A stretch of DNA of 64,000 nt from Chloroflexota bacterium (GTDB lineage: Bacteria > Chloroflexota > Anaerolineae > Aggregatilineales > Ch27), in contig JAIOAT010000003.1 in NCBI GenBank assembly GCA_019873685.1, positions 1,207-65,206 of the forward strand, written 5' to 3'. This document shows positions 1-64,000 of this stretch, piece after piece. The notes under the pieces are model-generated. The model was given only the letters and a program-made list of their open reading frames with translations, was not told the origin of the DNA and ran no database searches. Position 1 is the stretch's first letter. Every line of letters starts with the position of its first letter. Position numbers and translations under genes: made by a program.

Positions 1-15
1 TGGCGGCGAATTCTA

Positions 16-721
16 GACGTACGTCCTTCAATTGCCCTTCGGGGCACTGAAACTGAAGCCAGTAATCACTTTCGAGCCACTGGCTGATACAGACGTACGT
101 CCTTCAATTGCCCTTCGGGGCACTGAAACTTGTCTTATCCTCCTTCGCTTGCCTTGACACCACTATGAGACGTACGTCCTTCAATTGCCCTTCGGGGCAC
201 TGAAACTGTGGTGACGCTGGGAACATATCGTATGACATTGTCTGACGTACGTCCTTCAATTGCCCTTCGGGGCACTGAAACTCCGCCTAAAAACATGATT
301 TGCCCGCGGGATAACCCGACGTACGTCCTTCAATTGCCCTTCGGGGCACTGAAACTTTGCCACCGCCCGGCGATACTTGGCGATTCTGTCCAGACGTACG
401 TCCTTCAATTGCCCTTCGGGGCACTGAAACCGAACCAGTTGCCACCCTTCGGCGTGCTGATAAACAGACGTACGTCCTTCAATTGCCCTTCGGGGCACTG
501 AAACTCTACAATCCAGACCTAGGCACGGTCTGGCAGTGTAGACGTACGTCCTTCAATTGCCCTTCGGGGCACTGAAACAATCATGACTCCCGGCGTGATC
601 AAACTGGATGGCGACGTACGTCCTTCAATTGCCCTTCGGGGCACTGAAACAGAGGAGAGACCCCCCATGTTCACTTTGACGGGGTGGACGTACGTCCTTC
701 AATTGCCCTTCGGGGCACTGA
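16..721 (+). CRISPR. CRISPR array, 10 repeats / 9 complete spacers, probably extends beyond the left window edge
   Basis: 38-nt repeat GACGTACGTCCTTCAATTGCCCTTCGGGGCACTGAAAC starting at 16, 92, 169, 244, 318, 393, 467, 541, 613 and 687 (last one degenerate at its 3' end, ...CACTGAGGG). Unique spacers of 34-39 nt. Hairpin TGCCC-TTCG-GGGCA and a 3' ACTGAAAC end fit Cas6 processing on the + strand. Confidence 0.98.
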
Positions 722-725
722 GGGT

Positions 726-779
<54 letters not shown>

Positions 780-844
780 TACGGCCATCCCGCCAGCGAG
801 AGCAATCGGCGCCAATGGCCGGGCCTCTACAGGAGGATTTGCCC

Positions 845-1066
845 ATGATTAGCGAGAATCACCTTGAGCTTCTTGGCATCCTGTTCATCGGGATCATTGT
901 TCCCTCAGTGGCCTTTGTGGCAGCACTCGTTATCCTGTTCCCGCACATCATTCTGGGGCGGCCATCGGCGGCGCTTACCCCATCCCGCTCTTCGTCCACG
1001 ACGTTTGACGCACGGTATGGGACACCTGCCGGGAAAGGCATTCCGAACCCCGACCGGCGCTTGTGA
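845..1066 (+). CDS. Small hypothetical membrane protein (73 aa, one TM segment)
   Basis: AGGAGG at 831-836 before ATG 845; hydrophobic stretch LLGILFIGIIVPSVAFVAALVILF. Confidence 0.55.
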   Translation: MISENHLELLGILFIGIIVPSVAFVAALVILFPHIILGRPSAALTPSRSSSTTFDARYGTPAGKGIPNPDRRL

Positions 1067-1252
1067 CAGCCTGAGCCTCCCTGAATGATGATCATGGCTG
1101 CCTCTACCGTTTCCTGGCGTTCACCCCCGATTGGTGAAGCCCTCGGTCATCGCGGCAATGGACCTGCCCTGCAGGGCACTGAGCGGTGACCGGCGCGCGG
1201 CATGACTGGCTGCCAGCCGGTCAGAAGTGCACGATCGACAGAGGGAGATAGC

Positions 1253-1561
1253 ATGGACTACTATTCCACTGATTATTCGGCTTACGTTATCTGTGCGTCT
1301 GGCATCTGGCTGTTGCTCGGGCTGTTTGCCGGGTACCTCAACGCGAACAGGGGCAACTCGTTTACGGTGGGCTGCCTGCTTGGCGCCCTGCTCGGCCCCA
1401 TCGGCCTGATCATCGTCCTGCTTCTGGATAGAAACGATTCAGAACTGGAACGCCGCAGCGTGGCCTCTGGCCAGACACGGTACTGCCCGTACTGTGCGGA
1501 ACTGGTGAGGCAGGACGCAAAGGTCTGCAAGCACTGCGGCAGGGACATTTCCCACGCGTAA
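1253..1561 (+). CDS. Two-TM membrane protein with C-terminal zinc ribbon
   Basis: GAGGGAG RBS before ATG 1253; two hydrophobic helices, then CPYCAE...CKHCGR. Confidence 0.8.
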   Translation: MDYYSTDYSAYVICASGIWLLLGLFAGYLNANRGNSFTVGCLLGALLGPIGLIIVLLLDRNDSELERRSVASGQTRYCPYCAELVRQDAKVCKHCGRDISHA

Positions 1562-1593
1562 ACATCGTCGGTAGCGTCAAATAGCCACTGGCC

Positions 1594-1633
1594 CTGCGGG
1601 GAGGGGGTAGCCAGCGCTCCCCCCTCCCCGTAG
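1594..1633. terminator. Strong GC hairpin (terminator or REP-like)
   Basis: CTGCGGGGAGGGGG ... CCCCCTCCCCGTAG inverted repeat between two small ORFs; no U-tract. Confidence 0.45.
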
Positions 1634-1679
1634 CATCCTGGCGATAATGGAGCGGGATTGCGTAAGGAGGATGCAGACA

Positions 1680-1883
1680 ATGGAGCCTGGGCGCATCTGC
1701 ATGGGGGCGGTTTTCCTGGGTAGCGCCATCTTCAGCATCTGGGTGGGCAACAAAATCTGGCCGATCTGGAAGCGTTTCATCTGGGGCGACGATTGGAGCG
1801 ACCCGCGCCGGGATGGGGATGTCCTGGGGCATCTGCTGATGCTGGACATCCTCGACCACATGAACCATGACGATCGTGATTAG
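1680..1883 (+). CDS. Small hypothetical membrane protein (about 67 aa)
   Basis: TAAGGAGG at 1663-1670 with ATG at 1680; hydrophobic N-terminus, Trp-rich middle, Asp/His-rich tail. Confidence 0.55.
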   Translation: MEPGRICMGAVFLGSAIFSIWVGNKIWPIWKRFIWGDDWSDPRRDGDVLGHLLMLDILDHMNHDDRD

Positions 1884-1887
1884 CCAA

Positions 1888-1932
1888 ATAAGTACAAATA
1901 CTCATGCACTTGCCAGCAGCCCGTGCTATGCT
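1888..1932 (+). promoter_or_regulatory. Inverted-heptamer operator plus extended -10 upstream of the CARF-LuxR gene
   Basis: ATAAGTA-caaa-TACTCAT (1888-1905) imperfect palindrome; TGcTATGCT at 1924-1932. Confidence 0.5.
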
Positions 1933-1967
1933 GGAAATGCTTCGCCGATCAGGAGGTAAAGCTACTC

Positions 1968-2783
1968 ATGCCCGATCTGTTTGTCGCCACGCTCGGCCAG
2001 CGCCCGGAAGCGATCACCGTCGCGCTGGATCTGCTCAAGGACCGCTACCACTTCGCCGGGGCGGTCATCCTGCACACCGAGCCGCATCTTTCCGGCATCG
2101 CCGAAGCGCGGGAACGGCTGGCGGCTGTCTTCACCAGCGACTATCCCGGCCTGACTGTGCAGTGGCACGAGATCCACGGCGCGGATGGCGGGCCGCTGCT
2201 GGACATCACCAGCCAGGACACGGCCAACGCCTACTTTCAGGATGTGTTGACCACCCTGCGCTACTATCGGAACGAGGGGTATACCATCCACCTGCTGGTC
2301 GCTGGCGGGCGCAAGGCGATGAGCGTCTATGCGACGCTGGCGGCGGCGCTGGTCTTTGGCCCCCGCGATCGGGTGTGGACGGTGCTCTCGCCGGAGGAGA
2401 TGTTGCGTTCTGGCGGGTTCCACATCCCGCCGGGGCTGCGCGATCAGGTGACGCTGGTTGACCTGCCGGTGCTGCCGCCGCGCCTGAATGCGGCGGAGGT
2501 CGCCGCGCTGGACAGGCCGTTCGAGGTCATCGAGCGCCGCCGCGATCCGCGCCGGGTGCTGCTCAGCCGCCTGACTCCCACCGAGAGGGAATTGGTCGAG
2601 CTGTTTGAGCAACATCCGCACGCCAGTGACGCGCGGCTGGCCCAGATGCTTGGCAAAGAGCGGCGCACGGTCGAAAATCAGATGCGTTCCATCTACCAGA
2701 AGATGTCCGATCTCTACGAGGGAACGGAGAAAGCAACCCGCAAGCGCCAGGTCCTGCTGGACATCCTGGCCGGGCGGGTGTGA
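1968..2783 (+). CDS. CARF-domain protein (Cas_NE0113/Csx14-like) fused to a C-terminal LuxR-type HTH
   Basis: AGGAGG RBS; N-terminal LFVATLGQRPEAIT and IHLLVAGGRKAMS CARF motifs; C-terminal LTPTERELVELF...LAQMLGKERRTVENQMRSIYQKM HTH pattern; next to a CRISPR array. Confidence 0.85.
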   Translation: MPDLFVATLGQRPEAITVALDLLKDRYHFAGAVILHTEPHLSGIAEARERLAAVFTSDYPGLTVQWHEIHGADGGPLLDITSQDTANAYFQDVLTTLRYYRNEGYTIHLLVAGGRKAMSVYATLAAALVFGPRDRVWTVLSPEEMLRSGGFHIPPGLRDQVTLVDLPVLPPRLNAAEVAALDRPFEVIERRRDPRRVLLSRLTPTERELVELFEQHPHASDARLAQMLGKERRTVENQMRSIYQKMSDLYEGTEKATRKRQVLLDILAGRV

Positions 2784-2826
2784 GAGGGCTTTGCAGTTGG
2801 GTTCTGAATGCTGGAAGGAGGTTCTT

Positions 2827-3987
2827 ATGACAACAGTTCTGCTTTCCACTCTTGGCAGAGGCAATTACTCTGAAACGACTTATCGGTTTCCAGATGGCCG
2901 GCAATACAAGACCAGTTACTGCACACATGCTATTGCTGAGACATTCCAGCCTGACGAGACGATCGTGTTCCTGACCGCAGGAGCTACAGCCGAACACTGG
3001 GAAACACTCCAACTCTATTTTGGAGACAAGAAGCTGGAGAGGCAGGATATCCCGGATGGAGCAACTGAAGAGGAACTGTGGCGCATTTTCCGCGTGATCA
3101 CCGACCGGGTCGTCGCCATGCCCGGTGATATCGAGCTATACCTCGATATCACCCATGCGTTCCGCTCACTCCCGCTTTTGCTCGTGATTGCGTCGGCTTA
3201 TTTGCGCCAGGCTCGAAATGTCACGATCAAGGATATTTTCTACGGGGCATACGACGCCAGAGTTGACAATGTTACGCCGGTGTTCAGCCTGCTTACTTTC
3301 GTGACACTCTTTGACTGGATGAACGGTGTCGACGCATTCTCACACACCGGGGATAGCGCCATTCTTGCGCAGTTGCTCCGCCGGACGCGACTTCCCAAAT
3401 CGGCCAATGGGCAGGGCCAGTCCAATGACCTCGGTGAGATCGCTGATACCCTCGAAAGGCTGACGCTGGATCTGGAGCTTCTACGGGTTGATGCCATTCT
3501 CACCGGAGCAGCAAGACTGCAGCGTCAGCTAAACACCATTGAGAACGCGCTTCCGGCGTATGCTCATCCGTTTGCCATTCTGCTGCAGAAAGTCAGATCG
3601 ACCTATGGCCGTTTTGCCCTTGCTTCACCGCGCCGGAATCTGGCTGAAACGCTTGACCGCCAGCTCAAACTGATCTCCTGGTTCATTCAGCATGGGCGGC
3701 TCGTTGCTGCTACGCTCCTTGCCCGTGAGTGGTTCATTTCCTGGCAGATGTTCAAGAGTAACAGCAAGGTCGAAGAGATCTATGACAGAGACCAGAGGGA
3801 GCACTTCTCAAAGGAAGAAATCGAAGCGGGCCTATCCCAGAATGAGAGTGCTGTCTGGCGTAACCTGCGCAGCATCCGCAACGATGTGGGCCACGTTAGC
3901 TACAACCGACAAACACGGTCTGCAGCAGAAATCCAGAAGAGCGTGAACAACATCCAGGCGAAACTCGAAGCGCTGTTTCGGAAATAA
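2827..3987 (+). CDS. csx1: CRISPR-associated CARF-HEPN ribonuclease, Csx1 / TM1812 (DxTHG) family
   Basis: AAGGAGG RBS; N-terminal VLLSTLGRGNY, DITHAFRSLP motif, C-terminal HEPN RxxxxH (RNDVGH). Confidence 0.88.
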   Translation: MTTVLLSTLGRGNYSETTYRFPDGRQYKTSYCTHAIAETFQPDETIVFLTAGATAEHWETLQLYFGDKKLERQDIPDGATEEELWRIFRVITDRVVAMPGDIELYLDITHAFRSLPLLLVIASAYLRQARNVTIKDIFYGAYDARVDNVTPVFSLLTFVTLFDWMNGVDAFSHTGDSAILAQLLRRTRLPKSANGQGQSNDLGEIADTLERLTLDLELLRVDAILTGAARLQRQLNTIENALPAYAHPFAILLQKVRSTYGRFALASPRRNLAETLDRQLKLISWFIQHGRLVAATLLAREWFISWQMFKSNSKVEEIYDRDQREHFSKEEIEAGLSQNESAVWRNLRSIRNDVGHVSYNRQTRSAAEIQKSVNNIQAKLEALFRK

Positions 3988-4135
3988 CCTATGAACCTCC
4001 TCAACCTCTCGCACCCGCTTACGTCGCGCCAACTCGAGCAAATCCAGGCCGGAAGAGCGTGAACAACATCCAGGCGAAACTCGAAGCGCTGTTTCGGAAA
4101 TAACCTATGAACCTCCTCAACCTCTCGCACCCGCT
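3936..4135 (+). repeat. Direct tandem duplication: 84 nt identical, period 116 nt
   Basis: 3936-4019 equals 4052-4135; covers the csx1 3' end and the csx15 start. Confidence 0.95.
3991..4062 (+). pseudogene. Truncated duplicate of the csx15 5' end
   Basis: Encodes MNLLNLSHPLTSRQLEQIQAGRA*, versus MNLLNLSHPLTGRQLEQLQA... in the intact copy. Confidence 0.75.
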
Positions 4136-4487
4136 CACCGGGCGGCAGCTCGAGCAACTCCAGGCGCTGGTCGGGCAACCGGCCAGCGCCGTCATCGAGG
4201 CGCGCGTCCAGTTTAATCTTGAGCAGTCCTTCGTTGATCAGGTGATCAAACTGCTGGATGACCTCAACATCCCGCCGGAGCGCTGGCAGGGCGAACCCTG
4301 GCTGGTGCTGCTGCCTTCGCTCAATTACATTGCGGCGATCCTGCTGGCAGAACTACACGGGCGTATGGGCCACTTCCCGACCATTGTGCGCCTGCGCCCC
4401 GTGCCGAACGCACTGGTGACCGAGTACGAGGTCGCCGAGATCGTCAACCTGGAACAGGTGCGCCAGGCAGCGCGCGCCCGCCGCTGA
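4107..4487 (+). CDS. csx15: CRISPR-associated Csx15 (cA4-binding / ring nuclease family)
   Basis: 126 aa; LNLSHPLT N-terminus, LAELHGRMGHFP motif, C-terminal VAEIVNLEQVRQAARARR; follows csx1. Confidence 0.85.
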   Translation: MNLLNLSHPLTGRQLEQLQALVGQPASAVIEARVQFNLEQSFVDQVIKLLDDLNIPPERWQGEPWLVLLPSLNYIAAILLAELHGRMGHFPTIVRLRPVPNALVTEYEVAEIVNLEQVRQAARARR

Positions 4488-4504
4488 TGATCAGCCATCC
4501 ACGC

Positions 4505-4540
4505 ACAGGCGCCCGCAGCGCGATCGCTCCGGGCGCCTGT
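4505..4540. terminator. Hairpin between convergent genes
   Basis: ACAGGCGCCCG / CGGGCGCCTGT stem after csx15. Confidence 0.6.
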
Positions 4541-4642
4541 TGGTTGCGCGGCGCTTCCTGCAGCCGAATTTCCCTGGCGGCAAACCGGTTCAGTCTCTAC
4601 CGTTAACGCAGCACATCCCGCCGGATGGTCCGTGGTTCAGGG

Positions 4643-5509
4643 CTACATCCCGGCCATGCCGGTGAAGGTGATTCCTTTGAGAATCTGGCGCTGGAAGAAG
4701 GCGTAGAAGATGAGTACTGGCACGCTGGCGATCACTGCCCCGGCCTGCACCAGCGACTGCTCGCGGGTGTAATATGCGCTGGAAAGCACGGTCAGCCCGA
4801 CCGGCAGCGTACGCATCTCCAGCCGGTTCAGCACAATCAGCGGCCAGAACAGATCATTCCAGCTCCCCAGGAAGACGAAGATCGCCAGGGCGGTCAGAGC
4901 CGAGGAAGACATCGGCAGGATGATGCGCCAGTAGATGCCAAAGCGGGTAGCGCCATCAAGAATGGCGGCTTCTTCCAGTTCGCGCGGGATGCCCAGGAAG
5001 AACTGGCGCAACATGAATACCGCGAAAACGTTGGCCATCGCCGGCCAGATCAGGGCGTGGTAGGTATCCAGCCACTTGAAATCGCGCATCAGCAAGAAGA
5101 TCGGGATCAGCGTCACCTGGGCCGGGATCACCAGCGCAGAGAGCATGATGAAGAAGATGATATCCCGCCCCGGGAAACGCAGCCGGGCGAAAGAATAGGC
5201 AGCCAGGCTGGTAATGAACAGAGTGAGGATCGTGGTGATCGTACTGACAAAGAGGCTGTTTACGAACCAGTGCCCGATGGCCAGATCCTGCCGGGTGAAG
5301 AGAGTCTGGTAGTTTTCCAGCGTTGGATGCTGGGGGATAAACTGTGGGGGCCAGTCCCAGACCTCGCTATTGGGCGTAAGCGACTGCGAGATCATCCACA
5401 TGATCGGGAAGAACACCACGAAAGCGATGAACAGCAACACAATCTGAACCAGCGTCTTCTTCAGCAGCTGGATCCTTCTGTAGCCGACATCACTGTATGC
5501 AGCAGCCAT
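4643..5509 (-). CDS. Carbohydrate ABC transporter permease (MalG-like)
   Basis: EAA loop [11 protein letters not shown]; multiple TM helices. Confidence 0.93.
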
Positions 5510-5522
5510 GGCCGTCCTCCAG

Positions 5523-6452
5523 CTATTCTTCTTCCCGCCGACCGAAGAAGCGGAACTGAATCAGGGTCAGGACAATCATGACAATCCCCAGGGCTACCGC
5601 CATCGCAGCGCCATAGCCCATACGGTAAAAACGCCAGGCCGTGTAGTACAGGTGCATGATCACGGTGTAGGAGCTGCGTCCCGGACCGCCGCCAGTGATG
5701 ATGAAGGACTGGCCAAACACCTGCAAGTGGGCGATGAACTGGGTCACCGTCACAAACAGAATCGTCGGGCGGAGCAGCGGCAACGTCACAAAACGAAAAC
5801 GCTGCCAGGCGTTAGCGCCATCGATTTTGGCTGCTTCGTAGAGATGCTCCGGGATGGCCTGCAGCCCGGCCATAAACACCAGCATGGGGAAACCAAAGCC
5901 CCACCAGATGGTCACCAGACTCAGCGATGGAATCACGATGTTCGGATCCGCTGTCCAGGGCACCGGCGCGATTCCGAATTTAGACAAGAAATAGTTCAGT
6001 ACCCCAAATTCTTTATTCAAAATCCAGCTCCAGATCACGCAGACACTGGAGACCGAGAGCAACACCGGAGCGTAGAACACCACCCGGTAAAGCGTCTGGA
6101 ACCGGATCGGCTGGATCACCACCAGCGCTGCTGCCAGGGAGATGAGGGTATTACCGATAACCGTCAGGACGGCAAACAGACTTGTATTCCTGAGCGAGAG
6201 CCACCACAGGTCATCGTTCATTAGCTCCCGGAAGTTATTGAGGCCGATGTAGGGGTGTTCCGGCATCAGGACTTCCCATTGCCGGAAGCTCATCAGGATC
6301 GCCTGGATGGCCGGCCAGACACGAAAAATCACAAAAAAAGCCACGAACGGCAGAATGAACAGGAAACCCGTGACGGCTTCTTGCCTGCGCAATGTGAACT
6401 GAAACTGCCCGATCCTACCCTGTAGCGTTGGTCCTGTGGCCACCTTCTGCAT
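5523..6452 (-). CDS. Carbohydrate ABC transporter permease (MalF-like)
   Basis: [10 protein letters not shown] motif; MGYGAAMA. Confidence 0.93.
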
Positions 6453-6524
6453 GATAGAATCCTCCTCGCCTGTTCATGCCGCCAGCGTAATTCGATTGTA
6501 GCTTGCGCAGGGCTTCGGGCAAGA

Positions 6525-6555
6525 GTGGAGGAGCCTGCCAGGCAAGCTCCTCCAC
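6525..6555 (-). terminator. Hairpin 3' of SBP gene
   Basis: GTGGAGGAGC / GCTCCTCCAC stem in the SBP-permease intergenic region. Confidence 0.6.
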
Positions 6556-6574
6556 AGGGTCCACACCTGATTGA

Positions 6575-7927
6575 CTAGCCGCCGCGATCCAGAATGGCCT
6601 GGATACGGTCATTGGCGTCGTTGAGCGCCTGGTCAATCGTCTTCAGATTGTTCAGCGCAGCATCGATCTCCGGCTCGAAGGCCGCCACCAGTTCGGTGCT
6701 ATAGGGGCTGGCCAGCTCAGGAACGCCATATTCCTCGAACGCGCGGCCAATGGCGATGTTGGAGGGGAAGACTTCCGGATCAAGCTCTGCGCGCTGGGAC
6801 AGACGGCCGGGCACCTGGCCGGAGGTCGCCCAGTAGAGGCCCTGCTCCGACAGGTAGATCGCCAGCTTGCGTGCCCACTCCAACTTCTCACCGCTCAGGC
6901 TGGCTGGCCAGTACAGCACGTGCGAGCTGACCCAGGTCGCCGGCCGGACATCACCCCACTGCGGCAGGCCATGGGCCGTCCAGTTGAGGTCCGGGTTGTC
7001 CAGGGTTACGAAGTTGCGGAACCACGTCCCCTCAGGGATCATGGCCAGCTTATTAGCAGCGAAAGTCTGCCAGGAGTCGAAGCCAGCAGGCGGCGGCGCC
7101 ACATGGTGGACATAGATCAAGTCATACAGGAACTGCAATGCCTTGTGGCCCGCTTCGCTGTTGATGGTGGCTGTCTTGCCATCTTCGCTGACAATGTCGC
7201 CGCCAAACTGCCAGAGCGTCGAGAGGAATGTTGGCTTGAGCCAGCTAATGCAGGCGCCCCACTGCACGACATTCTCGGGGTCAAAGCCTTCCTCGTTGGG
7301 GTGCTTGCCGTTGGCATCAAGCGTCAGCAAAGTGGCGTACCGGATATATTCCTCGGCATTGGCCGGGCGTACAGAGGGATCCAGGCCAGCAGCCTCAAAC
7401 AGGTCATTGTTGACCCATAGGCCCCAGCCATGGTTGTCAATCACGACACCATAGCGCACGCCGTTATACACCGTGGCGCTGAAGATTGGCTCGGCGAAAT
7501 CAGCCGCTGGCAGCGGGCCACCAGCATAATCGAACATGTCATCCGTTGCGCCCAGCACACCCAGACGGGCAAACTGCGGAATCTCCTGATGGTGCAGCAG
7601 GAACAACTCCGGCGGATCGCCGGCCACCAGGGAGGTCAACAGTTTGTCAAAGTAAGTGGCCCAGGCCATGCTTTCCACGCGGATGGAGACTTCCGGATTC
7701 TCCTCCGCGAACTTGGCGACCATTTCGTTCATCGTGACGCCGTCGCTACCGGTCAGACCGTTCCAGTAACGGAGCTGGATGGCGCCAGTACCAGCTTCAG
7801 CAACGATAGGAGTCGCGGTAGGATTTTCCTGAGCCAGAACAGGGGTCGACATGAACATCATCATGGCGACCATCAGTAGCAGCACGCTTACCGCCGCAAA
7901 CGCCAGGGGAACAAAACTTCTCCGCAT
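6575..7927 (-). CDS. Sugar ABC transporter solute-binding protein (family 1)
   Basis: Signal peptide ending PVLA-Q; WNGLTGSDG, LWVNNDLFEAAGL; upstream of two permeases. Confidence 0.92.
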   Translation of the reverse strand: MRRSFVPLAFAAVSVLLLMVAMMMFMSTPVLAQENPTATPIVAEAGTGAIQLRYWNGLTGSDGVTMNEMVAKFAEENPEVSIRVESMAWATYFDKLLTSLVAGDPPELFLLHHQEIPQFARLGVLGATDDMFDYAGGPLPAADFAEPIFSATVYNGVRYGVVIDNHGWGLWVNNDLFEAAGLDPSVRPANAEEYIRYATLLTLDANGKHPNEEGFDPENVVQWGACISWLKPTFLSTLWQFGGDIVSEDGKTATINSEAGHKALQFLYDLIYVHHVAPPPAGFDSWQTFAANKLAMIPEGTWFRNFVTLDNPDLNWTAHGLPQWGDVRPATWVSSHVLYWPASLSGEKLEWARKLAIYLSEQGLYWATSGQVPGRLSQRAELDPEVFPSNIAIGRAFEEYGVPELASPYSTELVAAFEPEIDAALNNLKTIDQALNDANDRIQAILDRGG

Positions 7928-7998
7928 CTCTTCTACCTCCAGCTTTCTATGGGATCACTGACCTGAGCAAAGACAATCATCTCGCTGAGCCGCCAGTT

Positions 7999-8976
7999 TC
8001 ACCTCCTTTCATTTGCTGTGTCAGTTGTGTAGGTAAACCGTATCAGGATATCCTGCGGGTAATTGCCAAACTTCCTGCCAAATAAGTTGAGACCGCCAAC
8101 ATTCAGGGCATCGTTCTTGATGCCCAACCGCATGGCAATAAAACTGTTCTGCCCAAGATTCAGGTGCTTGAGCGTCACATCGGAAACCTGGATGCCGTCC
8201 ACATACGTCCCATGACCGGTGATTTTCCACACCTTCAGAAGGCCATACTGCGTGCTCCAGTCCTCCCACCAGGCCGGGGTCAAATTGCCCCGCAACCCGC
8301 CGAAATCGCCGGGGCTGGTCCATGTGCCAATCTCCACGCCGTTGATCCACATGGTGATGTCAGAAGGCCAGTTATCGTTATACAGTGGCGCCTCTGAACA
8401 CAGTTCCAGGCTAATCTGCAGGAATTCGAGCACTGCGCCTTGCGGCGGTCGATTGGGAAAGCGATACTCCACGTAGCCCTGCTTGAACCAGAGCAACTGG
8501 GCGTAGATGTGGTCAGGATCATAGAAGCTGGTCGGATCATCGAACTGACCGATCACGCCGGATTCGCTGGCCAGGCCGCACGGGTGTTGCACCTGACAGT
8601 CGGTATAGGCGCCAATAGGCATCTCAAGCTCGATCGTGTTCTGCGTGTGCTCCTTGGCCTTGGGCAAGGTCACCACAAGCTGATCACAGATGCGGTAACA
8701 TACCTTCTGCAACCCCCGGCTGGCCGGGGTCAGTTCGGTGTGGATCAAGCCAGCCCGTTCCAGCACGTTAATGTGCATCGTGACGGTTGACGTTGGCATA
8801 TCCAGCGCCTCGGCGATCTCGTTGATGCTGCAGTTACGATTGGTCAGAAGACGCAGGATTTGCAGCCGGGGTTCGGAACCCAATGCCTTGAAAAGCACGG
8901 CTCCACTGGCAGCGTCCTGATCAAGTTGTACAACATGCACACTGCCGATGGACTTGAGGTGTTTTCTGGCGGTCAC
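7999..8976 (-). CDS. ArsR-family regulator with C-terminal ligand-binding domain (COG4189-like)
   Basis: KALGSEPRLQILRLL HTH; CGLASE, SLELCSEAP, WTSPGDFG, TQYGLLK motifs. Confidence 0.88.
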   Translation of the reverse strand: MTARKHLKSIGSVHVVQLDQDAASGAVLFKALGSEPRLQILRLLTNRNCSINEIAEALDMPTSTVTMHINVLERAGLIHTELTPASRGLQKVCYRICDQLVVTLPKAKEHTQNTIELEMPIGAYTDCQVQHPCGLASESGVIGQFDDPTSFYDPDHIYAQLLWFKQGYVEYRFPNRPPQGAVLEFLQISLELCSEAPLYNDNWPSDITMWINGVEIGTWTSPGDFGGLRGNLTPAWWEDWSTQYGLLKVWKITGHGTYVDGIQVSDVTLKHLNLGQNSFIAMRLGIKNDALNVGGLNLFGRKFGNYPQDILIRFTYTTDTANERR

Positions 8977-9122
8977 GGTATTCTTTCCGTGCTATCCCTG
9001 CTTACACGAAACGCTTTTTCGCCAGCGCCCATCACTGAAACAATTAATCCTGCTTCATTCTGGGGTAGTTCGACAAAGCAGTGGTAAAATGGTTGGCAAT
9101 TGCTACAACTGAAACAGGAAAA

Positions 9123-9167
9123 CATACTTTATAATTTCAAAGTATGGTCAATCCACAGTTTTGTCAA
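9123..9167 (-). promoter_or_regulatory. Sigma70-type promoter with overlapping palindromic operator
   Basis: Minus strand TTGACA (9167-9162)-N17-TACTTT (9144-9139); inverted repeat CATACTTT-N8-AAAGTATG at 9123-9146. Confidence 0.6.
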
Positions 9168-9319
9168 GCACTTAACAGCGGGTTGGGTTACTTCACACAA
9201 TATTAGGCACATTGACCAAATTGCTATTAACAGATCGAATCCTGTTTGTTATGTACTCTACACAATACCGCCAATCGTTTAACCTGCCGCTTATCCCGGC
9301 GGCTAGAAGGAGCTTGAGC

Positions 9320-11128
9320 ATGATGAAACGCCTTGCCACTGTCCTCACCTGTCTGACTGCCCTGGCGGGACTTTCCGCCCTGGTGCCTGCCCGGGCCCAG
9401 GGCGATGGGCTGACCACCCGCTGGGCGCGGGATGTCTCCCCGGACAACGTCCACCCGGAATACCCCCGCCCGCAACTCGTGCGGGAAGCCTGGCTCAACC
9501 TGAATGGCCTGTGGGACTACGCCCTGACCGCCCGGATCGCCGAAGCGCCGCAGGAGTATCGCGGCCAGATTCTGGTGCCTTTCCCGGTGGAATCGGAGCT
9601 ATCCGGCGTTGGGATGACACTGAGCGTCAACAACCAGTTGTGGTACCGACGCACCTTTGACGTGCCCGCCGCCTGGGCCGGGCAGCGGGTCCTGCTTCAC
9701 TTTGGCGCGGTGGACTGGGAGACCGTGGTCTGGGTCAACGGCGTTGAAGTCGGTACGCACCAGGGAGGCTACGACTCGTTCACGTTTGACATCACCGATG
9801 CCCTCAAACCAGAAGGCCCCCAGGAGATTCTGGTCGCCGTCTGGGACCCCACTGACATCGGCCTGCAACCACGGGGCAAGCAGGTCGCCCGTCCCCAGGG
9901 CATCTGGTACACACCCACCACCGGCATCTGGCAAACGGTCTGGTTGGAACCCGTCCCCGCCACATACATCGCCGGTCTGAAGATGACGCCCGACATTGAC
10001 CGGGGCGTGCTTGCCTTGCAGACGACGCTTTCGGGCGCTGCGGAGACGCTGGCGATTGAGGCTATCGCCCGCGACGGAGACGCCATCGTCGCTGAGGCCA
10101 AGGGGGCGGCAGATCAAACGCTCGAACTGACCATCTCCAACCCCCGACTGTGGTCACCCGAATCCCCGCATCTCTACGACCTTGAGGTCAGGCTGCTACA
10201 GGACGGTCAGGTCGTGGACCGCGTCGGCAGCTACTTTGGCCTGCGCAAGATCGCACTGGGTACGGACGACAATGGTGTGGTGCGCCTGTACCTCAATAAC
10301 GCGCCTCTGTTCCACTTCGGTCTGCTGGATCAGGGCTTCTGGCCAGACGGCCTCTATACCGCCCCTACTGATGAGGCGCTGCGCTACGACATCGAGATCA
10401 CCCGTCAGCTTGGCTTCAATACCATCCGCAAGCACGTCAAGGTTGAGCCTGAGCGCTGGTACTACTGGGCGGACAAGCTGGGCGTGCTGGTCTGGCAGGA
10501 TATGCCCAGCGGCGACGCCTTTGTCCAGCCCAACAACGGCGAGATCACCCGCCTGCCAGTTTCCGCCCAGCAGTTCGAGGTGGAACTTGCCCGACTGGTA
10601 GAGACGCACTACAACCACCCGTCGATCGTCATGTGGGTGCTCTTCAACGAGGGCTGGGGACAGTACGACACCGTGCGTCTGACCCAGTGGCTTGAGAACG
10701 CTGATCCGACCCGGCTGGTCAACAGCGCCAGCGGCTGGAACGATTTCGGCGTCGGCGATGTCTACGACATTCACAGCTATCCGGGCCCGGATATGCCGCC
10801 CCTCTCCGCCGATCGGGCGGCAGTGCTGGGCGAATTCGGCGGTCTGGGGTTGCCCGTTGCGGGGCATCTGTGGCAGGAATATGGCGCCTGGGGCTACCGC
10901 GCCTTTGAGGATGCTGCAGCGCTGCAGGAAGCCTACAGCGGCCTGTTGACCCGTCTGGCCGATCTGCAGGAGCGTGGCCTGGCGGCGGCCATCTACACCC
11001 AGACCACCGACGTGGAAATCGAGGTCAACGGTATCATGACCTATGACCGCGCGGTGATCAAAATGGACGCGGACTGGCTGAGGGAGGCCAACCGGCGTAT
11101 CATCCCGCCTGTGGCGGACGCATCCTGA
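9320..11128 (+). CDS. Secreted glycoside hydrolase family 2
   Basis: AGAAGGAG RBS; signal peptide PARA-Q; EYPRPQ, LHFGAVD, LDQGFWPDG, GFNTIRKHVK, WVLFNEGWGQ, GEFGG. Confidence 0.92.
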   Translation: MMKRLATVLTCLTALAGLSALVPARAQGDGLTTRWARDVSPDNVHPEYPRPQLVREAWLNLNGLWDYALTARIAEAPQEYRGQILVPFPVESELSGVGMTLSVNNQLWYRRTFDVPAAWAGQRVLLHFGAVDWETVVWVNGVEVGTHQGGYDSFTFDITDALKPEGPQEILVAVWDPTDIGLQPRGKQVARPQGIWYTPTTGIWQTVWLEPVPATYIAGLKMTPDIDRGVLALQTTLSGAAETLAIEAIARDGDAIVAEAKGAADQTLELTISNPRLWSPESPHLYDLEVRLLQDGQVVDRVGSYFGLRKIALGTDDNGVVRLYLNNAPLFHFGLLDQGFWPDGLYTAPTDEALRYDIEITRQLGFNTIRKHVKVEPERWYYWADKLGVLVWQDMPSGDAFVQPNNGEITRLPVSAQQFEVELARLVETHYNHPSIVMWVLFNEGWGQYDTVRLTQWLENADPTRLVNSASGWNDFGVGDVYDIHSYPGPDMPPLSADRAAVLGEFGGLGLPVAGHLWQEYGAWGYRAFEDAAALQEAYSGLLTRLADLQERGLAAAIYTQTTDVEIEVNGIMTYDRAVIKMDADWLREANRRIIPPVADAS

Positions 11129-11264
11129 TCAACGCCATCCAGCAGCGGCAAGGCTCCCGGGTCGTTCGCCTCAGGTGATGCGCCCCGGGAGCCTTCCCGA
11201 CCGCCAGAACCCGCAAGTGTTTCGTTCCCCGTAGCTGTGCCGCGGGGAACGTGGAAGATCACGG

Positions 11265-12206
11265 ATGAATCCTATGCCCCGCTTTCCCATACTCAGCACG
11301 CCCCAACGGCTGGCCCGCCTGGAACCACCCACTGGTCGGGTGCGGGCCGTGCTGGATACCGACACCTTTAACGAGATCGATGACCAGTTCGCCCTGGTCT
11401 ACGCCCTGCTCTCCCCGGAGCGGATCGCCCTCGAGGCGATCTACGCCGCGCCATTCCACAACGATCGGTCAACCGGCCCCGCTGATGGCATGGAGAAGAG
11501 CTACCAGGAGATCCTTCGCCTGCTGGACAAGCTGGACCGGTCGCCGGAGGGCTTTGTCTACCGGGGATCGCCGGGCTTCCTGGACTCCTTGCTGACGCCT
11601 TTCCCCAGCGCCGCGGCTCTGGATCTGGTGACGCGGGCGCAGCAGAGCGCCCCCGACGATCCGCTGTTTGTTATGGCCATCGGCGCGATCACTGACGTTG
11701 CCTCGGCGCTCCTGATCGCCCCGGAGATCATCGACCGGATCGTGGTTGTGTGGCTTGGCGGACATGCCCTGCACTGGCCACATACCCGCGAGTTCAATCT
11801 CGCTCAGGATGTCCATGCCGCCCGCCTCGTCTTCAACAGCGGCGTGCCGCTGGTGCAGCTCCCCTGCCTGGGGGTGATCTCCCACCTGTTGACGACAGTT
11901 GCCGAGATCGAGCAATACGTCCGCGGTCAGGGAGCCATCGGCGACTACCTGGCGGATATCTTCGCCGCGTACGAAAGCGATCACTTCGGCTGGTCAAAAG
12001 TCCTGTGGGATATCGCCGCGGTGGCCTATCTGGTCAACCCCGGCTGGCTGGAATCGCACCTGGTTCCCAGCCCGCTGCCGACCGATCAGCTGACGTGGTC
12101 ACACGACCCGACGCGGCACTTCATCCGCTATGTCAGCTACGTCCACCGTGATCCGATCTACCGCGATCTGTTCACTAAGCTGCGCCGCGTCGCTAACGGC
12201 GACTGA
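11265..12206 (+). CDS. Nucleoside hydrolase (inosine/uridine-preferring family)
   Basis: DTDTFNEIDDQFA aspartate cluster; EFNLAQD; LWD. Confidence 0.88.
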   Translation: MNPMPRFPILSTPQRLARLEPPTGRVRAVLDTDTFNEIDDQFALVYALLSPERIALEAIYAAPFHNDRSTGPADGMEKSYQEILRLLDKLDRSPEGFVYRGSPGFLDSLLTPFPSAAALDLVTRAQQSAPDDPLFVMAIGAITDVASALLIAPEIIDRIVVVWLGGHALHWPHTREFNLAQDVHAARLVFNSGVPLVQLPCLGVISHLLTTVAEIEQYVRGQGAIGDYLADIFAAYESDHFGWSKVLWDIAAVAYLVNPGWLESHLVPSPLPTDQLTWSHDPTRHFIRYVSYVHRDPIYRDLFTKLRRVANGD

Positions 12207-12248
12207 TCGAGGCGGCCATTGCCGCGCGGCAATACCCTCCAGCCAGAT

Positions 12249-13496
12249 TCAGGGCGCAAACGCCTGGTGCCTGGCCGGGTCAAGCTCCATGCCCGCCGCC
12301 GTCAGTTCCCCGCGTAGACGTGTGATGTCCACTGCCCGAATGTTGTCGGCGGCGCTCTCCAGCGCCAGGGCTGCCGTCGTCCCTGCCGCCTGGCCCATCG
12401 CGCAACACGTCGGCGTCATTCGGAAGCTGCTCTGGGCCACCTGATCACCGCTGGCGCATTTGCCCGCCATCAGCAGGTTGGCAAACCCTCTGGCGATCAG
12501 GCAGCGCAACGGGATCGCGTACGGTTCAACGCGCTGCCGCCGTCCGGCGTCACCCGCCTGAGTCAGGCTGTGGAAATCGATCTGGCAGGTCCCCACCGCC
12601 ACCCCGTCAGCCTGATCGCGCGGCCCCGCGCCAGTAATATCAGCTTCGGTGAGCACATAGTCGCCGAGGATCCGCCGCCCTTCACGGATGCCGATCTTGG
12701 CACCCGAGGCGCAGAGCATGTACGTGGGGTAATGAAAGCGCTGCAGATAGTGCACCGTCCGGATGAGCTGGCGGCGCGCCTCGCGCTCAGCAGCGCTCAG
12801 GTCAAAGGGATCGGTTGGATCGTAGGCCATCACCTTGGTCATATTGCAGTACACCCGCCCATCCGGCAGCCGGTGGTAAGTCCGCAGGCCGGGCAGGTCT
12901 TCGGGCCGGTCAATAGGGGATAAACCGGGCGGCAGGTAAGGCGTCACCGGCTGGCCGGTATCATGGAGCAGGCAGGTCAGACTCATATGCAGCGTGCGCC
13001 CTGTGGCCGGGTCGCCCAGCATGAACTGCGCCCCGGCCAGGGCAGCCAGATCGCCCTCGCCAGTGGCATCGATGAAATAGCGCGCCGTGACCTCAATCGC
13101 CTGGCTGCACGCCACCACCCGGACACGGTGTACCTGCCCGTCCCCGGCCACCGCGTCGATCACGCTAGCGTGAAACAGCACCTCAACGCCAGCTTCTTCA
13201 ACCATCAGTTGCCAGACGATCTTCAGATATTCCGGGTTATAGAAGCGGCCAAAGCGCGCCCCAAAGGCATCCAGTTCGCGGACTACCCTGGCGAAGATAT
13301 CTCCCAGCCCCTCCAGCGAGGCAAACCACTCGTTAACTCCGCCGGTAGTAGAGACGCCCCCCAGACAGTTGCTTTCCTCCACCAGCAGGACACGGTGCCC
13401 GCGCCGCGCAGCAGCAATGGCAGCGGCGCAGCCGGCCGTCCCCCCGCCCGCCACAACAACGTCCACATCCACCGTACGGTCGAAGATCGCCATCAT
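12249..13496 (-). CDS. FAD-dependent oxidoreductase (FAD_oxidored family)
   Basis: DVVVAGGGTAG, IDATGEGD, GIREGRRI, FRMTPTCCAMGQAAG. Confidence 0.88.
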   Translation of the reverse strand: MMAIFDRTVDVDVVVAGGGTAGCAAAIAAARRGHRVLLVEESNCLGGVSTTGGVNEWFASLEGLGDIFARVVRELDAFGARFGRFYNPEYLKIVWQLMVEEAGVEVLFHASVIDAVAGDGQVHRVRVVACSQAIEVTARYFIDATGEGDLAALAGAQFMLGDPATGRTLHMSLTCLLHDTGQPVTPYLPPGLSPIDRPEDLPGLRTYHRLPDGRVYCNMTKVMAYDPTDPFDLSAAEREARRQLIRTVHYLQRFHYPTYMLCASGAKIGIREGRRILGDYVLTEADITGAGPRDQADGVAVGTCQIDFHSLTQAGDAGRRQRVEPYAIPLRCLIARGFANLLMAGKCASGDQVAQSSFRMTPTCCAMGQAAGTTAALALESAADNIRAVDITRLRGELTAAGMELDPARHQAFAP

Positions 13497-13572
13497 CTCC
13501 TCCGTGATTAGCCCGGCGCCGCCATTCTTGCATTACCTACAACGGGCCTGTGAAATCTGCCCAAGAACCTAC

Positions 13573-13633
13573 TTGACACGCGCCTGAATGTCATCATAAA
13601 ATCATTGTAAGAGCTTACACGAAAGCACTTACA
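13573..13633 (+). promoter_or_regulatory. Promoter and tandem LacI-type operators
   Basis: TTGACA 13573-13578, TAAAAT 13597-13602; palindrome TGTAAGAGCTTACA 13606-13619 followed by CGAAAGCACTTACA. Confidence 0.7.
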
Positions 13634-13657
13634 GACGCAACAGCCGGTGTTTGTTTG

Positions 13658-14680
13658 ATGCCTGACAAGAAAGACAGTCCCGCCACGATTTATGATGTCG
13701 CCCGCCAGGCCGGCGTGAGCATCGCCACCGTCTCGCGGGTACTGAATTCACCGGAACGGGTGAGCGAAAGCACCCGCCAGAAAGTCATGGCGGCCATTGA
13801 TGCACTGGGCTTTGTCCCCAAGGCGGAAGCCAGGGCACGCGCCATGCAGAGCACCGGCCGGATCGGCGTGATCACGCCGTTCTTTACCTCGCCTTCGTTC
13901 GTCGACCGCCTGCGCGGAATTGCCTCTGCCCTGGCCAATTCACGCTATGAGCTGGTCATCTACACGGTCGACTCCATGGCCCGTCTGCAGGGCTATCTCT
14001 CTACCCTGCCGATCACGGGCAATGTGGATGGGCTGATCCTGCTCTCCCTGCCCCTTGCGGAAGATGCTGCCCAGCGCCTGCTGAGCAGCCAGATTCAGAC
14101 CGTACTGGTCGAGCAGATCCATCCCAGGTTTAGCTCCATTGTGGTGCAGGATCGAATCGGCGGTCGGCTGGCCGCCCAACATCTGGTCAGTCTGGGCCAC
14201 CGCCGCTGCGCTTATGTCTACTTCGGGCAGCACCCGGAATACGCCATCCACCCGGAAATCGACCGGCTGGCGGGCTTCCGGGAAGTGCTGGCGGAACACG
14301 GGCTATCCTTGCCTGATGCGTACATCAAGTACCTACCTGTCTCGCGGGTCGGCATTAAGGAGAAGCTTTGCGAGCTATTCGAATTGCCGGAACCGCCCAC
14401 CGCGATCTTCGCCCCGGCGGATGACCTGGCGATCCGGGTGATTCACCGGGCGCGGGAACTGGGCGTTCACACCCCGCGCGACATCTCTGTGATCGGGTTT
14501 GACGGCATTGACATCGCCGAACACGTCGATCTGACGACGATCGATCAGTCGCTAGTCAGGTCCGGCGAACTGGCCGTCGAACTGCTGCTGGCCCGGCTGG
14601 CCGAACCATCGCGCCCTCCACAACAGATTCGCATCCAACTTCACCTTGTCGAACGCGGCACAACACGCCGGGTCGAATAG
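13658..14680 (+). CDS. LacI-family transcriptional regulator
   Basis: TIYDVARQAGVSIATVSRVLN; ISVIGFD. Confidence 0.95.
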   Translation: MPDKKDSPATIYDVARQAGVSIATVSRVLNSPERVSESTRQKVMAAIDALGFVPKAEARARAMQSTGRIGVITPFFTSPSFVDRLRGIASALANSRYELVIYTVDSMARLQGYLSTLPITGNVDGLILLSLPLAEDAAQRLLSSQIQTVLVEQIHPRFSSIVVQDRIGGRLAAQHLVSLGHRRCAYVYFGQHPEYAIHPEIDRLAGFREVLAEHGLSLPDAYIKYLPVSRVGIKEKLCELFELPEPPTAIFAPADDLAIRVIHRARELGVHTPRDISVIGFDGIDIAEHVDLTTIDQSLVRSGELAVELLLARLAEPSRPPQQIRIQLHLVERGTTRRVE

Positions 14681-14829
14681 CTTTTCCAGGCGGGTAAGCA
14701 AGAAAGGAGGCTACCCTCAGCAGTCAGGACAGAGTCGCTTTCCAGCCAATGTCGTGAGCGTTATGCGCAGCAGTACTCCGCCAAGAGGCATAACAAAGCG
14801 TTCTTCCCCCGAATAAGGAGGCGTTTTCA

Positions 14830-16182
14830 ATGTTCGGCTCCAAATCAAGAACCGTTCTGGCCGTGCTGGCGATCATCCTGGTCGCTGTAGCGTTCCCGAT
14901 TCAGCGGACTTCCCAGGCTCAGGGCGAAGTCACCGGCACGTTGAATGTGATGGGCTTCAGCCTGCCTGATGAGATCGCTACTGTGCGCGTCGATCAGTTC
15001 AAGGCGGCTTATCCTGATGTGACGGTGAACATCACCGAAGGCGCCCTGGATGAGCAGCAGTTCCTCACGGCTATCGCCAGCGGCAACGCCCCGGATGTGG
15101 TCTACATGGGCCGCGACGTCCTCAGCTCCTACGCTGTCCGCGGCGCGATTGTCCCGCTGACCGAGTGCATCGACAGCATGGGCATCGACATGAGCCAGTA
15201 CCGCGAGGCGGCGGTCGCCCAGGTCACCGTTAACGGTGAAGTCTACGGCATCCCGGAGTTCTTCAACAGCATCATGCTCTTCATCAACAACAAGGCGCTG
15301 GCGGATGCTGGCCTGACGCTGGATGACGTTGATGTCTCCGATTGGGACAAGGTCGCCGAGATCAATCAGGCCCTGACCCGCATTGAAGACGGCACGTTGA
15401 CCCGCATCGGCTTTGACCCCAAGCTGCCTGAATTCCTGCCGCTGTGGGCGAAGGCTAACGGCGTCTCCCTGCTCTCGGAAGACGGCCGCACGGCTCAACT
15501 GAATGACCCGCGCGTGCTGGAGGCCCTGCAGTTCACCGTTGGCCTGCATGAGCCAGCGGGCGGCCGCCAGGCCTTCATGGCCTTCCGCGACACCTGGGAC
15601 TTCTTTGGCGCCCAGAACCAGATGGTCTCCGACCAGCTCGGTGTCTTCCCGATGGAACAGTGGTACATGAACGTCCTGGCTAACGTCTCGCCGGATGCAG
15701 ACATTACGTTCAAGGCGTTCACCGACCGCGAAGGCAACCCGCTGACCTATGTCACCGGCAACACCTGGGCTATCCCGCGCGGCTCCGCCAACCCTGAGGC
15801 GGCCTGCGCCTGGATGAAGACCATGACCTCGGTCGATACCTGGGTTGCCGCGGCAACCACCCGCGCGCAGATGCGCGCCGAGGCTGGCACGATCAACACC
15901 GGCGTCTACACCGCTAATCGCGCCGCCGACGAAGTGATCTTCTCCGAGATCGTCCTGCCTGCGCTCACTAACGAAACCTTCAAGACCGGCGTGGAAGTCA
16001 TCCTGTCCGTCCAGGACAGCGCCTACGCCATCCCCGCCAACCCCGCCGCTGCTGAGTTCAAGCAGGCCTGGCAGGATGCCGTCAACCGTGTCCTGAACGG
16101 CGAACAGACGGCGGAAGAAGCGCTGGCCCAGGCGCAGGAAGAAGCTCAGGCCGCGCTTGACGAGGCATGGAGCCAGCAGTAA
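14830..16182 (+). CDS. Sugar ABC transporter solute-binding protein
   Basis: TAAGGAGG RBS; signal peptide SQA-Q; IASGNAPDV, VYGIP. Confidence 0.92.
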   Translation: MFGSKSRTVLAVLAIILVAVAFPIQRTSQAQGEVTGTLNVMGFSLPDEIATVRVDQFKAAYPDVTVNITEGALDEQQFLTAIASGNAPDVVYMGRDVLSSYAVRGAIVPLTECIDSMGIDMSQYREAAVAQVTVNGEVYGIPEFFNSIMLFINNKALADAGLTLDDVDVSDWDKVAEINQALTRIEDGTLTRIGFDPKLPEFLPLWAKANGVSLLSEDGRTAQLNDPRVLEALQFTVGLHEPAGGRQAFMAFRDTWDFFGAQNQMVSDQLGVFPMEQWYMNVLANVSPDADITFKAFTDREGNPLTYVTGNTWAIPRGSANPEAACAWMKTMTSVDTWVAAATTRAQMRAEAGTINTGVYTANRAADEVIFSEIVLPALTNETFKTGVEVILSVQDSAYAIPANPAAAEFKQAWQDAVNRVLNGEQTAEEALAQAQEEAQAALDEAWSQQ

Positions 16183-16187
16183 ACCCG

Positions 16188-17126
16188 ATGACGCAGCAAT
16201 CAGCAGTAGTGGTCCGCCCCTTCGGGCGGACCACTCCCCTCCAACGCAACGAGATGCTGGCCGGGCTGGCGTTCATTTCGCCCTGGTTCATCGGCTTTCT
16301 GGTTTTCACCGCCGGGCCGATGATCGCCAGTCTGGGGCTGGCCTTTACCGAGTACGACGTGCTCAACCCGCCCAAATTCGTCGGCCTGCAAAACTTCCAG
16401 CGGCTGCTGACCGACCCCCGGCTGGGATTGAGCCTGGGCAACTCGATCTTCTATACCGTGCTGCATGTCCCGCTCGTGATGATGGTAGCCCTGGGGCTGG
16501 CCCTGCTGCTGAACCGGGTAGGCAAAGCCGCCGGTTTCTTCCGCACGGTGTTTTACCTGCCATCGATCACGCCAGCGGTCGCCGTCGGGGCGCTGTGGCT
16601 GTGGATCCTCAACCCGCGCATCGGCCTGATCAATCGCGGTCTGGCCCTGCTGGGCATCGCCGGGCCGGGCTGGACGACCGACCCGAACTGGATCAAGCCG
16701 GGCATTGTCCTGATGAGCCTGTGGAGCGTCGGTAGCACGGTGATCCTGTACCTGGCTGCCCTGCGCAACGTGCCGCCTGAACTGTACGAAGCCGCCCGCA
16801 TCGACGGTGCGAATGGCTGGCAGCAGTTCCGCCACATCACCATTCCCATGATCAGCGGCACGGTTTTCTTCACCCTGGTGGTCAACACCATCGCTTCCCT
16901 GCAGATTTTCACTGAAGTCTATACCATGTACTTCGGCAACATGAACTCCGGCGCGGCGGCTTCCGCCGGCCTGTTCTATAACATTTACCTGTTCCGCCAG
17001 GCATTCGAGTTTCTGCGCATGGGGTATGCCTCGGCCATGGCCTGGCTGCTGTTCGTCATCATCATGATCCTGACCGTGATTCAGCTCCGGACCAGCAACC
17101 GCTGGGTGTACTACGAAGGAGCGTAA
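16188..17126 (+). CDS. Carbohydrate ABC transporter permease
   Basis: LYEAARIDGA; MGYASAMAW. Confidence 0.93.
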   Translation: MTQQSAVVVRPFGRTTPLQRNEMLAGLAFISPWFIGFLVFTAGPMIASLGLAFTEYDVLNPPKFVGLQNFQRLLTDPRLGLSLGNSIFYTVLHVPLVMMVALGLALLLNRVGKAAGFFRTVFYLPSITPAVAVGALWLWILNPRIGLINRGLALLGIAGPGWTTDPNWIKPGIVLMSLWSVGSTVILYLAALRNVPPELYEAARIDGANGWQQFRHITIPMISGTVFFTLVVNTIASLQIFTEVYTMYFGNMNSGAAASAGLFYNIYLFRQAFEFLRMGYASAMAWLLFVIIMILTVIQLRTSNRWVYYEGA

Positions 17127-17128
17127 CC

Positions 17129-18031
17129 ATGGCCGCAAGCACACCTGAAACCCTCGCCGACATCCGGCGGCAGCAGGCACAGCGCCTGCGCCAGGCGGAG
17201 ATCCGCCGCCTGCTGGCGCGTATCGTCTTCATCGCGCTGCTGATCGGCTGCACGATCATGTTCATGGCGCCGTTTGTCTGGCTGATCAGCGCATCGCTGA
17301 AGGTCCGCGCCGAAGTCTTCAACAACGAATTGATTCCGGATCCGATCGCCTGGGAGAACTACATCAACGTCTGGCAGGCCGCGCCGGTGCTGGCCTGGCT
17401 CAAGAACAGCGTGATCGTCGGCTTCCTGGCCGCTGCCACGGTGACGTTGAGCTGCGCGGCGATTGCGTTCGGCTTCTCCTACTTCCGTTTTCCGGGTCGG
17501 GATACGCTGTTCGGGTTGGTTCTGGCGACGATGATGTTGCCCGGCGCAGTGACGATGGTGCCGGTATTTCTGGTCTGGAACGGGCTGGGCCTGGTCAACA
17601 CCCAGGTTCCTCTGTGGGCCGGCAATCTGTTCGGTTCGGCCTTTTACATCTTCATGATCCGGCAGTTCTATCTCTCGCTGCCCAGAGAGCTATTTGAAGC
17701 GGCGCGTGTTGACGGCGCCAGTTACCTGCAAATCTGGCGGCACATCGCCCTGCCGCTGACACGCACAGCGCTGATCGTGGTCTTCATCTTCGAGTTCAAG
17801 GCAAGCTGGACAGACCTGATCAAGCCGCTGATCTACCTGTACAACACCGCCCTCTTCACCCTGCCGCGCGGCCTGAAAGCCATTCTGGATCAGTTCGGCC
17901 AGGGCGGTGAGATGCAGTGGGAGATCGTCCTGGCGGCCAGCGTGATCGTCACGATCCCCATGATCGTGATCTTCTTCCTGGGGCAGCGCTACTTCATGGA
18001 GGGCATCGCCACCAGCGGCCTCAAGGGCTAA
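17129..18031 (+). CDS. Carbohydrate ABC transporter permease
   Basis: ELFEAARVDGA; C-terminal GIATSGLKG. Confidence 0.93.
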   Translation: MAASTPETLADIRRQQAQRLRQAEIRRLLARIVFIALLIGCTIMFMAPFVWLISASLKVRAEVFNNELIPDPIAWENYINVWQAAPVLAWLKNSVIVGFLAAATVTLSCAAIAFGFSYFRFPGRDTLFGLVLATMMLPGAVTMVPVFLVWNGLGLVNTQVPLWAGNLFGSAFYIFMIRQFYLSLPRELFEAARVDGASYLQIWRHIALPLTRTALIVVFIFEFKASWTDLIKPLIYLYNTALFTLPRGLKAILDQFGQGGEMQWEIVLAASVIVTIPMIVIFFLGQRYFMEGIATSGLKG

Positions 18032-18214
18032 CCGGCCAGCCAGGGACCACTCGCGCCAGCTACTCCAGCATTTCCGTCAGTGTAGCTAACGCATGGATGG
18101 ATGGTATGCTCTGGCTGCGCCGCCCCGGCGTATGCCCGTCACCGGGATCGGCAATCATGCTCCTGTGCTCAGTGCACGCCGGATAGTCGTCCGGCGTTTG
18201 TGAGGGTGATTTAC

Positions 18215-19936
18215 GTGGAAGCCCTGAACCAGAACAACGAGAAGCTCCTCCGGGCGGAGCGCTACTGCCTGCGCCTGCCCGCTGACCGGCCGTTTGTGGT
18301 GCTGGAAAGTCCGCAGGGTGAACGCCTGGTTGAGCTATTCCCCTTTTCCAGCATCCATCCCCTAAACGGACGTGACGATACTTATCAGACCAGCCCCTGG
18401 GAGTTCCAGCCGGCAGCGGACGGCTACACGCTCTCCTGCACGGCCAGGAGCACCGCCTGGGCCGCCAAGACTTACCGTTTCCGTTGCACGCCGCGTCGCC
18501 TGACCTATGAGATCGAAGTAGAGGGCGAAGGTGTGTTGACGGAAGCGCTTTACTTCGGAGGCTACTACGCGGAGAGCCTGCGCTGGGGGAGCGGTTTCTT
18601 CTGGTCAGGGCAGCGCTTCAGCCAGGTCTTCAACCCTGAGCCAAACATCCCGGAAATCTTCCACCACCACCCTGCCAGCCATACGCGCATCGACATGACC
18701 GGCGTGCCCATCCCGGCCAGAGGCGACTGGTTTTTTACCCCACCGCCCTTCTGTTTCGCCGCGCAGACCGCCGACGGCTGGCTGGCGCTGGGCGTGGAAG
18801 CCGCGCCGGGGGCTAACACTTTCACGGAGTATCACTACTGCGGCAGCGAGGGGGCTTTCTATCTGGCGCTCACCTATGAGGGATACACGACCGTCCACGG
18901 GCGGATGACGCTGCCAGCCATCGGCTTTGACTTCGCGCCGGATGAATACACCGCCCTGAGCGCGCATGTGGCCGCACTGCGGGCTGCCGAGCTGGTCCCC
19001 ATTCCCCGCCGGGAAACAACGCCGGACTGGTGGCAGGCCCCGATCTTCTGCGGCTGGGGGGCGCAGTGCCACATCGCCAGCCGGGAAGGTGGCCGCGCGC
19101 CGGAATACGCCCGCCAGAGTCTGTACGAGGACTTCCTTGCCACGCTGGAAGCGCACGATCTCCAGCCCGGCATCATCGTCCTGGACGACAAATGGCAGGC
19201 CGCCTATGGCGACAGCCGGGCAGACACCGCCAGATGGCCCGACCTGCCGGGATTCATTGCCGGGCAACACCGGCGGGGGCGGCGGGTGCTGTTGTGGTTC
19301 AAAGCCTGGGACCCGGAAGGTGTGCCGGTCGAAGAATGCATCACCCATCCGGGTGGTTTGCCGGTAGCGGTCGACCCCACTCACCCCGCCTATGAGCGCC
19401 GCCTGCGCGCCGCCATCCGCCGGATGCTTTCGCCAGCAGGCTACGACGCCGACGGCTTCAAAATCGACTTTACGGCGCGTATCCCCAGCGGGCCGGGATT
19501 GCGCAGTCACCGGCCGGTCTGGGGTCTGGAACTGATGCGCCATTACCTGAGCATCATCTATGACGAAGCGAAGCAGGCCAAGCCTGACGCCCTGATCATG
19601 ACCCACACCGCCCACTCTTACCTGGCTGATGTGCTGGACATGATCCGCCTGAACGACATCAATATCGGCCAGGATGTTCTGCGGGCCATGACGCACCGGG
19701 CCAGGGTCGCCCGCCTGGCCTGCCCCGAAGCGATCATCGATACCGACAACTGGCCGATTACCGATAAGGCAACCTGGCGGGCATATGTGGCGCTTCAGCC
19801 AGAGTTAGGCGTGCCTTCGCTGTACTACGCCACCCACATCGACGCCACCGGCGAGCCGCTGACCGATGATGATTACCGCCTGATCCGCGACAGCTGGGCG
19901 CGCTGGCGCGCCCGCACCGCAGGGAGAGAATCCTGA
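18215..19936 (+). CDS. Putative clan GH-D glycoside hydrolase (GH31/GH36-like TIM barrel)
   Basis: FCGWG, VLDDKWQ, DGFKIDF (nucleophile-like), IRLND (acid/base-like); GTG start inferred from GAGGG RBS. Confidence 0.7.
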   Translation: MEALNQNNEKLLRAERYCLRLPADRPFVVLESPQGERLVELFPFSSIHPLNGRDDTYQTSPWEFQPAADGYTLSCTARSTAWAAKTYRFRCTPRRLTYEIEVEGEGVLTEALYFGGYYAESLRWGSGFFWSGQRFSQVFNPEPNIPEIFHHHPASHTRIDMTGVPIPARGDWFFTPPPFCFAAQTADGWLALGVEAAPGANTFTEYHYCGSEGAFYLALTYEGYTTVHGRMTLPAIGFDFAPDEYTALSAHVAALRAAELVPIPRRETTPDWWQAPIFCGWGAQCHIASREGGRAPEYARQSLYEDFLATLEAHDLQPGIIVLDDKWQAAYGDSRADTARWPDLPGFIAGQHRRGRRVLLWFKAWDPEGVPVEECITHPGGLPVAVDPTHPAYERRLRAAIRRMLSPAGYDADGFKIDFTARIPSGPGLRSHRPVWGLELMRHYLSIIYDEAKQAKPDALIMTHTAHSYLADVLDMIRLNDINIGQDVLRAMTHRARVARLACPEAIIDTDNWPITDKATWRAYVALQPELGVPSLYYATHIDATGEPLTDDDYRLIRDSWARWRARTAGRES

Positions 19937-21993
19937 TGGCCAACGTCACCATCTCCGCAGGCAGGGTCTGGGTGGATGACCAGCCCATCGCCCTGCTGAG
20001 CGGCGAAGTTCACTACTGGCGGCTGGACCCGGCCAACTGGCGGCCTGTCCTGCAGCGGGTCAGGGAGCTTGGCCTGCAGGTGGTCGCCACATACGTCTGC
20101 TGGGATTTTCACGAGCTCGCGCCCGGCTCCTACGATTTCACCGGGCGGACGGATCCGCGCCGCAATCTGGTCGGCTTTCTGCAGCTGCTGGCCGAGGAAA
20201 ACTTCTGGATTATCCTGCGACCGGGGCCGTACATCTACAGCGAATGGTCAAACAACGGCGTGCCCGATCACGCTGCCCGCTATCACCGCCTGCATCCGGC
20301 TTACCTGGCCCTGGCGGAGCACTACATGGCTGCCGTCACCGAGGTCGCCCGCCCCTACCTGGCCACACAGGGCGGCCGGATCATCCTCTGGCAGGCCGAT
20401 AACGAGATCGATCCCTGGCCGCAGTTCTACGCTGAACCGCTTGGCCTCGGCCAGCAGAGCGGGCTTTTTCAGGAATACCTGCAGGAACGTTATGGGGACA
20501 TCGCGGCGCTCAACGCTGCCTGGAACACCGCCTATCGTTCCTTTGACGAGGCCCGCGCTGTGACGACCGACGTCTGTGGCGATGATCCTGTTCTGCAGGC
20601 CCGCTATCATGACTACCGCAGCTTTCTTCCCTGGTACACCAGCCGCGCCGCCCGATGGGCGGTGGAAACCTACCGCCGACTGGGAGTCGATGTGCCCATG
20701 CTGCTCAACGCCTATAGCGGCACAGGCGTACAACGCTGGGCCGACTTCGAAGCAATTGCCGGGTTGGCCGGGCCGGATATCTACCCCTCGCGGGAATTCG
20801 CCCTGCGGCACCAGGAACACCGGCACCTGCTGGAAGCCGTTCGCTACACCCGCACCTATTCCAGGCTACCCTACATCCCGGAATTTGAAGCGGGCATCTG
20901 GCACGACTGGCTGGCTGACGTGGGCACGCTGCCGCCCAATCATTACCGCCTGATGGCCCTTTCCGCCCTGCTGGCGGGGGCCGCCGGCTGGAACTGGTAC
21001 ATGCTGGTTAACCGCGATAACTGGACACAGAGTCCGATCAATGAGTGGGGCCGCACCCGTCCCGATCTCTTCGCCGCCTTCCGTCAGATCACCGACCTCT
21101 ACCGGGCCATCGATCCGCCCGCCCTGCTCAAGCAGGTCCACACCGCCGTTACCTTTGACCCGCTCCAGCGCGGCACCGAGCGACCGGGCCGCCTCCTGTT
21201 GCACAGCCTCTATGAGGCGGATATCGACTACGAATTCTGGGATGTCAGCCGCAGCGCAACAGATGCCCCGCTGGCGTTGTACGCGGGCGGCCCCTGGCTT
21301 GACGAAGCCGGGCAGCGGCGGCTGGTTGAGTACATCGAGAGGGGCGGGCATCTGATCTGCCTGGGCGCCTACCCGCACTATGATGAGCATCTGCGTCCCC
21401 TGAATCTGCTGGCGATTCCCGCGCCGGATGGCCTCCTGACTGGCGGGGCGGCCACACTGCGTCTATCCCTGTTCGACGGCCAGATTATCGAAAGCCCCTG
21501 GCTGGGCCACTATGCGACCGTCCCCGGCCAGCCTGTAGTGGCTGAGCGCCTGCCGCTGGTCAGCCTTTCCTCGGAGGAGCTGGCCCTGCAGTTCAACCTG
21601 CAAGCCGGAACGCGCTACACCATCGGCTTCACCCAGGCGCGCGGTCAGGGCCGCCTGACCGTCCTCCATCTGCAGCCGACGCCGGAGACGCTGCTGGCGC
21701 TGCACCGCTGGGCCGGCGTACCGCTTATCTGCCGGTCACGCACACCCGGCGTCAACACAGCGTTCTTCCGCCGCGGCGAAGAGGCGGTTCTGATCGCCGT
21801 CAACCCCGGCGACGAAGCCAAAGCAGCGGAAATTGAGCTGGAACCGGGCCTGCTGGCAGAAGGCCGCTGGCTGATCCAGAATCTGACTGGCGGCCAGTCA
21901 ACCCCGGTGGCGTTCCCGGCGGCCAGTACGCTGACCGTGCAGCTGCCGCGCAAGGATGGCGTCATCCTGCTGATGCGCCGGGCAACTGAGTAG
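19936..21993 (+). CDS. Beta-galactosidase-like glycosidase (GH35 with GH42-like insertion)
   Basis: LSGEVHYWR, LRPGPYIYSEW, QADNEI, YGDIAALNAAWNT, IPEFEAG. Confidence 0.85.
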   Translation: MANVTISAGRVWVDDQPIALLSGEVHYWRLDPANWRPVLQRVRELGLQVVATYVCWDFHELAPGSYDFTGRTDPRRNLVGFLQLLAEENFWIILRPGPYIYSEWSNNGVPDHAARYHRLHPAYLALAEHYMAAVTEVARPYLATQGGRIILWQADNEIDPWPQFYAEPLGLGQQSGLFQEYLQERYGDIAALNAAWNTAYRSFDEARAVTTDVCGDDPVLQARYHDYRSFLPWYTSRAARWAVETYRRLGVDVPMLLNAYSGTGVQRWADFEAIAGLAGPDIYPSREFALRHQEHRHLLEAVRYTRTYSRLPYIPEFEAGIWHDWLADVGTLPPNHYRLMALSALLAGAAGWNWYMLVNRDNWTQSPINEWGRTRPDLFAAFRQITDLYRAIDPPALLKQVHTAVTFDPLQRGTERPGRLLLHSLYEADIDYEFWDVSRSATDAPLALYAGGPWLDEAGQRRLVEYIERGGHLICLGAYPHYDEHLRPLNLLAIPAPDGLLTGGAATLRLSLFDGQIIESPWLGHYATVPGQPVVAERLPLVSLSSEELALQFNLQAGTRYTIGFTQARGQGRLTVLHLQPTPETLLALHRWAGVPLICRSRTPGVNTAFFRRGEEAVLIAVNPGDEAKAAEIELEPGLLAEGRWLIQNLTGGQSTPVAFPAASTLTVQLPRKDGVILLMRRATE

Positions 21994-22131
21994 CCGTGAA
22001 CTTGCAGACAAGAGGGCTGACCAAGGACAACAAAGCCACAGGCAACAGGTCGTCAGCAGGCTGGAGCACAGTACAATCGAGCGCGTTCAAACCGTTATGA
22101 ATGGCGCGCGCCTCTTTGAAAACAGGATGAT

Positions 22132-23445
22132 ATGGACACCGACCTGATTCAACATGGCAAGGATATCGCCGAACGGATCCTCATCAACAATGGTGATGAA
22201 TTGGGCATCCTCGGTTCCAGCCAGGCCTACCGGCAGGTCTGGGCGCGGGATAGCATGATCGCCGGCCTGGGGCTGGAGCTGTGCCCCGACGACGAAGGTC
22301 GGGCGATTCACCGGCGCTCACTGGAAACCCTGCGTCAGTTCCAGAGTGCGCTGGGCAAAATCCCACACAATGTTGGCTATACAAACATCAACGATCCGGC
22401 GCTGGTCGCTCTGGGCGGCCACCTGGGCACCGAAGCCAACGGCAGGCGCATTGTCACTGATACCACTCACGCCGGCTGTGTGGATAGCAACCTGTGGTAC
22501 ATCCTGGGCCATTACTATCACTTCGTCCTGGGGCGCGATCTCGACTATCTGCGGCGAGTCTGGCCCAGCCTGGAGAAGACGCTGCTGTGGTTGCGTTACC
22601 AGGACTCCAACGAGTGTGGCCTGCTGGAAGTCCACGAAGCGATGGACTGGGCTGACCTCTTCTCCAACCGCTACAACGTCCTGTACGACAACGTGCTGTA
22701 CTTCGCCGTCTGGAAGGCGATGGGCCACCTGGCTGCCGCCCTGGGCCTGCCCGCGGATAACTACGCCCACACTGCGGAAGACATCCGGCGCAAGATCAAC
22801 ATCCTGCTCTGGGTGGGGCCGGAGGAGCCGAAAGATTGGGGCTGGGTGCGCCGGGAGCGGCAGGAATGGCTGTATCCCCTGCACCGCGTGGAAACCGAGC
22901 TGGTCGTCCGGCCCTTCTACCTGCCGTACATGGGCTTCCGGGAGTACGCCGACCGCTTCGACACGCTTGGCAACCTGCTGGCGATCCTGTTTGGCGTGGC
23001 CGATTCCCGCAAAGCCAACCTGATCCTGGATTACATCCACGGCACCGGGTTGAACGAGCCGTATCCGGTGCGTGCGCTTTACCCGGTTATCCAGCCAGGC
23101 GACCGCGACTGGCGCGATTACTTCCGTGTGCGCAACCTCAACCTGCCCCATCATTACCATAATGGCGGCGCCTGGCCGTTCATCGGCGGATTCTATGTCG
23201 CGGCGCTGGTGCAGGCCGGACGGCTGGAGGAAGCCCGCTGCCAGCTCAGCCGCCTGGCCAGGATGAACCAGCAGGGTATCCGCCAGGAATGGGAATTCAA
23301 CGAATGGTTCCACGGCCAGTCGGGTCGTCCGATGGGCTTTGCCGGGCAATCCTGGTCAGCGGCTATGTACCTCTACGCTGTCGACGCCGTCGAGCGCGGC
23401 CAGATCAGAGCCTTCGCCATGGAGGATGGATGGGGACTGGCATGA
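22132..23445 (+). CDS. (alpha/alpha)6 glycoside hydrolase, GH100 / amylo-alpha-1,6-glucosidase-like
   Basis: VWARD, DSNLWY, DWAD, YHNGGAWP, EFNEW, QSWSAA motifs. Confidence 0.82.
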   Translation: MDTDLIQHGKDIAERILINNGDELGILGSSQAYRQVWARDSMIAGLGLELCPDDEGRAIHRRSLETLRQFQSALGKIPHNVGYTNINDPALVALGGHLGTEANGRRIVTDTTHAGCVDSNLWYILGHYYHFVLGRDLDYLRRVWPSLEKTLLWLRYQDSNECGLLEVHEAMDWADLFSNRYNVLYDNVLYFAVWKAMGHLAAALGLPADNYAHTAEDIRRKINILLWVGPEEPKDWGWVRRERQEWLYPLHRVETELVVRPFYLPYMGFREYADRFDTLGNLLAILFGVADSRKANLILDYIHGTGLNEPYPVRALYPVIQPGDRDWRDYFRVRNLNLPHHYHNGGAWPFIGGFYVAALVQAGRLEEARCQLSRLARMNQQGIRQEWEFNEWFHGQSGRPMGFAGQSWSAAMYLYAVDAVERGQIRAFAMEDGWGLA

Positions 23446-24584
23446 GCACCATGACCTCGCGCGAGCGGATGATTGTGGCCATGACCAACCGCCAGCCAGA
23501 TTGCGTGCCGGTCGCCCCGGACATCTCCAACATGATTCCCTGCCGACTGACCGGCAAGCCGTTCTGGGAGATCTACTACTTCGCCGACCCACCCCTCTGG
23601 CGGGCGTATATCGAAGCCGTCAAGTACTTTGGGTTCGACGGCTGGTTCACCGAAGGCGCAATGCAGTACCAGTGGCCGGGTGAGCGTTTCAGCGCGGTCG
23701 AGGACATGCGCAAGACGGCCGAGACCTGGGTCGTGCGCACGCGCGGGCAGATAGACCGTCACCGTTACCACATCGAGACCACTTACTATGTTGCCGATTC
23801 GCCCACCCGTACCGGTCGGCCAATGAGCGACATCGATACGATGTGGCCACTGCTGGAGGCGTGGTTTGCCCCACCGGTCGGCTATAACCCGGAATTGCTG
23901 CGGCGACAGCGCCAGGAACTGGGCGAACTAGGCGCGTTCGGGGTGAGCATCAGCTATCCGGGCTTTCAGGCCTGGCTGGACCTCTTTCAGGGCGGTCTGA
24001 CCGACCTCAGCCTGTGGTACTACTACAACCACGGCGCGATCGAGCGATTGCGCGAGCTTCACGAACGCCAGGTTCTCAAACAGATGGAGATGATTCTGGA
24101 CGAGCGACCCGACTTCGTCCTGCTCGGCGCATCCGGCACGCTGACTCTGCAGTCGCCCCGCATCGCCCGCGAACTCTCCTTCCCGACCATCCAGAAGCTG
24201 ACGCGCATGGCTCGCGAGGCCGGTGTGCCGACCATGCTGCACTCCTGCGGCAAGGAACGCGAGCTGGTCCGCTGGTGCGCAGAAGAAAGCGACCTCAACT
24301 GCATCAACCCGCTGGAAATCCCTCCGATGGGAGACTGTGACCTGGCCGAGATCAAGCAGACCCACGGCCACCAGATCGCTCTGATGGGTAACCTGCATAC
24401 CACCGACGTGATGTTGCTCGGGACGCCAGAGGATGTAGCCCGCGCAGCACGGGCGGCCATCGACGCGGCAGGTGCAGGCGGCGGGTTCATCCTGTCTACT
24501 GGCGACCAGTGTGGCCGCGATACCCCTGACGAAAACATCTTCGCCCTGGTTGAAGTTGCCCGCACGTACGGGCGCTACCACTGA
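23442..24584 (+). CDS. Uroporphyrinogen decarboxylase / MtaA-CmuA superfamily protein
   Basis: MTSRERM...PDCVPV, LHSCG, LMGNL, GGGFILSTG; ATGA overlap with the upstream stop. Confidence 0.88.
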   Translation: MSTMTSRERMIVAMTNRQPDCVPVAPDISNMIPCRLTGKPFWEIYYFADPPLWRAYIEAVKYFGFDGWFTEGAMQYQWPGERFSAVEDMRKTAETWVVRTRGQIDRHRYHIETTYYVADSPTRTGRPMSDIDTMWPLLEAWFAPPVGYNPELLRRQRQELGELGAFGVSISYPGFQAWLDLFQGGLTDLSLWYYYNHGAIERLRELHERQVLKQMEMILDERPDFVLLGASGTLTLQSPRIARELSFPTIQKLTRMAREAGVPTMLHSCGKERELVRWCAEESDLNCINPLEIPPMGDCDLAEIKQTHGHQIALMGNLHTTDVMLLGTPEDVARAARAAIDAAGAGGGFILSTGDQCGRDTPDENIFALVEVARTYGRYH

Positions 24585-24600
24585 CACAGGAGCACCGGCC

Positions 24601-26403
24601 ATGCACGCCATCCTGGAAAACCTGTTCCGTTTTGAGGACACCTGCCATGTCTACGTGATCCGTAACGGAGAAACGGCCGTACTGGTAGATTTTGGCGACG
24701 GCGATGTTCTTGATCGCCTGTCCACGCTCGGTGTTAACCGGGTAGCCGCCGTGCTGATGACCCACCATCACCGGGATCAGGGCCAGGGGCTGGCGCGGGC
24801 GGTCGCGGCGGGCATCCCGATCTGGGTCCCTCACACGGAGCAGGACCTCTTCCGGGCGGTAGACGCTCACTGGCAGGCCCGCCCGATCTTCAACAACTAC
24901 AGCATGCGCCAGGATCGCTTTTCCCTGCTGGAACCCGTGCCGATCGCTGGCACCCTGCTGGACTACGCTGAACATGAATTTGGCGGTTTGCGCTTCACCG
25001 TCCTGCCTACGCCGGGACATACCACCGGCTCGATCACCCTGCTGGCGAAGATCGGCGGCCAGCGCGTCGCCTTCACCGGCGATCTGATCGCCGCGCCCGG
25101 CCAGGTCTGGAGCATGGCCGCCACCCAGTGGTCGTACAATGGCGCGGAAGGCGTCGCCGCCAGCATCCCCTCGCTGCTTGACCTGAAAGCGCAGGCCCCG
25201 GACTTGCTCCTGCCCTCGCACGGCGATCCCATCGCTGCACCCGGCCCGGCCATTGACCTGCTGATCGAGCGCTTCTGGCGGTTGCTGCGCCTGCGCGGCC
25301 AGAACCCGCGCCTGTTCGAGCTGCACGAACGACCTTACCAGGCAATCACGCCCCACCTGCTACGGCACCGGGCTTCGGTCGCCAATACCTACGTGCTGCT
25401 TTCCGAGCGGCGTACGGCGCTGCTGATCGACTTCGGCTACGATTTCGTGACCGGCGAAGCCTCCGGCAGCGATCGCGCCTCGCGCCGTCCCTGGCTGCAT
25501 ACCCTGCCCGCGCTCAAGACGCAGTTTGGCGTTGACAGGGTAGCTGTGGTCATCCCCACCCACTACCATGACGATCACGTGGCGGGGATCAACCTGCTGC
25601 GCCAGGTGGAAAAAACCGAGCACTGGGCGGCGGAGTCCTTCGCTGAGGTGCTGGAAAATCCGGCCCGCTACGACCTGCCCTGTCTGTGGTACGACCCCAT
25701 CCCGGTTGACCGCCGCCTGCCGCTGGAAACGCCGATCCGCTGGGAGGAATACACGCTGACCCTGCATCCCCTGCCCGGTCACACCCTGTATGCCGTGGCC
25801 ATCGAGTTTGAGGTCGATGGCCGCCGTGTCCTGGCCACCGGCGACCAGTACCAGGGCGATGATGGGCTGGAACTGAACTACGTGTATCCGAACCGCTTTC
25901 GTATTGGCGATTATGCGCAGAGCGCGGCGCTTTACCGGCGCATCAGGCCAGACATCATCCTCTCCGGTCACTGGAATCCCCTGTGGGTAACGCCGGATTA
26001 CTTTGACCGGCTGGAAGCGATGGGGGCCGAACTGGACGCTCTGCATCGCGACCTGCAACCGCCGGAGCCAGACCTCGGTGCGGAAGGCTTCCTGGCGCGC
26101 CTGACGCCCTACCAGACCCTTGCTCGCGGCGGGCAGGCAGTGACCTTCCAGGTGGAGGTGCGCAACCCCTTCCCGCGCCCGGCTGAGGCGACGCTGACCA
26201 TTGTCGTTCCTGCTGGCTGGCAGGGCGACGGGCCGCTCGCGCTGGCGCTACCGGCAAGCGGGACAGGTACGGCCAGCTTCGCTGTGACTCCGCCGCTGGA
26301 CTTCGCCGGACGCCGCGCGCGAATCGCTGTCGATCTGACCATCGCCGGCCGGCGCTTTGGTCAGCAGGCGGAAGCGCTACTCAGCGCCAGCTATATCTCC
26401 TGA
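24601..26403 (+). CDS. Tandem metallo-beta-lactamase-fold hydrolase with C-terminal Ig-like domain
   Basis: THHHRDQ...PGHT...TGD...PSHG and THYHDDH...PGHT...TGD...SGH. Confidence 0.85.
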   Translation: MHAILENLFRFEDTCHVYVIRNGETAVLVDFGDGDVLDRLSTLGVNRVAAVLMTHHHRDQGQGLARAVAAGIPIWVPHTEQDLFRAVDAHWQARPIFNNYSMRQDRFSLLEPVPIAGTLLDYAEHEFGGLRFTVLPTPGHTTGSITLLAKIGGQRVAFTGDLIAAPGQVWSMAATQWSYNGAEGVAASIPSLLDLKAQAPDLLLPSHGDPIAAPGPAIDLLIERFWRLLRLRGQNPRLFELHERPYQAITPHLLRHRASVANTYVLLSERRTALLIDFGYDFVTGEASGSDRASRRPWLHTLPALKTQFGVDRVAVVIPTHYHDDHVAGINLLRQVEKTEHWAAESFAEVLENPARYDLPCLWYDPIPVDRRLPLETPIRWEEYTLTLHPLPGHTLYAVAIEFEVDGRRVLATGDQYQGDDGLELNYVYPNRFRIGDYAQSAALYRRIRPDIILSGHWNPLWVTPDYFDRLEAMGAELDALHRDLQPPEPDLGAEGFLARLTPYQTLARGGQAVTFQVEVRNPFPRPAEATLTIVVPAGWQGDGPLALALPASGTGTASFAVTPPLDFAGRRARIAVDLTIAGRRFGQQAEALLSASYIS

Positions 26404-26425
26404 ACCCCTCAGCATGGGAGAGACT

Positions 26426-28843
26426 ATGAAAGACACTACCCTGCACATGATCGGCAACGCCCATATCGATCCGGTCTGGCTGTGGCCCTGGCAGGAAGGC
26501 TTTCAGGAAATCCGGGCGACCTTCCGCTCAGCCCTGGACCGCATGGCTGAATATGACGATTTCATCTTTGTGGCCAGCTCGGCGGCCTTTTACGAATGGA
26601 TAGAGCAGACCGATCCGGCCATGTTTGAGGAAATCCGCCAGCGCGTGGCCGAAGGGCGCTGGCAGCTGGTCGGCGGCTGGTGGGTGGAGCCGGACTGCAA
26701 CATCCCCTGTGGCGAATCATTCGTCCGCCATGGCCTGATCGGCCAGCGCTACTTCAAGGCCAAGTTTGGCCGCACAGCCCGCGTCGGCTTCAACATCGAC
26801 AGCTTCGGCCATGCCGGATCGCTGCCGCAAATCCTCAAGAAAAGCGGGCTGGATTACTACACCTTCCTGCGGCCCATGCCCTACGAGAAGAGTCTGCCGG
26901 GCCGCCTGTTCTGGTGGGAAGCCGACGACGGCTCCCGTGTGCTGGCCTTCCGCATTCCGTTTGAGTACCTCTCCTGGGGCAAGGAACTGGATCATCACGT
27001 CCGGCGCTGCGCCGATGAGATGAAGCCGCCACTGGATGAGTTCATGTGCTTCTACGGCGTGGGCAATCACGGCGGCGGCCCGACCAGAGCCAACATTGAG
27101 AGCATCCATCGGTTGAACGCTGATCCCGCCTATCCCCGTGTGATCTGCAGCTCACCGGAGGCGTTCTTCACCGCCATCGAGGCCAAAGGGCTGCCACTGC
27201 CGGTAGTGCACAGTGACCTGCAGAAACACGCCTCCGGCTGTTACGCCGCCCACTCCGGCGTCAAGCGCTGGAACCGCCTGGCGGAAAACCGCCTGCTGGC
27301 CGCGGAGAAGTGGTCGCTGCTGGCAGCGTGGACCACTGGCCTGCCCTACCCGACCGATTTCAACCGCGCCTGGAAGAACGTGCTCTTCAACCAGTTCCAC
27401 GACATCCTGGCCGGGACAAGCCTGGAAAGCGCCTACGATGACGCCCGCGACACCTACGGCGAAGCGATGGCTATCGCCGACCGCGCCCTGAACGCTGCTG
27501 TGCAATCGTTCTCCCGCCAGATTCACATCCCGCTTCAGGAAGGCGCGCGCCCCATGGTCGTCTTCAATCCGCTCACCTGGCCCGTTCGGACCAATGTAGA
27601 GCTGGAGACCTATCGCTGGCCGGCGGGCGCCGCCCTGCTGGACGATCAGGATCAACCTGTGCCGCACCAGGAGGTGCAATCGGTCACCTCGACCGGGCGC
27701 GTCCGGCTGAGTTTCATGGCCGATCTGCCCGCGCTGGGCTACCGCACCTACCGGCTGGCGCCGGAAGGCGTTCCGGCGGCGGCTACCCCCGTGCAGGCGT
27801 CAGACGGCGTGCTGGAAAACGAGCGCTTCCGTCTGGAATTTGACCCGGAAACGGGCTGCATCGCCAGCCTGTACGACCGTCAGGCGGAGGTTCAGGTCTT
27901 CTCCGGCCCGGCAGCCCGGCCCGTTGTGATTGACGATCCGTCGGATACCTGGGGGCACAATGTCTACCGCTTCGATCAGGTCATCGGCGAATTCCGGGCG
28001 ACCAGCGTTCGGCTGGTCGAACATGGGCCGGTCAAGTCCGTGATCCGCGTGACCAGCACATACGGCCAGTCAACCCTGATCCAGGACTTTGCCATGTATC
28101 CAGGCTGCGATCAGATCGACGTCAGCGTGGTCGTCAACTGGCAGGAGCAGTTCAAGGCGCTCAAGCTGCGCTTCCCGGTCAACGTCAAATTCATGAAGGT
28201 CACCCACGAAATCCCCTATGGCCACATCGAGCAGACCGCCAACGGGGAAGAGACGCCCTTCCAGAGCTGGGTCGATGTCTCCGGCACGTCCCGCGACCGG
28301 GAAATCGCGTATGGCCTCAGCCTGCTCAACGATGGCAAGTACAGCCACGATGTCTCCGTGCGCGACATCGGCCTGACCGTCCTGCGCAGCCCGGCCTACG
28401 CCAACCACATGCCCTCTGTGCTCAAGCCGGGCGGACTGTATAGCTTCATCGACCAGGGTATCCAGCGCTTCCAGTACACGCTGCTCCCTCATACCGGCAG
28501 CTGGGAACAGGCCGGGACGGTGCGCCGCGCCGCCGAACTGAACCAACGCCCATTCATCCTGCATGAGTCGTTCCATCCGGCGGGGACGCTGCCGCAGGCG
28601 GACTCATTCATTGCCGTGCAGCCAGATCACGTGATGGTAACCGTGCTCAAGCAGGCCGAAGACGGGGACGATCTGATCGTGCGCGCCTACGAAACCGCGA
28701 AGATCGCCGCCGGGGCAACTATCGATCTGCCTCACTGGGGCCGCACCATCACGGCGCATTTTCTCCCCGGCGAGATCAAGACTTTCCGCGTGCCGCGCGA
28801 TCCGGCTCAGCCGGTGGTGGAAACGGACTTGCTGGAATGGTGA
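26426..28843 (+). CDS. Alpha-mannosidase GH38
   Basis: GNAHIDPVWLW, IDSFGH, YGVGNHGGGPT, NQFHDILAG. Confidence 0.95.
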   Translation: MKDTTLHMIGNAHIDPVWLWPWQEGFQEIRATFRSALDRMAEYDDFIFVASSAAFYEWIEQTDPAMFEEIRQRVAEGRWQLVGGWWVEPDCNIPCGESFVRHGLIGQRYFKAKFGRTARVGFNIDSFGHAGSLPQILKKSGLDYYTFLRPMPYEKSLPGRLFWWEADDGSRVLAFRIPFEYLSWGKELDHHVRRCADEMKPPLDEFMCFYGVGNHGGGPTRANIESIHRLNADPAYPRVICSSPEAFFTAIEAKGLPLPVVHSDLQKHASGCYAAHSGVKRWNRLAENRLLAAEKWSLLAAWTTGLPYPTDFNRAWKNVLFNQFHDILAGTSLESAYDDARDTYGEAMAIADRALNAAVQSFSRQIHIPLQEGARPMVVFNPLTWPVRTNVELETYRWPAGAALLDDQDQPVPHQEVQSVTSTGRVRLSFMADLPALGYRTYRLAPEGVPAAATPVQASDGVLENERFRLEFDPETGCIASLYDRQAEVQVFSGPAARPVVIDDPSDTWGHNVYRFDQVIGEFRATSVRLVEHGPVKSVIRVTSTYGQSTLIQDFAMYPGCDQIDVSVVVNWQEQFKALKLRFPVNVKFMKVTHEIPYGHIEQTANGEETPFQSWVDVSGTSRDREIAYGLSLLNDGKYSHDVSVRDIGLTVLRSPAYANHMPSVLKPGGLYSFIDQGIQRFQYTLLPHTGSWEQAGTVRRAAELNQRPFILHESFHPAGTLPQADSFIAVQPDHVMVTVLKQAEDGDDLIVRAYETAKIAAGATIDLPHWGRTITAHFLPGEIKTFRVPRDPAQPVVETDLLEW

Positions 28844-31413
28844 CGCCCGGTCGCATCAGCCTCAACGGCGCTGACTGGCAGTGCAAAGGCTACTACGGGG
28901 AGGACTGGCGCTGGCGGGATGCACACTGTCCCGCCACCCGCGACACCCGTCACTGGCTCCCTGCCAGCGTGCCCGGCAGCGTCCACCATGATCTGTGGCA
29001 GGCGGGGGAAATCCCCAACCCGTACTTCGAACGCAACAGCCTGCTGCTGGAGTGGGTCCCGGCACGCACCTGGCTCTACCGCAAGGCGTTCACCGTTGAT
29101 CCGGCGCTGCAGGGCGCGCGCATCCGGCTGGTCTTTGCCGGGGTGGATTACGAAGCCGAGTTCTTCCTCAACGGCGAATCGCTGGGGACGCACAGCGGCA
29201 TGTTCACCCCGGCAGTTTTCGAGGTCGGCGACCGGCTGCATTACGACGCAGAGAATACGCTGGCGGTGGTCATCGAGCCGGCTCCGTTGGAGCAGCCGCA
29301 GGTCGGGCGGACCAACCGGGTGCGCACCCACAAGAGCCGCATGACCTACTGGTGGGACTTCTGCCCGCGCATGATCCACCTCGGCATCTGGGACGACGTC
29401 TACCTGGAAGTCAGCGGCCCGGCACGCATCGAGGATGTGTTCGTCCGCCCGCAACTGGCGCCCGACCTGCAGCAGGCGGATGTCTCTGTGTCGATCACAC
29501 TGGACTCACGCCAGCACCGGAGTGTTGAGGTTGAAACGACTCTGCGCCTTGACGGCGCTGCCATCGCCAAGGCGCGCACCCGCCATGCACTGGCTCCCGG
29601 CCAGGCCTGCCTGAACGTCTGCCTGCCGGTTGCCCAGCCGCGGCTGTGGTGGCCCAACGGTCACGGGGAGCAGCCCCTCTACGAGGCCGAAGTGCGCCTC
29701 ATTGACGCGGAAACCGGCCTGCTCTCCGACTCCCGCACGACTCGCTTCGGCATCCGCCAGGTCAGGCTGATCCCGAACGAAGGTGCGGAAGCCACTGCGC
29801 GGCCCTATACGCTGGTGGTTAACGGCCGCCGGATCTACATCAAGGGCTGGAACTGGGTGCCGCTGGATGTGCTCTACGGCGTCCCGCGCCCGGAAAAACT
29901 GGCGCACCTGCTGGGGCTGGCCCGGCAGGCTCACGTCAATCTGCTGCGGGTGTGGGGCGGCGGGCTGATCGAGACTGAGGCATTCTACAACCGCTGCGAC
30001 GAGCTGGGGATCATGGTCTGGCAGGAGTTCATCCAGTCCAGTTCCGGGATCGACAACACCCCGCCGGACTCGCCCGAATTCATCACCAGGATGGTGCACG
30101 AAGCCGAGCAGATCATCCCGCGTCGGCGCAACCACCCGGCGCTGATCCTGTGGTGCGGCGGCAACGAGCTAACCCTCGGCCCGGAGCAACCCGCTGACGA
30201 CGACCAGCCCATCCTGGCCGCCCTGAAAGCGACAGTCGCTCGGCTTGACCCTGACCGCCTGTGGCTGCCCACCTCCCCCAGCGGGCGGCTGTTCAGCTAC
30301 TCGCTGGCGAATAGCGAGCGCGACCCGCAGGGCCTGCATGACGTGCATGGCCCCTGGGAATATCAGGGCGTCGAAGGGCAGTGCACACTCTACAACCGGG
30401 GCGCGTCGCTCCTGCATAGCGAGTTCGGCGTCGAAGGGCTGACTAACCTCAGGACCCTGCAGGCGACCATCGCTCCAGAGCATCGCTGGCCGGTCACCCT
30501 GGACAGCCCGGTATGGCATCACCTGGGCGCTTGGTGGATTCACCAGCCAACCTGGCAGGCGGTCTTCGGGGAGATCGGCGATCTGGAGACGCTGGTGCGG
30601 GCCACCCAGCTCATGCAGGCGGAAGGGCTGCGCTACGCCCTGGAAGCCGACCGCCGTCGCAAGTACCGCAACAGCGGAACACTGCCCTGGCAGTTCAACG
30701 AGCCATACCCGATGGCCGCCTGCACATCAGCGGTTGACTACTACGGACGACCCAAACCGGCCTACTATGCCGTCGCCCGCGCCTATGCGCCGCTGCAGCT
30801 CTCCGCTCGTTTCCCGACACTGGCCTGGGCTGGCCGGGAGGACTTCGAAGCGGAGGTCTGGCTGCACAACTCGCTGGAAACGCCTGTCAGCGACACTCAG
30901 CTGACCGTCCGGCTGATCGAGCTGGATGGGAGCGTCCGGGCGGAGTGGGGCGAGATCATATCCGCGCCGGCTGACGCGGCCACACCGCTGCTGAACGTGG
31001 CCTGTCCGCTTGACCGGCTGGACAGCCCGATCTTCTTCCTCGACCTGACCCTCAGCGATCCAGCGGGCGAAATCGCCGCCGCCAGCCGCTACGTGTTCAC
31101 CCGCGCTGCGAATCTGGCCCCGCTGCTGGACGCCCCGCTAACCACGCTGGACGTGCATCAGGAAGTGCAGGGTAACGCCTGGACGCTCACGCTGACTAAC
31201 ACCGGGCCGCAGACGGCTCTGTACATCTGGCTGGAAGATGGCCGCGCCGTACCGGCGACGGGCTGGGCAGTGTTCACCGCCAATCACTTCTGCCTCTTTC
31301 CCGGCGAATCACGGCAGGTGAAGGTTGGCTGGGCGGGCGTTCCCGCCCTGGAACGCTGCGTCGAGATCAGCGCCCTGAACGTCGGGCGGCTGGCGGTTGC
31401 CTCTACAACGTGA
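28837..31413 (+). CDS. Beta-mannosidase-like GH2
   Basis: GWNWVP, LRVWGGG, WQEF, WCGGNE, SEFG, WQFNE. Confidence 0.9.
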   Translation: MVTPGRISLNGADWQCKGYYGEDWRWRDAHCPATRDTRHWLPASVPGSVHHDLWQAGEIPNPYFERNSLLLEWVPARTWLYRKAFTVDPALQGARIRLVFAGVDYEAEFFLNGESLGTHSGMFTPAVFEVGDRLHYDAENTLAVVIEPAPLEQPQVGRTNRVRTHKSRMTYWWDFCPRMIHLGIWDDVYLEVSGPARIEDVFVRPQLAPDLQQADVSVSITLDSRQHRSVEVETTLRLDGAAIAKARTRHALAPGQACLNVCLPVAQPRLWWPNGHGEQPLYEAEVRLIDAETGLLSDSRTTRFGIRQVRLIPNEGAEATARPYTLVVNGRRIYIKGWNWVPLDVLYGVPRPEKLAHLLGLARQAHVNLLRVWGGGLIETEAFYNRCDELGIMVWQEFIQSSSGIDNTPPDSPEFITRMVHEAEQIIPRRRNHPALILWCGGNELTLGPEQPADDDQPILAALKATVARLDPDRLWLPTSPSGRLFSYSLANSERDPQGLHDVHGPWEYQGVEGQCTLYNRGASLLHSEFGVEGLTNLRTLQATIAPEHRWPVTLDSPVWHHLGAWWIHQPTWQAVFGEIGDLETLVRATQLMQAEGLRYALEADRRRKYRNSGTLPWQFNEPYPMAACTSAVDYYGRPKPAYYAVARAYAPLQLSARFPTLAWAGREDFEAEVWLHNSLETPVSDTQLTVRLIELDGSVRAEWGEIISAPADAATPLLNVACPLDRLDSPIFFLDLTLSDPAGEIAAASRYVFTRAANLAPLLDAPLTTLDVHQEVQGNAWTLTLTNTGPQTALYIWLEDGRAVPATGWAVFTANHFCLFPGESRQVKVGWAGVPALERCVEISALNVGRLAVASTT

Positions 31414-31440
31414 CAGCTGGCGCTGACCAGGCGCTGCCTG

Positions 31441-32226
31441 TTACTCAAACAGGCGCAGCAATTCGACCAGGTCGAGGAACCCGCGCATGACCGGCGCTCC
31501 TGTCGGCAACATACTGCCGCCGCTCGGCTCCAGGGTCAGCTTCATGTCAAAATAGGTGAAAACCAGATCGGGCATGGTCAGCGGGATAGCCGTCAGACCT
31601 GAATCGGAAACAGAAAAGTAGCCCGCGCTCACCGGATTGTTGTCGCGGTTCAACCATAGCTGATAGTCCTGATTGTCGAATGGCTCCAGCCCTTCGACAA
31701 TCAGAATGGCATGCTGGCCGTCCGTCCTGATCAGCAGCGCCCCCCTGGCCCGCGGCATGCGGTCAGTCGCCTCCAGCTTGACCAGATAGGGGTTGACCTC
31801 AGCCGTTGCCTGCTGGGAAAGGGCTGGCGCCTGCCGGATCTGCTGCGGCGCCGCCGCCGGGCTATTGAAGAGCAGCAATGTAGCCAGGACGATCACCAGG
31901 CTGCCCAGAGCAACGCCCACCCAACCCGGCATACGGCTGTCCAGCAGCGCCCGGAGCGGGGTCGTCCGTCTGGTCGGAGCGGCTTTCTGCCTGCCAATCC
32001 GCGCCATCAGCCGCCCTCTGGCTTCCAGCGCAGGTGACCGGGAAGGCGCAGACAGCATCAGGGCGGCAACCACCTGCTGATGATGGGCCAGTTCGCCCCG
32101 GCACCCGGCGCATACCGCCAGATGCTCGATGACGGCAACCGCCTCTTCTTCAGGCAGCACGCCCAGAGCGTATTCCGCCAGTTGATCCGTCACATGGGGT
32201 TCAGTAGCCATCGTTTGCTCGCACAT
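31441..32226 (-). CDS. Anti-sigma factor: zf-HC2 + TM + RskA-like domain (start may be 32211)
   Basis: HLAVCAGC (HxxxCxxC), TM segment, YQLWL and LTLEPSGGS..PTG. Confidence 0.88.
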   Translation of the reverse strand: MCEQTMATEPHVTDQLAEYALGVLPEEEAVAVIEHLAVCAGCRGELAHHQQVVAALMLSAPSRSPALEARGRLMARIGRQKAAPTRRTTPLRALLDSRMPGWVGVALGSLVIVLATLLLFNSPAAAPQQIRQAPALSQQATAEVNPYLVKLEATDRMPRARGALLIRTDGQHAILIVEGLEPFDNQDYQLWLNRDNNPVSAGYFSVSDSGLTAIPLTMPDLVFTYFDMKLTLEPSGGSMLPTGAPVMRGFLDLVELLRLFE

Positions 32227-32264
32227 CGCAGACCATCATTTAAGACTATTACGTACATAGCTCA

Positions 32265-32858
32265 TCAAGGGATCTCTTTTTGCGCTTCCGGGTTGACCAG
32301 CAACGCCTGACGCAGCTTGAGCAGCGCCAGCCTGATGCGAGTCTTGATCGTCCCCTGCGGTTCGCCCAGCCGCTCAGCGATCTCCTTCGTAGTCAACCCG
32401 CCGAAGTAAGCCATTTCCAGGGCTTGCCGCTGCTCAGGCGGGAGCACGTTGAGCGCCTCCCGTAGCCGCTGGCCCTGCAAAGCTACATCGACCGTATCTT
32501 CGGGGTCCGGCGTATCGGCGGTCAGGCCAAAATCCATCGTCGCCAGGTCAACGCTGTGGCCCTCCGGATCGCGAATCTGCTTGCGTTTGACATCAATTGC
32601 CCGGTGGCGGGCCAGGCTGGCCAGCCACACTTTCACCTGGCCGCGATCCACCCGGTAGCTATCCGCCTTCTGCCAGACGCTGGCGAACACGTCCTGCAGG
32701 ATGTCGTTCGCAATCTGCCGATCGCCAACGATTTCCAGCGCGATGCTGAAGACCAGACCGTTATAGCGGTCATACAGCGCCCCCAGCGCCGCCTCATGGC
32801 GCCTGCCGATCAGATAGAGCAGCGACTCATCACAGAGCTTCGAATAGTCCAGGGACAT
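32265..32858 (-). CDS. ECF RNA polymerase sigma factor (SigK-like)
   Basis: LYDRY, QDVF..VW, RHRAID, LAYFGGLT-like region 4 (MAYFGGLTTKEIA), GTIKTRIRLAL. Confidence 0.93.
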   Translation of the reverse strand: MSLDYSKLCDESLLYLIGRRHEAALGALYDRYNGLVFSIALEIVGDRQIANDILQDVFASVWQKADSYRVDRGQVKVWLASLARHRAIDVKRKQIRDPEGHSVDLATMDFGLTADTPDPEDTVDVALQGQRLREALNVLPPEQRQALEMAYFGGLTTKEIAERLGEPQGTIKTRIRLALLKLRQALLVNPEAQKEIP

Positions 32859-33155
32859 CGTCGGGTCCTGGCAACAGCGTCGGCCAGTGCCTTACCGGGA
32901 GATACTGTGAATTCTACCGCCAGACTCCTCAAACGAACATCCCGCTTTGGCCCGGCGGCGCGTATAAGAGTTGCATTAGAAATTCCAATCAGCCCGCGCC
33001 GGGATAAAGCCGCGCCCGCTCGATCATCGTATTGGCTTACTGGAATTGACAGGCAGCCCGGTAGCGATACTGGTCGGCCTGTTGTCACTGTAACAGGGGT
33101 TCATTCGCGGGAACCAAACCGCAGTACACCAGTTCAACAAAAGGAGGGTTGTTCG

Positions 33156-34337
33156 ATGAAAAAGGCGTTCGTCGTTCTCCTGGTGTGCATGGCCCTGATT
33201 GGCGGCACGGCAGCGATCGCCGCCGCCCAGAGCGGTGAAACCACCACCACGTCCCAGCCTGTACCGCTGCAGATCTTCACTACCTATCCGTCGCAGGTGG
33301 TTGGCGCCAATGAGACGGCCTCGCTGACGCTGACCGTGCGCACGACCACTGGCCCGCAGATCGTGGCTCTGGATGTGCGCGACCTGCCGGAAAACTGGAC
33401 TGCTTCCTTCCGCGGTGGTGGTCGGATTGTGAAGTCGGTATTCGTCCAGCCGGAGCAGGATGCCACGGTTGACCTGCGTCTGGAACCGCCTGCTGACGTT
33501 GCTTCGGGCACGTACAACTTCACCGTGGTCGCCCGCAGCGACAGCGAAGAGGCTGAACTGCCGGTTGAGCTGACCATTCAGGAACGCGCCCCGGCCCGCC
33601 TGGCCTTTGAGGTGGAGCTGCCCATCCTGCGCGCGCGCGCCGATTCGACCTTCCGCTACAACGTGACGCTGCGCAACGCTGGCGACGAAGACCTGCTGGT
33701 GGACCTGTCTTCGCAGGCGGCGCCGGTCTTCAACGTCGTGTTCAAGTCTGGCAGCAACGAAGTCGTCACTCTGCCGGTCAAGGCCAACTCGACCGAACGG
33801 CTGACCATCGAAGTGAAGTCCCTGATCAACAACATCCGTGCGGGCACGTACCCGATCACTATCCAGGCTCGCAGTGGCGATGTCGCCGCCACCACTGACC
33901 TCTCCGCCGAGATCATCGGCCTGTCCGTGATTAACCTGACCACGCCCGATGAACGTCTCTCCGGTGATGCGGAAGCGGGCAAAGAGACGACTGTCACCCT
34001 GGTTGTCCAGAACACCGGTACTGCCGCCGCCCGCAACGTCACCCTGAGCGCGACCGCTCCCAGTGGCTGGACCACTTCGTTTGACCCAGCCGAACTCCCG
34101 GAGATTGCCGCCGGTGAACAGATCGAGGTCACCGCGCACCTGAAGCCCGCTGAAAAGGCGCTCTCTGGTGACTACAACGTGACCTTCCGCGCCACTCCGG
34201 AAGAAGGGGCCAACGCCTCGGTGCAATACCGGGTGACCCTGCGTACCTCCACCATGTGGGGGCTGGCCGGTCTGGCGCTCATCGCCATCGCTATCGGGGC
34301 GGTCAGCCTGGCGGTCTCGCGCTTTGGTCGCCGCTAG
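33156..34337 (+). CDS. Membrane-anchored NEW3/COG1470-type Ig-repeat protein
   Basis: AAGGAGG RBS; signal peptide AAA-Q; repeated beta-sandwich units; C-terminal TM ending RFGRR. Confidence 0.85.
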   Translation: MKKAFVVLLVCMALIGGTAAIAAAQSGETTTTSQPVPLQIFTTYPSQVVGANETASLTLTVRTTTGPQIVALDVRDLPENWTASFRGGGRIVKSVFVQPEQDATVDLRLEPPADVASGTYNFTVVARSDSEEAELPVELTIQERAPARLAFEVELPILRARADSTFRYNVTLRNAGDEDLLVDLSSQAAPVFNVVFKSGSNEVVTLPVKANSTERLTIEVKSLINNIRAGTYPITIQARSGDVAATTDLSAEIIGLSVINLTTPDERLSGDAEAGKETTVTLVVQNTGTAAARNVTLSATAPSGWTTSFDPAELPEIAAGEQIEVTAHLKPAEKALSGDYNVTFRATPEEGANASVQYRVTLRTSTMWGLAGLALIAIAIGAVSLAVSRFGRR

Positions 34338-34358
34338 TCCGTTCCAGAGGAGTGTCCT

Positions 34359-35306
34359 ATGGATGACTACGTGATTGAAGCAAAAGACCTGACCAAACGC
34401 TACGGCGATTTCGTGGCTGTCAACAGCCTGAATCTGCAGGTTAAGCGCGGCGAAGTCTACGGCATCCTGGGACCCAACGGCTCCGGCAAGACCACGACCA
34501 TCTTGATGCTCCTGGGGCTGACTGAGCCTACTTCCGGCTGGGTGCGCGTGCTGGGCTTTGACCCGGCACGCCAACCCCTCAGCCTCAAGGCCCATGTGGG
34601 CTACCTGCCCGATGAAGTGGGCTTTTACGGCGGACTGACCGCAACAGAGAACCTGGTCTATATCGCCCGGCTGAACGGCCTGCGCCGTGCTGAAGCCGAA
34701 CAGCGCATTGCCAAGGCGCTGGAGCGCATGGGCCTGCAGGATGTCGCCGACCACAAGGTCAAGACGTTCTCCCGCGGTATGCGGCAGCGGCTTGGCGTCG
34801 CCGAGCTGCTGCTCAAGCAGCCGGAGATCATCATCATGGACGAGCCAACGCTGGGGCTGGACCCTGAAGCGGCGCACCAGTTCCTGGGCACCATCCGCGA
34901 CCTGGCTAACGATGGCATCACCATCCTGCTCGCGTCGCATCTGCTGCACCAGGTGCAGGAAACCTGCGACCGTGTTGGCCTGTTCTACCAGGGTCAGATC
35001 GTACTGGAAGGCTCGGTGCCGCAGCTGGCCCGCCAGGTGCTCGGTGGAGCCTACCGCGTCAACATCCAGGTGGAACAGCCGACCGAGGCGGTGACCGCCG
35101 CCCTGCAGGCGCTTTCCGGCGTCACCAGGGTGCATCACGATGGCAGCCTCTACGTGCTGGAAGCGTCTGAAGATGTCCGTGCAGACGCCGCCGCCGCTGT
35201 CGTCCACAAAGGCGGGCGGCTCCAGCGGATGGATATCGTCTCCGCCAATCTCGACGAAATCTACGAGCAGTACTTCAAGGGGGTGAGCCATGGCACAGCA
35301 GCATGA
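34359..35306 (+). CDS. ABC transporter ATP-binding protein
   Basis: [22 protein letters not shown]. Confidence 0.95.
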
Positions 35307-36276
35307 GACTACGCTTTCTGCGCAGCGCGGCCGTGAAGGCTCCCCGTGGACTGGCCTCTGGGCTGTCGTGGCCAAAGAAATGGCCGACCACCTGACCAGT
35401 GTGCGGATGCAGATTCTGGAGCTTCTGATCCTGATCACCGCCGGGGGGACTGTTTTCGGCGCGCTACAGAGCATCCGCTCCGCCAGGGGCGACAACTTCC
35501 TGTTCCTGAAGCTGTTCACGACGTCAACGGATCCGCTGCCAGCGTTCGTTGGCTTCCTGGGCTTCCTGATTCCCCTGATCGCCATCTCGCTGGCGTTTGA
35601 CGCCGTCAACAGCGAGTTCAACCAGCGGACGCTCTCCCGCGTGCTGGCCCAGCCGATCTACCGCGACGCCTTCCTGATGGGCAAGTTCCTGGCCGGGCTG
35701 TTCACCATGGCCTTGGTGCTGGTAGCCATCTGGCTGCTGATCACCGGGCTGGGGATCTTCAGCCTGGGCATCGCGCCCAGCGGGGAGGAAGTCGCCCGCG
35801 GGCTGCTGTTCCTGCTGGTAGCCATCTTCTATGGTGGCATCTGGCTGGCGCTGGCCCTGCTGTTCTCCACGATCTTCCGTCAACCGGCGACCGCTGCGCT
35901 CGCTTCCATCGCGGTGTGGCTGTTCTTCATGGTCTTCTGGAGCATGCTGGCCAGTATGCTGGCGCAGGCCCTGGCGCCAATCCGGCTGGGCCTGATCGAT
36001 GAAGTCCTGGCTCAGGCAGAGTTGATCCAGAACCTGACGCGCATCTCGCCCAACACGGTCTTCGTGGAAGCGACAATGGGGTTGCTGAACCCGACGACGC
36101 GCTCATTCGGTCTGGTGCTGCCCAGCCAGCTCCAGGGCGCGCTGCTGGGTTCGCCGCTCCCCCTGGGGGAAAGCGTCCTGCTGATCTGGCCGCACCTGAC
36201 CAGCCTGATCGCAGTGACCATCCTGCTGTTCACAGTGGCCTATGTGCTGTTCCAGCGGCAGGAGATCCGCGCCTAG
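35290..36276 (+). CDS. ABC-2 type transporter permease
   Basis: Multiple TM; [24 protein letters not shown]; C-terminal FQRQEIRA. Confidence 0.9.
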
Positions 36277-36284
36277 ATCACCAA

Positions 36285-36416
36285 CCGCCCGTCCCCGTTC
36301 CAGGCGAACAGGGACGGGCGGAAACCCCGCTCAATCCGATCAGGATGGGCCGGGGGACAGACCTCGCCAGCCTGATAGGCCCCCCCATCAGGCGCAGCGG
36401 CGGGGTCTGTGCTTTT
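36285..36416. terminator. Two hairpins between convergent genes
   Basis: CCGCCCGTCCC / GGGACGGGCGG (36285-36321); ACAGACCTCGCC ... GGCGGGGTCTGT followed by a T-run. Confidence 0.55.
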
Positions 36417-36436
36417 TCCGGGCATTCCCCGACTGA

Positions 36437-37486
36437 TCAACACGGCACCAGAGTATCGAGAAGCTGATCCAGCGGCGCCTCCGCCAGGGCCACGGTCGCG
36501 TCCGCCGCGCCATAATACAGCCGCACCTGCCCCGCCATGACCACCGCCCCGCAGGTAAAGACCACATTCCGGAAGAAGCCATCTACCTCATACGGCGCCT
36601 CCGGCCACAGCACCGCCCCGGCGCTGCGGGCAATAATGCGCCCCGGCTCATCATAGGGCGTCAGGAAAGCGCCCAAGCAATAGCGGTCGTGCTCATCCGC
36701 ACCATGGTAGATCGAGAGCCAGCCGCGGGCTGTGGCGATAGGCGGTGCACCGCCCCCCACCCGCCCGGCATCCCACTGACCGGGCCGTCCCGCCAGCACC
36801 AGCCGCGAATCTCCCCAGTGGCGCAGGTCCGGAGAGGCCGCCAGCCAGATACTCATCTGTTTGAACATGCCCGGCATAGGCCGGTGGTAGCAGTAGTACT
36901 GCCCGTTCACCGGCTCCGGGAACAGGGTCACATCACGATTATCCGGCGGAAAGATGATCCCTTCCCGCTGGATGTGCACAAAATCCGGCGTGGAAACCAG
37001 CGCGGTGGCGATGCCATGCGGGCTGACCGCGGTGTAATTGATGTAGTAATGATCGCCGATGCGGGTGATGCGCGGGTCTTCCACGCCAAATGCTTCGTAA
37101 GGTGAAGCGGGGGTGAGCCAGGGTGTATCACTCACGCTGAACCGGACGCCATCCCGGCTGCGGGCCAGCCGCAGATGGCTGACGCTGGTGAGCAGCAGTT
37201 CACCGGTAGCGCGGTGGCGGATCACGCGGGGATCGCTCAGGTCCCAGGCAGGATCGTCGCGATGCACGCGCCGGATGGCCAGATCGCCCTGCGGGGTGTA
37301 ATACGGGCACTGCACCCAGTCCTCATCCCGCACGATGGGACGCTCTGCTACGCGTACCAGCAGCAGCACCTCACCCCGGTACAGAGTCGCCCCGGCGTTA
37401 AACGCGCCGATCACCTCCAGATCGGGCCGGGATGGCCTGATCGTGGCCGGCGTAATCAGGGGGTTGTCAGGATGTCGGATGAACAT
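36437..37486 (-). CDS. GH130 mannoside phosphorylase (beta-1,2-mannobiose phosphorylase-like)
   Basis: NPLITP, IGAFNAG, RVAERP, GVEDPRI, HRP, YHGAD, NVVFTCG, YYGAAD. Confidence 0.9.
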   Translation of the reverse strand: MFIRHPDNPLITPATIRPSRPDLEVIGAFNAGATLYRGEVLLLVRVAERPIVRDEDWVQCPYYTPQGDLAIRRVHRDDPAWDLSDPRVIRHRATGELLLTSVSHLRLARSRDGVRFSVSDTPWLTPASPYEAFGVEDPRITRIGDHYYINYTAVSPHGIATALVSTPDFVHIQREGIIFPPDNRDVTLFPEPVNGQYYCYHRPMPGMFKQMSIWLAASPDLRHWGDSRLVLAGRPGQWDAGRVGGGAPPIATARGWLSIYHGADEHDRYCLGAFLTPYDEPGRIIARSAGAVLWPEAPYEVDGFFRNVVFTCGAVVMAGQVRLYYGAADATVALAEAPLDQLLDTLVPC

Positions 37487-37490
37487 GGGG

Positions 37491-39557
37491 TCAGCTCCCA
37501 GCCTCTACAAAACTAATCGCCCGCGCTTCCACCGTCACAGGGCGCGCTACCGAGCCGCTATGCAGCAGGCATGTGCGCCTCTCCGGGGTGGGATTGTACA
37601 GCAGGAACCGCCGCTCGTGAACAGCGGGAAAGTCGCCCAGCCGCAGGCATGGCACATCCAGACTCAGGCACAGCACTTCCGGATCATCCACCCGCCCCAG
37701 TGCACCGAACAACAGAGCACTCCAGAAGACCTCGCCCGCGCCGTAAATCTCTTTGCCCAGCCGCCCCATCCGGTCGAATTCGGCTGTAGAAAGGTCCTCA
37801 TACGGGATAGCCGGGCATGGCCCGCGCCGCCATTCGGCAGGCAGCCAGGGATCGAAGAAGGCGTAGTTATGCTGCCGTTGCAGGTTGGCGAAGGCGCTCA
37901 GCAGCGCCAGCGGGCCGCGCCGCCCGCGCAACACCTCCGGCCAGGCGATCATGGTCTCCACGTTTTCCTTGTAGGCCGGGTAACACAGTGATGCGCAGGC
38001 CTGGAACATCCCGCGCGGGTCATAGTAGGGCGCTGCCGGGTCGGCGCCCCAGTAGCCCATCCGCAGCACCAGATGCAGGCAATCGCTAACCATACTGTCC
38101 CAATCCATGTCCGGACGGTAGCCGGCATCGGCCAGGTAACTGGCGGCTGCCGCGGCGAACGAGAGTTGCTGCGGCTCATGGGTGAGCATGGCGGGCGGCA
38201 GGCTGTGCATCACGCGCAGGGCATGTGCAGCTTCGTCCAGGTAGACCTCCGCGCCGCCGCTCAACTGATGCGCCAGGACACAGCCCGCTGCATACAGCCC
38301 GCCGACGCTGGCGTTGAGCAGGCTGCCCCGCGCCTGCCAGTCGGCGGCATCCGAAAACAGCGGGAATACATAACCCGTTCGCCGGGCCAGCTGCTCCGCC
38401 CCTCGTAGCGCGGTGAAGAACATCTCCCGCAGCGCCGGGTCGCCAGTGAGGTAGGCGACCCAGGGCAGCTTGATCAGGGCGTTCTCCAGAAAATACCAGG
38501 TGTCCATGAAGCTGTCGCTGGCGCGGGGAGGGTAGTTGTTGGCCACATAGTCCCATTGAGGCCGCGCAAAGTGCGGCAGCGTCGCCCGCAGGCGGCGGAT
38601 CACGCCGTCAGCGCGGGCGTCGCCGGTAGCTTGCCGCCACAACAACAGCGGCCACAGCACGTCAAGCTGCGTCATCAGCTCAAAGCCGGGCGCGGCATCC
38701 CGCCCGACCGCTGAGCTGCCCTGTACATACGCGCGCAAACCCGACACACCCTGTACCGTGACCCAGCAGGATTCGCTTTCCAGGTCGGCCAGCGTCCGGC
38801 AGGCCATCTCCTCCCAGGGCAACGGCTCACTCACCGGCGCGGGAACCGGATCAAGCAGCGGCGCAACCGCTTCCAGCAGGGTGCGCTGAGCGGCCCAGGG
38901 CGATGGCGTGCCCTGGCGCGGGCGCTGGGTGAACCACCAGGCCAGCCGATGCGTCCCTGGCGGGAAGTGGAACGGCGCTTCCGGTGCATTCGGCACCAGC
39001 CCGAAGCCATAGCGTCCTTCTGGCCGGTAGAGCAGCGCCTCGCGCACGCTGAAGTTGTAGAAGCGGTGCGGCGCCCAGGCAAAAGCCTCCGGCGGAAAGT
39101 AGACGATAGTCTCCAGCCGTGACTGATCGTCATAGAGATACCCCGCCATCAGGTCATTGCCGCCCAGTCCCTGCGCGTTGACCGTTGGGGCGCGCAGGAC
39201 GGTTTGCCGCCAGGTATGCGCCTGGCGGTCATCCAGGTTATCCAGCGGCCCCAGCCACAGCAGCAGGGCTACCGGCAGGTCAACCGGGGCATCAGCGGTG
39301 AGCGCCGTCTCCAGCCAGAAGCCGCCTGCCCGCGGGATGATACTGGTCTGCCAGGTGAAGCCCGGCCCTTCTCCGGCCAGGCCGTCAGCGGTCAGGCGGG
39401 CGGGCGTCCATCCCTGAACCGGCACACTTGGCCCGCGGGCAGCCGGTCGCCAATCGCCAGTGTCCACCCCGGCCCTGACGAACGTCACGAAGTGAAAACC
39501 TGCGCCATCGTCAAAGCGGCATTCCAGCCGCACGTCCCCGTTGACAAACGTGTTCAT
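37491..39557 (-). CDS. Hypothetical protein, beta-rich N-terminus and helical C-terminus (putative carbohydrate-active enzyme)
   Basis: About 688-aa ORF co-oriented with GH130 and divergent from LacI; GMFQAC...YPAYKEN and IPYE motifs; no family recognised. Confidence 0.75.
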   Translation of the reverse strand: MNTFVNGDVRLECRFDDGAGFHFVTFVRAGVDTGDWRPAARGPSVPVQGWTPARLTADGLAGEGPGFTWQTSIIPRAGGFWLETALTADAPVDLPVALLLWLGPLDNLDDRQAHTWRQTVLRAPTVNAQGLGGNDLMAGYLYDDQSRLETIVYFPPEAFAWAPHRFYNFSVREALLYRPEGRYGFGLVPNAPEAPFHFPPGTHRLAWWFTQRPRQGTPSPWAAQRTLLEAVAPLLDPVPAPVSEPLPWEEMACRTLADLESESCWVTVQGVSGLRAYVQGSSAVGRDAAPGFELMTQLDVLWPLLLWRQATGDARADGVIRRLRATLPHFARPQWDYVANNYPPRASDSFMDTWYFLENALIKLPWVAYLTGDPALREMFFTALRGAEQLARRTGYVFPLFSDAADWQARGSLLNASVGGLYAAGCVLAHQLSGGAEVYLDEAAHALRVMHSLPPAMLTHEPQQLSFAAAAASYLADAGYRPDMDWDSMVSDCLHLVLRMGYWGADPAAPYYDPRGMFQACASLCYPAYKENVETMIAWPEVLRGRRGPLALLSAFANLQRQHNYAFFDPWLPAEWRRGPCPAIPYEDLSTAEFDRMGRLGKEIYGAGEVFWSALLFGALGRVDDPEVLCLSLDVPCLRLGDFPAVHERRFLLYNPTPERRTCLLHSGSVARPVTVEARAISFVEAGS

Positions 39558-39591
39558 CGTGTAGCCTGCCCAATCCTGGTTGTGCAAGGTC

Positions 39592-39640
39592 TTGACAAGC
39601 GACTCTATTTTACTATATAGTGAACGTAAGCGGTTACGTT
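39592..39640 (+). promoter_or_regulatory. Promoter and LacI-type operator in divergent intergenic region
   Basis: TTGACA 39592-39597, TATAGT 39616-39621; palindrome AACGTAA-GCGG-TTACGTT 39623-39640. Confidence 0.75.
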
Positions 39641-39659
39641 AACTCTGACTTGAGTGGCC

Positions 39660-40679
39660 ATGCCGTCGATTATCCAGCAGATTGCCGAAGCGCTGCACGT
39701 CTCAAGCGCCTCCGTTTCCAGGGCGCTCAACGACAAGCCGGGTGTTGGCCCGGAGTTGCGCCAGCGCATCCTGGAAAAGGCGCGGGAATTGAACTACACG
39801 CCGAGCGTGACCGCGCGCGGCCTGGCCACCGCCCGGACCTTCGCCCTGGGTTTCTTTGTGCGGGAAAAACCCGGCCTGGCCGCACAGACAGACCCCTTCT
39901 ACGGCGAGATTCTGCATGGGGTGGAGCAGGTCTGCGCTCGTTCTGATTACCATGTGGCTATCGCCACCCTCACGGCCGACATTCTCAGCAAGCCAGCGCA
40001 ATTCCGCTTTGTGCGCGAGGGGCGGGTTGACGGCATGATCCTGGCTGGCCCGGATATCCCCGCTGAATTCATCATGGCTATGCTGAATACCGGCCTGCCG
40101 ATTGTGCTGGTCGACAACCGGCTGGATTACCAGCCCGTCAACTGTGTCAACTGCGATGACACTGGCGGCGCGGCCCTGGCTGCCGAGTATCTGCTGAAGC
40201 TCGGTCACCGCCGGATCGGCATCCTGGCCGGGCCGCAGAACTGGCCCAGCAATACCCGTCGCGTTCGTGGCTACCAGCAGGTGTTGGAACGGGCGGGGGT
40301 AGCCGCGCACGTCATCCACATGGATCGAACAACCATCGATTCCGGCGCAGAAGCATACACCCGCCTGACGGAGCAGCACCCGAATATCACCGCCGTTTGC
40401 GCGGTCAATGACTCGATGGCCATTGGCGCCATCCAGGCCGCTCAGGCGGCTGGCCGCCGCGTACCGGATGATCTTTCCGTCATCGGCTTTGACAACATTG
40501 CATGGGCGCGCCTGAACCGCCCCCCGCTTACCACCATCGACGTTCCCAAGCACCAGATCGGCAAGGAAGCTGCCAGCCGGTTGCTGGCCCTGCTTGACGA
40601 TGACAGCCTGATGCCCACCGAGATCTGTGTAGCAGTTAAGCTGGTCGAGCGCGATACCTGCGCCAGACCCGCCGGATAA
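39660..40679 (+). CDS. LacI-family transcriptional regulator
   Basis: IQQIAEALHVSSASVSRALN; VPDDLSVIGFD. Confidence 0.95.
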   Translation: MPSIIQQIAEALHVSSASVSRALNDKPGVGPELRQRILEKARELNYTPSVTARGLATARTFALGFFVREKPGLAAQTDPFYGEILHGVEQVCARSDYHVAIATLTADILSKPAQFRFVREGRVDGMILAGPDIPAEFIMAMLNTGLPIVLVDNRLDYQPVNCVNCDDTGGAALAAEYLLKLGHRRIGILAGPQNWPSNTRRVRGYQQVLERAGVAAHVIHMDRTTIDSGAEAYTRLTEQHPNITAVCAVNDSMAIGAIQAAQAAGRRVPDDLSVIGFDNIAWARLNRPPLTTIDVPKHQIGKEAASRLLALLDDDSLMPTEICVAVKLVERDTCARPAG

Positions 40680-40793
40680 CCAGGCCGTGCTGGCCCGGAG
40701 AAGGAGGTGAGACCCCACACGACACGTCGGATCGCTTTTACGCGCCCTGCCAATACAGGCAGTCAGGATTTACGCTAAAGGAGAGAGAAAAAC

Positions 40794-42056
40794 ATGTCAA
40801 GGAATCGCCTGGTGCTGTTAGCCGTCGCCCTGATGCTGGCGCTGGGCGCACTGCCCTCGCTGGCACAAACCGAGCCGGTGACGATCACGATCTCGACCTG
40901 GGCCGGCGTTGATGAAGCCGCCGAACTGCAGGTCATCCTGGATGAGATCAACGCCAGCCAGAGCGAGTATCAGATCGTCCATTCACCCATCCCCTCGGAC
41001 TACTACACCCAGGTCAAGACACAGATCGCGGGTGGAGTCGGCGCAGACCTGTACTGGATTGACCAGAACAACATGGCCCTGGCCTCGGAAGGCGTCTTCC
41101 TGCCGCTGACCGACTGCCTGGCCGGCGCCGAGCCGGGCACTGCCGGGGACGTCAACGACTACTATCCGGGCATCCTGGCCGTCAACGTCTTTGAAGACGA
41201 AGTCTACGGCCTGCCCTGGATTGCTCAGCCGGTCGTCACCTACTACAACAAGGACCTCTTCGATGCCGCCGGGCTGGATTACCCCACCCCCGATTGGACC
41301 TGGGACGATTTTGTCGCCATGGCCAAGGCGCTGACCCTGGATACCAACGGCGATGGCGAGATCGATCAGTGGGGCTTCACCAACAATGGCTGGCCGCCCC
41401 CCTACATCTTCGTCTGGCAGGCCGGTGGTGAGCTGATCAGCCCCGATTTCACCGAGGCCCCGATCGACAGCCCCGAATTCCTGGAGGGCTTCGAGTTCTA
41501 CCTGAGCACCGCCTATAACCCGGAGATGTCCCCCAGCCGCGAAATCATCGCTGAGCAGGGCTTCGGCGAGATGTTCAAGGCCGGCAAGATCGCCATGTTC
41601 ATGGGCGGCGCTGCGGACGACCTCGACCGCGTTGAGGGCCTGAATGTAGGCGTGGTGCGCGTCCCCGGCCATCCGCGGACCGGCAGCCATGTCACCTTCG
41701 CCTGGAACGCCAGCACCGTTATCTCCGCCAATACTGCCCATCCGGACCTGGCCTGCAAGGCCCTGCTGGCCGTGACCGAGGGCATCCATCACTGGAAGAT
41801 CGTCTCGCCGCGTATCTCGCAGGCCACCGTGGAGCATCTGGTATCCTCGGAGCCGCGCAAGGCTGCCAGCGCCGAAGCGATCGTCGCTGCCGCTCAGGAG
41901 ATGCGCGCGCTGCCTATCTTCGGCAACTACGCTGAGTTTGACTCGATCTTCTGGTCGAAGTTCTGGGGTCCGCTGATCAACAACGAGACCGACCTGACCC
42001 CGGCAGAACTGGCTGCTGAAGTTCGGCCCGAACTGGAAGAAACGTTGCCCGAATAG
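40794..42056 (+). CDS. Sugar ABC transporter solute-binding protein
   Basis: Signal peptide SLA-Q; YGLP, YYNKDLFDAAGL, WTWDDF. Confidence 0.93.
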   Translation: MSRNRLVLLAVALMLALGALPSLAQTEPVTITISTWAGVDEAAELQVILDEINASQSEYQIVHSPIPSDYYTQVKTQIAGGVGADLYWIDQNNMALASEGVFLPLTDCLAGAEPGTAGDVNDYYPGILAVNVFEDEVYGLPWIAQPVVTYYNKDLFDAAGLDYPTPDWTWDDFVAMAKALTLDTNGDGEIDQWGFTNNGWPPPYIFVWQAGGELISPDFTEAPIDSPEFLEGFEFYLSTAYNPEMSPSREIIAEQGFGEMFKAGKIAMFMGGAADDLDRVEGLNVGVVRVPGHPRTGSHVTFAWNASTVISANTAHPDLACKALLAVTEGIHHWKIVSPRISQATVEHLVSSEPRKAASAEAIVAAAQEMRALPIFGNYAEFDSIFWSKFWGPLINNETDLTPAELAAEVRPELEETLPE

Positions 42057-42071
42057 CATTGCCTGCTGTAA

Positions 42072-42099
42072 CGGAGGCCGCCCGGTCGGGCGGCCTCCG
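42072..42099 (+). terminator. Hairpin 3' of SBP gene
   Basis: CGGAGGCCGCCC-GGTC-GGGCGGCCTCCG. Confidence 0.65.
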
Positions 42100-42143
42100 C
42101 CTCTTACAGCTGGCCAGGCCCCGTTCCGGAGGAGGATAGCTCT

Positions 42144-43265
42144 ATGGATCCAGGCCCAATTGCCACCTACTTACCGACACTGGTGCGCTATGCTGGCGTC
42201 GCCATCGGTCTGGTCGTGCTGATGATCATCGTCTACCGCGTGCAGATCGCCCTGGGCGTCAACCGGGAGGCAGCCACCGGTCGGGCGCTGGTCGTGCCCT
42301 GGGTGGTAGGATTTCTGATTTTCAACGTTTTCACCATTGGCGCTTCGCTCTACTTAAGCTTTACCGAATACAACCTCTTTAAGGCCCCGGAGTGGGTTGG
42401 CACGGCCAATTACGAACAGCTTTTCAGCCTCAGCCTGGCCCCGCTGGAATCGCCCGACCAGCGCAGTTCAGACGCCCTGCCCCGCCGCTACGACGAGATC
42501 ATCCGGGTGCAAACAGCCAGCGGCGGCTTTGTGCTGGGCGCCAAAGAGGAGGGATTCTGGCGCGCGATCAAGCTGACGCTGCCCTATGCCTTCCTGAGCG
42601 TACCGCTGGGGTTGGCCGGGGCGCTGGCGGTAGCCCTGCTGCTCAACCAGCATGTACGTTACCTGGGCTTCTGGCGGGTGCTGTACTACATGCCAGCCAT
42701 CCTGCCCGCGGTAGCTACCGCCCTGCTATGGCGGTGGATCTTCTCCCCGAACGGTCTGCTCAACAGCGCCTTCGCGCCGCTTTACGCGCTGGTCAACATC
42801 CCCAGACCTAACTGGTTCTTTGACCCGGCGCTGGCCATGCCTGCCTTCATTATCATCAGCCTGTGGGGAGTCTTCGGCGCCAATTCTGTGATCCTGCTGG
42901 CCGGCCTCAAGGGCATCCCGGCAGAACTGTACGAAGCCGCTGCCATCGACGGGGCGGGCGAATGGAGCAAGTTCCGCCACGTGACCATCCCCATGCTCAG
43001 CCCGGCCCTGTTCTACAACCTGGTCACCTCTACCATTGGCGCGTTGCAGGTCTTTGAAGTCGCGGCTTTCATCCAGACCCCCGATTCGGTCGGCACCTTC
43101 CTTAACTGGCTGATCTACCGGGAGGCGTTTGACCTGCGGCACATGGGACTGGCCTCAGCCATGGCCTGGATCATGCTGCTGATCATCCTGGCCCTCACCG
43201 CCCTGATCTTCCGTTCGTCCGAAGCCTGGGTCTTTTACCAGGGTGCCCGCGAGGAGAAAGCCTGA
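42144..43265 (+). CDS. Carbohydrate ABC transporter permease
   Basis: LYEAAAIDGA; MGLASAMAW. Confidence 0.93.
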   Translation: MDPGPIATYLPTLVRYAGVAIGLVVLMIIVYRVQIALGVNREAATGRALVVPWVVGFLIFNVFTIGASLYLSFTEYNLFKAPEWVGTANYEQLFSLSLAPLESPDQRSSDALPRRYDEIIRVQTASGGFVLGAKEEGFWRAIKLTLPYAFLSVPLGLAGALAVALLLNQHVRYLGFWRVLYYMPAILPAVATALLWRWIFSPNGLLNSAFAPLYALVNIPRPNWFFDPALAMPAFIIISLWGVFGANSVILLAGLKGIPAELYEAAAIDGAGEWSKFRHVTIPMLSPALFYNLVTSTIGALQVFEVAAFIQTPDSVGTFLNWLIYREAFDLRHMGLASAMAWIMLLIILALTALIFRSSEAWVFYQGAREEKA

Positions 43266-44176
43266 TGACTACCACCACCTCTGGCACATCAGCGGTCTGG
43301 TCGGCGCATGGCGCCGGGCGCGGTTATCTCGTGCGGCAGGGCATTGTCTATGGCCTGCTTCTGCTCGGCGCGGCGCTGGTGTTGATTCCCTTCCTGTGGA
43401 TGATCTCCACATCGCTCAAGACGGAAGAGCAGCTCTTCACCGGGCAGGTCAACTTCATCCCCGATCCGGCCGTCCCCGGCAATTACCTGGAAGTCTGGAC
43501 CAAGCTCAATTCGATCAAGCCGGGCATGACCTTTAGCCGGATCATCGGCAACACGCTGTTCATCACCTTCCTGGCCATGTTCGGGGAAATCCTCAGCGCC
43601 TCGATTGTCGCCTATGGCTTCGCCCGCTTCCGCTGGCGGGGGCGCAACGTGCTCTTCGCCATCATGCTCAGCACGGTCATGATTCCGGGGATCATTACCC
43701 GCGTGCCCGCCTTCCTGATCTGGAAGCAGCTGGGGCTGCTGGATACTTACGATCCCATGACCTGGCCGTCACTCTTCGCCTGGGGGCCGCTGTATGTCTT
43801 CCTGATGCGCCAGTTCTACCTGACCGTGCCCCGCGAGATTGAAGAAGCCGCCATCCTGGACGGCGCCAATGTCGCCCAGATTTACTGGTATGTCATGTTG
43901 CCGCTGATCCGCCCCATCCTGCTGGCCATTGCCGTTCTCTCCTTCCAGGGCAACTGGAACAACTTCCAGAGTCCACTGATCTACCTGACCACACCGGAGA
44001 AGTATCCGCTGGCGTTGGCCATGCGCTTCTTTGACCAGTCGCTCTCCAAGGAAGCACCGCAGTGGCAGTACATGATGGCCATGGCGACCATGATGGCCAC
44101 GCCGGTGCTGATCATCTACTTCCTCGCCCAGAAGCAATTCCTGGACGGCATCAACATCGGGGCCGTAAAGGGGTAA
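43265..44176 (+). CDS. Carbohydrate ABC transporter permease
   Basis: [11 protein letters not shown]; C-terminal GAVKG. Confidence 0.93.
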   Translation: MTTTTSGTSAVWSAHGAGRGYLVRQGIVYGLLLLGAALVLIPFLWMISTSLKTEEQLFTGQVNFIPDPAVPGNYLEVWTKLNSIKPGMTFSRIIGNTLFITFLAMFGEILSASIVAYGFARFRWRGRNVLFAIMLSTVMIPGIITRVPAFLIWKQLGLLDTYDPMTWPSLFAWGPLYVFLMRQFYLTVPREIEEAAILDGANVAQIYWYVMLPLIRPILLAIAVLSFQGNWNNFQSPLIYLTTPEKYPLALAMRFFDQSLSKEAPQWQYMMAMATMMATPVLIIYFLAQKQFLDGINIGAVKG

Positions 44177-44179
44177 GCG

Positions 44180-46588
44180 ATGGCGCTGCGAGTACTGTTA
44201 ATCGCCGGGCTGCTGGCAACTCTCTGGCCGGGCGTGGGCCTGGCCCAGGAGGAAACCGATCTGGTCAACCTGGATCACCTGATCTATCTCACCGAGCCGG
44301 TCACGATCGATGGTCGGGAGATGGCTCTGGTGCACATCTACGCTGAGTATCCGGATTACGAGTGGGTTGATGCTGCCGGGGAGGGACTCAGTTGCGTGGA
44401 CGACGTTGCCCGCGCCGCCATTGTCTACCTGTGGCAGTACGAGCGCACCGGCGATCCGGCCCTGCTGGAACTGGCCCGCGCCACGCTGGAATTTGTGCGC
44501 TATATGCAGGCGGAAGACGGGGCCTTTTACAACTTCGTCTACGACCGGCAGGGCACGATCAACAGGCAGGGTAGCACCAGTTACAGGAGCCTGGGCTGGT
44601 GGGCCATGCGCGGCCTGTGGGCGCTGGGGGAAGGTGTGCGCGTCTTCGACCGGGTTGACCCGGCCTACGCTGACGTGCTGGCGGAAGCTTACCGGCGCAC
44701 CGAGGCCGCGCTGGCGGCAACAGTGGGCGACGCCAGTGCAACGATCAACATTCACGGCTTTGAGCTGCCCGCCTGGCTGCCCGGTGGAGAGGCCGACGTC
44801 TCGGCCATTGGTCTGCTGGGCCTGACCGCCTATTATCGCGCCCGTCCCAACCCGGAAACCGCAGCGATCATCACTGCGCTGGCCGATGGGATTGCTGCGT
44901 TGCGTCTGGGCGATCATGCCACCTACCCGTTCGGGATGCACCCGGTGCGGGTCAACGCCCCCGGCTTCTGGCATGACTGGGGCGCGCACATGACCCATGC
45001 CCTGGTCGAGGCCGGGATGGCCCTCAACCGCCAGGATTGGATCGATTCAGCGGCGGCGGAAGCGGATTCGTTCCTGCTTCGCCACCTGACGCTGGAGCGC
45101 TTCCGCAATATCGGCGTAGTGCCCGACCGCCTGGGCCAGATCGCCTACGGGACGAATATGCTCGTCCAGGCGTATATGGCCCTCTACCGCGCCACCGGCG
45201 AACCGCGCTATGCCCGTTACGCCGGACTGGCGGGGAGCTGGTACTTCGGCAACAACATGGCCGGGGTTCCGATGGTCGATCTCGCTACCGGGCGCGTGTT
45301 CGACGGGATCAACGGCCCGGTCGCCTGGCGCGTCAACCGCAACAGCGGCGCGGAATCGACCATCGAGGGCCTGCTGAGCCTGATCGTCCTGGCTGATGAG
45401 CCGCTGGCGGTCGAGATGCTCGGCGCTCGTTCAGCCGGCGGCACGCCAAGTTACCGCCTCCTGGAAGCTGAGGACGGCCAGCGTGTACTGGGCACGCCGG
45501 TGTACTATGCCGCCACGTGGACAGGCGAAGGCTATGTCAGCGCCGGGCGTTACGTTGGTCTGGGCGAAGGCCAGCGGATGCGCCTGCAATTCGAGATTGA
45601 CCAGGCAGGCGATTATCTGCTTTACGCAGCCCACCTGCACCAGGCCGCCAGCAGCACCGCCTTCACCATCCGCCAGACCGATTCGCCGCCGGTCATCGAC
45701 GGCGATCTGGCTGACTGGCCAGATGACGTGCCCACCCTTGAATCCAACACCCAGCGCCAGTTCCTGCGTGGGGCCGGACTGTGGCAGGGGCCGGAGGTCG
45801 ACAGTCATGCCGTGCGGCTGCTCTGGGACGCTGATCGTCTCTATATTGCGGCGACCGTGCGCGATCCGGTGCACGACCAGCCCTACACGCTCAGCACCGC
45901 CTGGCAGGGCGACACCCTGTGGTTCTACGTGACTGCCACCCCGGACGCCCGCACGCTTTCCGCCAAATTCACCCTGGCCCAGACTCCGGACGGCCCGCAG
46001 GTCTGGGACTGGATTCACACGCGCTTCCTGCGCGGCGCGGAGCTGGCCTTCACCCCCCTGGAGGGCGGCTATATCTACGAGGCCAGCGTCCCCTGGGAGT
46101 CGCTGGGCGTCACACCACAGGCCGGCGGGCGCATTGGCTTTGAGGCCGGGCGCGGCATCGGCGGCAATTCTTTTATGGACCTCACCGGGCGCGACCCGGA
46201 TGTGCCCGCTAACCTGCTGGCGCTTGTCCTGGCGACGCCCGACCTGGCCGCCGATAGCCTGGTCGCGCCGGAAGTAGCCCTCCGGGTGCGGCTAGACGAC
46301 GGCGACCCGGTGCTGCTCCCCCAGACCATCTCACCCGACAGCGACTACTTCTGGCTCGATCTCGTCACTGCCGAACCCGTCCGCCTGGAGGCGGGAACGC
46401 ATACCCTGCGCTACGAGTACGCGGGGGAAGGCGGCTCCGCGCAGAATCCAGGACTGGCTAAAGTAGATGCCTTCTACCTGCAGCCGGCCATCCTCCGGCG
46501 GGTGTTTGCCCTGCCGGATGGGCGGCAATTCGAGCTGACCTACAATACATTGACCGGCCAGAGCACACTGGTTGAACTGGCCCCGTGA
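44180..46588 (+). CDS. Secreted putative glycosidase: (alpha/alpha)-toroid domain plus CBM9-like domain
   Basis: Signal peptide GLA-Q; CVDDVARA and NRNSGAESTI motifs; PVIDGDLADW...WDADRLY...EASVPW CBM9-like region. Confidence 0.75.
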   Translation: MALRVLLIAGLLATLWPGVGLAQEETDLVNLDHLIYLTEPVTIDGREMALVHIYAEYPDYEWVDAAGEGLSCVDDVARAAIVYLWQYERTGDPALLELARATLEFVRYMQAEDGAFYNFVYDRQGTINRQGSTSYRSLGWWAMRGLWALGEGVRVFDRVDPAYADVLAEAYRRTEAALAATVGDASATINIHGFELPAWLPGGEADVSAIGLLGLTAYYRARPNPETAAIITALADGIAALRLGDHATYPFGMHPVRVNAPGFWHDWGAHMTHALVEAGMALNRQDWIDSAAAEADSFLLRHLTLERFRNIGVVPDRLGQIAYGTNMLVQAYMALYRATGEPRYARYAGLAGSWYFGNNMAGVPMVDLATGRVFDGINGPVAWRVNRNSGAESTIEGLLSLIVLADEPLAVEMLGARSAGGTPSYRLLEAEDGQRVLGTPVYYAATWTGEGYVSAGRYVGLGEGQRMRLQFEIDQAGDYLLYAAHLHQAASSTAFTIRQTDSPPVIDGDLADWPDDVPTLESNTQRQFLRGAGLWQGPEVDSHAVRLLWDADRLYIAATVRDPVHDQPYTLSTAWQGDTLWFYVTATPDARTLSAKFTLAQTPDGPQVWDWIHTRFLRGAELAFTPLEGGYIYEASVPWESLGVTPQAGGRIGFEAGRGIGGNSFMDLTGRDPDVPANLLALVLATPDLAADSLVAPEVALRVRLDDGDPVLLPQTISPDSDYFWLDLVTAEPVRLEAGTHTLRYEYAGEGGSAQNPGLAKVDAFYLQPAILRRVFALPDGRQFELTYNTLTGQSTLVELAP

Positions 46589-46618
46589 TCGGCTGATTTG
46601 CACGAAAGAGAGAGCGCT

Positions 46619-47497
46619 ATGCGTCTGACCAGACACCCGCGCAGCCCGCTGCTTTACCCCAACCCGCTTCACCAGTGGGAAGCGCTGAACGTCTTCAACC
46701 CGTCGGTGATCTACCACAATGGCCTGTTTCATATGCATTACCGCGCCCAGGGCGTGGACTTCATCTCGCGCATCGGTTACGCCGTCAGTACCGACGGCCT
46801 GGAATGGAACCGGCTGGAGAAACCGGTGCTGGCCCCACACCAGGGCCGCGATGATTACCGCGGCGTGGAAGACCCCCGCGTCACACCGCTGGACGGCGCG
46901 TTCTACATGACCTACACCGCTTACGGAGCCAACAGCTTCTTCCCCATGATCGCCCGCTCAGAAAACCTGATCACGTGGGAAGATGTCGGTCCGCTGGAGC
47001 GCGCCGAAAACAAAGATCACGTCCTCTTCCCGGAGAAGATCGGGGGCCGCTACGCCATCCTGCACCGCCGCGCCCCGAACATCTGGATCGCTTTCAGCGA
47101 CGATCTGCGCACTTGGACCGATCACCGCGTGATCATGACCCCGCGCCCGGACAACGACTGGGATTCTGTGCGCATCGGCGCGAACGGCGTGCCAATCAAG
47201 ACCGAACACGGCTGGCTGCTCTTTTACCACGGCTATCCCAGCCCGATCGTCTACCGCCAGTCGGTAGCCCTGCTTGACCTGGAAGACCCCTCGCGGGTCA
47301 TTCACCGCCCGCGCGGTTTCATCATGGAACCGCAGGAGACATGGGAAATCCGTGGCGACGTGCCTAACGTGATCTTCAGTTCCGCCGCCCTTGTCGTCGG
47401 CGACGAACTCTACTTCTACTACGGCGGTTCCGACCGGCTGATCGGGCTAGCCACAGCGCCCTTCGCCGAGGTACTGGATTTCGCCAGGAACGGCTAA
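46619..47497 (+). CDS. GH130 mannoside phosphorylase
   Basis: [45 protein letters not shown]. Confidence 0.92.
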
Positions 47498-47499
47498 CG

Positions 47500-48552
47500 A
47501 TGGACACCCGTACTGGCGTCGCGCTGGTTGGCGCGGGAGCTTTCGGGCAGTTCTGTCTCAAGACTTTCGCCGCCATGCCGGAAGTGCAGATCGTGGCCGT
47601 GGCCGATATTGACAGCGGGCGGGCGCGGGAACAGGCCGCCCTGTACGGAGCGCGCGCATATGGCAACCTGGCCGACCTGCTGGCCAACGTTGACGTAACG
47701 ATCGTGGCCCTCAACACACCACCGTACCTGCATCATGCGCAGGGACTGGCCACCCTGAGGGCAGGTAAACACCTCTTCTGCGAGAAACCCCTGGCGCTGA
47801 CCGAGGCTGAAGCCGCCGCGTTGATCCGCGCCGCTGACGAGCACGGCGTCCTGCTGACGGTCGATTACGTGATGCGCCACAATCCGTTCTGGGCTGCGGC
47901 AGCAGCCCTGCGCGAATCGGGCGTTCTGGGTGCATTGCGCCACATGGACCTGGCCAATCACGCCGCCGGGCTGGACCTGCCGGACGATCACTGGTTCTGG
48001 GCGCCGGAAAAGAGCGGCGGAATCTGGATCGAACACGGCGTGCACTTCTTCGACGCTTTCGCTTGGGTAGCCGGGCAACCGGGCGAGATCACGGCGTCCC
48101 AGGCCTTCGCCCGGCCCGGCGGTGTGATCGACCGTGTGGAGGCGCTGGCCTGCTATGGCAGGACTGCTGCCCACTTCTACCACGCCTTCGACCAATCTGG
48201 CGCGACAGAGCAAACCACTGTCACGTTGACCTTCGAGCACGGCTATGTGACCCTGCGGGAATGGGTGCCAACATCGCTGGAGTTGCTGACTCCGGTTCCT
48301 CCCGACGGCTGGCAAACGCTTCTGCCGGGCGAGGTCACGCTGGCGCCACAACCTGACGGCCGCTTCCACGCTGTGGCCCGCGCCCCGGAAGGCAAATCCG
48401 CCGTTTACCGCGCCAGCATCCAGGCTGGTCTGCGCAATCTGGTCAGGGCCATCCAGGGTCAGGAGCCATTGCGGGTCACCGGGCAGGAGGGCCTGGACAG
48501 TCTGGCGATGGCCTGCCGGGCGCAGGCGCTGGCTGCCCGGCCAGGGCGCTGA
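47500..48552 (+). CDS. Gfo/Idh/MocA family oxidoreductase
   Basis: GAGAFG, FCEKP, GGIWIEHGVHFFD. Confidence 0.92.
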   Translation: MDTRTGVALVGAGAFGQFCLKTFAAMPEVQIVAVADIDSGRAREQAALYGARAYGNLADLLANVDVTIVALNTPPYLHHAQGLATLRAGKHLFCEKPLALTEAEAAALIRAADEHGVLLTVDYVMRHNPFWAAAAALRESGVLGALRHMDLANHAAGLDLPDDHWFWAPEKSGGIWIEHGVHFFDAFAWVAGQPGEITASQAFARPGGVIDRVEALACYGRTAAHFYHAFDQSGATEQTTVTLTFEHGYVTLREWVPTSLELLTPVPPDGWQTLLPGEVTLAPQPDGRFHAVARAPEGKSAVYRASIQAGLRNLVRAIQGQEPLRVTGQEGLDSLAMACRAQALAARPGR

Positions 48553-48592
48553 CCGTCGGCGCTTTGCCACCGCCAACCGTGTCAATCTCCTC

Positions 48593-48620
48593 AGGCGCTC
48601 ACCGAAAGGGAGCGCCTTTT
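48593..48620 (+). terminator. Rho-independent terminator
   Basis: AGGCGCTC / GAGCGCCT stem followed by TTT. Confidence 0.65.
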
Positions 48621-48782
48621 GCCTGCTGGAGCCTCCTATTTGGGATCGTTGGTCATCCAACTTGAGCTAAAGTGCATGATGTATATCGAAAACGCCCATG
48701 ATAGGATGCTACCAGGCAACCCTGATCGGGTTGCCGTTCGCCACCAGTGCGGTCAGCTCCGCAGGACAAGGAGGCCTCCGGC

Positions 48783-50075
48783 ATGAGCCAACAGGTACCG
48801 TCCGCTACATCCACATCCGTCTCCGCCAATGGTCAATTTAATCCCTTCGCCATGGCTCAGGCCCAGCTCGACGCAGCTGCGGAAATTCTGGGGCTTGACC
48901 CGCAGATTCACGCTCTCCTGCGCGAACCCCTGCGTGAGATGCAGGTCAGTCTGCCCGTGCGCATGGACGATGGGACCGTCCGCGTCTTTAAAGCTTTCCG
49001 TGTTCAATACAACGACGCACGCGGGCCGACGAAAGGCGGGTTACGCTTTCATCCTAACGAAACCATCGATCTGGTTCGCGCCCTGGCCGCTTGGATGACC
49101 TGGAAGTGCGCCGTTGTCGACATCCCGCTGGGGGGCGGCAAGGGCGGGATTGTCTGCAACACGCGGGAGCTTTCCGCCGGGGAGCTGGAGCGCCTCAGCC
49201 GGGCGTACATCCGCCAGATCGGGCGCATCCTGGGGCCGGAGATGGATGTCCCCGCGCCGGATATGTACACCAACCCGCAGATCATGGCCTGGATGGCGGA
49301 CGAATATTCCGTCCTGCAGGGCCATAACGACTTCGGCGTGATCACGGGCAAGCCGCTGGGGCTGGGTGGCTCGAAGGTGCGCGAAGACGCCACCGCGCGC
49401 GGCGGTATGAGCTGCATCCGCGAGGCAGCCCGCCTGCTGGGCATGGACACCAGGGGCAAGACAATGGCCATCCAGGGCTTCGGCAATGCCGGGCAGTATG
49501 CCGCCCTGCTGGGCGAAGAACTGCTGGGGGTGAAGGTGGTGGCCGTCTCCGACTCGAAGGGCGGTATCTACGCGCCAGAGGGCCTGCCAGCCAGCGCCGT
49601 GGTCGCCCACAAGCGGGCCACTGAGTCGGTGCGGGGTTTCCCCGGTGCGCAGCCGATTTCCAACCGGGAGTTGCTTGAACTGGACGTGGATATTCTTGTT
49701 CCTGCCGCGCTGGAGAACCAGATCAACGCTCAGAACGCCCCCAATATCCGCGCCAAGATTTGCGCCGAACTGGCCAACGGGCCAACGACGCCGGAAGCGG
49801 ATGACATCCTGTACAGGAACGGGGTGTATGTGATCCCCGACTTTCTCTGCAACGCCGGCGGTGTCACCGTATCGTACTTTGAGATGGTGCAAAACGCTTA
49901 TAACTACTACTGGAACGCTGAGACGGTCAAGCAGCGGCTGGACGAGAAGATGACAGCGGCCTTCCATGCCGTGCATGAAACCGCCCAGCGGCTAAAAGTG
50001 AACAACCGCATGGCCGCCTACTGTGTGGCTGTCCAGCGGGTAGCGGAGGCCGTTCGCCTGCGCGGGTGGGCGTAA
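48783..50075 (+). CDS. gdhA: Glutamate dehydrogenase (Glu/Leu/Phe/Val family)
   Basis: [46 protein letters not shown]. Confidence 0.95.
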
Positions 50076-50083
50076 GCAGAAAC

Positions 50084-50118
50084 ACAGCGGCATCGGACAC
50101 GCATCCCGATGCCGCTGT
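50084..50118 (+). terminator. Hairpin after gdhA
   Basis: ACAGCGGCATCGG / CCGATGCCGCTGT 13-bp stem. Confidence 0.65.
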
Positions 50119-50231
50119 ACAATGAAGGTCAGAGGTGCGCCTGCGGCGCGCTCTGGAAGCCACTCTCTGCCGCTGATAGCCCGGCGCGCCCCCCTGATCG
50201 TCAGCAGGATCACTGAACAGGAGGCTGTGCG

Positions 50232-51101
50232 ATGAGGTATTTGCAGGGGATATCCGCTATCGTAGTTGTCAGCCTGGCACTGGCCCTGGCAGGCGGCGCG
50301 CTTGCCCAGGGCGAAGCCGTGCGGGAATATGCTGTCACACTGGAAGGCGAGATCGCCGGGATTGTCGTCGAACCGGCGGGCGAAGGCCCCTTCCCTACCG
50401 TGCTGATGCTGCATGGCTTTGCCAGCCAGAAAGATGAAGTCGGCGATATGTACAAGCGGCTGGCCGCGGCGCTGGCCGAACGCGGCATTGCCTCACTGCG
50501 CATCGACTTCCGCGGCTGGGGTGAAAGCGGCGGCGGCATGGAAAACAGCACCGTCACCGGAATGGTGGAAGACGCAGCAACCGCTTACGCGTACCTGCTG
50601 GAGCAGCCATTCGTCGATCCGGCGCGGATTGGCCTGGTCGGCTTCAGCCTAGGCGGGGCGGTATCGCTGGCCTCCGCCGGGCAGAATCCGTCATGGTACC
50701 GGTCGGTAGCCATCTGGTCGTGGGGCGGCAACCTGGCCGAGGAGATGCTCGATGCCTTCACCCAGGAGCAGCTTGACACTGCCGCCGCTGAAGGCAAGGT
50801 CACGGTTGATCTTGGCTGGCGGGAGGTGACGCTGGGCGCAGGCTTCTTCGAGAGTCTCTCCGCCCTGGATGTCGAGGCCGAATTCCTCAAGTACCCGAAT
50901 GCCTTCTATGTGGTCGCCGGCACCGAGGACTTCTCCGGCGCGTATGTGGACTGGTTCATGGACAACGCACAGGGCGAACTCAAGGCCGCTTACCTGATCA
51001 GGGGCGCTGACCACATCTACGGCGTTCTGGGCGAGGACCAGACGATGGCTAATGCCGTGATCCGGACGACAGCCGACTGGTTCGTGATGTCGCTCGGCTA
51101 A
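50232..51101 (+). CDS. Secreted alpha/beta hydrolase
   Basis: Signal peptide ALA-Q; LHGF, DFRGWGES, GFSLGG nucleophile elbow, GTED, GADH. Confidence 0.9.
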   Translation: MRYLQGISAIVVVSLALALAGGALAQGEAVREYAVTLEGEIAGIVVEPAGEGPFPTVLMLHGFASQKDEVGDMYKRLAAALAERGIASLRIDFRGWGESGGGMENSTVTGMVEDAATAYAYLLEQPFVDPARIGLVGFSLGGAVSLASAGQNPSWYRSVAIWSWGGNLAEEMLDAFTQEQLDTAAAEGKVTVDLGWREVTLGAGFFESLSALDVEAEFLKYPNAFYVVAGTEDFSGAYVDWFMDNAQGELKAAYLIRGADHIYGVLGEDQTMANAVIRTTADWFVMSLG

Positions 51102-51141
51102 GCTGTCTCTGCCGTCCGTCGAAAGGATAGCCAGTCAAAAC

Positions 51142-51173
51142 AACCAGCCAGCCCTGAACCGGCTGGCTGGTTT
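51142..51173. terminator. Bidirectional terminator
   Basis: AACCAGCCAGCC / GGCTGGCTGGTT between convergent genes. Confidence 0.7.
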
Positions 51174-51204
51174 GCTGTCCGCAGGCTGCCAGGTTACCCG
51201 GCAG

Positions 51205-52896
51205 TTATTCCAGCACGATCTGGCGCTGCACCTTTCCGGCGCGATCATGCCGGGCCGTGACCGTGACCACCGTGCCCGGCGCGGCCCTGACCACCCACTC
51301 CTGCTTGATCCGGGCGTCCATATTGGCCGATCCTACCGCCCAGGGGGAAGCCAGCGCCTGGGTATAGGCGCGGCCTTCCAGTTGCCGCGCCTCCTCGCGC
51401 TCCCTGCCAACCGCCAGGGAAGCCCCCTCCGGCAGCGCAATCTCGAAGATCACGCCCCGAACCAGCTTCTTTTCCAGCGCCTTCTTGGTGATATAGGTCG
51501 GCAGCCAGCCGGTGTTTTCCACCACCAGCGTGACACGGTATACGCCTTCGCTCAACGCGGTAGCCTTCAGGGCGTACAGCTCCAGCCGGGGCGAAAGCAT
51601 CAGCTTCCAGATCAGCCAGTCGGCAAAGGGCGCGATCTCTTTTTCCAGGAAGGCGGGCGGCGGGTTACGCCAGCAGTACAGCGTGTTCCACCCGCCCAGT
51701 TCGATCCGCCCCAGCTGGGGATGATCAAACGGGTACCAGTCCACGTACCCTTTCCCTTCCAGAACGGTATCGCTCCAGGCCAGCATCTTGAGGTCATCTT
51801 CCAGTGGATGCTCGCGGTACCAGTCGATGAACTTGTACTCCGTGATCCCTGCCTGCCGCTGCGGACTCCAGATCTCGACCGTCCAGGCGAAGATGCCCCG
51901 TTCCTCATAGCACCAGCCGTCAAAGTCGCCGGTGATCACCTCTTTGGGATGGTACTTGAACTCGTGGAAGACAGAGGCGTGCGGGTAACCGGTGATGCTC
52001 GTCCCCTTCTGGCCGATCTTCTGGTACGTCCACAGGTCCTCGGCGGGCATCTCGTCATCAGGGCGGGTGCCGTACGGGCGCAGCAGCACGCCGCTGTAGG
52101 TGTGAAAGGTGACCGCCCCGGTGAGGTTAGGATGGGACGCTACAAACGCCGCCAGGTTGCGCACCTCTGGCTCCGAGGTCGGGAAAGGCCCGGCCCCCGG
52201 CTGCTGAAACTCCGGTCGCCATTCCGAGGGGAAGTTGCGGTTCAGGTCAAGACCCTGCTTCTTGGGCGGCACGCTGAACAGGTAGCCGTCATAGTTCTTG
52301 ATCGCGCCCTCAGGGAAAAGCCAGTAGAAGTCGCCTTCGACATCCTCCGGCTCGCGGCGCACCATCAGCCGCGGCTCGTCCGGATGCACCTTCCAGGGGC
52401 CGTTAGGGTCCTTGATCCGCATCCAGAGCAGGCGGCCATCGCCATCAATATCCTTCTCCTCCAGGCCTTCCAGCGCGTCCTCATCATACGGGTAAGGCCG
52501 CGTGCTGGAGCGGATTAGACGCGGCTCGTCCGCCAGCATCCACTCCGCGCCGTCCGGATTCACCCGCGGGCACACATAAAAGGCCCGCGTATCCAGGCAA
52601 CGGGTGATGGTCTCATCCCGGCCATAGCCTGCGGTCAGGCGCTCGATCAGATACAGGCACGCGCTGGAGGGCGACACCTCAGTGGCGTGAATATTGCCAT
52701 CGACCCACAGCGCCGGTTTTTCCTCGGCAGGCCCGGTCTTGAAATTGGTGACCGTGGCCAGCCAGACATCCCGCCCTTCGTAGCTCTTGCCCAGGCTTTC
52801 CAGCTTGACCAGATCGGGGAATTCCTCGGCGTAGGCGTGCAGGAGCGCCGTAAGCTCCTCATAGCGATAATAACGGTTGAACTGAACGGCAGGCAT
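51205..52896 (-). CDS. M14 family zinc carboxypeptidase
   Basis: GNIHATE, NPDG, DLNRNF, SEPE, FHTYSG. Confidence 0.93.
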   Translation of the reverse strand: MPAVQFNRYYRYEELTALLHAYAEEFPDLVKLESLGKSYEGRDVWLATVTNFKTGPAEEKPALWVDGNIHATEVSPSSACLYLIERLTAGYGRDETITRCLDTRAFYVCPRVNPDGAEWMLADEPRLIRSSTRPYPYDEDALEGLEEKDIDGDGRLLWMRIKDPNGPWKVHPDEPRLMVRREPEDVEGDFYWLFPEGAIKNYDGYLFSVPPKKQGLDLNRNFPSEWRPEFQQPGAGPFPTSEPEVRNLAAFVASHPNLTGAVTFHTYSGVLLRPYGTRPDDEMPAEDLWTYQKIGQKGTSITGYPHASVFHEFKYHPKEVITGDFDGWCYEERGIFAWTVEIWSPQRQAGITEYKFIDWYREHPLEDDLKMLAWSDTVLEGKGYVDWYPFDHPQLGRIELGGWNTLYCWRNPPPAFLEKEIAPFADWLIWKLMLSPRLELYALKATALSEGVYRVTLVVENTGWLPTYITKKALEKKLVRGVIFEIALPEGASLAVGREREEARQLEGRAYTQALASPWAVGSANMDARIKQEWVVRAAPGTVVTVTARHDRAGKVQRQIVLE

Positions 52897-53102
52897 AAGG
52901 CATCCTTTCCATTCAACGTGGCCCCGACAGGATCACGCCTGGCGAGCGGATCAACTGCCGGGGATGACAATAACACGGCGAGGAAGTCAGGACTCCGGCG
53001 ATTGTACCAGAAGTCGCTACACCGGGGGCGATTCATGAATCGACAGCGCCCTGATCGCACAGAGCACCAGGGCGCCGCCGGGGGGAATTGCAGCCGGGAG
53101 AG

Positions 53103-53867
53103 CTACTGCGTCGGTCGGGTGTCGTCACGCAACCCGATCATGTACTGGACGATTTCTTCCGGATCGGTCTCGGTGGTACGCTTTTCCGCCACCTTGCGGC
53201 CCCGATGCAGCACAACGATGCGATCCGAGACGGCGAAGACATCGTGCATGGTGTGGCTGATCAGGATGACAGGCACGCCCTGGTCGCGCAGACGGCGGAT
53301 CAGGTCGAGCACCTTGCGCTGTTCGGTCACGCCCAGATTGTTGGTCGGCTCGTCCATGATCATCAGCCGGGCGTTCCAGAAGATCGCGCGGGCAATGGCT
53401 ACGGCCTGCCGCTGCCCACCGGAGAGATTCTCGATCTTCTGCATCATCGCCGGGATGCGGATTTCCAGCTGGTCGAGCACCCGCTGCGATTCGCTGAGCA
53501 TCCGCTTTTCATCCAGCATGCGCACCAGCCCGCCCAGGTAGTTCCGCTTGACCTCACGCCCCAGGAAGATGTTGGCGCTCACGCTCAGGTTGCCCGCCAG
53601 CGCCAGGTCCTGGTAGATCGTCTCGATCCCCATATCACGGGCGTCGGATGGGCGGGCGATGTGAACCAGCCGTCCGTCGAAGTAGATCTGACCCTCGTCG
53701 GCCTGGTAAACGCCGGAGACAATCTTGATCAGCGTGGATTTCCCGGCGCCGTTATCCCCCACCAATCCGATCACCTCGCCGGGGAACACATCCATACTGA
53801 CGTGATCCACCGCGGTCAGACCACCAAAGCGCTTGACAATATCCTGTACAGACAGCAACGGTTCCAT
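53103..53867 (-). CDS. Monosaccharide ABC transporter ATP-binding protein (single domain)
   Basis: GDNGAGKSTL, LSGGQRQ, MDEPT. Confidence 0.94.
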   Translation of the reverse strand: MEPLLSVQDIVKRFGGLTAVDHVSMDVFPGEVIGLVGDNGAGKSTLIKIVSGVYQADEGQIYFDGRLVHIARPSDARDMGIETIYQDLALAGNLSVSANIFLGREVKRNYLGGLVRMLDEKRMLSESQRVLDQLEIRIPAMMQKIENLSGGQRQAVAIARAIFWNARLMIMDEPTNNLGVTEQRKVLDLIRRLRDQGVPVILISHTMHDVFAVSDRIVVLHRGRKVAEKRTTETDPEEIVQYMIGLRDDTRPTQ

Positions 53868-53871
53868 GGTG

Positions 53872-55014
53872 CTATCCCGCCTCCGCACGACCGATGATCA
53901 GGTCACGGCTCTGGTCAATCAGCACGGCCAGAATGACAATCACGCCCACCACGATGTACTGCCAGTAGGGCTGCACATTGAGCATGACCAGCCCGGTCTG
54001 CAGCACGGCGATGATCAGGGCGCCAATTACCGTCCCGCTGATGCGCCCCTCCCCGCCGAACATGCTCACCCCGCCAATCACCACCGCCGCAATCGACGAG
54101 AGCAACAGCGTCTCGCCAGCAATGGCCGAGCCGCCATTGAAGCGGGTGGTATGCAGGAAACCGGCCACGCCAGTCGTCAGGCCAGAGAGCATGTACAGCA
54201 GGATGGTGTGGCGATCCACCCGCACACCGGCGCGGATAGCCGACTCGCGGTTGCCGCCGATGGCGTAGGTGTGCCGCCCGAACTGTGTCAGGTGCAGCAG
54301 ATACATCGTCCCGAAGACCAGGATGGCGGCGACCACCACCGGCCAGGGGAAGATCCGCTCCAGCACGCGCAACTGCTCAGTGGCAACTTCCGGTCGCTGC
54401 AGGAAGAAGAGGCCGCCGCCGTCCCCCGGCATCCAGTACATCAGGGCCTCGTTGCCAAAGTCGCGGACAATCCGCGGCTGGCCCCCGACAACGTTTGCCC
54501 CGGAGAGCAGAAAGCCGATGCCGCGGGCGATGAAAGACATGCCCAGCGTCACAATAAATGGCGGGACGCGCAGCTTGGCAATGACCAGGCCGTTGACCAG
54601 GCCGGTGAGCACCGCCACACCAACCGCCAGGACAAACCCGATGAGCAGCATGATCGGCTCAGCAATACCGCCGGCAGCCGCCAGATCGCGCATGGCCATC
54701 GCCGCCACCACCGACGAGAGTCCCATCACCCAGCCCACCGACAGGTCGATGCCTCCGGCGATAATCACAAACGTCTGGCCGAGGCCCATCAGCAAGATGG
54801 GGGTAATCGCCACCAGGATGTTCTGCGAGTTGCGCAGCGAGAGGAAGTTCACACCCTGTGAAGTGCTCGCTGAGATCGTGAAGAACACGATCAACAGCGC
54901 CAGGAAAACCCACCCCCAGACCCGGCTCAGCATCAGGATGGCCCGCTGCTGGCCGGATAGCCGCTTGCCCCCAACCGGCTGGGAGGTGGCGCCGGTCTGA
55001 CTGTCCACCGCCAT
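53872..55014 (-). CDS. Monosaccharide ABC transporter permease (RbsC-like)
   Basis: GGIDLSVG, VPPFIVTLG, IAAVVIGG. Confidence 0.94.
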   Translation of the reverse strand: MAVDSQTGATSQPVGGKRLSGQQRAILMLSRVWGWVFLALLIVFFTISASTSQGVNFLSLRNSQNILVAITPILLMGLGQTFVIIAGGIDLSVGWVMGLSSVVAAMAMRDLAAAGGIAEPIMLLIGFVLAVGVAVLTGLVNGLVIAKLRVPPFIVTLGMSFIARGIGFLLSGANVVGGQPRIVRDFGNEALMYWMPGDGGGLFFLQRPEVATEQLRVLERIFPWPVVVAAILVFGTMYLLHLTQFGRHTYAIGGNRESAIRAGVRVDRHTILLYMLSGLTTGVAGFLHTTRFNGGSAIAGETLLLSSIAAVVIGGVSMFGGEGRISGTVIGALIIAVLQTGLVMLNVQPYWQYIVVGVIVILAVLIDQSRDLIIGRAEAG

Positions 55015-55052
55015 TGGCTTTCTCTCCTTAAATTCGGGACGTTACACAGCAG

Positions 55053-55086
55053 GGCATGAGGGCGCTCCGAGGAACGCCCTCATGCC
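55053..55086 (-). terminator. Hairpin 3' of SBP gene
   Basis: GGCATGAGGGCG / CGCCCTCATGCC 12-bp stem. Confidence 0.65.
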
Positions 55087-55104
55087 TGAAACTACCCTAT
55101 GCGT

Positions 55105-56076
55105 TTACGGGACCTGATAGATGAAGCGCGCCACCTCAGGATCGTCGACGTTTTCCGCGGTGATGACCGCGTACCCGGTGGTGACGCGAGGCGGCAGGCT
55201 GGTCACGCCGCGCCAGTCGGCCATGGCAAAGGCGACGGCCAGGTAGCCCATGTCATAGGGCTTCTGGGCGATCACCAGCGTCACGACGCCCGCGCGGAGC
55301 TGCTCGATGGCGAACTGGGTCGCATCGAAAGCGATAACCTGAACCTGCCCGCCCAGCCCGGCGCTGATCACAGCGTTACCGGCGCCCTGGGCGCTGAACA
55401 CGTTCACGCCAAAGATGCCAGCCAGGTCGGGTTCGCGCTGCAGGACCGCAGCGGTCTGCTCAGCGGCAGTGTTGGCGTCGTCCAGGTTGTAGTCCATGCC
55501 GACCAGTTGCATGCCCGGATAGGCGGCAATGCCCTCAATGAAGCCCTGGCCGCGCTGCTCGGTGGTGCTCACGCCCACGTTCGTGTTCTGAACATAGACC
55601 TTGCCCTGCCCGCCCAGCACTTCGGCCAGCGCCTCAGCCGCGATCCGACCGCCTTCCACGTTGTCCGAGCCGATGTATGACAGCGGGAAGGTCACCGGGC
55701 CATTGACATAGTCGCCATCGCCCAGGAACGTATCGACGGTGATCACCTTGATGCCAGCGTCAACAGCCGCCTGCAGCGGGGCGATCATCTGTTCCTTGTC
55801 GGTCGGCGCAATGATGAGGTAGTCCAGGTCGCCACGGGCAACCATGGCATCCAGGATCGGCGTCTGCTCAGAAGGACCCCAGTCCTGCGGGAACTGCGTG
55901 ACCACTTCCAGACCGAAGTCGGCAACCGCCTGGTTGACGCCCAGCTCCATCACCTCATAGAAGGGGTCTACCACACCCGGCAGGAAGCCGATCTTGGGCA
56001 GTTCGGACTGCGCGGTCGTCGGCGCAAGGGCCAGCGCCAGCATGGCGATGACCATCAGAATCGAGAACTTCTTCAT
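55105..56076 (-). CDS. Monosaccharide ABC solute-binding protein (RbsB-like)
   Basis: GAGGAGAAGGAG RBS before MKKFSIL; signal peptide TTA-Q; YIGSDNVEGG, IAFD, IAQKP. Confidence 0.93.
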   Translation of the reverse strand: MKKFSILMVIAMLALALAPTTAQSELPKIGFLPGVVDPFYEVMELGVNQAVADFGLEVVTQFPQDWGPSEQTPILDAMVARGDLDYLIIAPTDKEQMIAPLQAAVDAGIKVITVDTFLGDGDYVNGPVTFPLSYIGSDNVEGGRIAAEALAEVLGGQGKVYVQNTNVGVSTTEQRGQGFIEGIAAYPGMQLVGMDYNLDDANTAAEQTAAVLQREPDLAGIFGVNVFSAQGAGNAVISAGLGGQVQVIAFDATQFAIEQLRAGVVTLVIAQKPYDMGYLAVAFAMADWRGVTSLPPRVTTGYAVITAENVDDPEVARFIYQVP

Positions 56077-56510
56077 AACCTGATTCTCCTTCTCCTCATG
56101 ACCTGCTGAAAGCCAATTGAATTCCATTGGACGCTGAGAACAGCATGTAAGTTCTTCAGGCGTCACCTGTCGCAAACGCTCCTTATTCCCCTGGCCTCAC
56201 CCCCTTTCCCGCCTGCGCCCGTTTCCCCCGCGGCAGCCCGCGACGCCAGACCGCTGGCAACACAACCCCCGCCAGGCGGAGGTCGCAGGGTCGCTATGGT
56301 GCTTAGTCACGCGCAGGCTTGTATCACTTGCCTATATCGTACACCAAATTTGCACAGCGCACATACCCCTGCAAGCGACTGCTGGCAACAAATAGCTGGA
56401 ATGGATAATATGGCGGCCCAGCGATGCGGCTGGACGGCGCATGCTGTCCACCGTATCGAACCGGTTTGCTCCGGCCAGCGGCACCGTCTGGCCCGTACAG
56501 GGAGGCACCC

Positions 56511-57425
56511 ATGCCGGTCGAGCATCCTGCTCTGTGCAACCTGAACCCGCTACTGGCAGCAGCAGAGCGCGGCGGCTACGCCGTTGGCGCGTTCTCACCG
56601 CGTTACACGGCCATGATCCAGCCTGTGCTGCAGGTGGGACAGGCCCTCAACTCCCCGCTTATCGTGCAAATCTCGCAGCGCGAGTTAACCCGCTCCCAGA
56701 TCACCCCGGCCCGCTTTGCCAGTGTCTTCTACGCTGAGATGCAGGCCGGGCAGATCACCGTGCCCGTTGCCCTGCATCTGGATCACACCCGCGAGGTCTC
56801 CATCATCGAGGAAGCTATCGCCGCCGGTTTCACCTCGGTCATGATTGACGCTTCCGATCGACCTTTCGCCGAGAACATCGCCATCACCCGGCAGGTCGTG
56901 GCCTACGCTCACCGGCGCGGTGTGTCCGTGGAGGCCGAACTGGGGCGGATCACCACCACCGACTACATGGAGACCGAGGATGACGCCGAGATGTTCACCG
57001 ACCCGGAGGAAGCCGGCGAGTTTGTCGCCGCAACCGGCGTCGACGCGCTGGCGGTCTCGGTGGGCACGGCGCATGGTGTCTATGTCGTCCGCCAGCCTCG
57101 CATCGACTACGACCGGCTGCGGGCCATCCGGGCCAGGACGACAGTGCACCTCGTCCTGCACGGCGGCTCAGGCGTACCCGCCGCCATGGTCGAACAGGCC
57201 ATCAGCCTGCCGGGCGGCGGCGTGAGCAAGGTCAACATCGCCACCGAGCTGGAACTGGCTGCTCTGGGCGCCCTGGGCCGCAGCCACTACCTGCTGGACG
57301 AAGAGATGACCGCGCTCCCGGCGGAAGCCCTGCTTGCCGCCCGTCATGGGGTCAGCAGGGTCGTGCAGGACAAAATCCAGAACTTCCTGCACAGCAACGG
57401 CAAAGCTGGCGAGGTGGCCCGATGA
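56511..57425 (+). CDS. Class II ketose-bisphosphate aldolase
   Basis: LHLDH, SVMIDAS, VEAELG, VGTAHG, VLHGGSG, KVNIATE. Confidence 0.93.
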   Translation: MPVEHPALCNLNPLLAAAERGGYAVGAFSPRYTAMIQPVLQVGQALNSPLIVQISQRELTRSQITPARFASVFYAEMQAGQITVPVALHLDHTREVSIIEEAIAAGFTSVMIDASDRPFAENIAITRQVVAYAHRRGVSVEAELGRITTTDYMETEDDAEMFTDPEEAGEFVAATGVDALAVSVGTAHGVYVVRQPRIDYDRLRAIRARTTVHLVLHGGSGVPAAMVEQAISLPGGGVSKVNIATELELAALGALGRSHYLLDEEMTALPAEALLAARHGVSRVVQDKIQNFLHSNGKAGEVAR

Positions 57426-58057
57426 GCGACGATCTTCTGCATACGCTGGTAAGCCGCTACCCGGAACTGACCGCCTGCCTGCCCGACATACAGGCTGCTT
57501 TTGACCTGTTGCGGGCTACCTTCCAGCGGGGAGGCAAAGTCCTGGTTTGCGGTAACGGCGGCAGCGCCGCCGATAGCGAGCATATCGTGGGCGAGTTGAT
57601 GAAAGGCTACCGCCTGCCCCGCCCGCTGCCAGAAGCGGCTCGCCGCCGGATTCTGGAAGCCTGGCCGGAGGAGGGCGCTTACCTGGCCGATCACCTGCAG
57701 GGCGCGCTGCCCGCCATCTCGCTGGTCAGCCAGAGCGCCCTGCTTTCCGCTTTTGCCAACGACGTCGCCGCCGACATGGTCTACGCCCAGCAGGTTTATG
57801 GCTACGGGCGGCCCGGAGACGCGCTGATCGCGATCAGCACGTCCGGCAACGCCGCCAACGTCCTGCACGCTGTGGAGGTTGGCCGGGCGCTCGGCCTGGG
57901 CACCATCGGCCTGACCGGGCGAGAGGGTGGCCGCCTGAAGGCCGTATGCGACGTCACCATCCGCGTCCCTGCTGACAGCACACCGGCCATCCAGGAACGC
58001 CACCTGCCGATCTACCATACCCTGTGCGCCCTGCTGGAGGAGGCTTTCTTCGCATGA
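57422..58057 (+). CDS. gmhA: SIS-domain phosphoheptose isomerase (GmhA-like)
   Basis: CGNGGSAADSEHIVGEL, ISTSGN, IQERH. Confidence 0.85.
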   Translation: MSDDLLHTLVSRYPELTACLPDIQAAFDLLRATFQRGGKVLVCGNGGSAADSEHIVGELMKGYRLPRPLPEAARRRILEAWPEEGAYLADHLQGALPAISLVSQSALLSAFANDVAADMVYAQQVYGYGRPGDALIAISTSGNAANVLHAVEVGRALGLGTIGLTGREGGRLKAVCDVTIRVPADSTPAIQERHLPIYHTLCALLEEAFFA

Positions 58058-59034
58058 CGGCACTGCTGGCCGGAGTCGATATCGGCGGCACCAAGTGCGC
58101 GGTTGTCCTGGGCCGCCCTACCGGCGACACGATCGACATCCTCGCCAAGACGCGCTTCCCCACCCCGCCCACCTTTGCCCAGACTCTGGAGCAGATCGTG
58201 GCCAGCCTGGAGGCGCTGCTGGCGCAGCACCCACAGGATGCGCTGGCCGCCATTGGCGTGAGTTGCGGCGGGCCGCTGGATAGCCGGGCCGGGCTGGTGC
58301 TTTCCCCGCCGAACCTGCCGGGCTGGGACCGAGTGGATGTGATCGGGCCGCTGCAAGCGCATTTCAGCGCGCCCGCTGCCCTGCAGAATGACGCCAACGC
58401 CTGCGCCCTGGCTGAATGGAAGTGGGGCGCCGGACGCGGCTGCCGCAATATCATCTTCCTGACCTTCGGCACTGGCATGGGCGCCGGGCTGATCCTCGAT
58501 GGACGGCTATACTCCGGGACAAACGATCTGGCAGGCGAAGTCGGTCACATCCGCCTGGCACCGGACGGCCCGATCGGCTATGGCAAGGCCGGATCGTTTG
58601 AAGGATTCTGCAGCGGCGGCGGGATCGCTAACCTGGCCCGGACGCTGGCGGAACAACATCTGGCCGCCGGCTGCCCGCCCGCCTACTGCCCCACCCCGGC
58701 GGATCTGCCCCGCATCACCGCCGAGACGGTCGGGACAGCTGCACAGCACGGCGACCCCACCGCCCTGGAGGTCTTCCGCATCGCCGGGCAGGCGCTGGGG
58801 CGTGGCCTGGCCGTGCTGGTGGATATCCTCAACCCGGAACGGATCATCATCGGCAGCATTTTTGGCCGCCAGCGGTCGCTGCTGGAACCGCCCGCGCTGG
58901 AGACCCTGCGGGCGGAAGCGCTCCCCGGTGCGCTGGCCGTCTGCGCCATTGTCCCCGCCGGGCTGGGCGAGCAGGTTGGCGACTACGCCAGTCTGGCCAT
59001 CGCTTCCGAAGCGCAAGCCTCACCCTCACCTTAA
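58054..59034 (+). CDS. ROK-family sugar kinase
   Basis: GVDIGGTK, NDANACALAE, GTGMGAG, GEVGH. Confidence 0.93.
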   Translation: MTALLAGVDIGGTKCAVVLGRPTGDTIDILAKTRFPTPPTFAQTLEQIVASLEALLAQHPQDALAAIGVSCGGPLDSRAGLVLSPPNLPGWDRVDVIGPLQAHFSAPAALQNDANACALAEWKWGAGRGCRNIIFLTFGTGMGAGLILDGRLYSGTNDLAGEVGHIRLAPDGPIGYGKAGSFEGFCSGGGIANLARTLAEQHLAAGCPPAYCPTPADLPRITAETVGTAAQHGDPTALEVFRIAGQALGRGLAVLVDILNPERIIIGSIFGRQRSLLEPPALETLRAEALPGALAVCAIVPAGLGEQVGDYASLAIASEAQASPSP

Positions 59035-59092
59035 GCCCTCTCTTCCTGCTGGCACGCCCGCGCCGATTGCGATGGGGCGCGGGCGCACCCAA

Positions 59093-59127
59093 CTGGTTCC
59101 AGGCGCACCCGGAACCAGCTTTTTTTT
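59093..59127 (+). terminator. Rho-independent terminator
   Basis: CTGGTTCC / GGAACCAG stem plus T8. Confidence 0.75.
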
Positions 59128-59200
59128 CACCATACGGAAACTTTTGTTGACGGCATTCAAAGGCGAATGCTAAGGTGATAATTGCAGAAGCGTTTTCTGC
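59125..59200 (+). promoter_or_regulatory. Promoter region with candidate operators upstream of IclR
   Basis: TTTCACCATACGGAAA (59125-59140), TTGACG, and palindrome GCAGAA-GCGTT-TTCTGC (59184-59200). Confidence 0.45.
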
Positions 59201-59218
59201 CTGGTGGAAAGAGCACCT

Positions 59219-59983
59219 ATGACCAAGCAAGTTGCCGCTGTCCAGAAGGCCTTCGCGCTGCTCGAACTCCTGGGGCAGGCTGAGCGCGGGCTGGGCATCT
59301 CCGAACTGGCCGAAGCCAGCGGTCTGCCGCTGGGAACGACACATCGCCTGCTGCATACGCTGATTGCGCTGGGCTACATCGAACAGGACCCCGACACGCG
59401 CAAGTACACGCTGGGGCTGCGCTTCCTGCAGTTGCGCGGTCAGGTCATCGGGCGGCTTAACCTGGCTGCCCTGGCTATGCCGCACCTGAAGCTGCTGATG
59501 CACCGTGTCAACGAAACCGTGCATCTGGCCGTCCTGAATGATGGTGAAGTGGTCTATGTCGATCGCGTAGAGGGCCTGCAAACACAGGGGATGTTCACCC
59601 AGATCGGCAAGCGCGGCCCCATTCACTGCACCGCGCTGGGCAAAGTGCTGGCCGCCTTCTCGCCGGAGGAAGTCTGGCGGGAAGCGATTGCCAAGCATGG
59701 CATGCCCCGGCGTACCCCGGCCACCATTGTTGACCCGGAAGTCTTTGCCGCCGAGCTGCAGAAGGTGCGAGAACAGGGCTATGCCATCGACAACGTGGAA
59801 TCGGAGCCGGGCGTGCGCTGTGTGGCTGCACCGATCCGCGACTACAGCGGGCGTGTCGTTGCCGCCGTCAGCATCTCCGGGCCAGCAGCGCGGATGAGGC
59901 CAGCCCGCGACCAGGAACTCAGCATTGCCGTCAGGCGCACGGCACGCGACATCTCCGAACGGCTCGGCTATTCCGACAGCTAG
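59219..59983 (+). CDS. IclR-family transcriptional regulator
   Basis: KAFALLE, THRLLHTL, HCTALGK, GVRCVAAPI, AVSISGP. Confidence 0.95.
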   Translation: MTKQVAAVQKAFALLELLGQAERGLGISELAEASGLPLGTTHRLLHTLIALGYIEQDPDTRKYTLGLRFLQLRGQVIGRLNLAALAMPHLKLLMHRVNETVHLAVLNDGEVVYVDRVEGLQTQGMFTQIGKRGPIHCTALGKVLAAFSPEEVWREAIAKHGMPRRTPATIVDPEVFAAELQKVREQGYAIDNVESEPGVRCVAAPIRDYSGRVVAAVSISGPAARMRPARDQELSIAVRRTARDISERLGYSDS

Positions 59984-60171
59984 GCCGACCGGCCATACCG
60001 CCTGGCGGCAGCCTGCCCGCGTCCTCAAATGGAAAGGAGGTGAATCACCAGAGCGCAACCCCCTTCAGGCTTCTGTGTCCTGTGCTACGCAGGCGCGGGA
60101 TGCGTCCGGGACATACCACCCGCGCAGGCTCGATTGCATAGTGTGTATTCTCAGGTAAAGAGAGGCAAACC

Positions 60172-61779
60172 ATGAGCGGACAAAAGAAGTTGTGGTGGTC
60201 CCTGCTGGCGATCGCGCTAATCCTGTCGTTCTCCACGGCAACAGTCAGCGCCCAGGGAGGCGGCACCCTGATCGGCGGGTTTGATGTTGGCCCCGGCGGC
60301 CTGCCGCAGACCGTACCGTGGGTACAGACGGCAGGCAACACCTGGCTGAGCAAGATCTGGAGTCCGCTGGTGAGCTACAACGAAGACGTCAGCGGCCTGG
60401 CCCCTCAGCTGGCCGTTGCCTGGGAGGCGAATGAGGACAACACCGTCTGGACGTTCACGCTGCGCGAGGGCGTCGTCTGGCACGATGGCGAGCCGTTCAC
60501 CGCCGAAGACGTCAAGTTCACCTTTGATTTCGTGCTCTCCCCTGGCTCTACCTTCTCCGGGCCGCCCCAGGCTGCGGCGCTGACTATCCTCGGCGCACAG
60601 GCCTATAACGCCGGGGAAGCGGCGGAGTTGGCCGGCGTGCGGGTCGTGGACGATCTGACCGTCGAGTTTGAACTGGAAGCCCCCAACCCGCGCTTCCCCT
60701 TCAAGCTGGTCGACTCCTACATCCTGCCGGCTCATGCCGTCAATTTCGCGCCAGCGGAGATTGCCACGACCGACTGGTGGTTCACCAACCCCGTTGGCAC
60801 CGGCCCATTCATGCATGAGGAGTTTGTCCGGGATCAGTTCTGGGCTGTTGTGCCCAACCCCAACTACTGGAATGGCGCTCCCAAGCTGGACCGCCTGATC
60901 AACCGCTACTTTGAAGATGAAACCGCCGCCATCCTGGCGCTGGAAGCCGGCGAGATTCAGTTCACCTATGCCAGCGGCGATGTCGCCCTGCAACTGGGTG
61001 AGAAGGGCTATGCGCTTCATCAAGGCCCCTCCGGCGTGACTAACTACTTCATCTTCAACTACCGCAACCCGGTTTTCCAGGATGTGCGCGTGCGGCAGGC
61101 CTTCCTCTACGCCATCGACCGCCAGGCCATTGCCGAGGTGATTCTGGGCGGCACGGCGCAGGTCGTACCCTGTCTGGGCGCTTTCCCCAACATGTGGCCG
61201 GCGGAATACAACGAGTACGCCTACAATCCTGACCTGGCCCGCCAGCTGCTGGCCGAAGCAGGCTGGCAGCAAACCGAGCCGATCGAGCTGGTCACCTACT
61301 ACAGCAGCCAGTTCCACATGGATGCGATGGCCGCCCAGCAGCAATACCTGGCCGACGTAGGCATCGACGTCGTGCCGCGGGTGGACGCTGACGGTTACAA
61401 TGCCTACTTCTACACGGGCGAAGGCTGGCAGATCTCTTACCGCGGGCTGGGCAATAACCCCGGCAACTATCCCTTCCAGTTCTATGAGACCGGCGGCTAT
61501 CCCAACGCTGTCGGCGACACCGGCACGCTGATGGGTCAGTCCTTCCCGGAGCTTGACGCGCTGATCGCTGCCGCCCGCCAGGAAGCCGACCCGGATCGTT
61601 ACACCCAACTCCTGCAGGAAATCTGCGCCTTCCAGAATGAAAACGCCATCGAAGCCTACATGTGGACAGCCCTGCGCTACGGAGTCGCCTCGACCGATCT
61701 GGTGGACTTCTACTGGTTCCCCGCTCCCGGCGGCGGCCCATATGAAGATCATCCCGAACTGTGGGCAGTGGCGGAATAA
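60172..61779 (+). CDS. ABC transporter solute-binding protein, family 5 (DppA/OppA-like)
   Basis: LREGVVWHDGEPFTAEDVKFT, PVGTGPF, VRQAFLYAIDR. Confidence 0.94.
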   Translation: MSGQKKLWWSLLAIALILSFSTATVSAQGGGTLIGGFDVGPGGLPQTVPWVQTAGNTWLSKIWSPLVSYNEDVSGLAPQLAVAWEANEDNTVWTFTLREGVVWHDGEPFTAEDVKFTFDFVLSPGSTFSGPPQAAALTILGAQAYNAGEAAELAGVRVVDDLTVEFELEAPNPRFPFKLVDSYILPAHAVNFAPAEIATTDWWFTNPVGTGPFMHEEFVRDQFWAVVPNPNYWNGAPKLDRLINRYFEDETAAILALEAGEIQFTYASGDVALQLGEKGYALHQGPSGVTNYFIFNYRNPVFQDVRVRQAFLYAIDRQAIAEVILGGTAQVVPCLGAFPNMWPAEYNEYAYNPDLARQLLAEAGWQQTEPIELVTYYSSQFHMDAMAAQQQYLADVGIDVVPRVDADGYNAYFYTGEGWQISYRGLGNNPGNYPFQFYETGGYPNAVGDTGTLMGQSFPELDALIAAARQEADPDRYTQLLQEICAFQNENAIEAYMWTALRYGVASTDLVDFYWFPAPGGGPYEDHPELWAVAE

Positions 61780-61804
61780 CGGTTCGCTCCTGAGATAAGC
61801 GATA

Positions 61805-61844
61805 ATGTGGGTGGAGGCCAGGGTGACCTGGCTTCCACCCACAT
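61805..61844 (+). terminator. Hairpin 3' of SBP gene
   Basis: ATGTGGGTGGAGGCCAGG-GTGA-CCTGGCTTCCACCCACAT, 18-bp stem with one G-U. Confidence 0.7.
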
Positions 61845-61874
61845 CGTACGGCATGGCGACGAGGGCGGACACAG

Positions 61875-62831
61875 ATGTTCAAGTACCTGATCCGGCGCAT
61901 CGTGGTCAGCATCCCGGTGCTGATCAGCGTCACCATCATCATCTTCGGCCTGATCGAGCTGGCGCCCGGTGATGTGGTGGATAACTTCATCAACCCGGAA
62001 ATCGGCTATTCCGCTGAAACCCTGGAGGCCATCCGCGAGCGATTCGGGCTGGGCCAGCCGGCGCCGGTGCGTTACCTCAAATGGCTGGGCAACGCTGTGC
62101 AGGGCGACTTTGGCCTGACCTACGTCTCCGGAGAGCCGGTACTGGCGGCCATCGGTCGCCGGCTGGGCAACACCCTGTTGCTGATGAGCACCGCCCTGCT
62201 GGTCGGCACGGTCATTGGCGTGAGCCTGGGGGTCTTCACGGCGCTGCGGCAGTACTCGTTCTGGGACCTTGCCCTGACCACCCTGTCCTTTGTGGGCATC
62301 TCCATGCCTGCCTTTATCACCGGCATCCTGGGCATGTACCTCTTTGCCATTGAGTGGAAGATCTTCCCCTCCGGCGGGATGCGCCCCGTGCAGCGCGATC
62401 CGACGGTGTGGGATACCCTCCACCACCTGATCCTGCCGGCGGGCATCCTCAGCCTGGCGTATATCGCTACGTTCATGCGCTACACGCGCTTCAGTATGCT
62501 GGAGGTGCTGCATACCGACTACGTGCGGACGGCCAGAGGCAAAGGGCTACACGAGCGCGTTGTGATCTGGCGGCACACCCTGCCCAACGCCCTGCTGCCG
62601 GTCATCACCGTGATCGGGTTGAGCCTGCCGAGTCTGGTTGTCGGCGCGGTCTTCATCGAGACTATCTTCAGCTGGCCCGGCATGGGCACGATGTATCTGG
62701 ATGCCGTCAACGCCAAAGATGTCCCGCTGATCATGGGCATGAACACGGTGATTGCCATCGTTGTGCTCGGCGCTAACCTGCTGACCGACCTGGCGTACGG
62801 CATGATCGATCCAAGGATTCGCTATGACTAG
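61875..62831 (+). CDS. Peptide/nickel-type ABC permease (DppB-like)
   Basis: DYVRTARGKGL, ETIFSWPGMG, DPRIRY. Confidence 0.94.
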   Translation: MFKYLIRRIVVSIPVLISVTIIIFGLIELAPGDVVDNFINPEIGYSAETLEAIRERFGLGQPAPVRYLKWLGNAVQGDFGLTYVSGEPVLAAIGRRLGNTLLLMSTALLVGTVIGVSLGVFTALRQYSFWDLALTTLSFVGISMPAFITGILGMYLFAIEWKIFPSGGMRPVQRDPTVWDTLHHLILPAGILSLAYIATFMRYTRFSMLEVLHTDYVRTARGKGLHERVVIWRHTLPNALLPVITVIGLSLPSLVVGAVFIETIFSWPGMGTMYLDAVNAKDVPLIMGMNTVIAIVVLGANLLTDLAYGMIDPRIRYD

Positions 62832-63753
62832 CCAGCCTGCCTCTCCAACCGGCACGCCAGACAGGCCAACGGTCGTGGTTGAACTGGCCGGTTCGCGCGC
62901 CCGTCCGGAATCGCTGACCCGGCGGACGCTGCGGCGCTTCCTGCGCAACCGGCTGGCCATCGTGGGGGTGATCGGCCTGGCGACCATGATCCTGCTGGTG
63001 GTCTTTGCCTCCCAGATCGAACGCTACCCCTACGAGCAGATGGACCTGCGGGCCGCAAAATCGCCACCCGGCGCCGACCACTGGTTCGGCACGGACCGCA
63101 CCGGACGCGATATCTGGAGCCGCACCATTCACGGCGGGCGTGTCTCGCTCAGCGTGGCCGCCGCGGCTACCCTGCTCTCTACTGTCATCGGTATGACGCT
63201 GGGAGCGACAGCCGGCTACTACGGCGGCAAGGCTGACTGGATCATCAGCCGCTTCACCGATATCGTCCTCACCCTGCCGCCAATTGTGATCATGCTAACC
63301 CTGGCCTCATTCCTGCCGCGCTCGCTGGTAACGCTGATCGTCGTCATCGGCGGTCTGAGCTGGCCGGGGACGGTCCGCCTGGTCAGGGGGCAATTCCTTT
63401 CCCTGCGGGAGCAGGAGTTTGTCACCGCGGCGCGTTGTCTGGGGCTGAGTCACCGGCGGATCATCTTCGTGCACATCATGCCGAATGTGATCGCGCCGCT
63501 GGTGGCGATGGTCAGCTTCACTGTCGGCAACGCCATCCTGACGGAGGCGGGGTTGAGCTTTCTGGGGCTGGGGGTCGCTCCCCCCACACCCAGCTGGGGC
63601 AATATGCTGGAAGCGGCCCGCAACCTGCAGATCCTGCGCGAACTGCCCTGGATGTGGATTCCGCCGTCGATCTTCACCGTGCTGACGGTGCTATTCGTGA
63701 ACTTCATCGGCGATGGCCTGCGCGACGCCGCCGACCCCACCATGGTGCTGTAG
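62824..63753 (+). CDS. Peptide/nickel-type ABC permease (DppC-like)
   Basis: HWFGTDRTGRD, EAGLSFLGLG, GDGLRDA. Confidence 0.94.
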   Translation: MTSQPASPTGTPDRPTVVVELAGSRARPESLTRRTLRRFLRNRLAIVGVIGLATMILLVVFASQIERYPYEQMDLRAAKSPPGADHWFGTDRTGRDIWSRTIHGGRVSLSVAAAATLLSTVIGMTLGATAGYYGGKADWIISRFTDIVLTLPPIVIMLTLASFLPRSLVTLIVVIGGLSWPGTVRLVRGQFLSLREQEFVTAARCLGLSHRRIIFVHIMPNVIAPLVAMVSFTVGNAILTEAGLSFLGLGVAPPTPSWGNMLEAARNLQILRELPWMWIPPSIFTVLTVLFVNFIGDGLRDAADPTMVL

Positions 63754-63821
63754 CGTGTGGGCACAACAACCGCGCTTTCTACACCCTTGACATTGCCACT
63801 CTCTCAGGAAGGTGTCTTCGT

Positions 63822-64000
63822 ATGCGCACATTCAGCGGGGTGATGCCGGCGCTGGTCACCCCTTTCACCCCGGATGATAAGCCCAACCTCCACGTACTGC
63901 GCGCACTGGCGGAGTATCATCTCAGCAAAGGCGTCAACGGCTTCTACCTGTGCGGTTCCACAGGCGAGGGTCTGGCTCTAACAGTTGCCGAACGCCAGGC
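63822..64000 (+). CDS. DapA/NanA-family aldolase, 5' part (truncated by window end)
   Basis: AGGAAGG RBS; MRTFSGVMPALVTPF...GVNGFYLCGSTGEG. Absent from the ORF track because there is no stop in the window. Confidence 0.88.
   Translation, partial: MRTFSGVMPALVTPFTPDDKPNLHVLRALAEYHLSKGVNGFYLCGSTGEGLALTVAERQ

Follow-up and report, generated by a model that had tools for sequence, protein, structure and literature searches.

Why should the genes for SBPs, binding proteins that capture nutrients, in a Chloroflexota genome carry, well upstream of their own ribosome-binding site (RBS), a longer Shine-Dalgarno (SD) sequence behind which no start codon follows? The question arises in a stretch of 64,000 nt (hereafter the window), where a sequence-only reading had pointed to five such orphan SDs about 70-130 nt before five SBP genes. 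All five were recovered, 71-128 nt upstream of genes that Pfam confirms as SBPs (three SBP_bac_1, one Peripla_BP_4 and one SBP_bac_5). The accompanying claim that other intergenic regions lack such a site held as well: among the 50 genes called in the window, only SBP genes had a site outside coding sequence (gene calls throughout are from a crude custom caller). In the window, sequences differing from the 12-mer at no more than two positions were not commoner than chance (5 against 3.68 expected), and all 5 of the 5 are the sites noted earlier, on the sense strand and upstream of the five SBP genes.

The 3' end of the genome's 16S rRNA reads ...GGATCACCTCCTTTCT, and thus the two GAAAGGAGGTGA 12-mers among the sites are perfect complements of the tail. 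One of them (7999-8010, minus strand) lies 71 nt before the SBP start at 7927 and takes in the stop codon of the preceding HTH_5/ArsR-type ORF (7999-8976), whose last codons are GAA AGG AGG TGA. Its predicted duplex with the 16S tail reaches -21.0 kcal/mol, and the identical 12-mer is present in the orthologous leaders of genomes G001, G012 and G003. The gene that it precedes (SBP_bac_1/8, 450 aa; 6575-7927, minus strand) has its own RBS, GGAGGT, at 7935-7940. The second site, GAAAGGAGG at 14702-14710 with the exact run AGAAAGGAGG at 14701-14710 (plus strand), is placed 119 nt before the start at 14830 of an SBP_bac_1 gene (450 aa; 14830-16182, plus strand; own RBS AAGGAGG, 14815-14821), and the third, GAAGGAGGTGA at 40700-40710 with the exact run AAGGAGGTGA at 40701-40710 (plus strand), lies 83 nt upstream of the start at 40794 of an SBP_bac_1/8 gene (420 aa; 40794-42056, plus strand; own RBS AAAGGAG, 40777-40783). 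Both follow the stop codon of a LacI-family gene by 21 nt, with predicted duplexes of -15.4 and -16.1 kcal/mol, respectively.

The fourth site, GAAAGGGGGTGA (56197-56208, minus strand), matches at 11 of 12 positions, the A>G change giving a G.U pair, with a predicted duplex of -20.1 kcal/mol and a second AAGGAG nearby at 56178-56183. It stands 120 nt upstream of the start at 56076 of the Peripla_BP_4 gene (323 aa with signal peptide; 55105-56076, minus strand; own RBS AAGGAG, 56086-56091). For this gene, starts at TTG 56175 or at the in-frame ATG implied by the sequence-only reading were rejected, as ATG 56076 opens the signal peptide. The fifth is the other perfect GAAAGGAGGTGA (60032-60043, plus strand), 48 nt after the stop codon of an IclR gene and 128 nt upstream of the start at 60172 of the SBP_bac_5 gene (535 aa; 60172-61779, plus strand), whose own RBS is weak (GAGG, 60162-60165). 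It is conserved at 12/12 positions in G001, where the remaining leader together with 60 nt upstream is 78% identical. The STAB-SD motif of Bacillus thuringiensis cry3A is itself GAAAGGAGG, and its core is the same as that of the orphan sites here.

The association with SBP genes extends to the whole 4.1 Mb genome, in which 62 SBP genes were compared with 3349 others. Exact matches of at least 8 nt to the complement of the 16S tail, in non-coding sequence 17-250 nt upstream of the gene, preceded 20 of the 62 SBP genes and 23 of the 3349 others (p 4e-25), so that the enrichment anticipated from the window was found. The same scan with reversed and reverse-complement control motifs returned 0/62 SBP genes. 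The excess persisted among genes having 100 nt or more of intergenic sequence (18/46 vs 22/1798, non-coding sites of at least 8 nt), for exact matches of at least 9 nt in the 17-250 nt interval (18/62 vs 20/3349, OR 68, p 8e-23) and for matches at 10 or more positions of the 12-mer (16/62 vs 15/3349, p 4e-21). Roughly one third to two fifths of the SBP genes have a site, and these fall in three unrelated families, namely SBP_bac_1/8 (18/34), SBP_bac_5 (5/19) and Peripla_BP_4 (3/8). A site also precedes a few non-SBP genes, among them the one for LeuA and those for an H+-PPase and a multihaem cytochrome.

The element complements the free 3' tail of 16S rRNA over 8-13 nt and lies in the SBP leader 56-170 nt ahead of the real RBS, with a mode of about 75 nt. 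Its distance to the SBP start was 66-158 nt in 26 of 26 genome sites, and that to the upstream gene varied from -32 to +527 nt. The flanks of the orphan sites fit the 16S tail better than do those of real RBSs, as seen from the frequencies (orphan n=25, true RBS n=555) of A at -2 (0.96 vs 0.23), A at -1 (0.92 vs 0.44), T at +1 (0.56 vs 0.15) and G at +2 (0.64 vs 0.36). Predicted duplexes with the tail were of -15 to -21 kcal/mol for orphan sites against -6 to -10 kcal/mol for the genes' own RBSs, which match the tail over 9 nt or more in only 17 of 3411 genes. Predicted folds leave the sites no more unpaired than the remaining leader (probability 0.47 vs 0.44). Sigma-70-like promoters were rare; three divergent cases and C3:101102 had theirs on the upstream side of the site and C37:3017 on the downstream side, and as their position varies relative to the site, some sites may sit only on read-through transcripts.

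Comparison with other genomes showed that the sites are retained where their surroundings are not. In 11 leaders orthologous with those of a same-genus genome, the site was identical at 102/102 nt against 1588/1796 (88%) elsewhere (p 1e-5), and the 12-mer was kept in orthologs with 46-51% protein identity, the leaders of which were otherwise unalignable; this retention indicates purifying selection on the orphan sites. Sites of at least 8 nt were present at 14/27 SBP_bac_1 loci in 12 genomes of the same order, at 9/18 in the class sample and at 7/15 in the phylum sample. For other Chloroflexota pooled, 30 of 60 SBP loci had a site against 4 of 60 for the control motifs (3 reversed, 1 reverse-complement), and five genomes from other phyla had it at 1/30 loci. 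Some Chloroflexota lineages are without the motif at SBP genes (G069 0/9, G056 0/9, G049 1/9 and G072 1/9), and it was absent from the Firmicutes and Actinobacteria outgroups. The orphan SDs are confirmed as a genuine feature of this genome and of its lineage.

We consider that the sites are best explained as start-less SDs of the STAB-SD type, maintained by selection, which would dock 30S subunits and block decay of the SBP mRNA by RNase J; we give this reading a probability of about 0.5. A 30S subunit or 70S ribosome would pair with the orphan site through the predicted -15 to -21 kcal/mol duplex and, as no start codon follows, could not initiate and would stay parked there. The parked ribosome would obstruct 5'-to-3' decay by RNase J, as at the cry3A STAB-SD of B. 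thuringiensis and at further 5' stabilisers of Bacillus, and would then set a stable 5' end of the SBP message, so that the abundant SBP is uncoupled from the regulator gene that precedes it. What we infer here from the sequence is that ribosomes bind, that RNase J is blocked, that transcripts are processed and that SBP output is affected, and with this a role of the orphan site in mRNA stability.

The closest known counterpart is the STAB-SD of cry3A, described as a non-initiating, SD-like sequence complementary to 16S rRNA (Agaisse & Lereclus 1996 and Mathy et al. 2007, reviewed in PMC4113751), where a longer transcript from upstream is cut back to a stable 5' end. The two systems share a complement of the 16S 3' end about 100-130 nt before the start, the lack of initiation, a host with RNase J and a 3' stem-loop. 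Unlike the single-gene cry3A element, the one reported here is found before about a third of SBP genes, in three unrelated families, is frequently longer (10-13 nt) and is conserved across one Chloroflexota class as well as in at least two other families. Where RNase E is lacking, a strong SD close to the 5' end of a bacterial mRNA stabilises the whole molecule without an initiation codon (PMC3997798). The Bacillus subtilis 5' stabilisers covered in PMC3997798 and PMC5737220 comprise the ermC leader, the strong RBSs of aprE and gsiB, a polypurine sequence and hbs. In these, a ribosome at a strong 5' SD protects the downstream mRNA in the absence of RNase E and the start codon is dispensable, as we propose for the SBP leaders; however, they mostly lie at or overlap a real initiation site, whereas the orphan sites are a long way upstream of the RBS of the gene itself and separate from it.

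The genome encodes RNase J, as the proposal of a stabilising element had called for (581 bits against a cut-off of 400), and RNase Y (666 bits), and RNase E/G was not found in it. It is in bacteria with such a complement, RNase Y present and RNase E/G undetected, that SD stabilisers lacking a start codon are known to act (PMC3997798). The same combination of RNase J and Y without E/G occurred in 17/17 Chloroflexota genomes, motif-less lineages included, and therefore the RNase set is permissive for the element but does not explain its distribution.

The sequence evidence for the RNase J block would equally suit a standby or hand-over site that captures 30S subunits and raises the ribosome supply of the real RBS, so that SBP translation increases and decay is not the primary target. 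The 16S complementarity, the dearth of start codons, the conservation and the association with proteins required in high copy support it as they do an RNase J block, and the SBP_bac_5 gene of the window pairs its weak GAGG with the strongest orphan site. Yet classical standby sites adjoin a structured RBS; a spacing of 56-170 nt is large by comparison, and the real RBSs here are not more structured than the leader (predicted unpaired probability 0.43 vs 0.44); moreover, 24 of the 26 SBP genes with a site already have an SD of their own of at least 5 nt. We regard recruitment as possible though doubtful. An early-docked ribosome might instead shield the transcript from premature termination, by hindering Rho loading or by aiding RNA polymerase through the leader. 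Rho is encoded (620 bits, above the cut-off) and the untranslated leaders are long, at 66-158 nt, but one parked 30S covers about 30 nt and would leave 60-130 nt of downstream leader naked, which makes such a shield unlikely.

The motif could also be read by something other than the ribosome, either a regulator that binds the DNA of sugar or peptide uptake operons or, at the RNA level, a protein or small RNA directed at GGA or GGAGG, since it is common to functionally related operons much like the operator of a regulon. This has still less in its favour, as the motif is strictly strand-specific (reverse complement 0/62) and not palindromic, both conserved flanks track the 16S tail base by base over up to 13 nt here and in relatives, the aligned leaders show no other conserved column, and CsrA was not found in the genome (96.75% complete). 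Least probable of all is that the sites are ordinary RBSs, serving either small ORFs that escaped annotation (leader peptides) or SBP frames that are longer than called. An ATG, GTG or TTG follows the core by 4-12 nt at only 3/26 sites of this genome, below the 33% background (binomial p 0.011), and at 3/30 in relatives (p 0.003); the ORFs so opened in this genome have just 2, 4 and 36 codons, in-frame stops separate site and start in 21/26 cases, and the called SBP N-termini carry signal peptides. The non-SBP gene for LeuA does have an ATG 5 nt past its site, and thus leader peptides may account for some of the orphan sites elsewhere.

Stem-loops at the other end of the SBP genes had been reported for four of the five genes in the window, and all four fold as described, with GC-rich stems of 12-18 bp (MFE -37.6 to -53.8 kcal/mol, z -2.3 to -6.9). 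The one after the first SBP gene (6525-6555, minus strand) has a 14-bp stem without a U tract (-37.6 kcal/mol in an 81-nt context, z -2.3). That after the third (42072-42099, plus strand) is a 12-bp perfect stem inside a 19-bp helix (-53.8 kcal/mol, z -3.7), and the fourth and fifth genes are followed by stems of 15 bp (55053-55086, minus strand; -43.6 kcal/mol, z -4.8) and 18 bp (61805-61844, plus strand; -53.2 kcal/mol, z -6.9). A search for intrinsic terminators in 55000-62000, which covers these last two, gave none. The second SBP gene, with a gap of only 26 nt after it, has no 3' hairpin.

Genome-wide, 3' hairpins are enriched after SBP genes (95-nt MFE -40.6 vs -32.6 kcal/mol, p 1e-12), yet they show no coupling to the orphan SD: SBP genes with a site did not have stronger hairpins than those without (-42.4 vs -39.4 kcal/mol, p 0.27), which lends no support to the single cassette of 5' site and 3' hairpin envisaged in the sequence-only reading. 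If the sites stabilise the 5' end, the site and a separate 3' stem-loop would together uncouple the SBP from the downstream permease genes. The stem-loops lie 0-60 nt past the stop codon and before permease genes, mostly without a U tract. Intercistronic REP stem-loops likewise follow the binding-protein genes in malE-malF and hisJ-hisQ, and the GC-rich stem-loops after the SBP stop codons resemble them in placement; unlike REP, the SBP stems all differ in sequence and do not form one repeat family. The same likeness extends to the cry 3' retroregulator, a 3' stem-loop system treated in PMC4113751.

The genome under study (G000; 4.12 Mb in 109 contigs, 63% GC; window at C3:1207-65206) carries the 3' end of its 16S rRNA gene at the start of contig C1, where the tail was read directly as ...GGATCACCTCCTTTCT, so that AGAAAGGAGGTGATCC complements the free tail in full. 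For one protein of the genome, the nearest named relatives come from Anaerolineae and Chloroflexota MAGs. A search of this genome with the Rfam SSU model returned no match, because only the last part of the 16S gene is assembled, at the start of that contig. The sequence-only reading had placed five orphan sites, i.e. long complements of the 16S tail with no start codon behind them, upstream of the RBSs of five genes for solute-binding proteins (SBPs) of ABC importers, and all five were found where it had placed them. They comprise perfect 12-mers at 8010-7999 (minus strand, 71 nt before the SBP start codon) and 60032-60043 (128 nt), perfect 10-mers at 14701-14710 (119 nt) and 40701-40710 (83 nt) and an 11/12 match at 56208-56197 (minus strand, 120 nt) in which one A-U pair becomes G.U; the start codon of the fourth SBP gene is the ATG at 56076, where a typical signal peptide begins. 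The predicted duplexes of these sites with the 16S tail range from -15.4 to -21.0 kcal/mol, against only -5.7 to -10.2 kcal/mol for the own RBSs of the five genes. Pfam searches bore out the assignment of the downstream genes as SBPs (three SBP_bac_1, one Peripla_BP_4 and one SBP_bac_5), and among the 50 genes called in the window such a site precedes SBP genes only. The number of 12-mer matches with at most two mismatches in the window (5 vs 3.7 expected) is by itself unremarkable; all five are these very sites, each on the sense strand and ahead of an SBP gene. At gathering score, Rfam gave no match in the whole window, known leader RNAs such as riboswitches and T-boxes included.

The proposed enrichment before SBP genes was also borne out genome-wide. 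Genes were taken from a simple, crude codon-usage caller (3411 genes covering 88% of the genome) and SBP genes from Pfam family searches of the whole genome, which listed 35 SBP_bac_1, 32 SBP_bac_8 (overlapping with SBP_bac_1), 19 SBP_bac_5, 8 high-scoring Peripla_BP_4 and 1 Peripla_BP_6; 62 SBP genes mapped to called genes, and one SBP_bac_1 gene on contig C86, where the caller took the opposite strand, was left out of the counts. As a scan of duplex energy with the 16S tail was noisy in this GC-rich genome (far sites with dG <=-16 at 20/62 SBP and 171/3349 other genes), exact-match criteria were chosen. All five match criteria favoured SBP genes: an exact match of at least 9 nt, 17-250 nt upstream, was present at 18/62 SBP and 20/3349 other genes (odds ratio 68, p 8e-23); outside the upstream coding sequence, matches of at least 8 nt were present at 20/62 and 23/3349 (p 4e-25) and of at least 9 nt at 16/62 and 10/3349 (p 8e-23); the 8-nt criterion outside coding sequence, restricted to genes with at least 100 nt of intergenic space, gave 18/46 and 22/1798 (p 3e-20); and agreement with the 12-mer at 10 or more of its 12 positions gave 16/62 and 15/3349 (p 4e-21). 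The reversed and reverse-complement control motifs matched none of the 62 SBP leaders. At a threshold of 7 nt, 26 SBP genes have a site, distributed over SBP_bac_1/8 (18/34), SBP_bac_5 (5/19) and Peripla_BP_4 (3/8). Alignment of these 26 sites revealed no conserved column outside the motif and no promoter at a fixed distance, and with nothing else shared the leaders are therefore not copies of one another.

The matches before non-SBP genes are mostly GAGGTGATC words within the coding sequence of the upstream gene, and their distances to the start codon are spread across 41-242 nt, compared with 66-139 nt for SBP genes (sites of at least 8 nt). A few non-SBP genes do have intergenic sites. One of them is an SDR (short-chain dehydrogenase) gene: 198 nt ahead of it, at C24:25481-25495 (minus strand, outside the window), 15 nt complement the 16S tail perfectly, the longest such match in the genome aside from the rRNA gene itself. 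Other sites, at C6:119086-119096, C1:149347-149355, C61 (some 116 nt ahead of the gene at 20032) and C1:226120-226130, precede genes for a multihaem cytochrome c, an H+-pyrophosphatase, a secreted protein of 674 aa without a Pfam match, and LeuA. In the last case an ATG follows the site by 5 nt, and the site may serve a leader peptide.

The orphan sites differ from true RBSs in the fit of their flanks to the 16S tail. Compared with the GGAGG of true RBSs (n=555), the GGAGG of orphan sites (n=25) is more often flanked by the complementary base at -2 (A, 0.96 vs 0.23), -1 (A, 0.92 vs 0.44), +1 (T, 0.56 vs 0.15) and +2 (G, 0.64 vs 0.36). As an own-RBS match of at least 9 nt occurs in just 17/3411 genes, the strongest anti-SD complements of the genome are, as far as their sequences tell, mostly sites without initiation. 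By the crude gene calls, an exact SD match of at least 5 nt within 20 nt before the start is absent in 2261/3411 genes, about two thirds, and is present in 48/62 SBP genes. The distance from site to SBP start is 66-158 nt in all 26 cases, that from site to upstream gene varies from -32 to +527 nt, and five sites have divergent upstream neighbours; the constrained quantity is the distance to the SBP start. Over this genome and its relatives, this distance has a sharp lower bound at 56-66 nt and a mode of about 75 nt, or roughly two ribosome footprints. Scans for sigma-70-like promoters and -10 elements gave few matches without consistent position: the signal precedes the site in three divergent cases and at C3:101102, immediately precedes it in another two and follows it in one.

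Comparison with related genomes indicates that the sites are preserved. In the 11 leaders with an ortholog in a genome of the same genus (G001), 102/102 site positions are identical, as against 1588/1796 (88%) in the remainder of the leaders plus 60 nt upstream (Fisher p 1e-5). The orthologs of the first SBP in two other genomes, G012 and G003 (51% and 46% protein identity), retain the identical 12-mer 157 and 161 nt before the start codon, and their leaders cannot otherwise be aligned. We surveyed SBP_bac_1 loci from other genomes with the 8-nt criterion, leaving out one locus with 46 nt upstream only (L134). The site was present at 14/27 loci of 12 genomes of the same order (at least one locus in 8/12 genomes), at 9/18 loci of the class sample (7/11) and at 7/15 loci of the phylum sample (4/11), and the control motifs matched four times in these 60 loci (three reversed, one reverse-complement). 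The relatives' sites lie 56-169 nt from the start with a mode near 75 nt, and SBP_bac_5 homologs in other Anaerolineae and Phototrophicaceae MAGs have the same site at 66-84 nt. With more loci per genome, and with three loci cut by contig ends left out (L278, L284 and L285), the phylum divides into motif-positive lineages (G054 8/10, G067 6/10, G078 2/3) and motif-negative ones (G069 0/9, G056 0/9, G049 1/9, G072 1/9, G059 0/4). Five genomes of other phyla had the site at 1/30 loci (Devosia 0/7, Nakamurella 0/7, Lachnospiraceae 0/7, Halobacteroidaceae 0/2, Trueperaceae 1/7), and the feature is therefore neither common to SBP genes at large nor produced by the method.

The four 3' hairpins reported for the window fold as described, with GC-rich stems of 12-18 bp and z of -2.3 to -6.9, and none of them was called as an intrinsic terminator. 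A stable stem-loop directly after the stop codon, as in known 3' stabilisers, is thus found at these SBP genes. Genome-wide, the mean MFE of the 95 nt after the stop codon is -40.6 kcal/mol for SBP genes and -32.6 kcal/mol for other genes (p 1e-12), and for same-strand gaps of 40-250 nt only the means are -41.4 and -31.8 kcal/mol (p 3e-11). The stems are all unlike and form no repeat family, with a U tract in some and none in most. The further claim that the 5' site and the 3' hairpin make up one cassette did not hold, as SBP genes with and without the site have similar MFE (-42.4 and -39.4, p 0.27); each element is typical of SBP genes, yet the two are uncoupled. Three of the four window hairpins, at 6525-6555 (minus), 42072-42099 (plus) and 61805-61844 (plus), contain GGAGG (5' arm) and CCUCC (3' arm).

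The closest known element to the orphan sites is the STAB-SD of Bacillus thuringiensis cry3A, which the account in PMC4113751 describes as an SD-like sequence near -129 that directs no initiation and pairs with 16S rRNA, the bound 30S subunit halting RNase J1 as it degrades the longer transcript from the 5' side; STAB-SD-like sequences are noted there in other Gram-positive genes. In bacteria without RNase E, according to a passage of a review, a strong SD that lies near the 5' end and has no initiation codon confers stability on the entire mRNA (PMC3997798). The decay machinery of the present genome includes RNase J, as the sequence-only reading presupposed (581 bits, cut-off 400), as well as RNase Y (666 bits, cut-off 454); a search of the assembly, which is 96.75% complete, gave no RNase E/G. 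Among 17 other Chloroflexota genomes, motif-less lineages included, RNase E/G was found in none, and RNase J and RNase Y were found in 16 each; the RNase set showed no correlation with the presence of the motif, because it is essentially uniform across these genomes. It is compatible with the proposed mechanism and not explanatory for the distribution of the motif.

It appears highly probable that this is a genuine element which is under selection and is read through the 16S tail. Stabilisation of the mRNA by ribosome parking is our main reading of its role, with a probability of about 0.5: judged by sequence, the orphan elements show every hallmark of the class of start-less SD stabilisers, as the leaders of the 26 SBP genes complement the genome's own 16S tail over exact runs of 8-12 nt well upstream of the gene's own RBS and, in silico, the scarcity of start codons suggests that they direct no initiation. 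ATG, GTG or TTG follows the core by 4-12 nt at 3/26 sites (33% at comparable positions upstream; binomial p 0.011) and at 3/30 sites of the relatives (p 0.003; background about 30-33%), and in most cases stop codons lie in frame between site and SBP start, so it is very improbable that the sites are RBSs of small ORFs. Nor, at these same sites, was the RBS of a leader peptide or uORF recognised by a start codon at productive spacing opening a conserved small ORF.

A recruitment or translation-enhancer element, for which the strong predicted pairing with the 16S tail would equally serve, seems unlikely; the predicted folds revealed no shared leader structure and no special accessibility, the unpaired probabilities of the site (0.47) and the RBS (0.43) being close to the leader mean (0.44). 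The sites do not resemble a ribosome standby site, which is unstructured and adjoins a sequestered RBS, since they lie 56-170 nt from the RBS with these same values. Rho is encoded in the genome, and a role of the site as a shield against Rho is improbable. A ligand other than the ribosome is more doubtful still, and perfect inverted repeats of at least 7 nt with a spacer of up to 12 nt were found in 0/26 leaders. CsrA-bound leaders were also considered, and the CsrA family (PF02599) was not found in the 96.75% complete genome. Among wider versions of ribosome parking, we consider rather unlikely one in which the ribosome would act as a 5' cap for SBP messages in a lineage-wide post-transcriptional programme of Anaerolineae-type Chloroflexota, coupled to the pool of idle subunits. 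There, the SBP message would be freed by cutting from its regulator and permease neighbours, and a start-less 'super-SD', exceeding nearly all real RBSs of the genome in length, would keep free 30S subunits parked on the leader; the life of SBP mRNA, and hence nutrient scavenging, would then track idle ribosomal subunits and rise as growth slows.

Start-less Shine-Dalgarno stabilisers have been a matter of a handful of Bacillus genes, each studied singly, and Chloroflexota are a poorly studied phylum, dominant in many sediments, bioreactors and wastewater systems. In the full-text literature, whose coverage leaves many subscription papers outside, we found no account of such elements for Chloroflexi/Anaerolineae or for SBP genes. 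What is new here is the systematic use of the element, bound to one functional class, across a lineage: a selected element marks about one third of the SBP genes of ABC importers, in three unrelated families, and is conserved across the phylum. If mRNA stabilisation by ribosome parking holds, it would represent an ancient scheme in wide use beyond Firmicutes, would account for the large excess of binding protein over permease made from a single operon and would provide a simple sequence signature by which strongly expressed uptake systems could be predicted in metagenome-assembled genomes. Besides, such very strong non-initiating sites may mislead gene callers and RBS models.

Several of the Peripla_BP_4 proteins are 570-700 aa long and three have two tandem Peripla_BP_4 domains, the long genes being C40:25223-26944, C30:30302-32041, C3:115151-117193 (outside the window) and C5:103316-105421. 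The SBP operons of the window lie amid glycoside hydrolase and phosphorylase genes (two GH130, GH2, GH35/42 and a CBM9 protein, together at 36437-37486 on the minus strand and 44180-46588, 46619-47497, 9320-11128 and 19936-21993 on the plus strand), and the region is a cluster of sugar-uptake loci.
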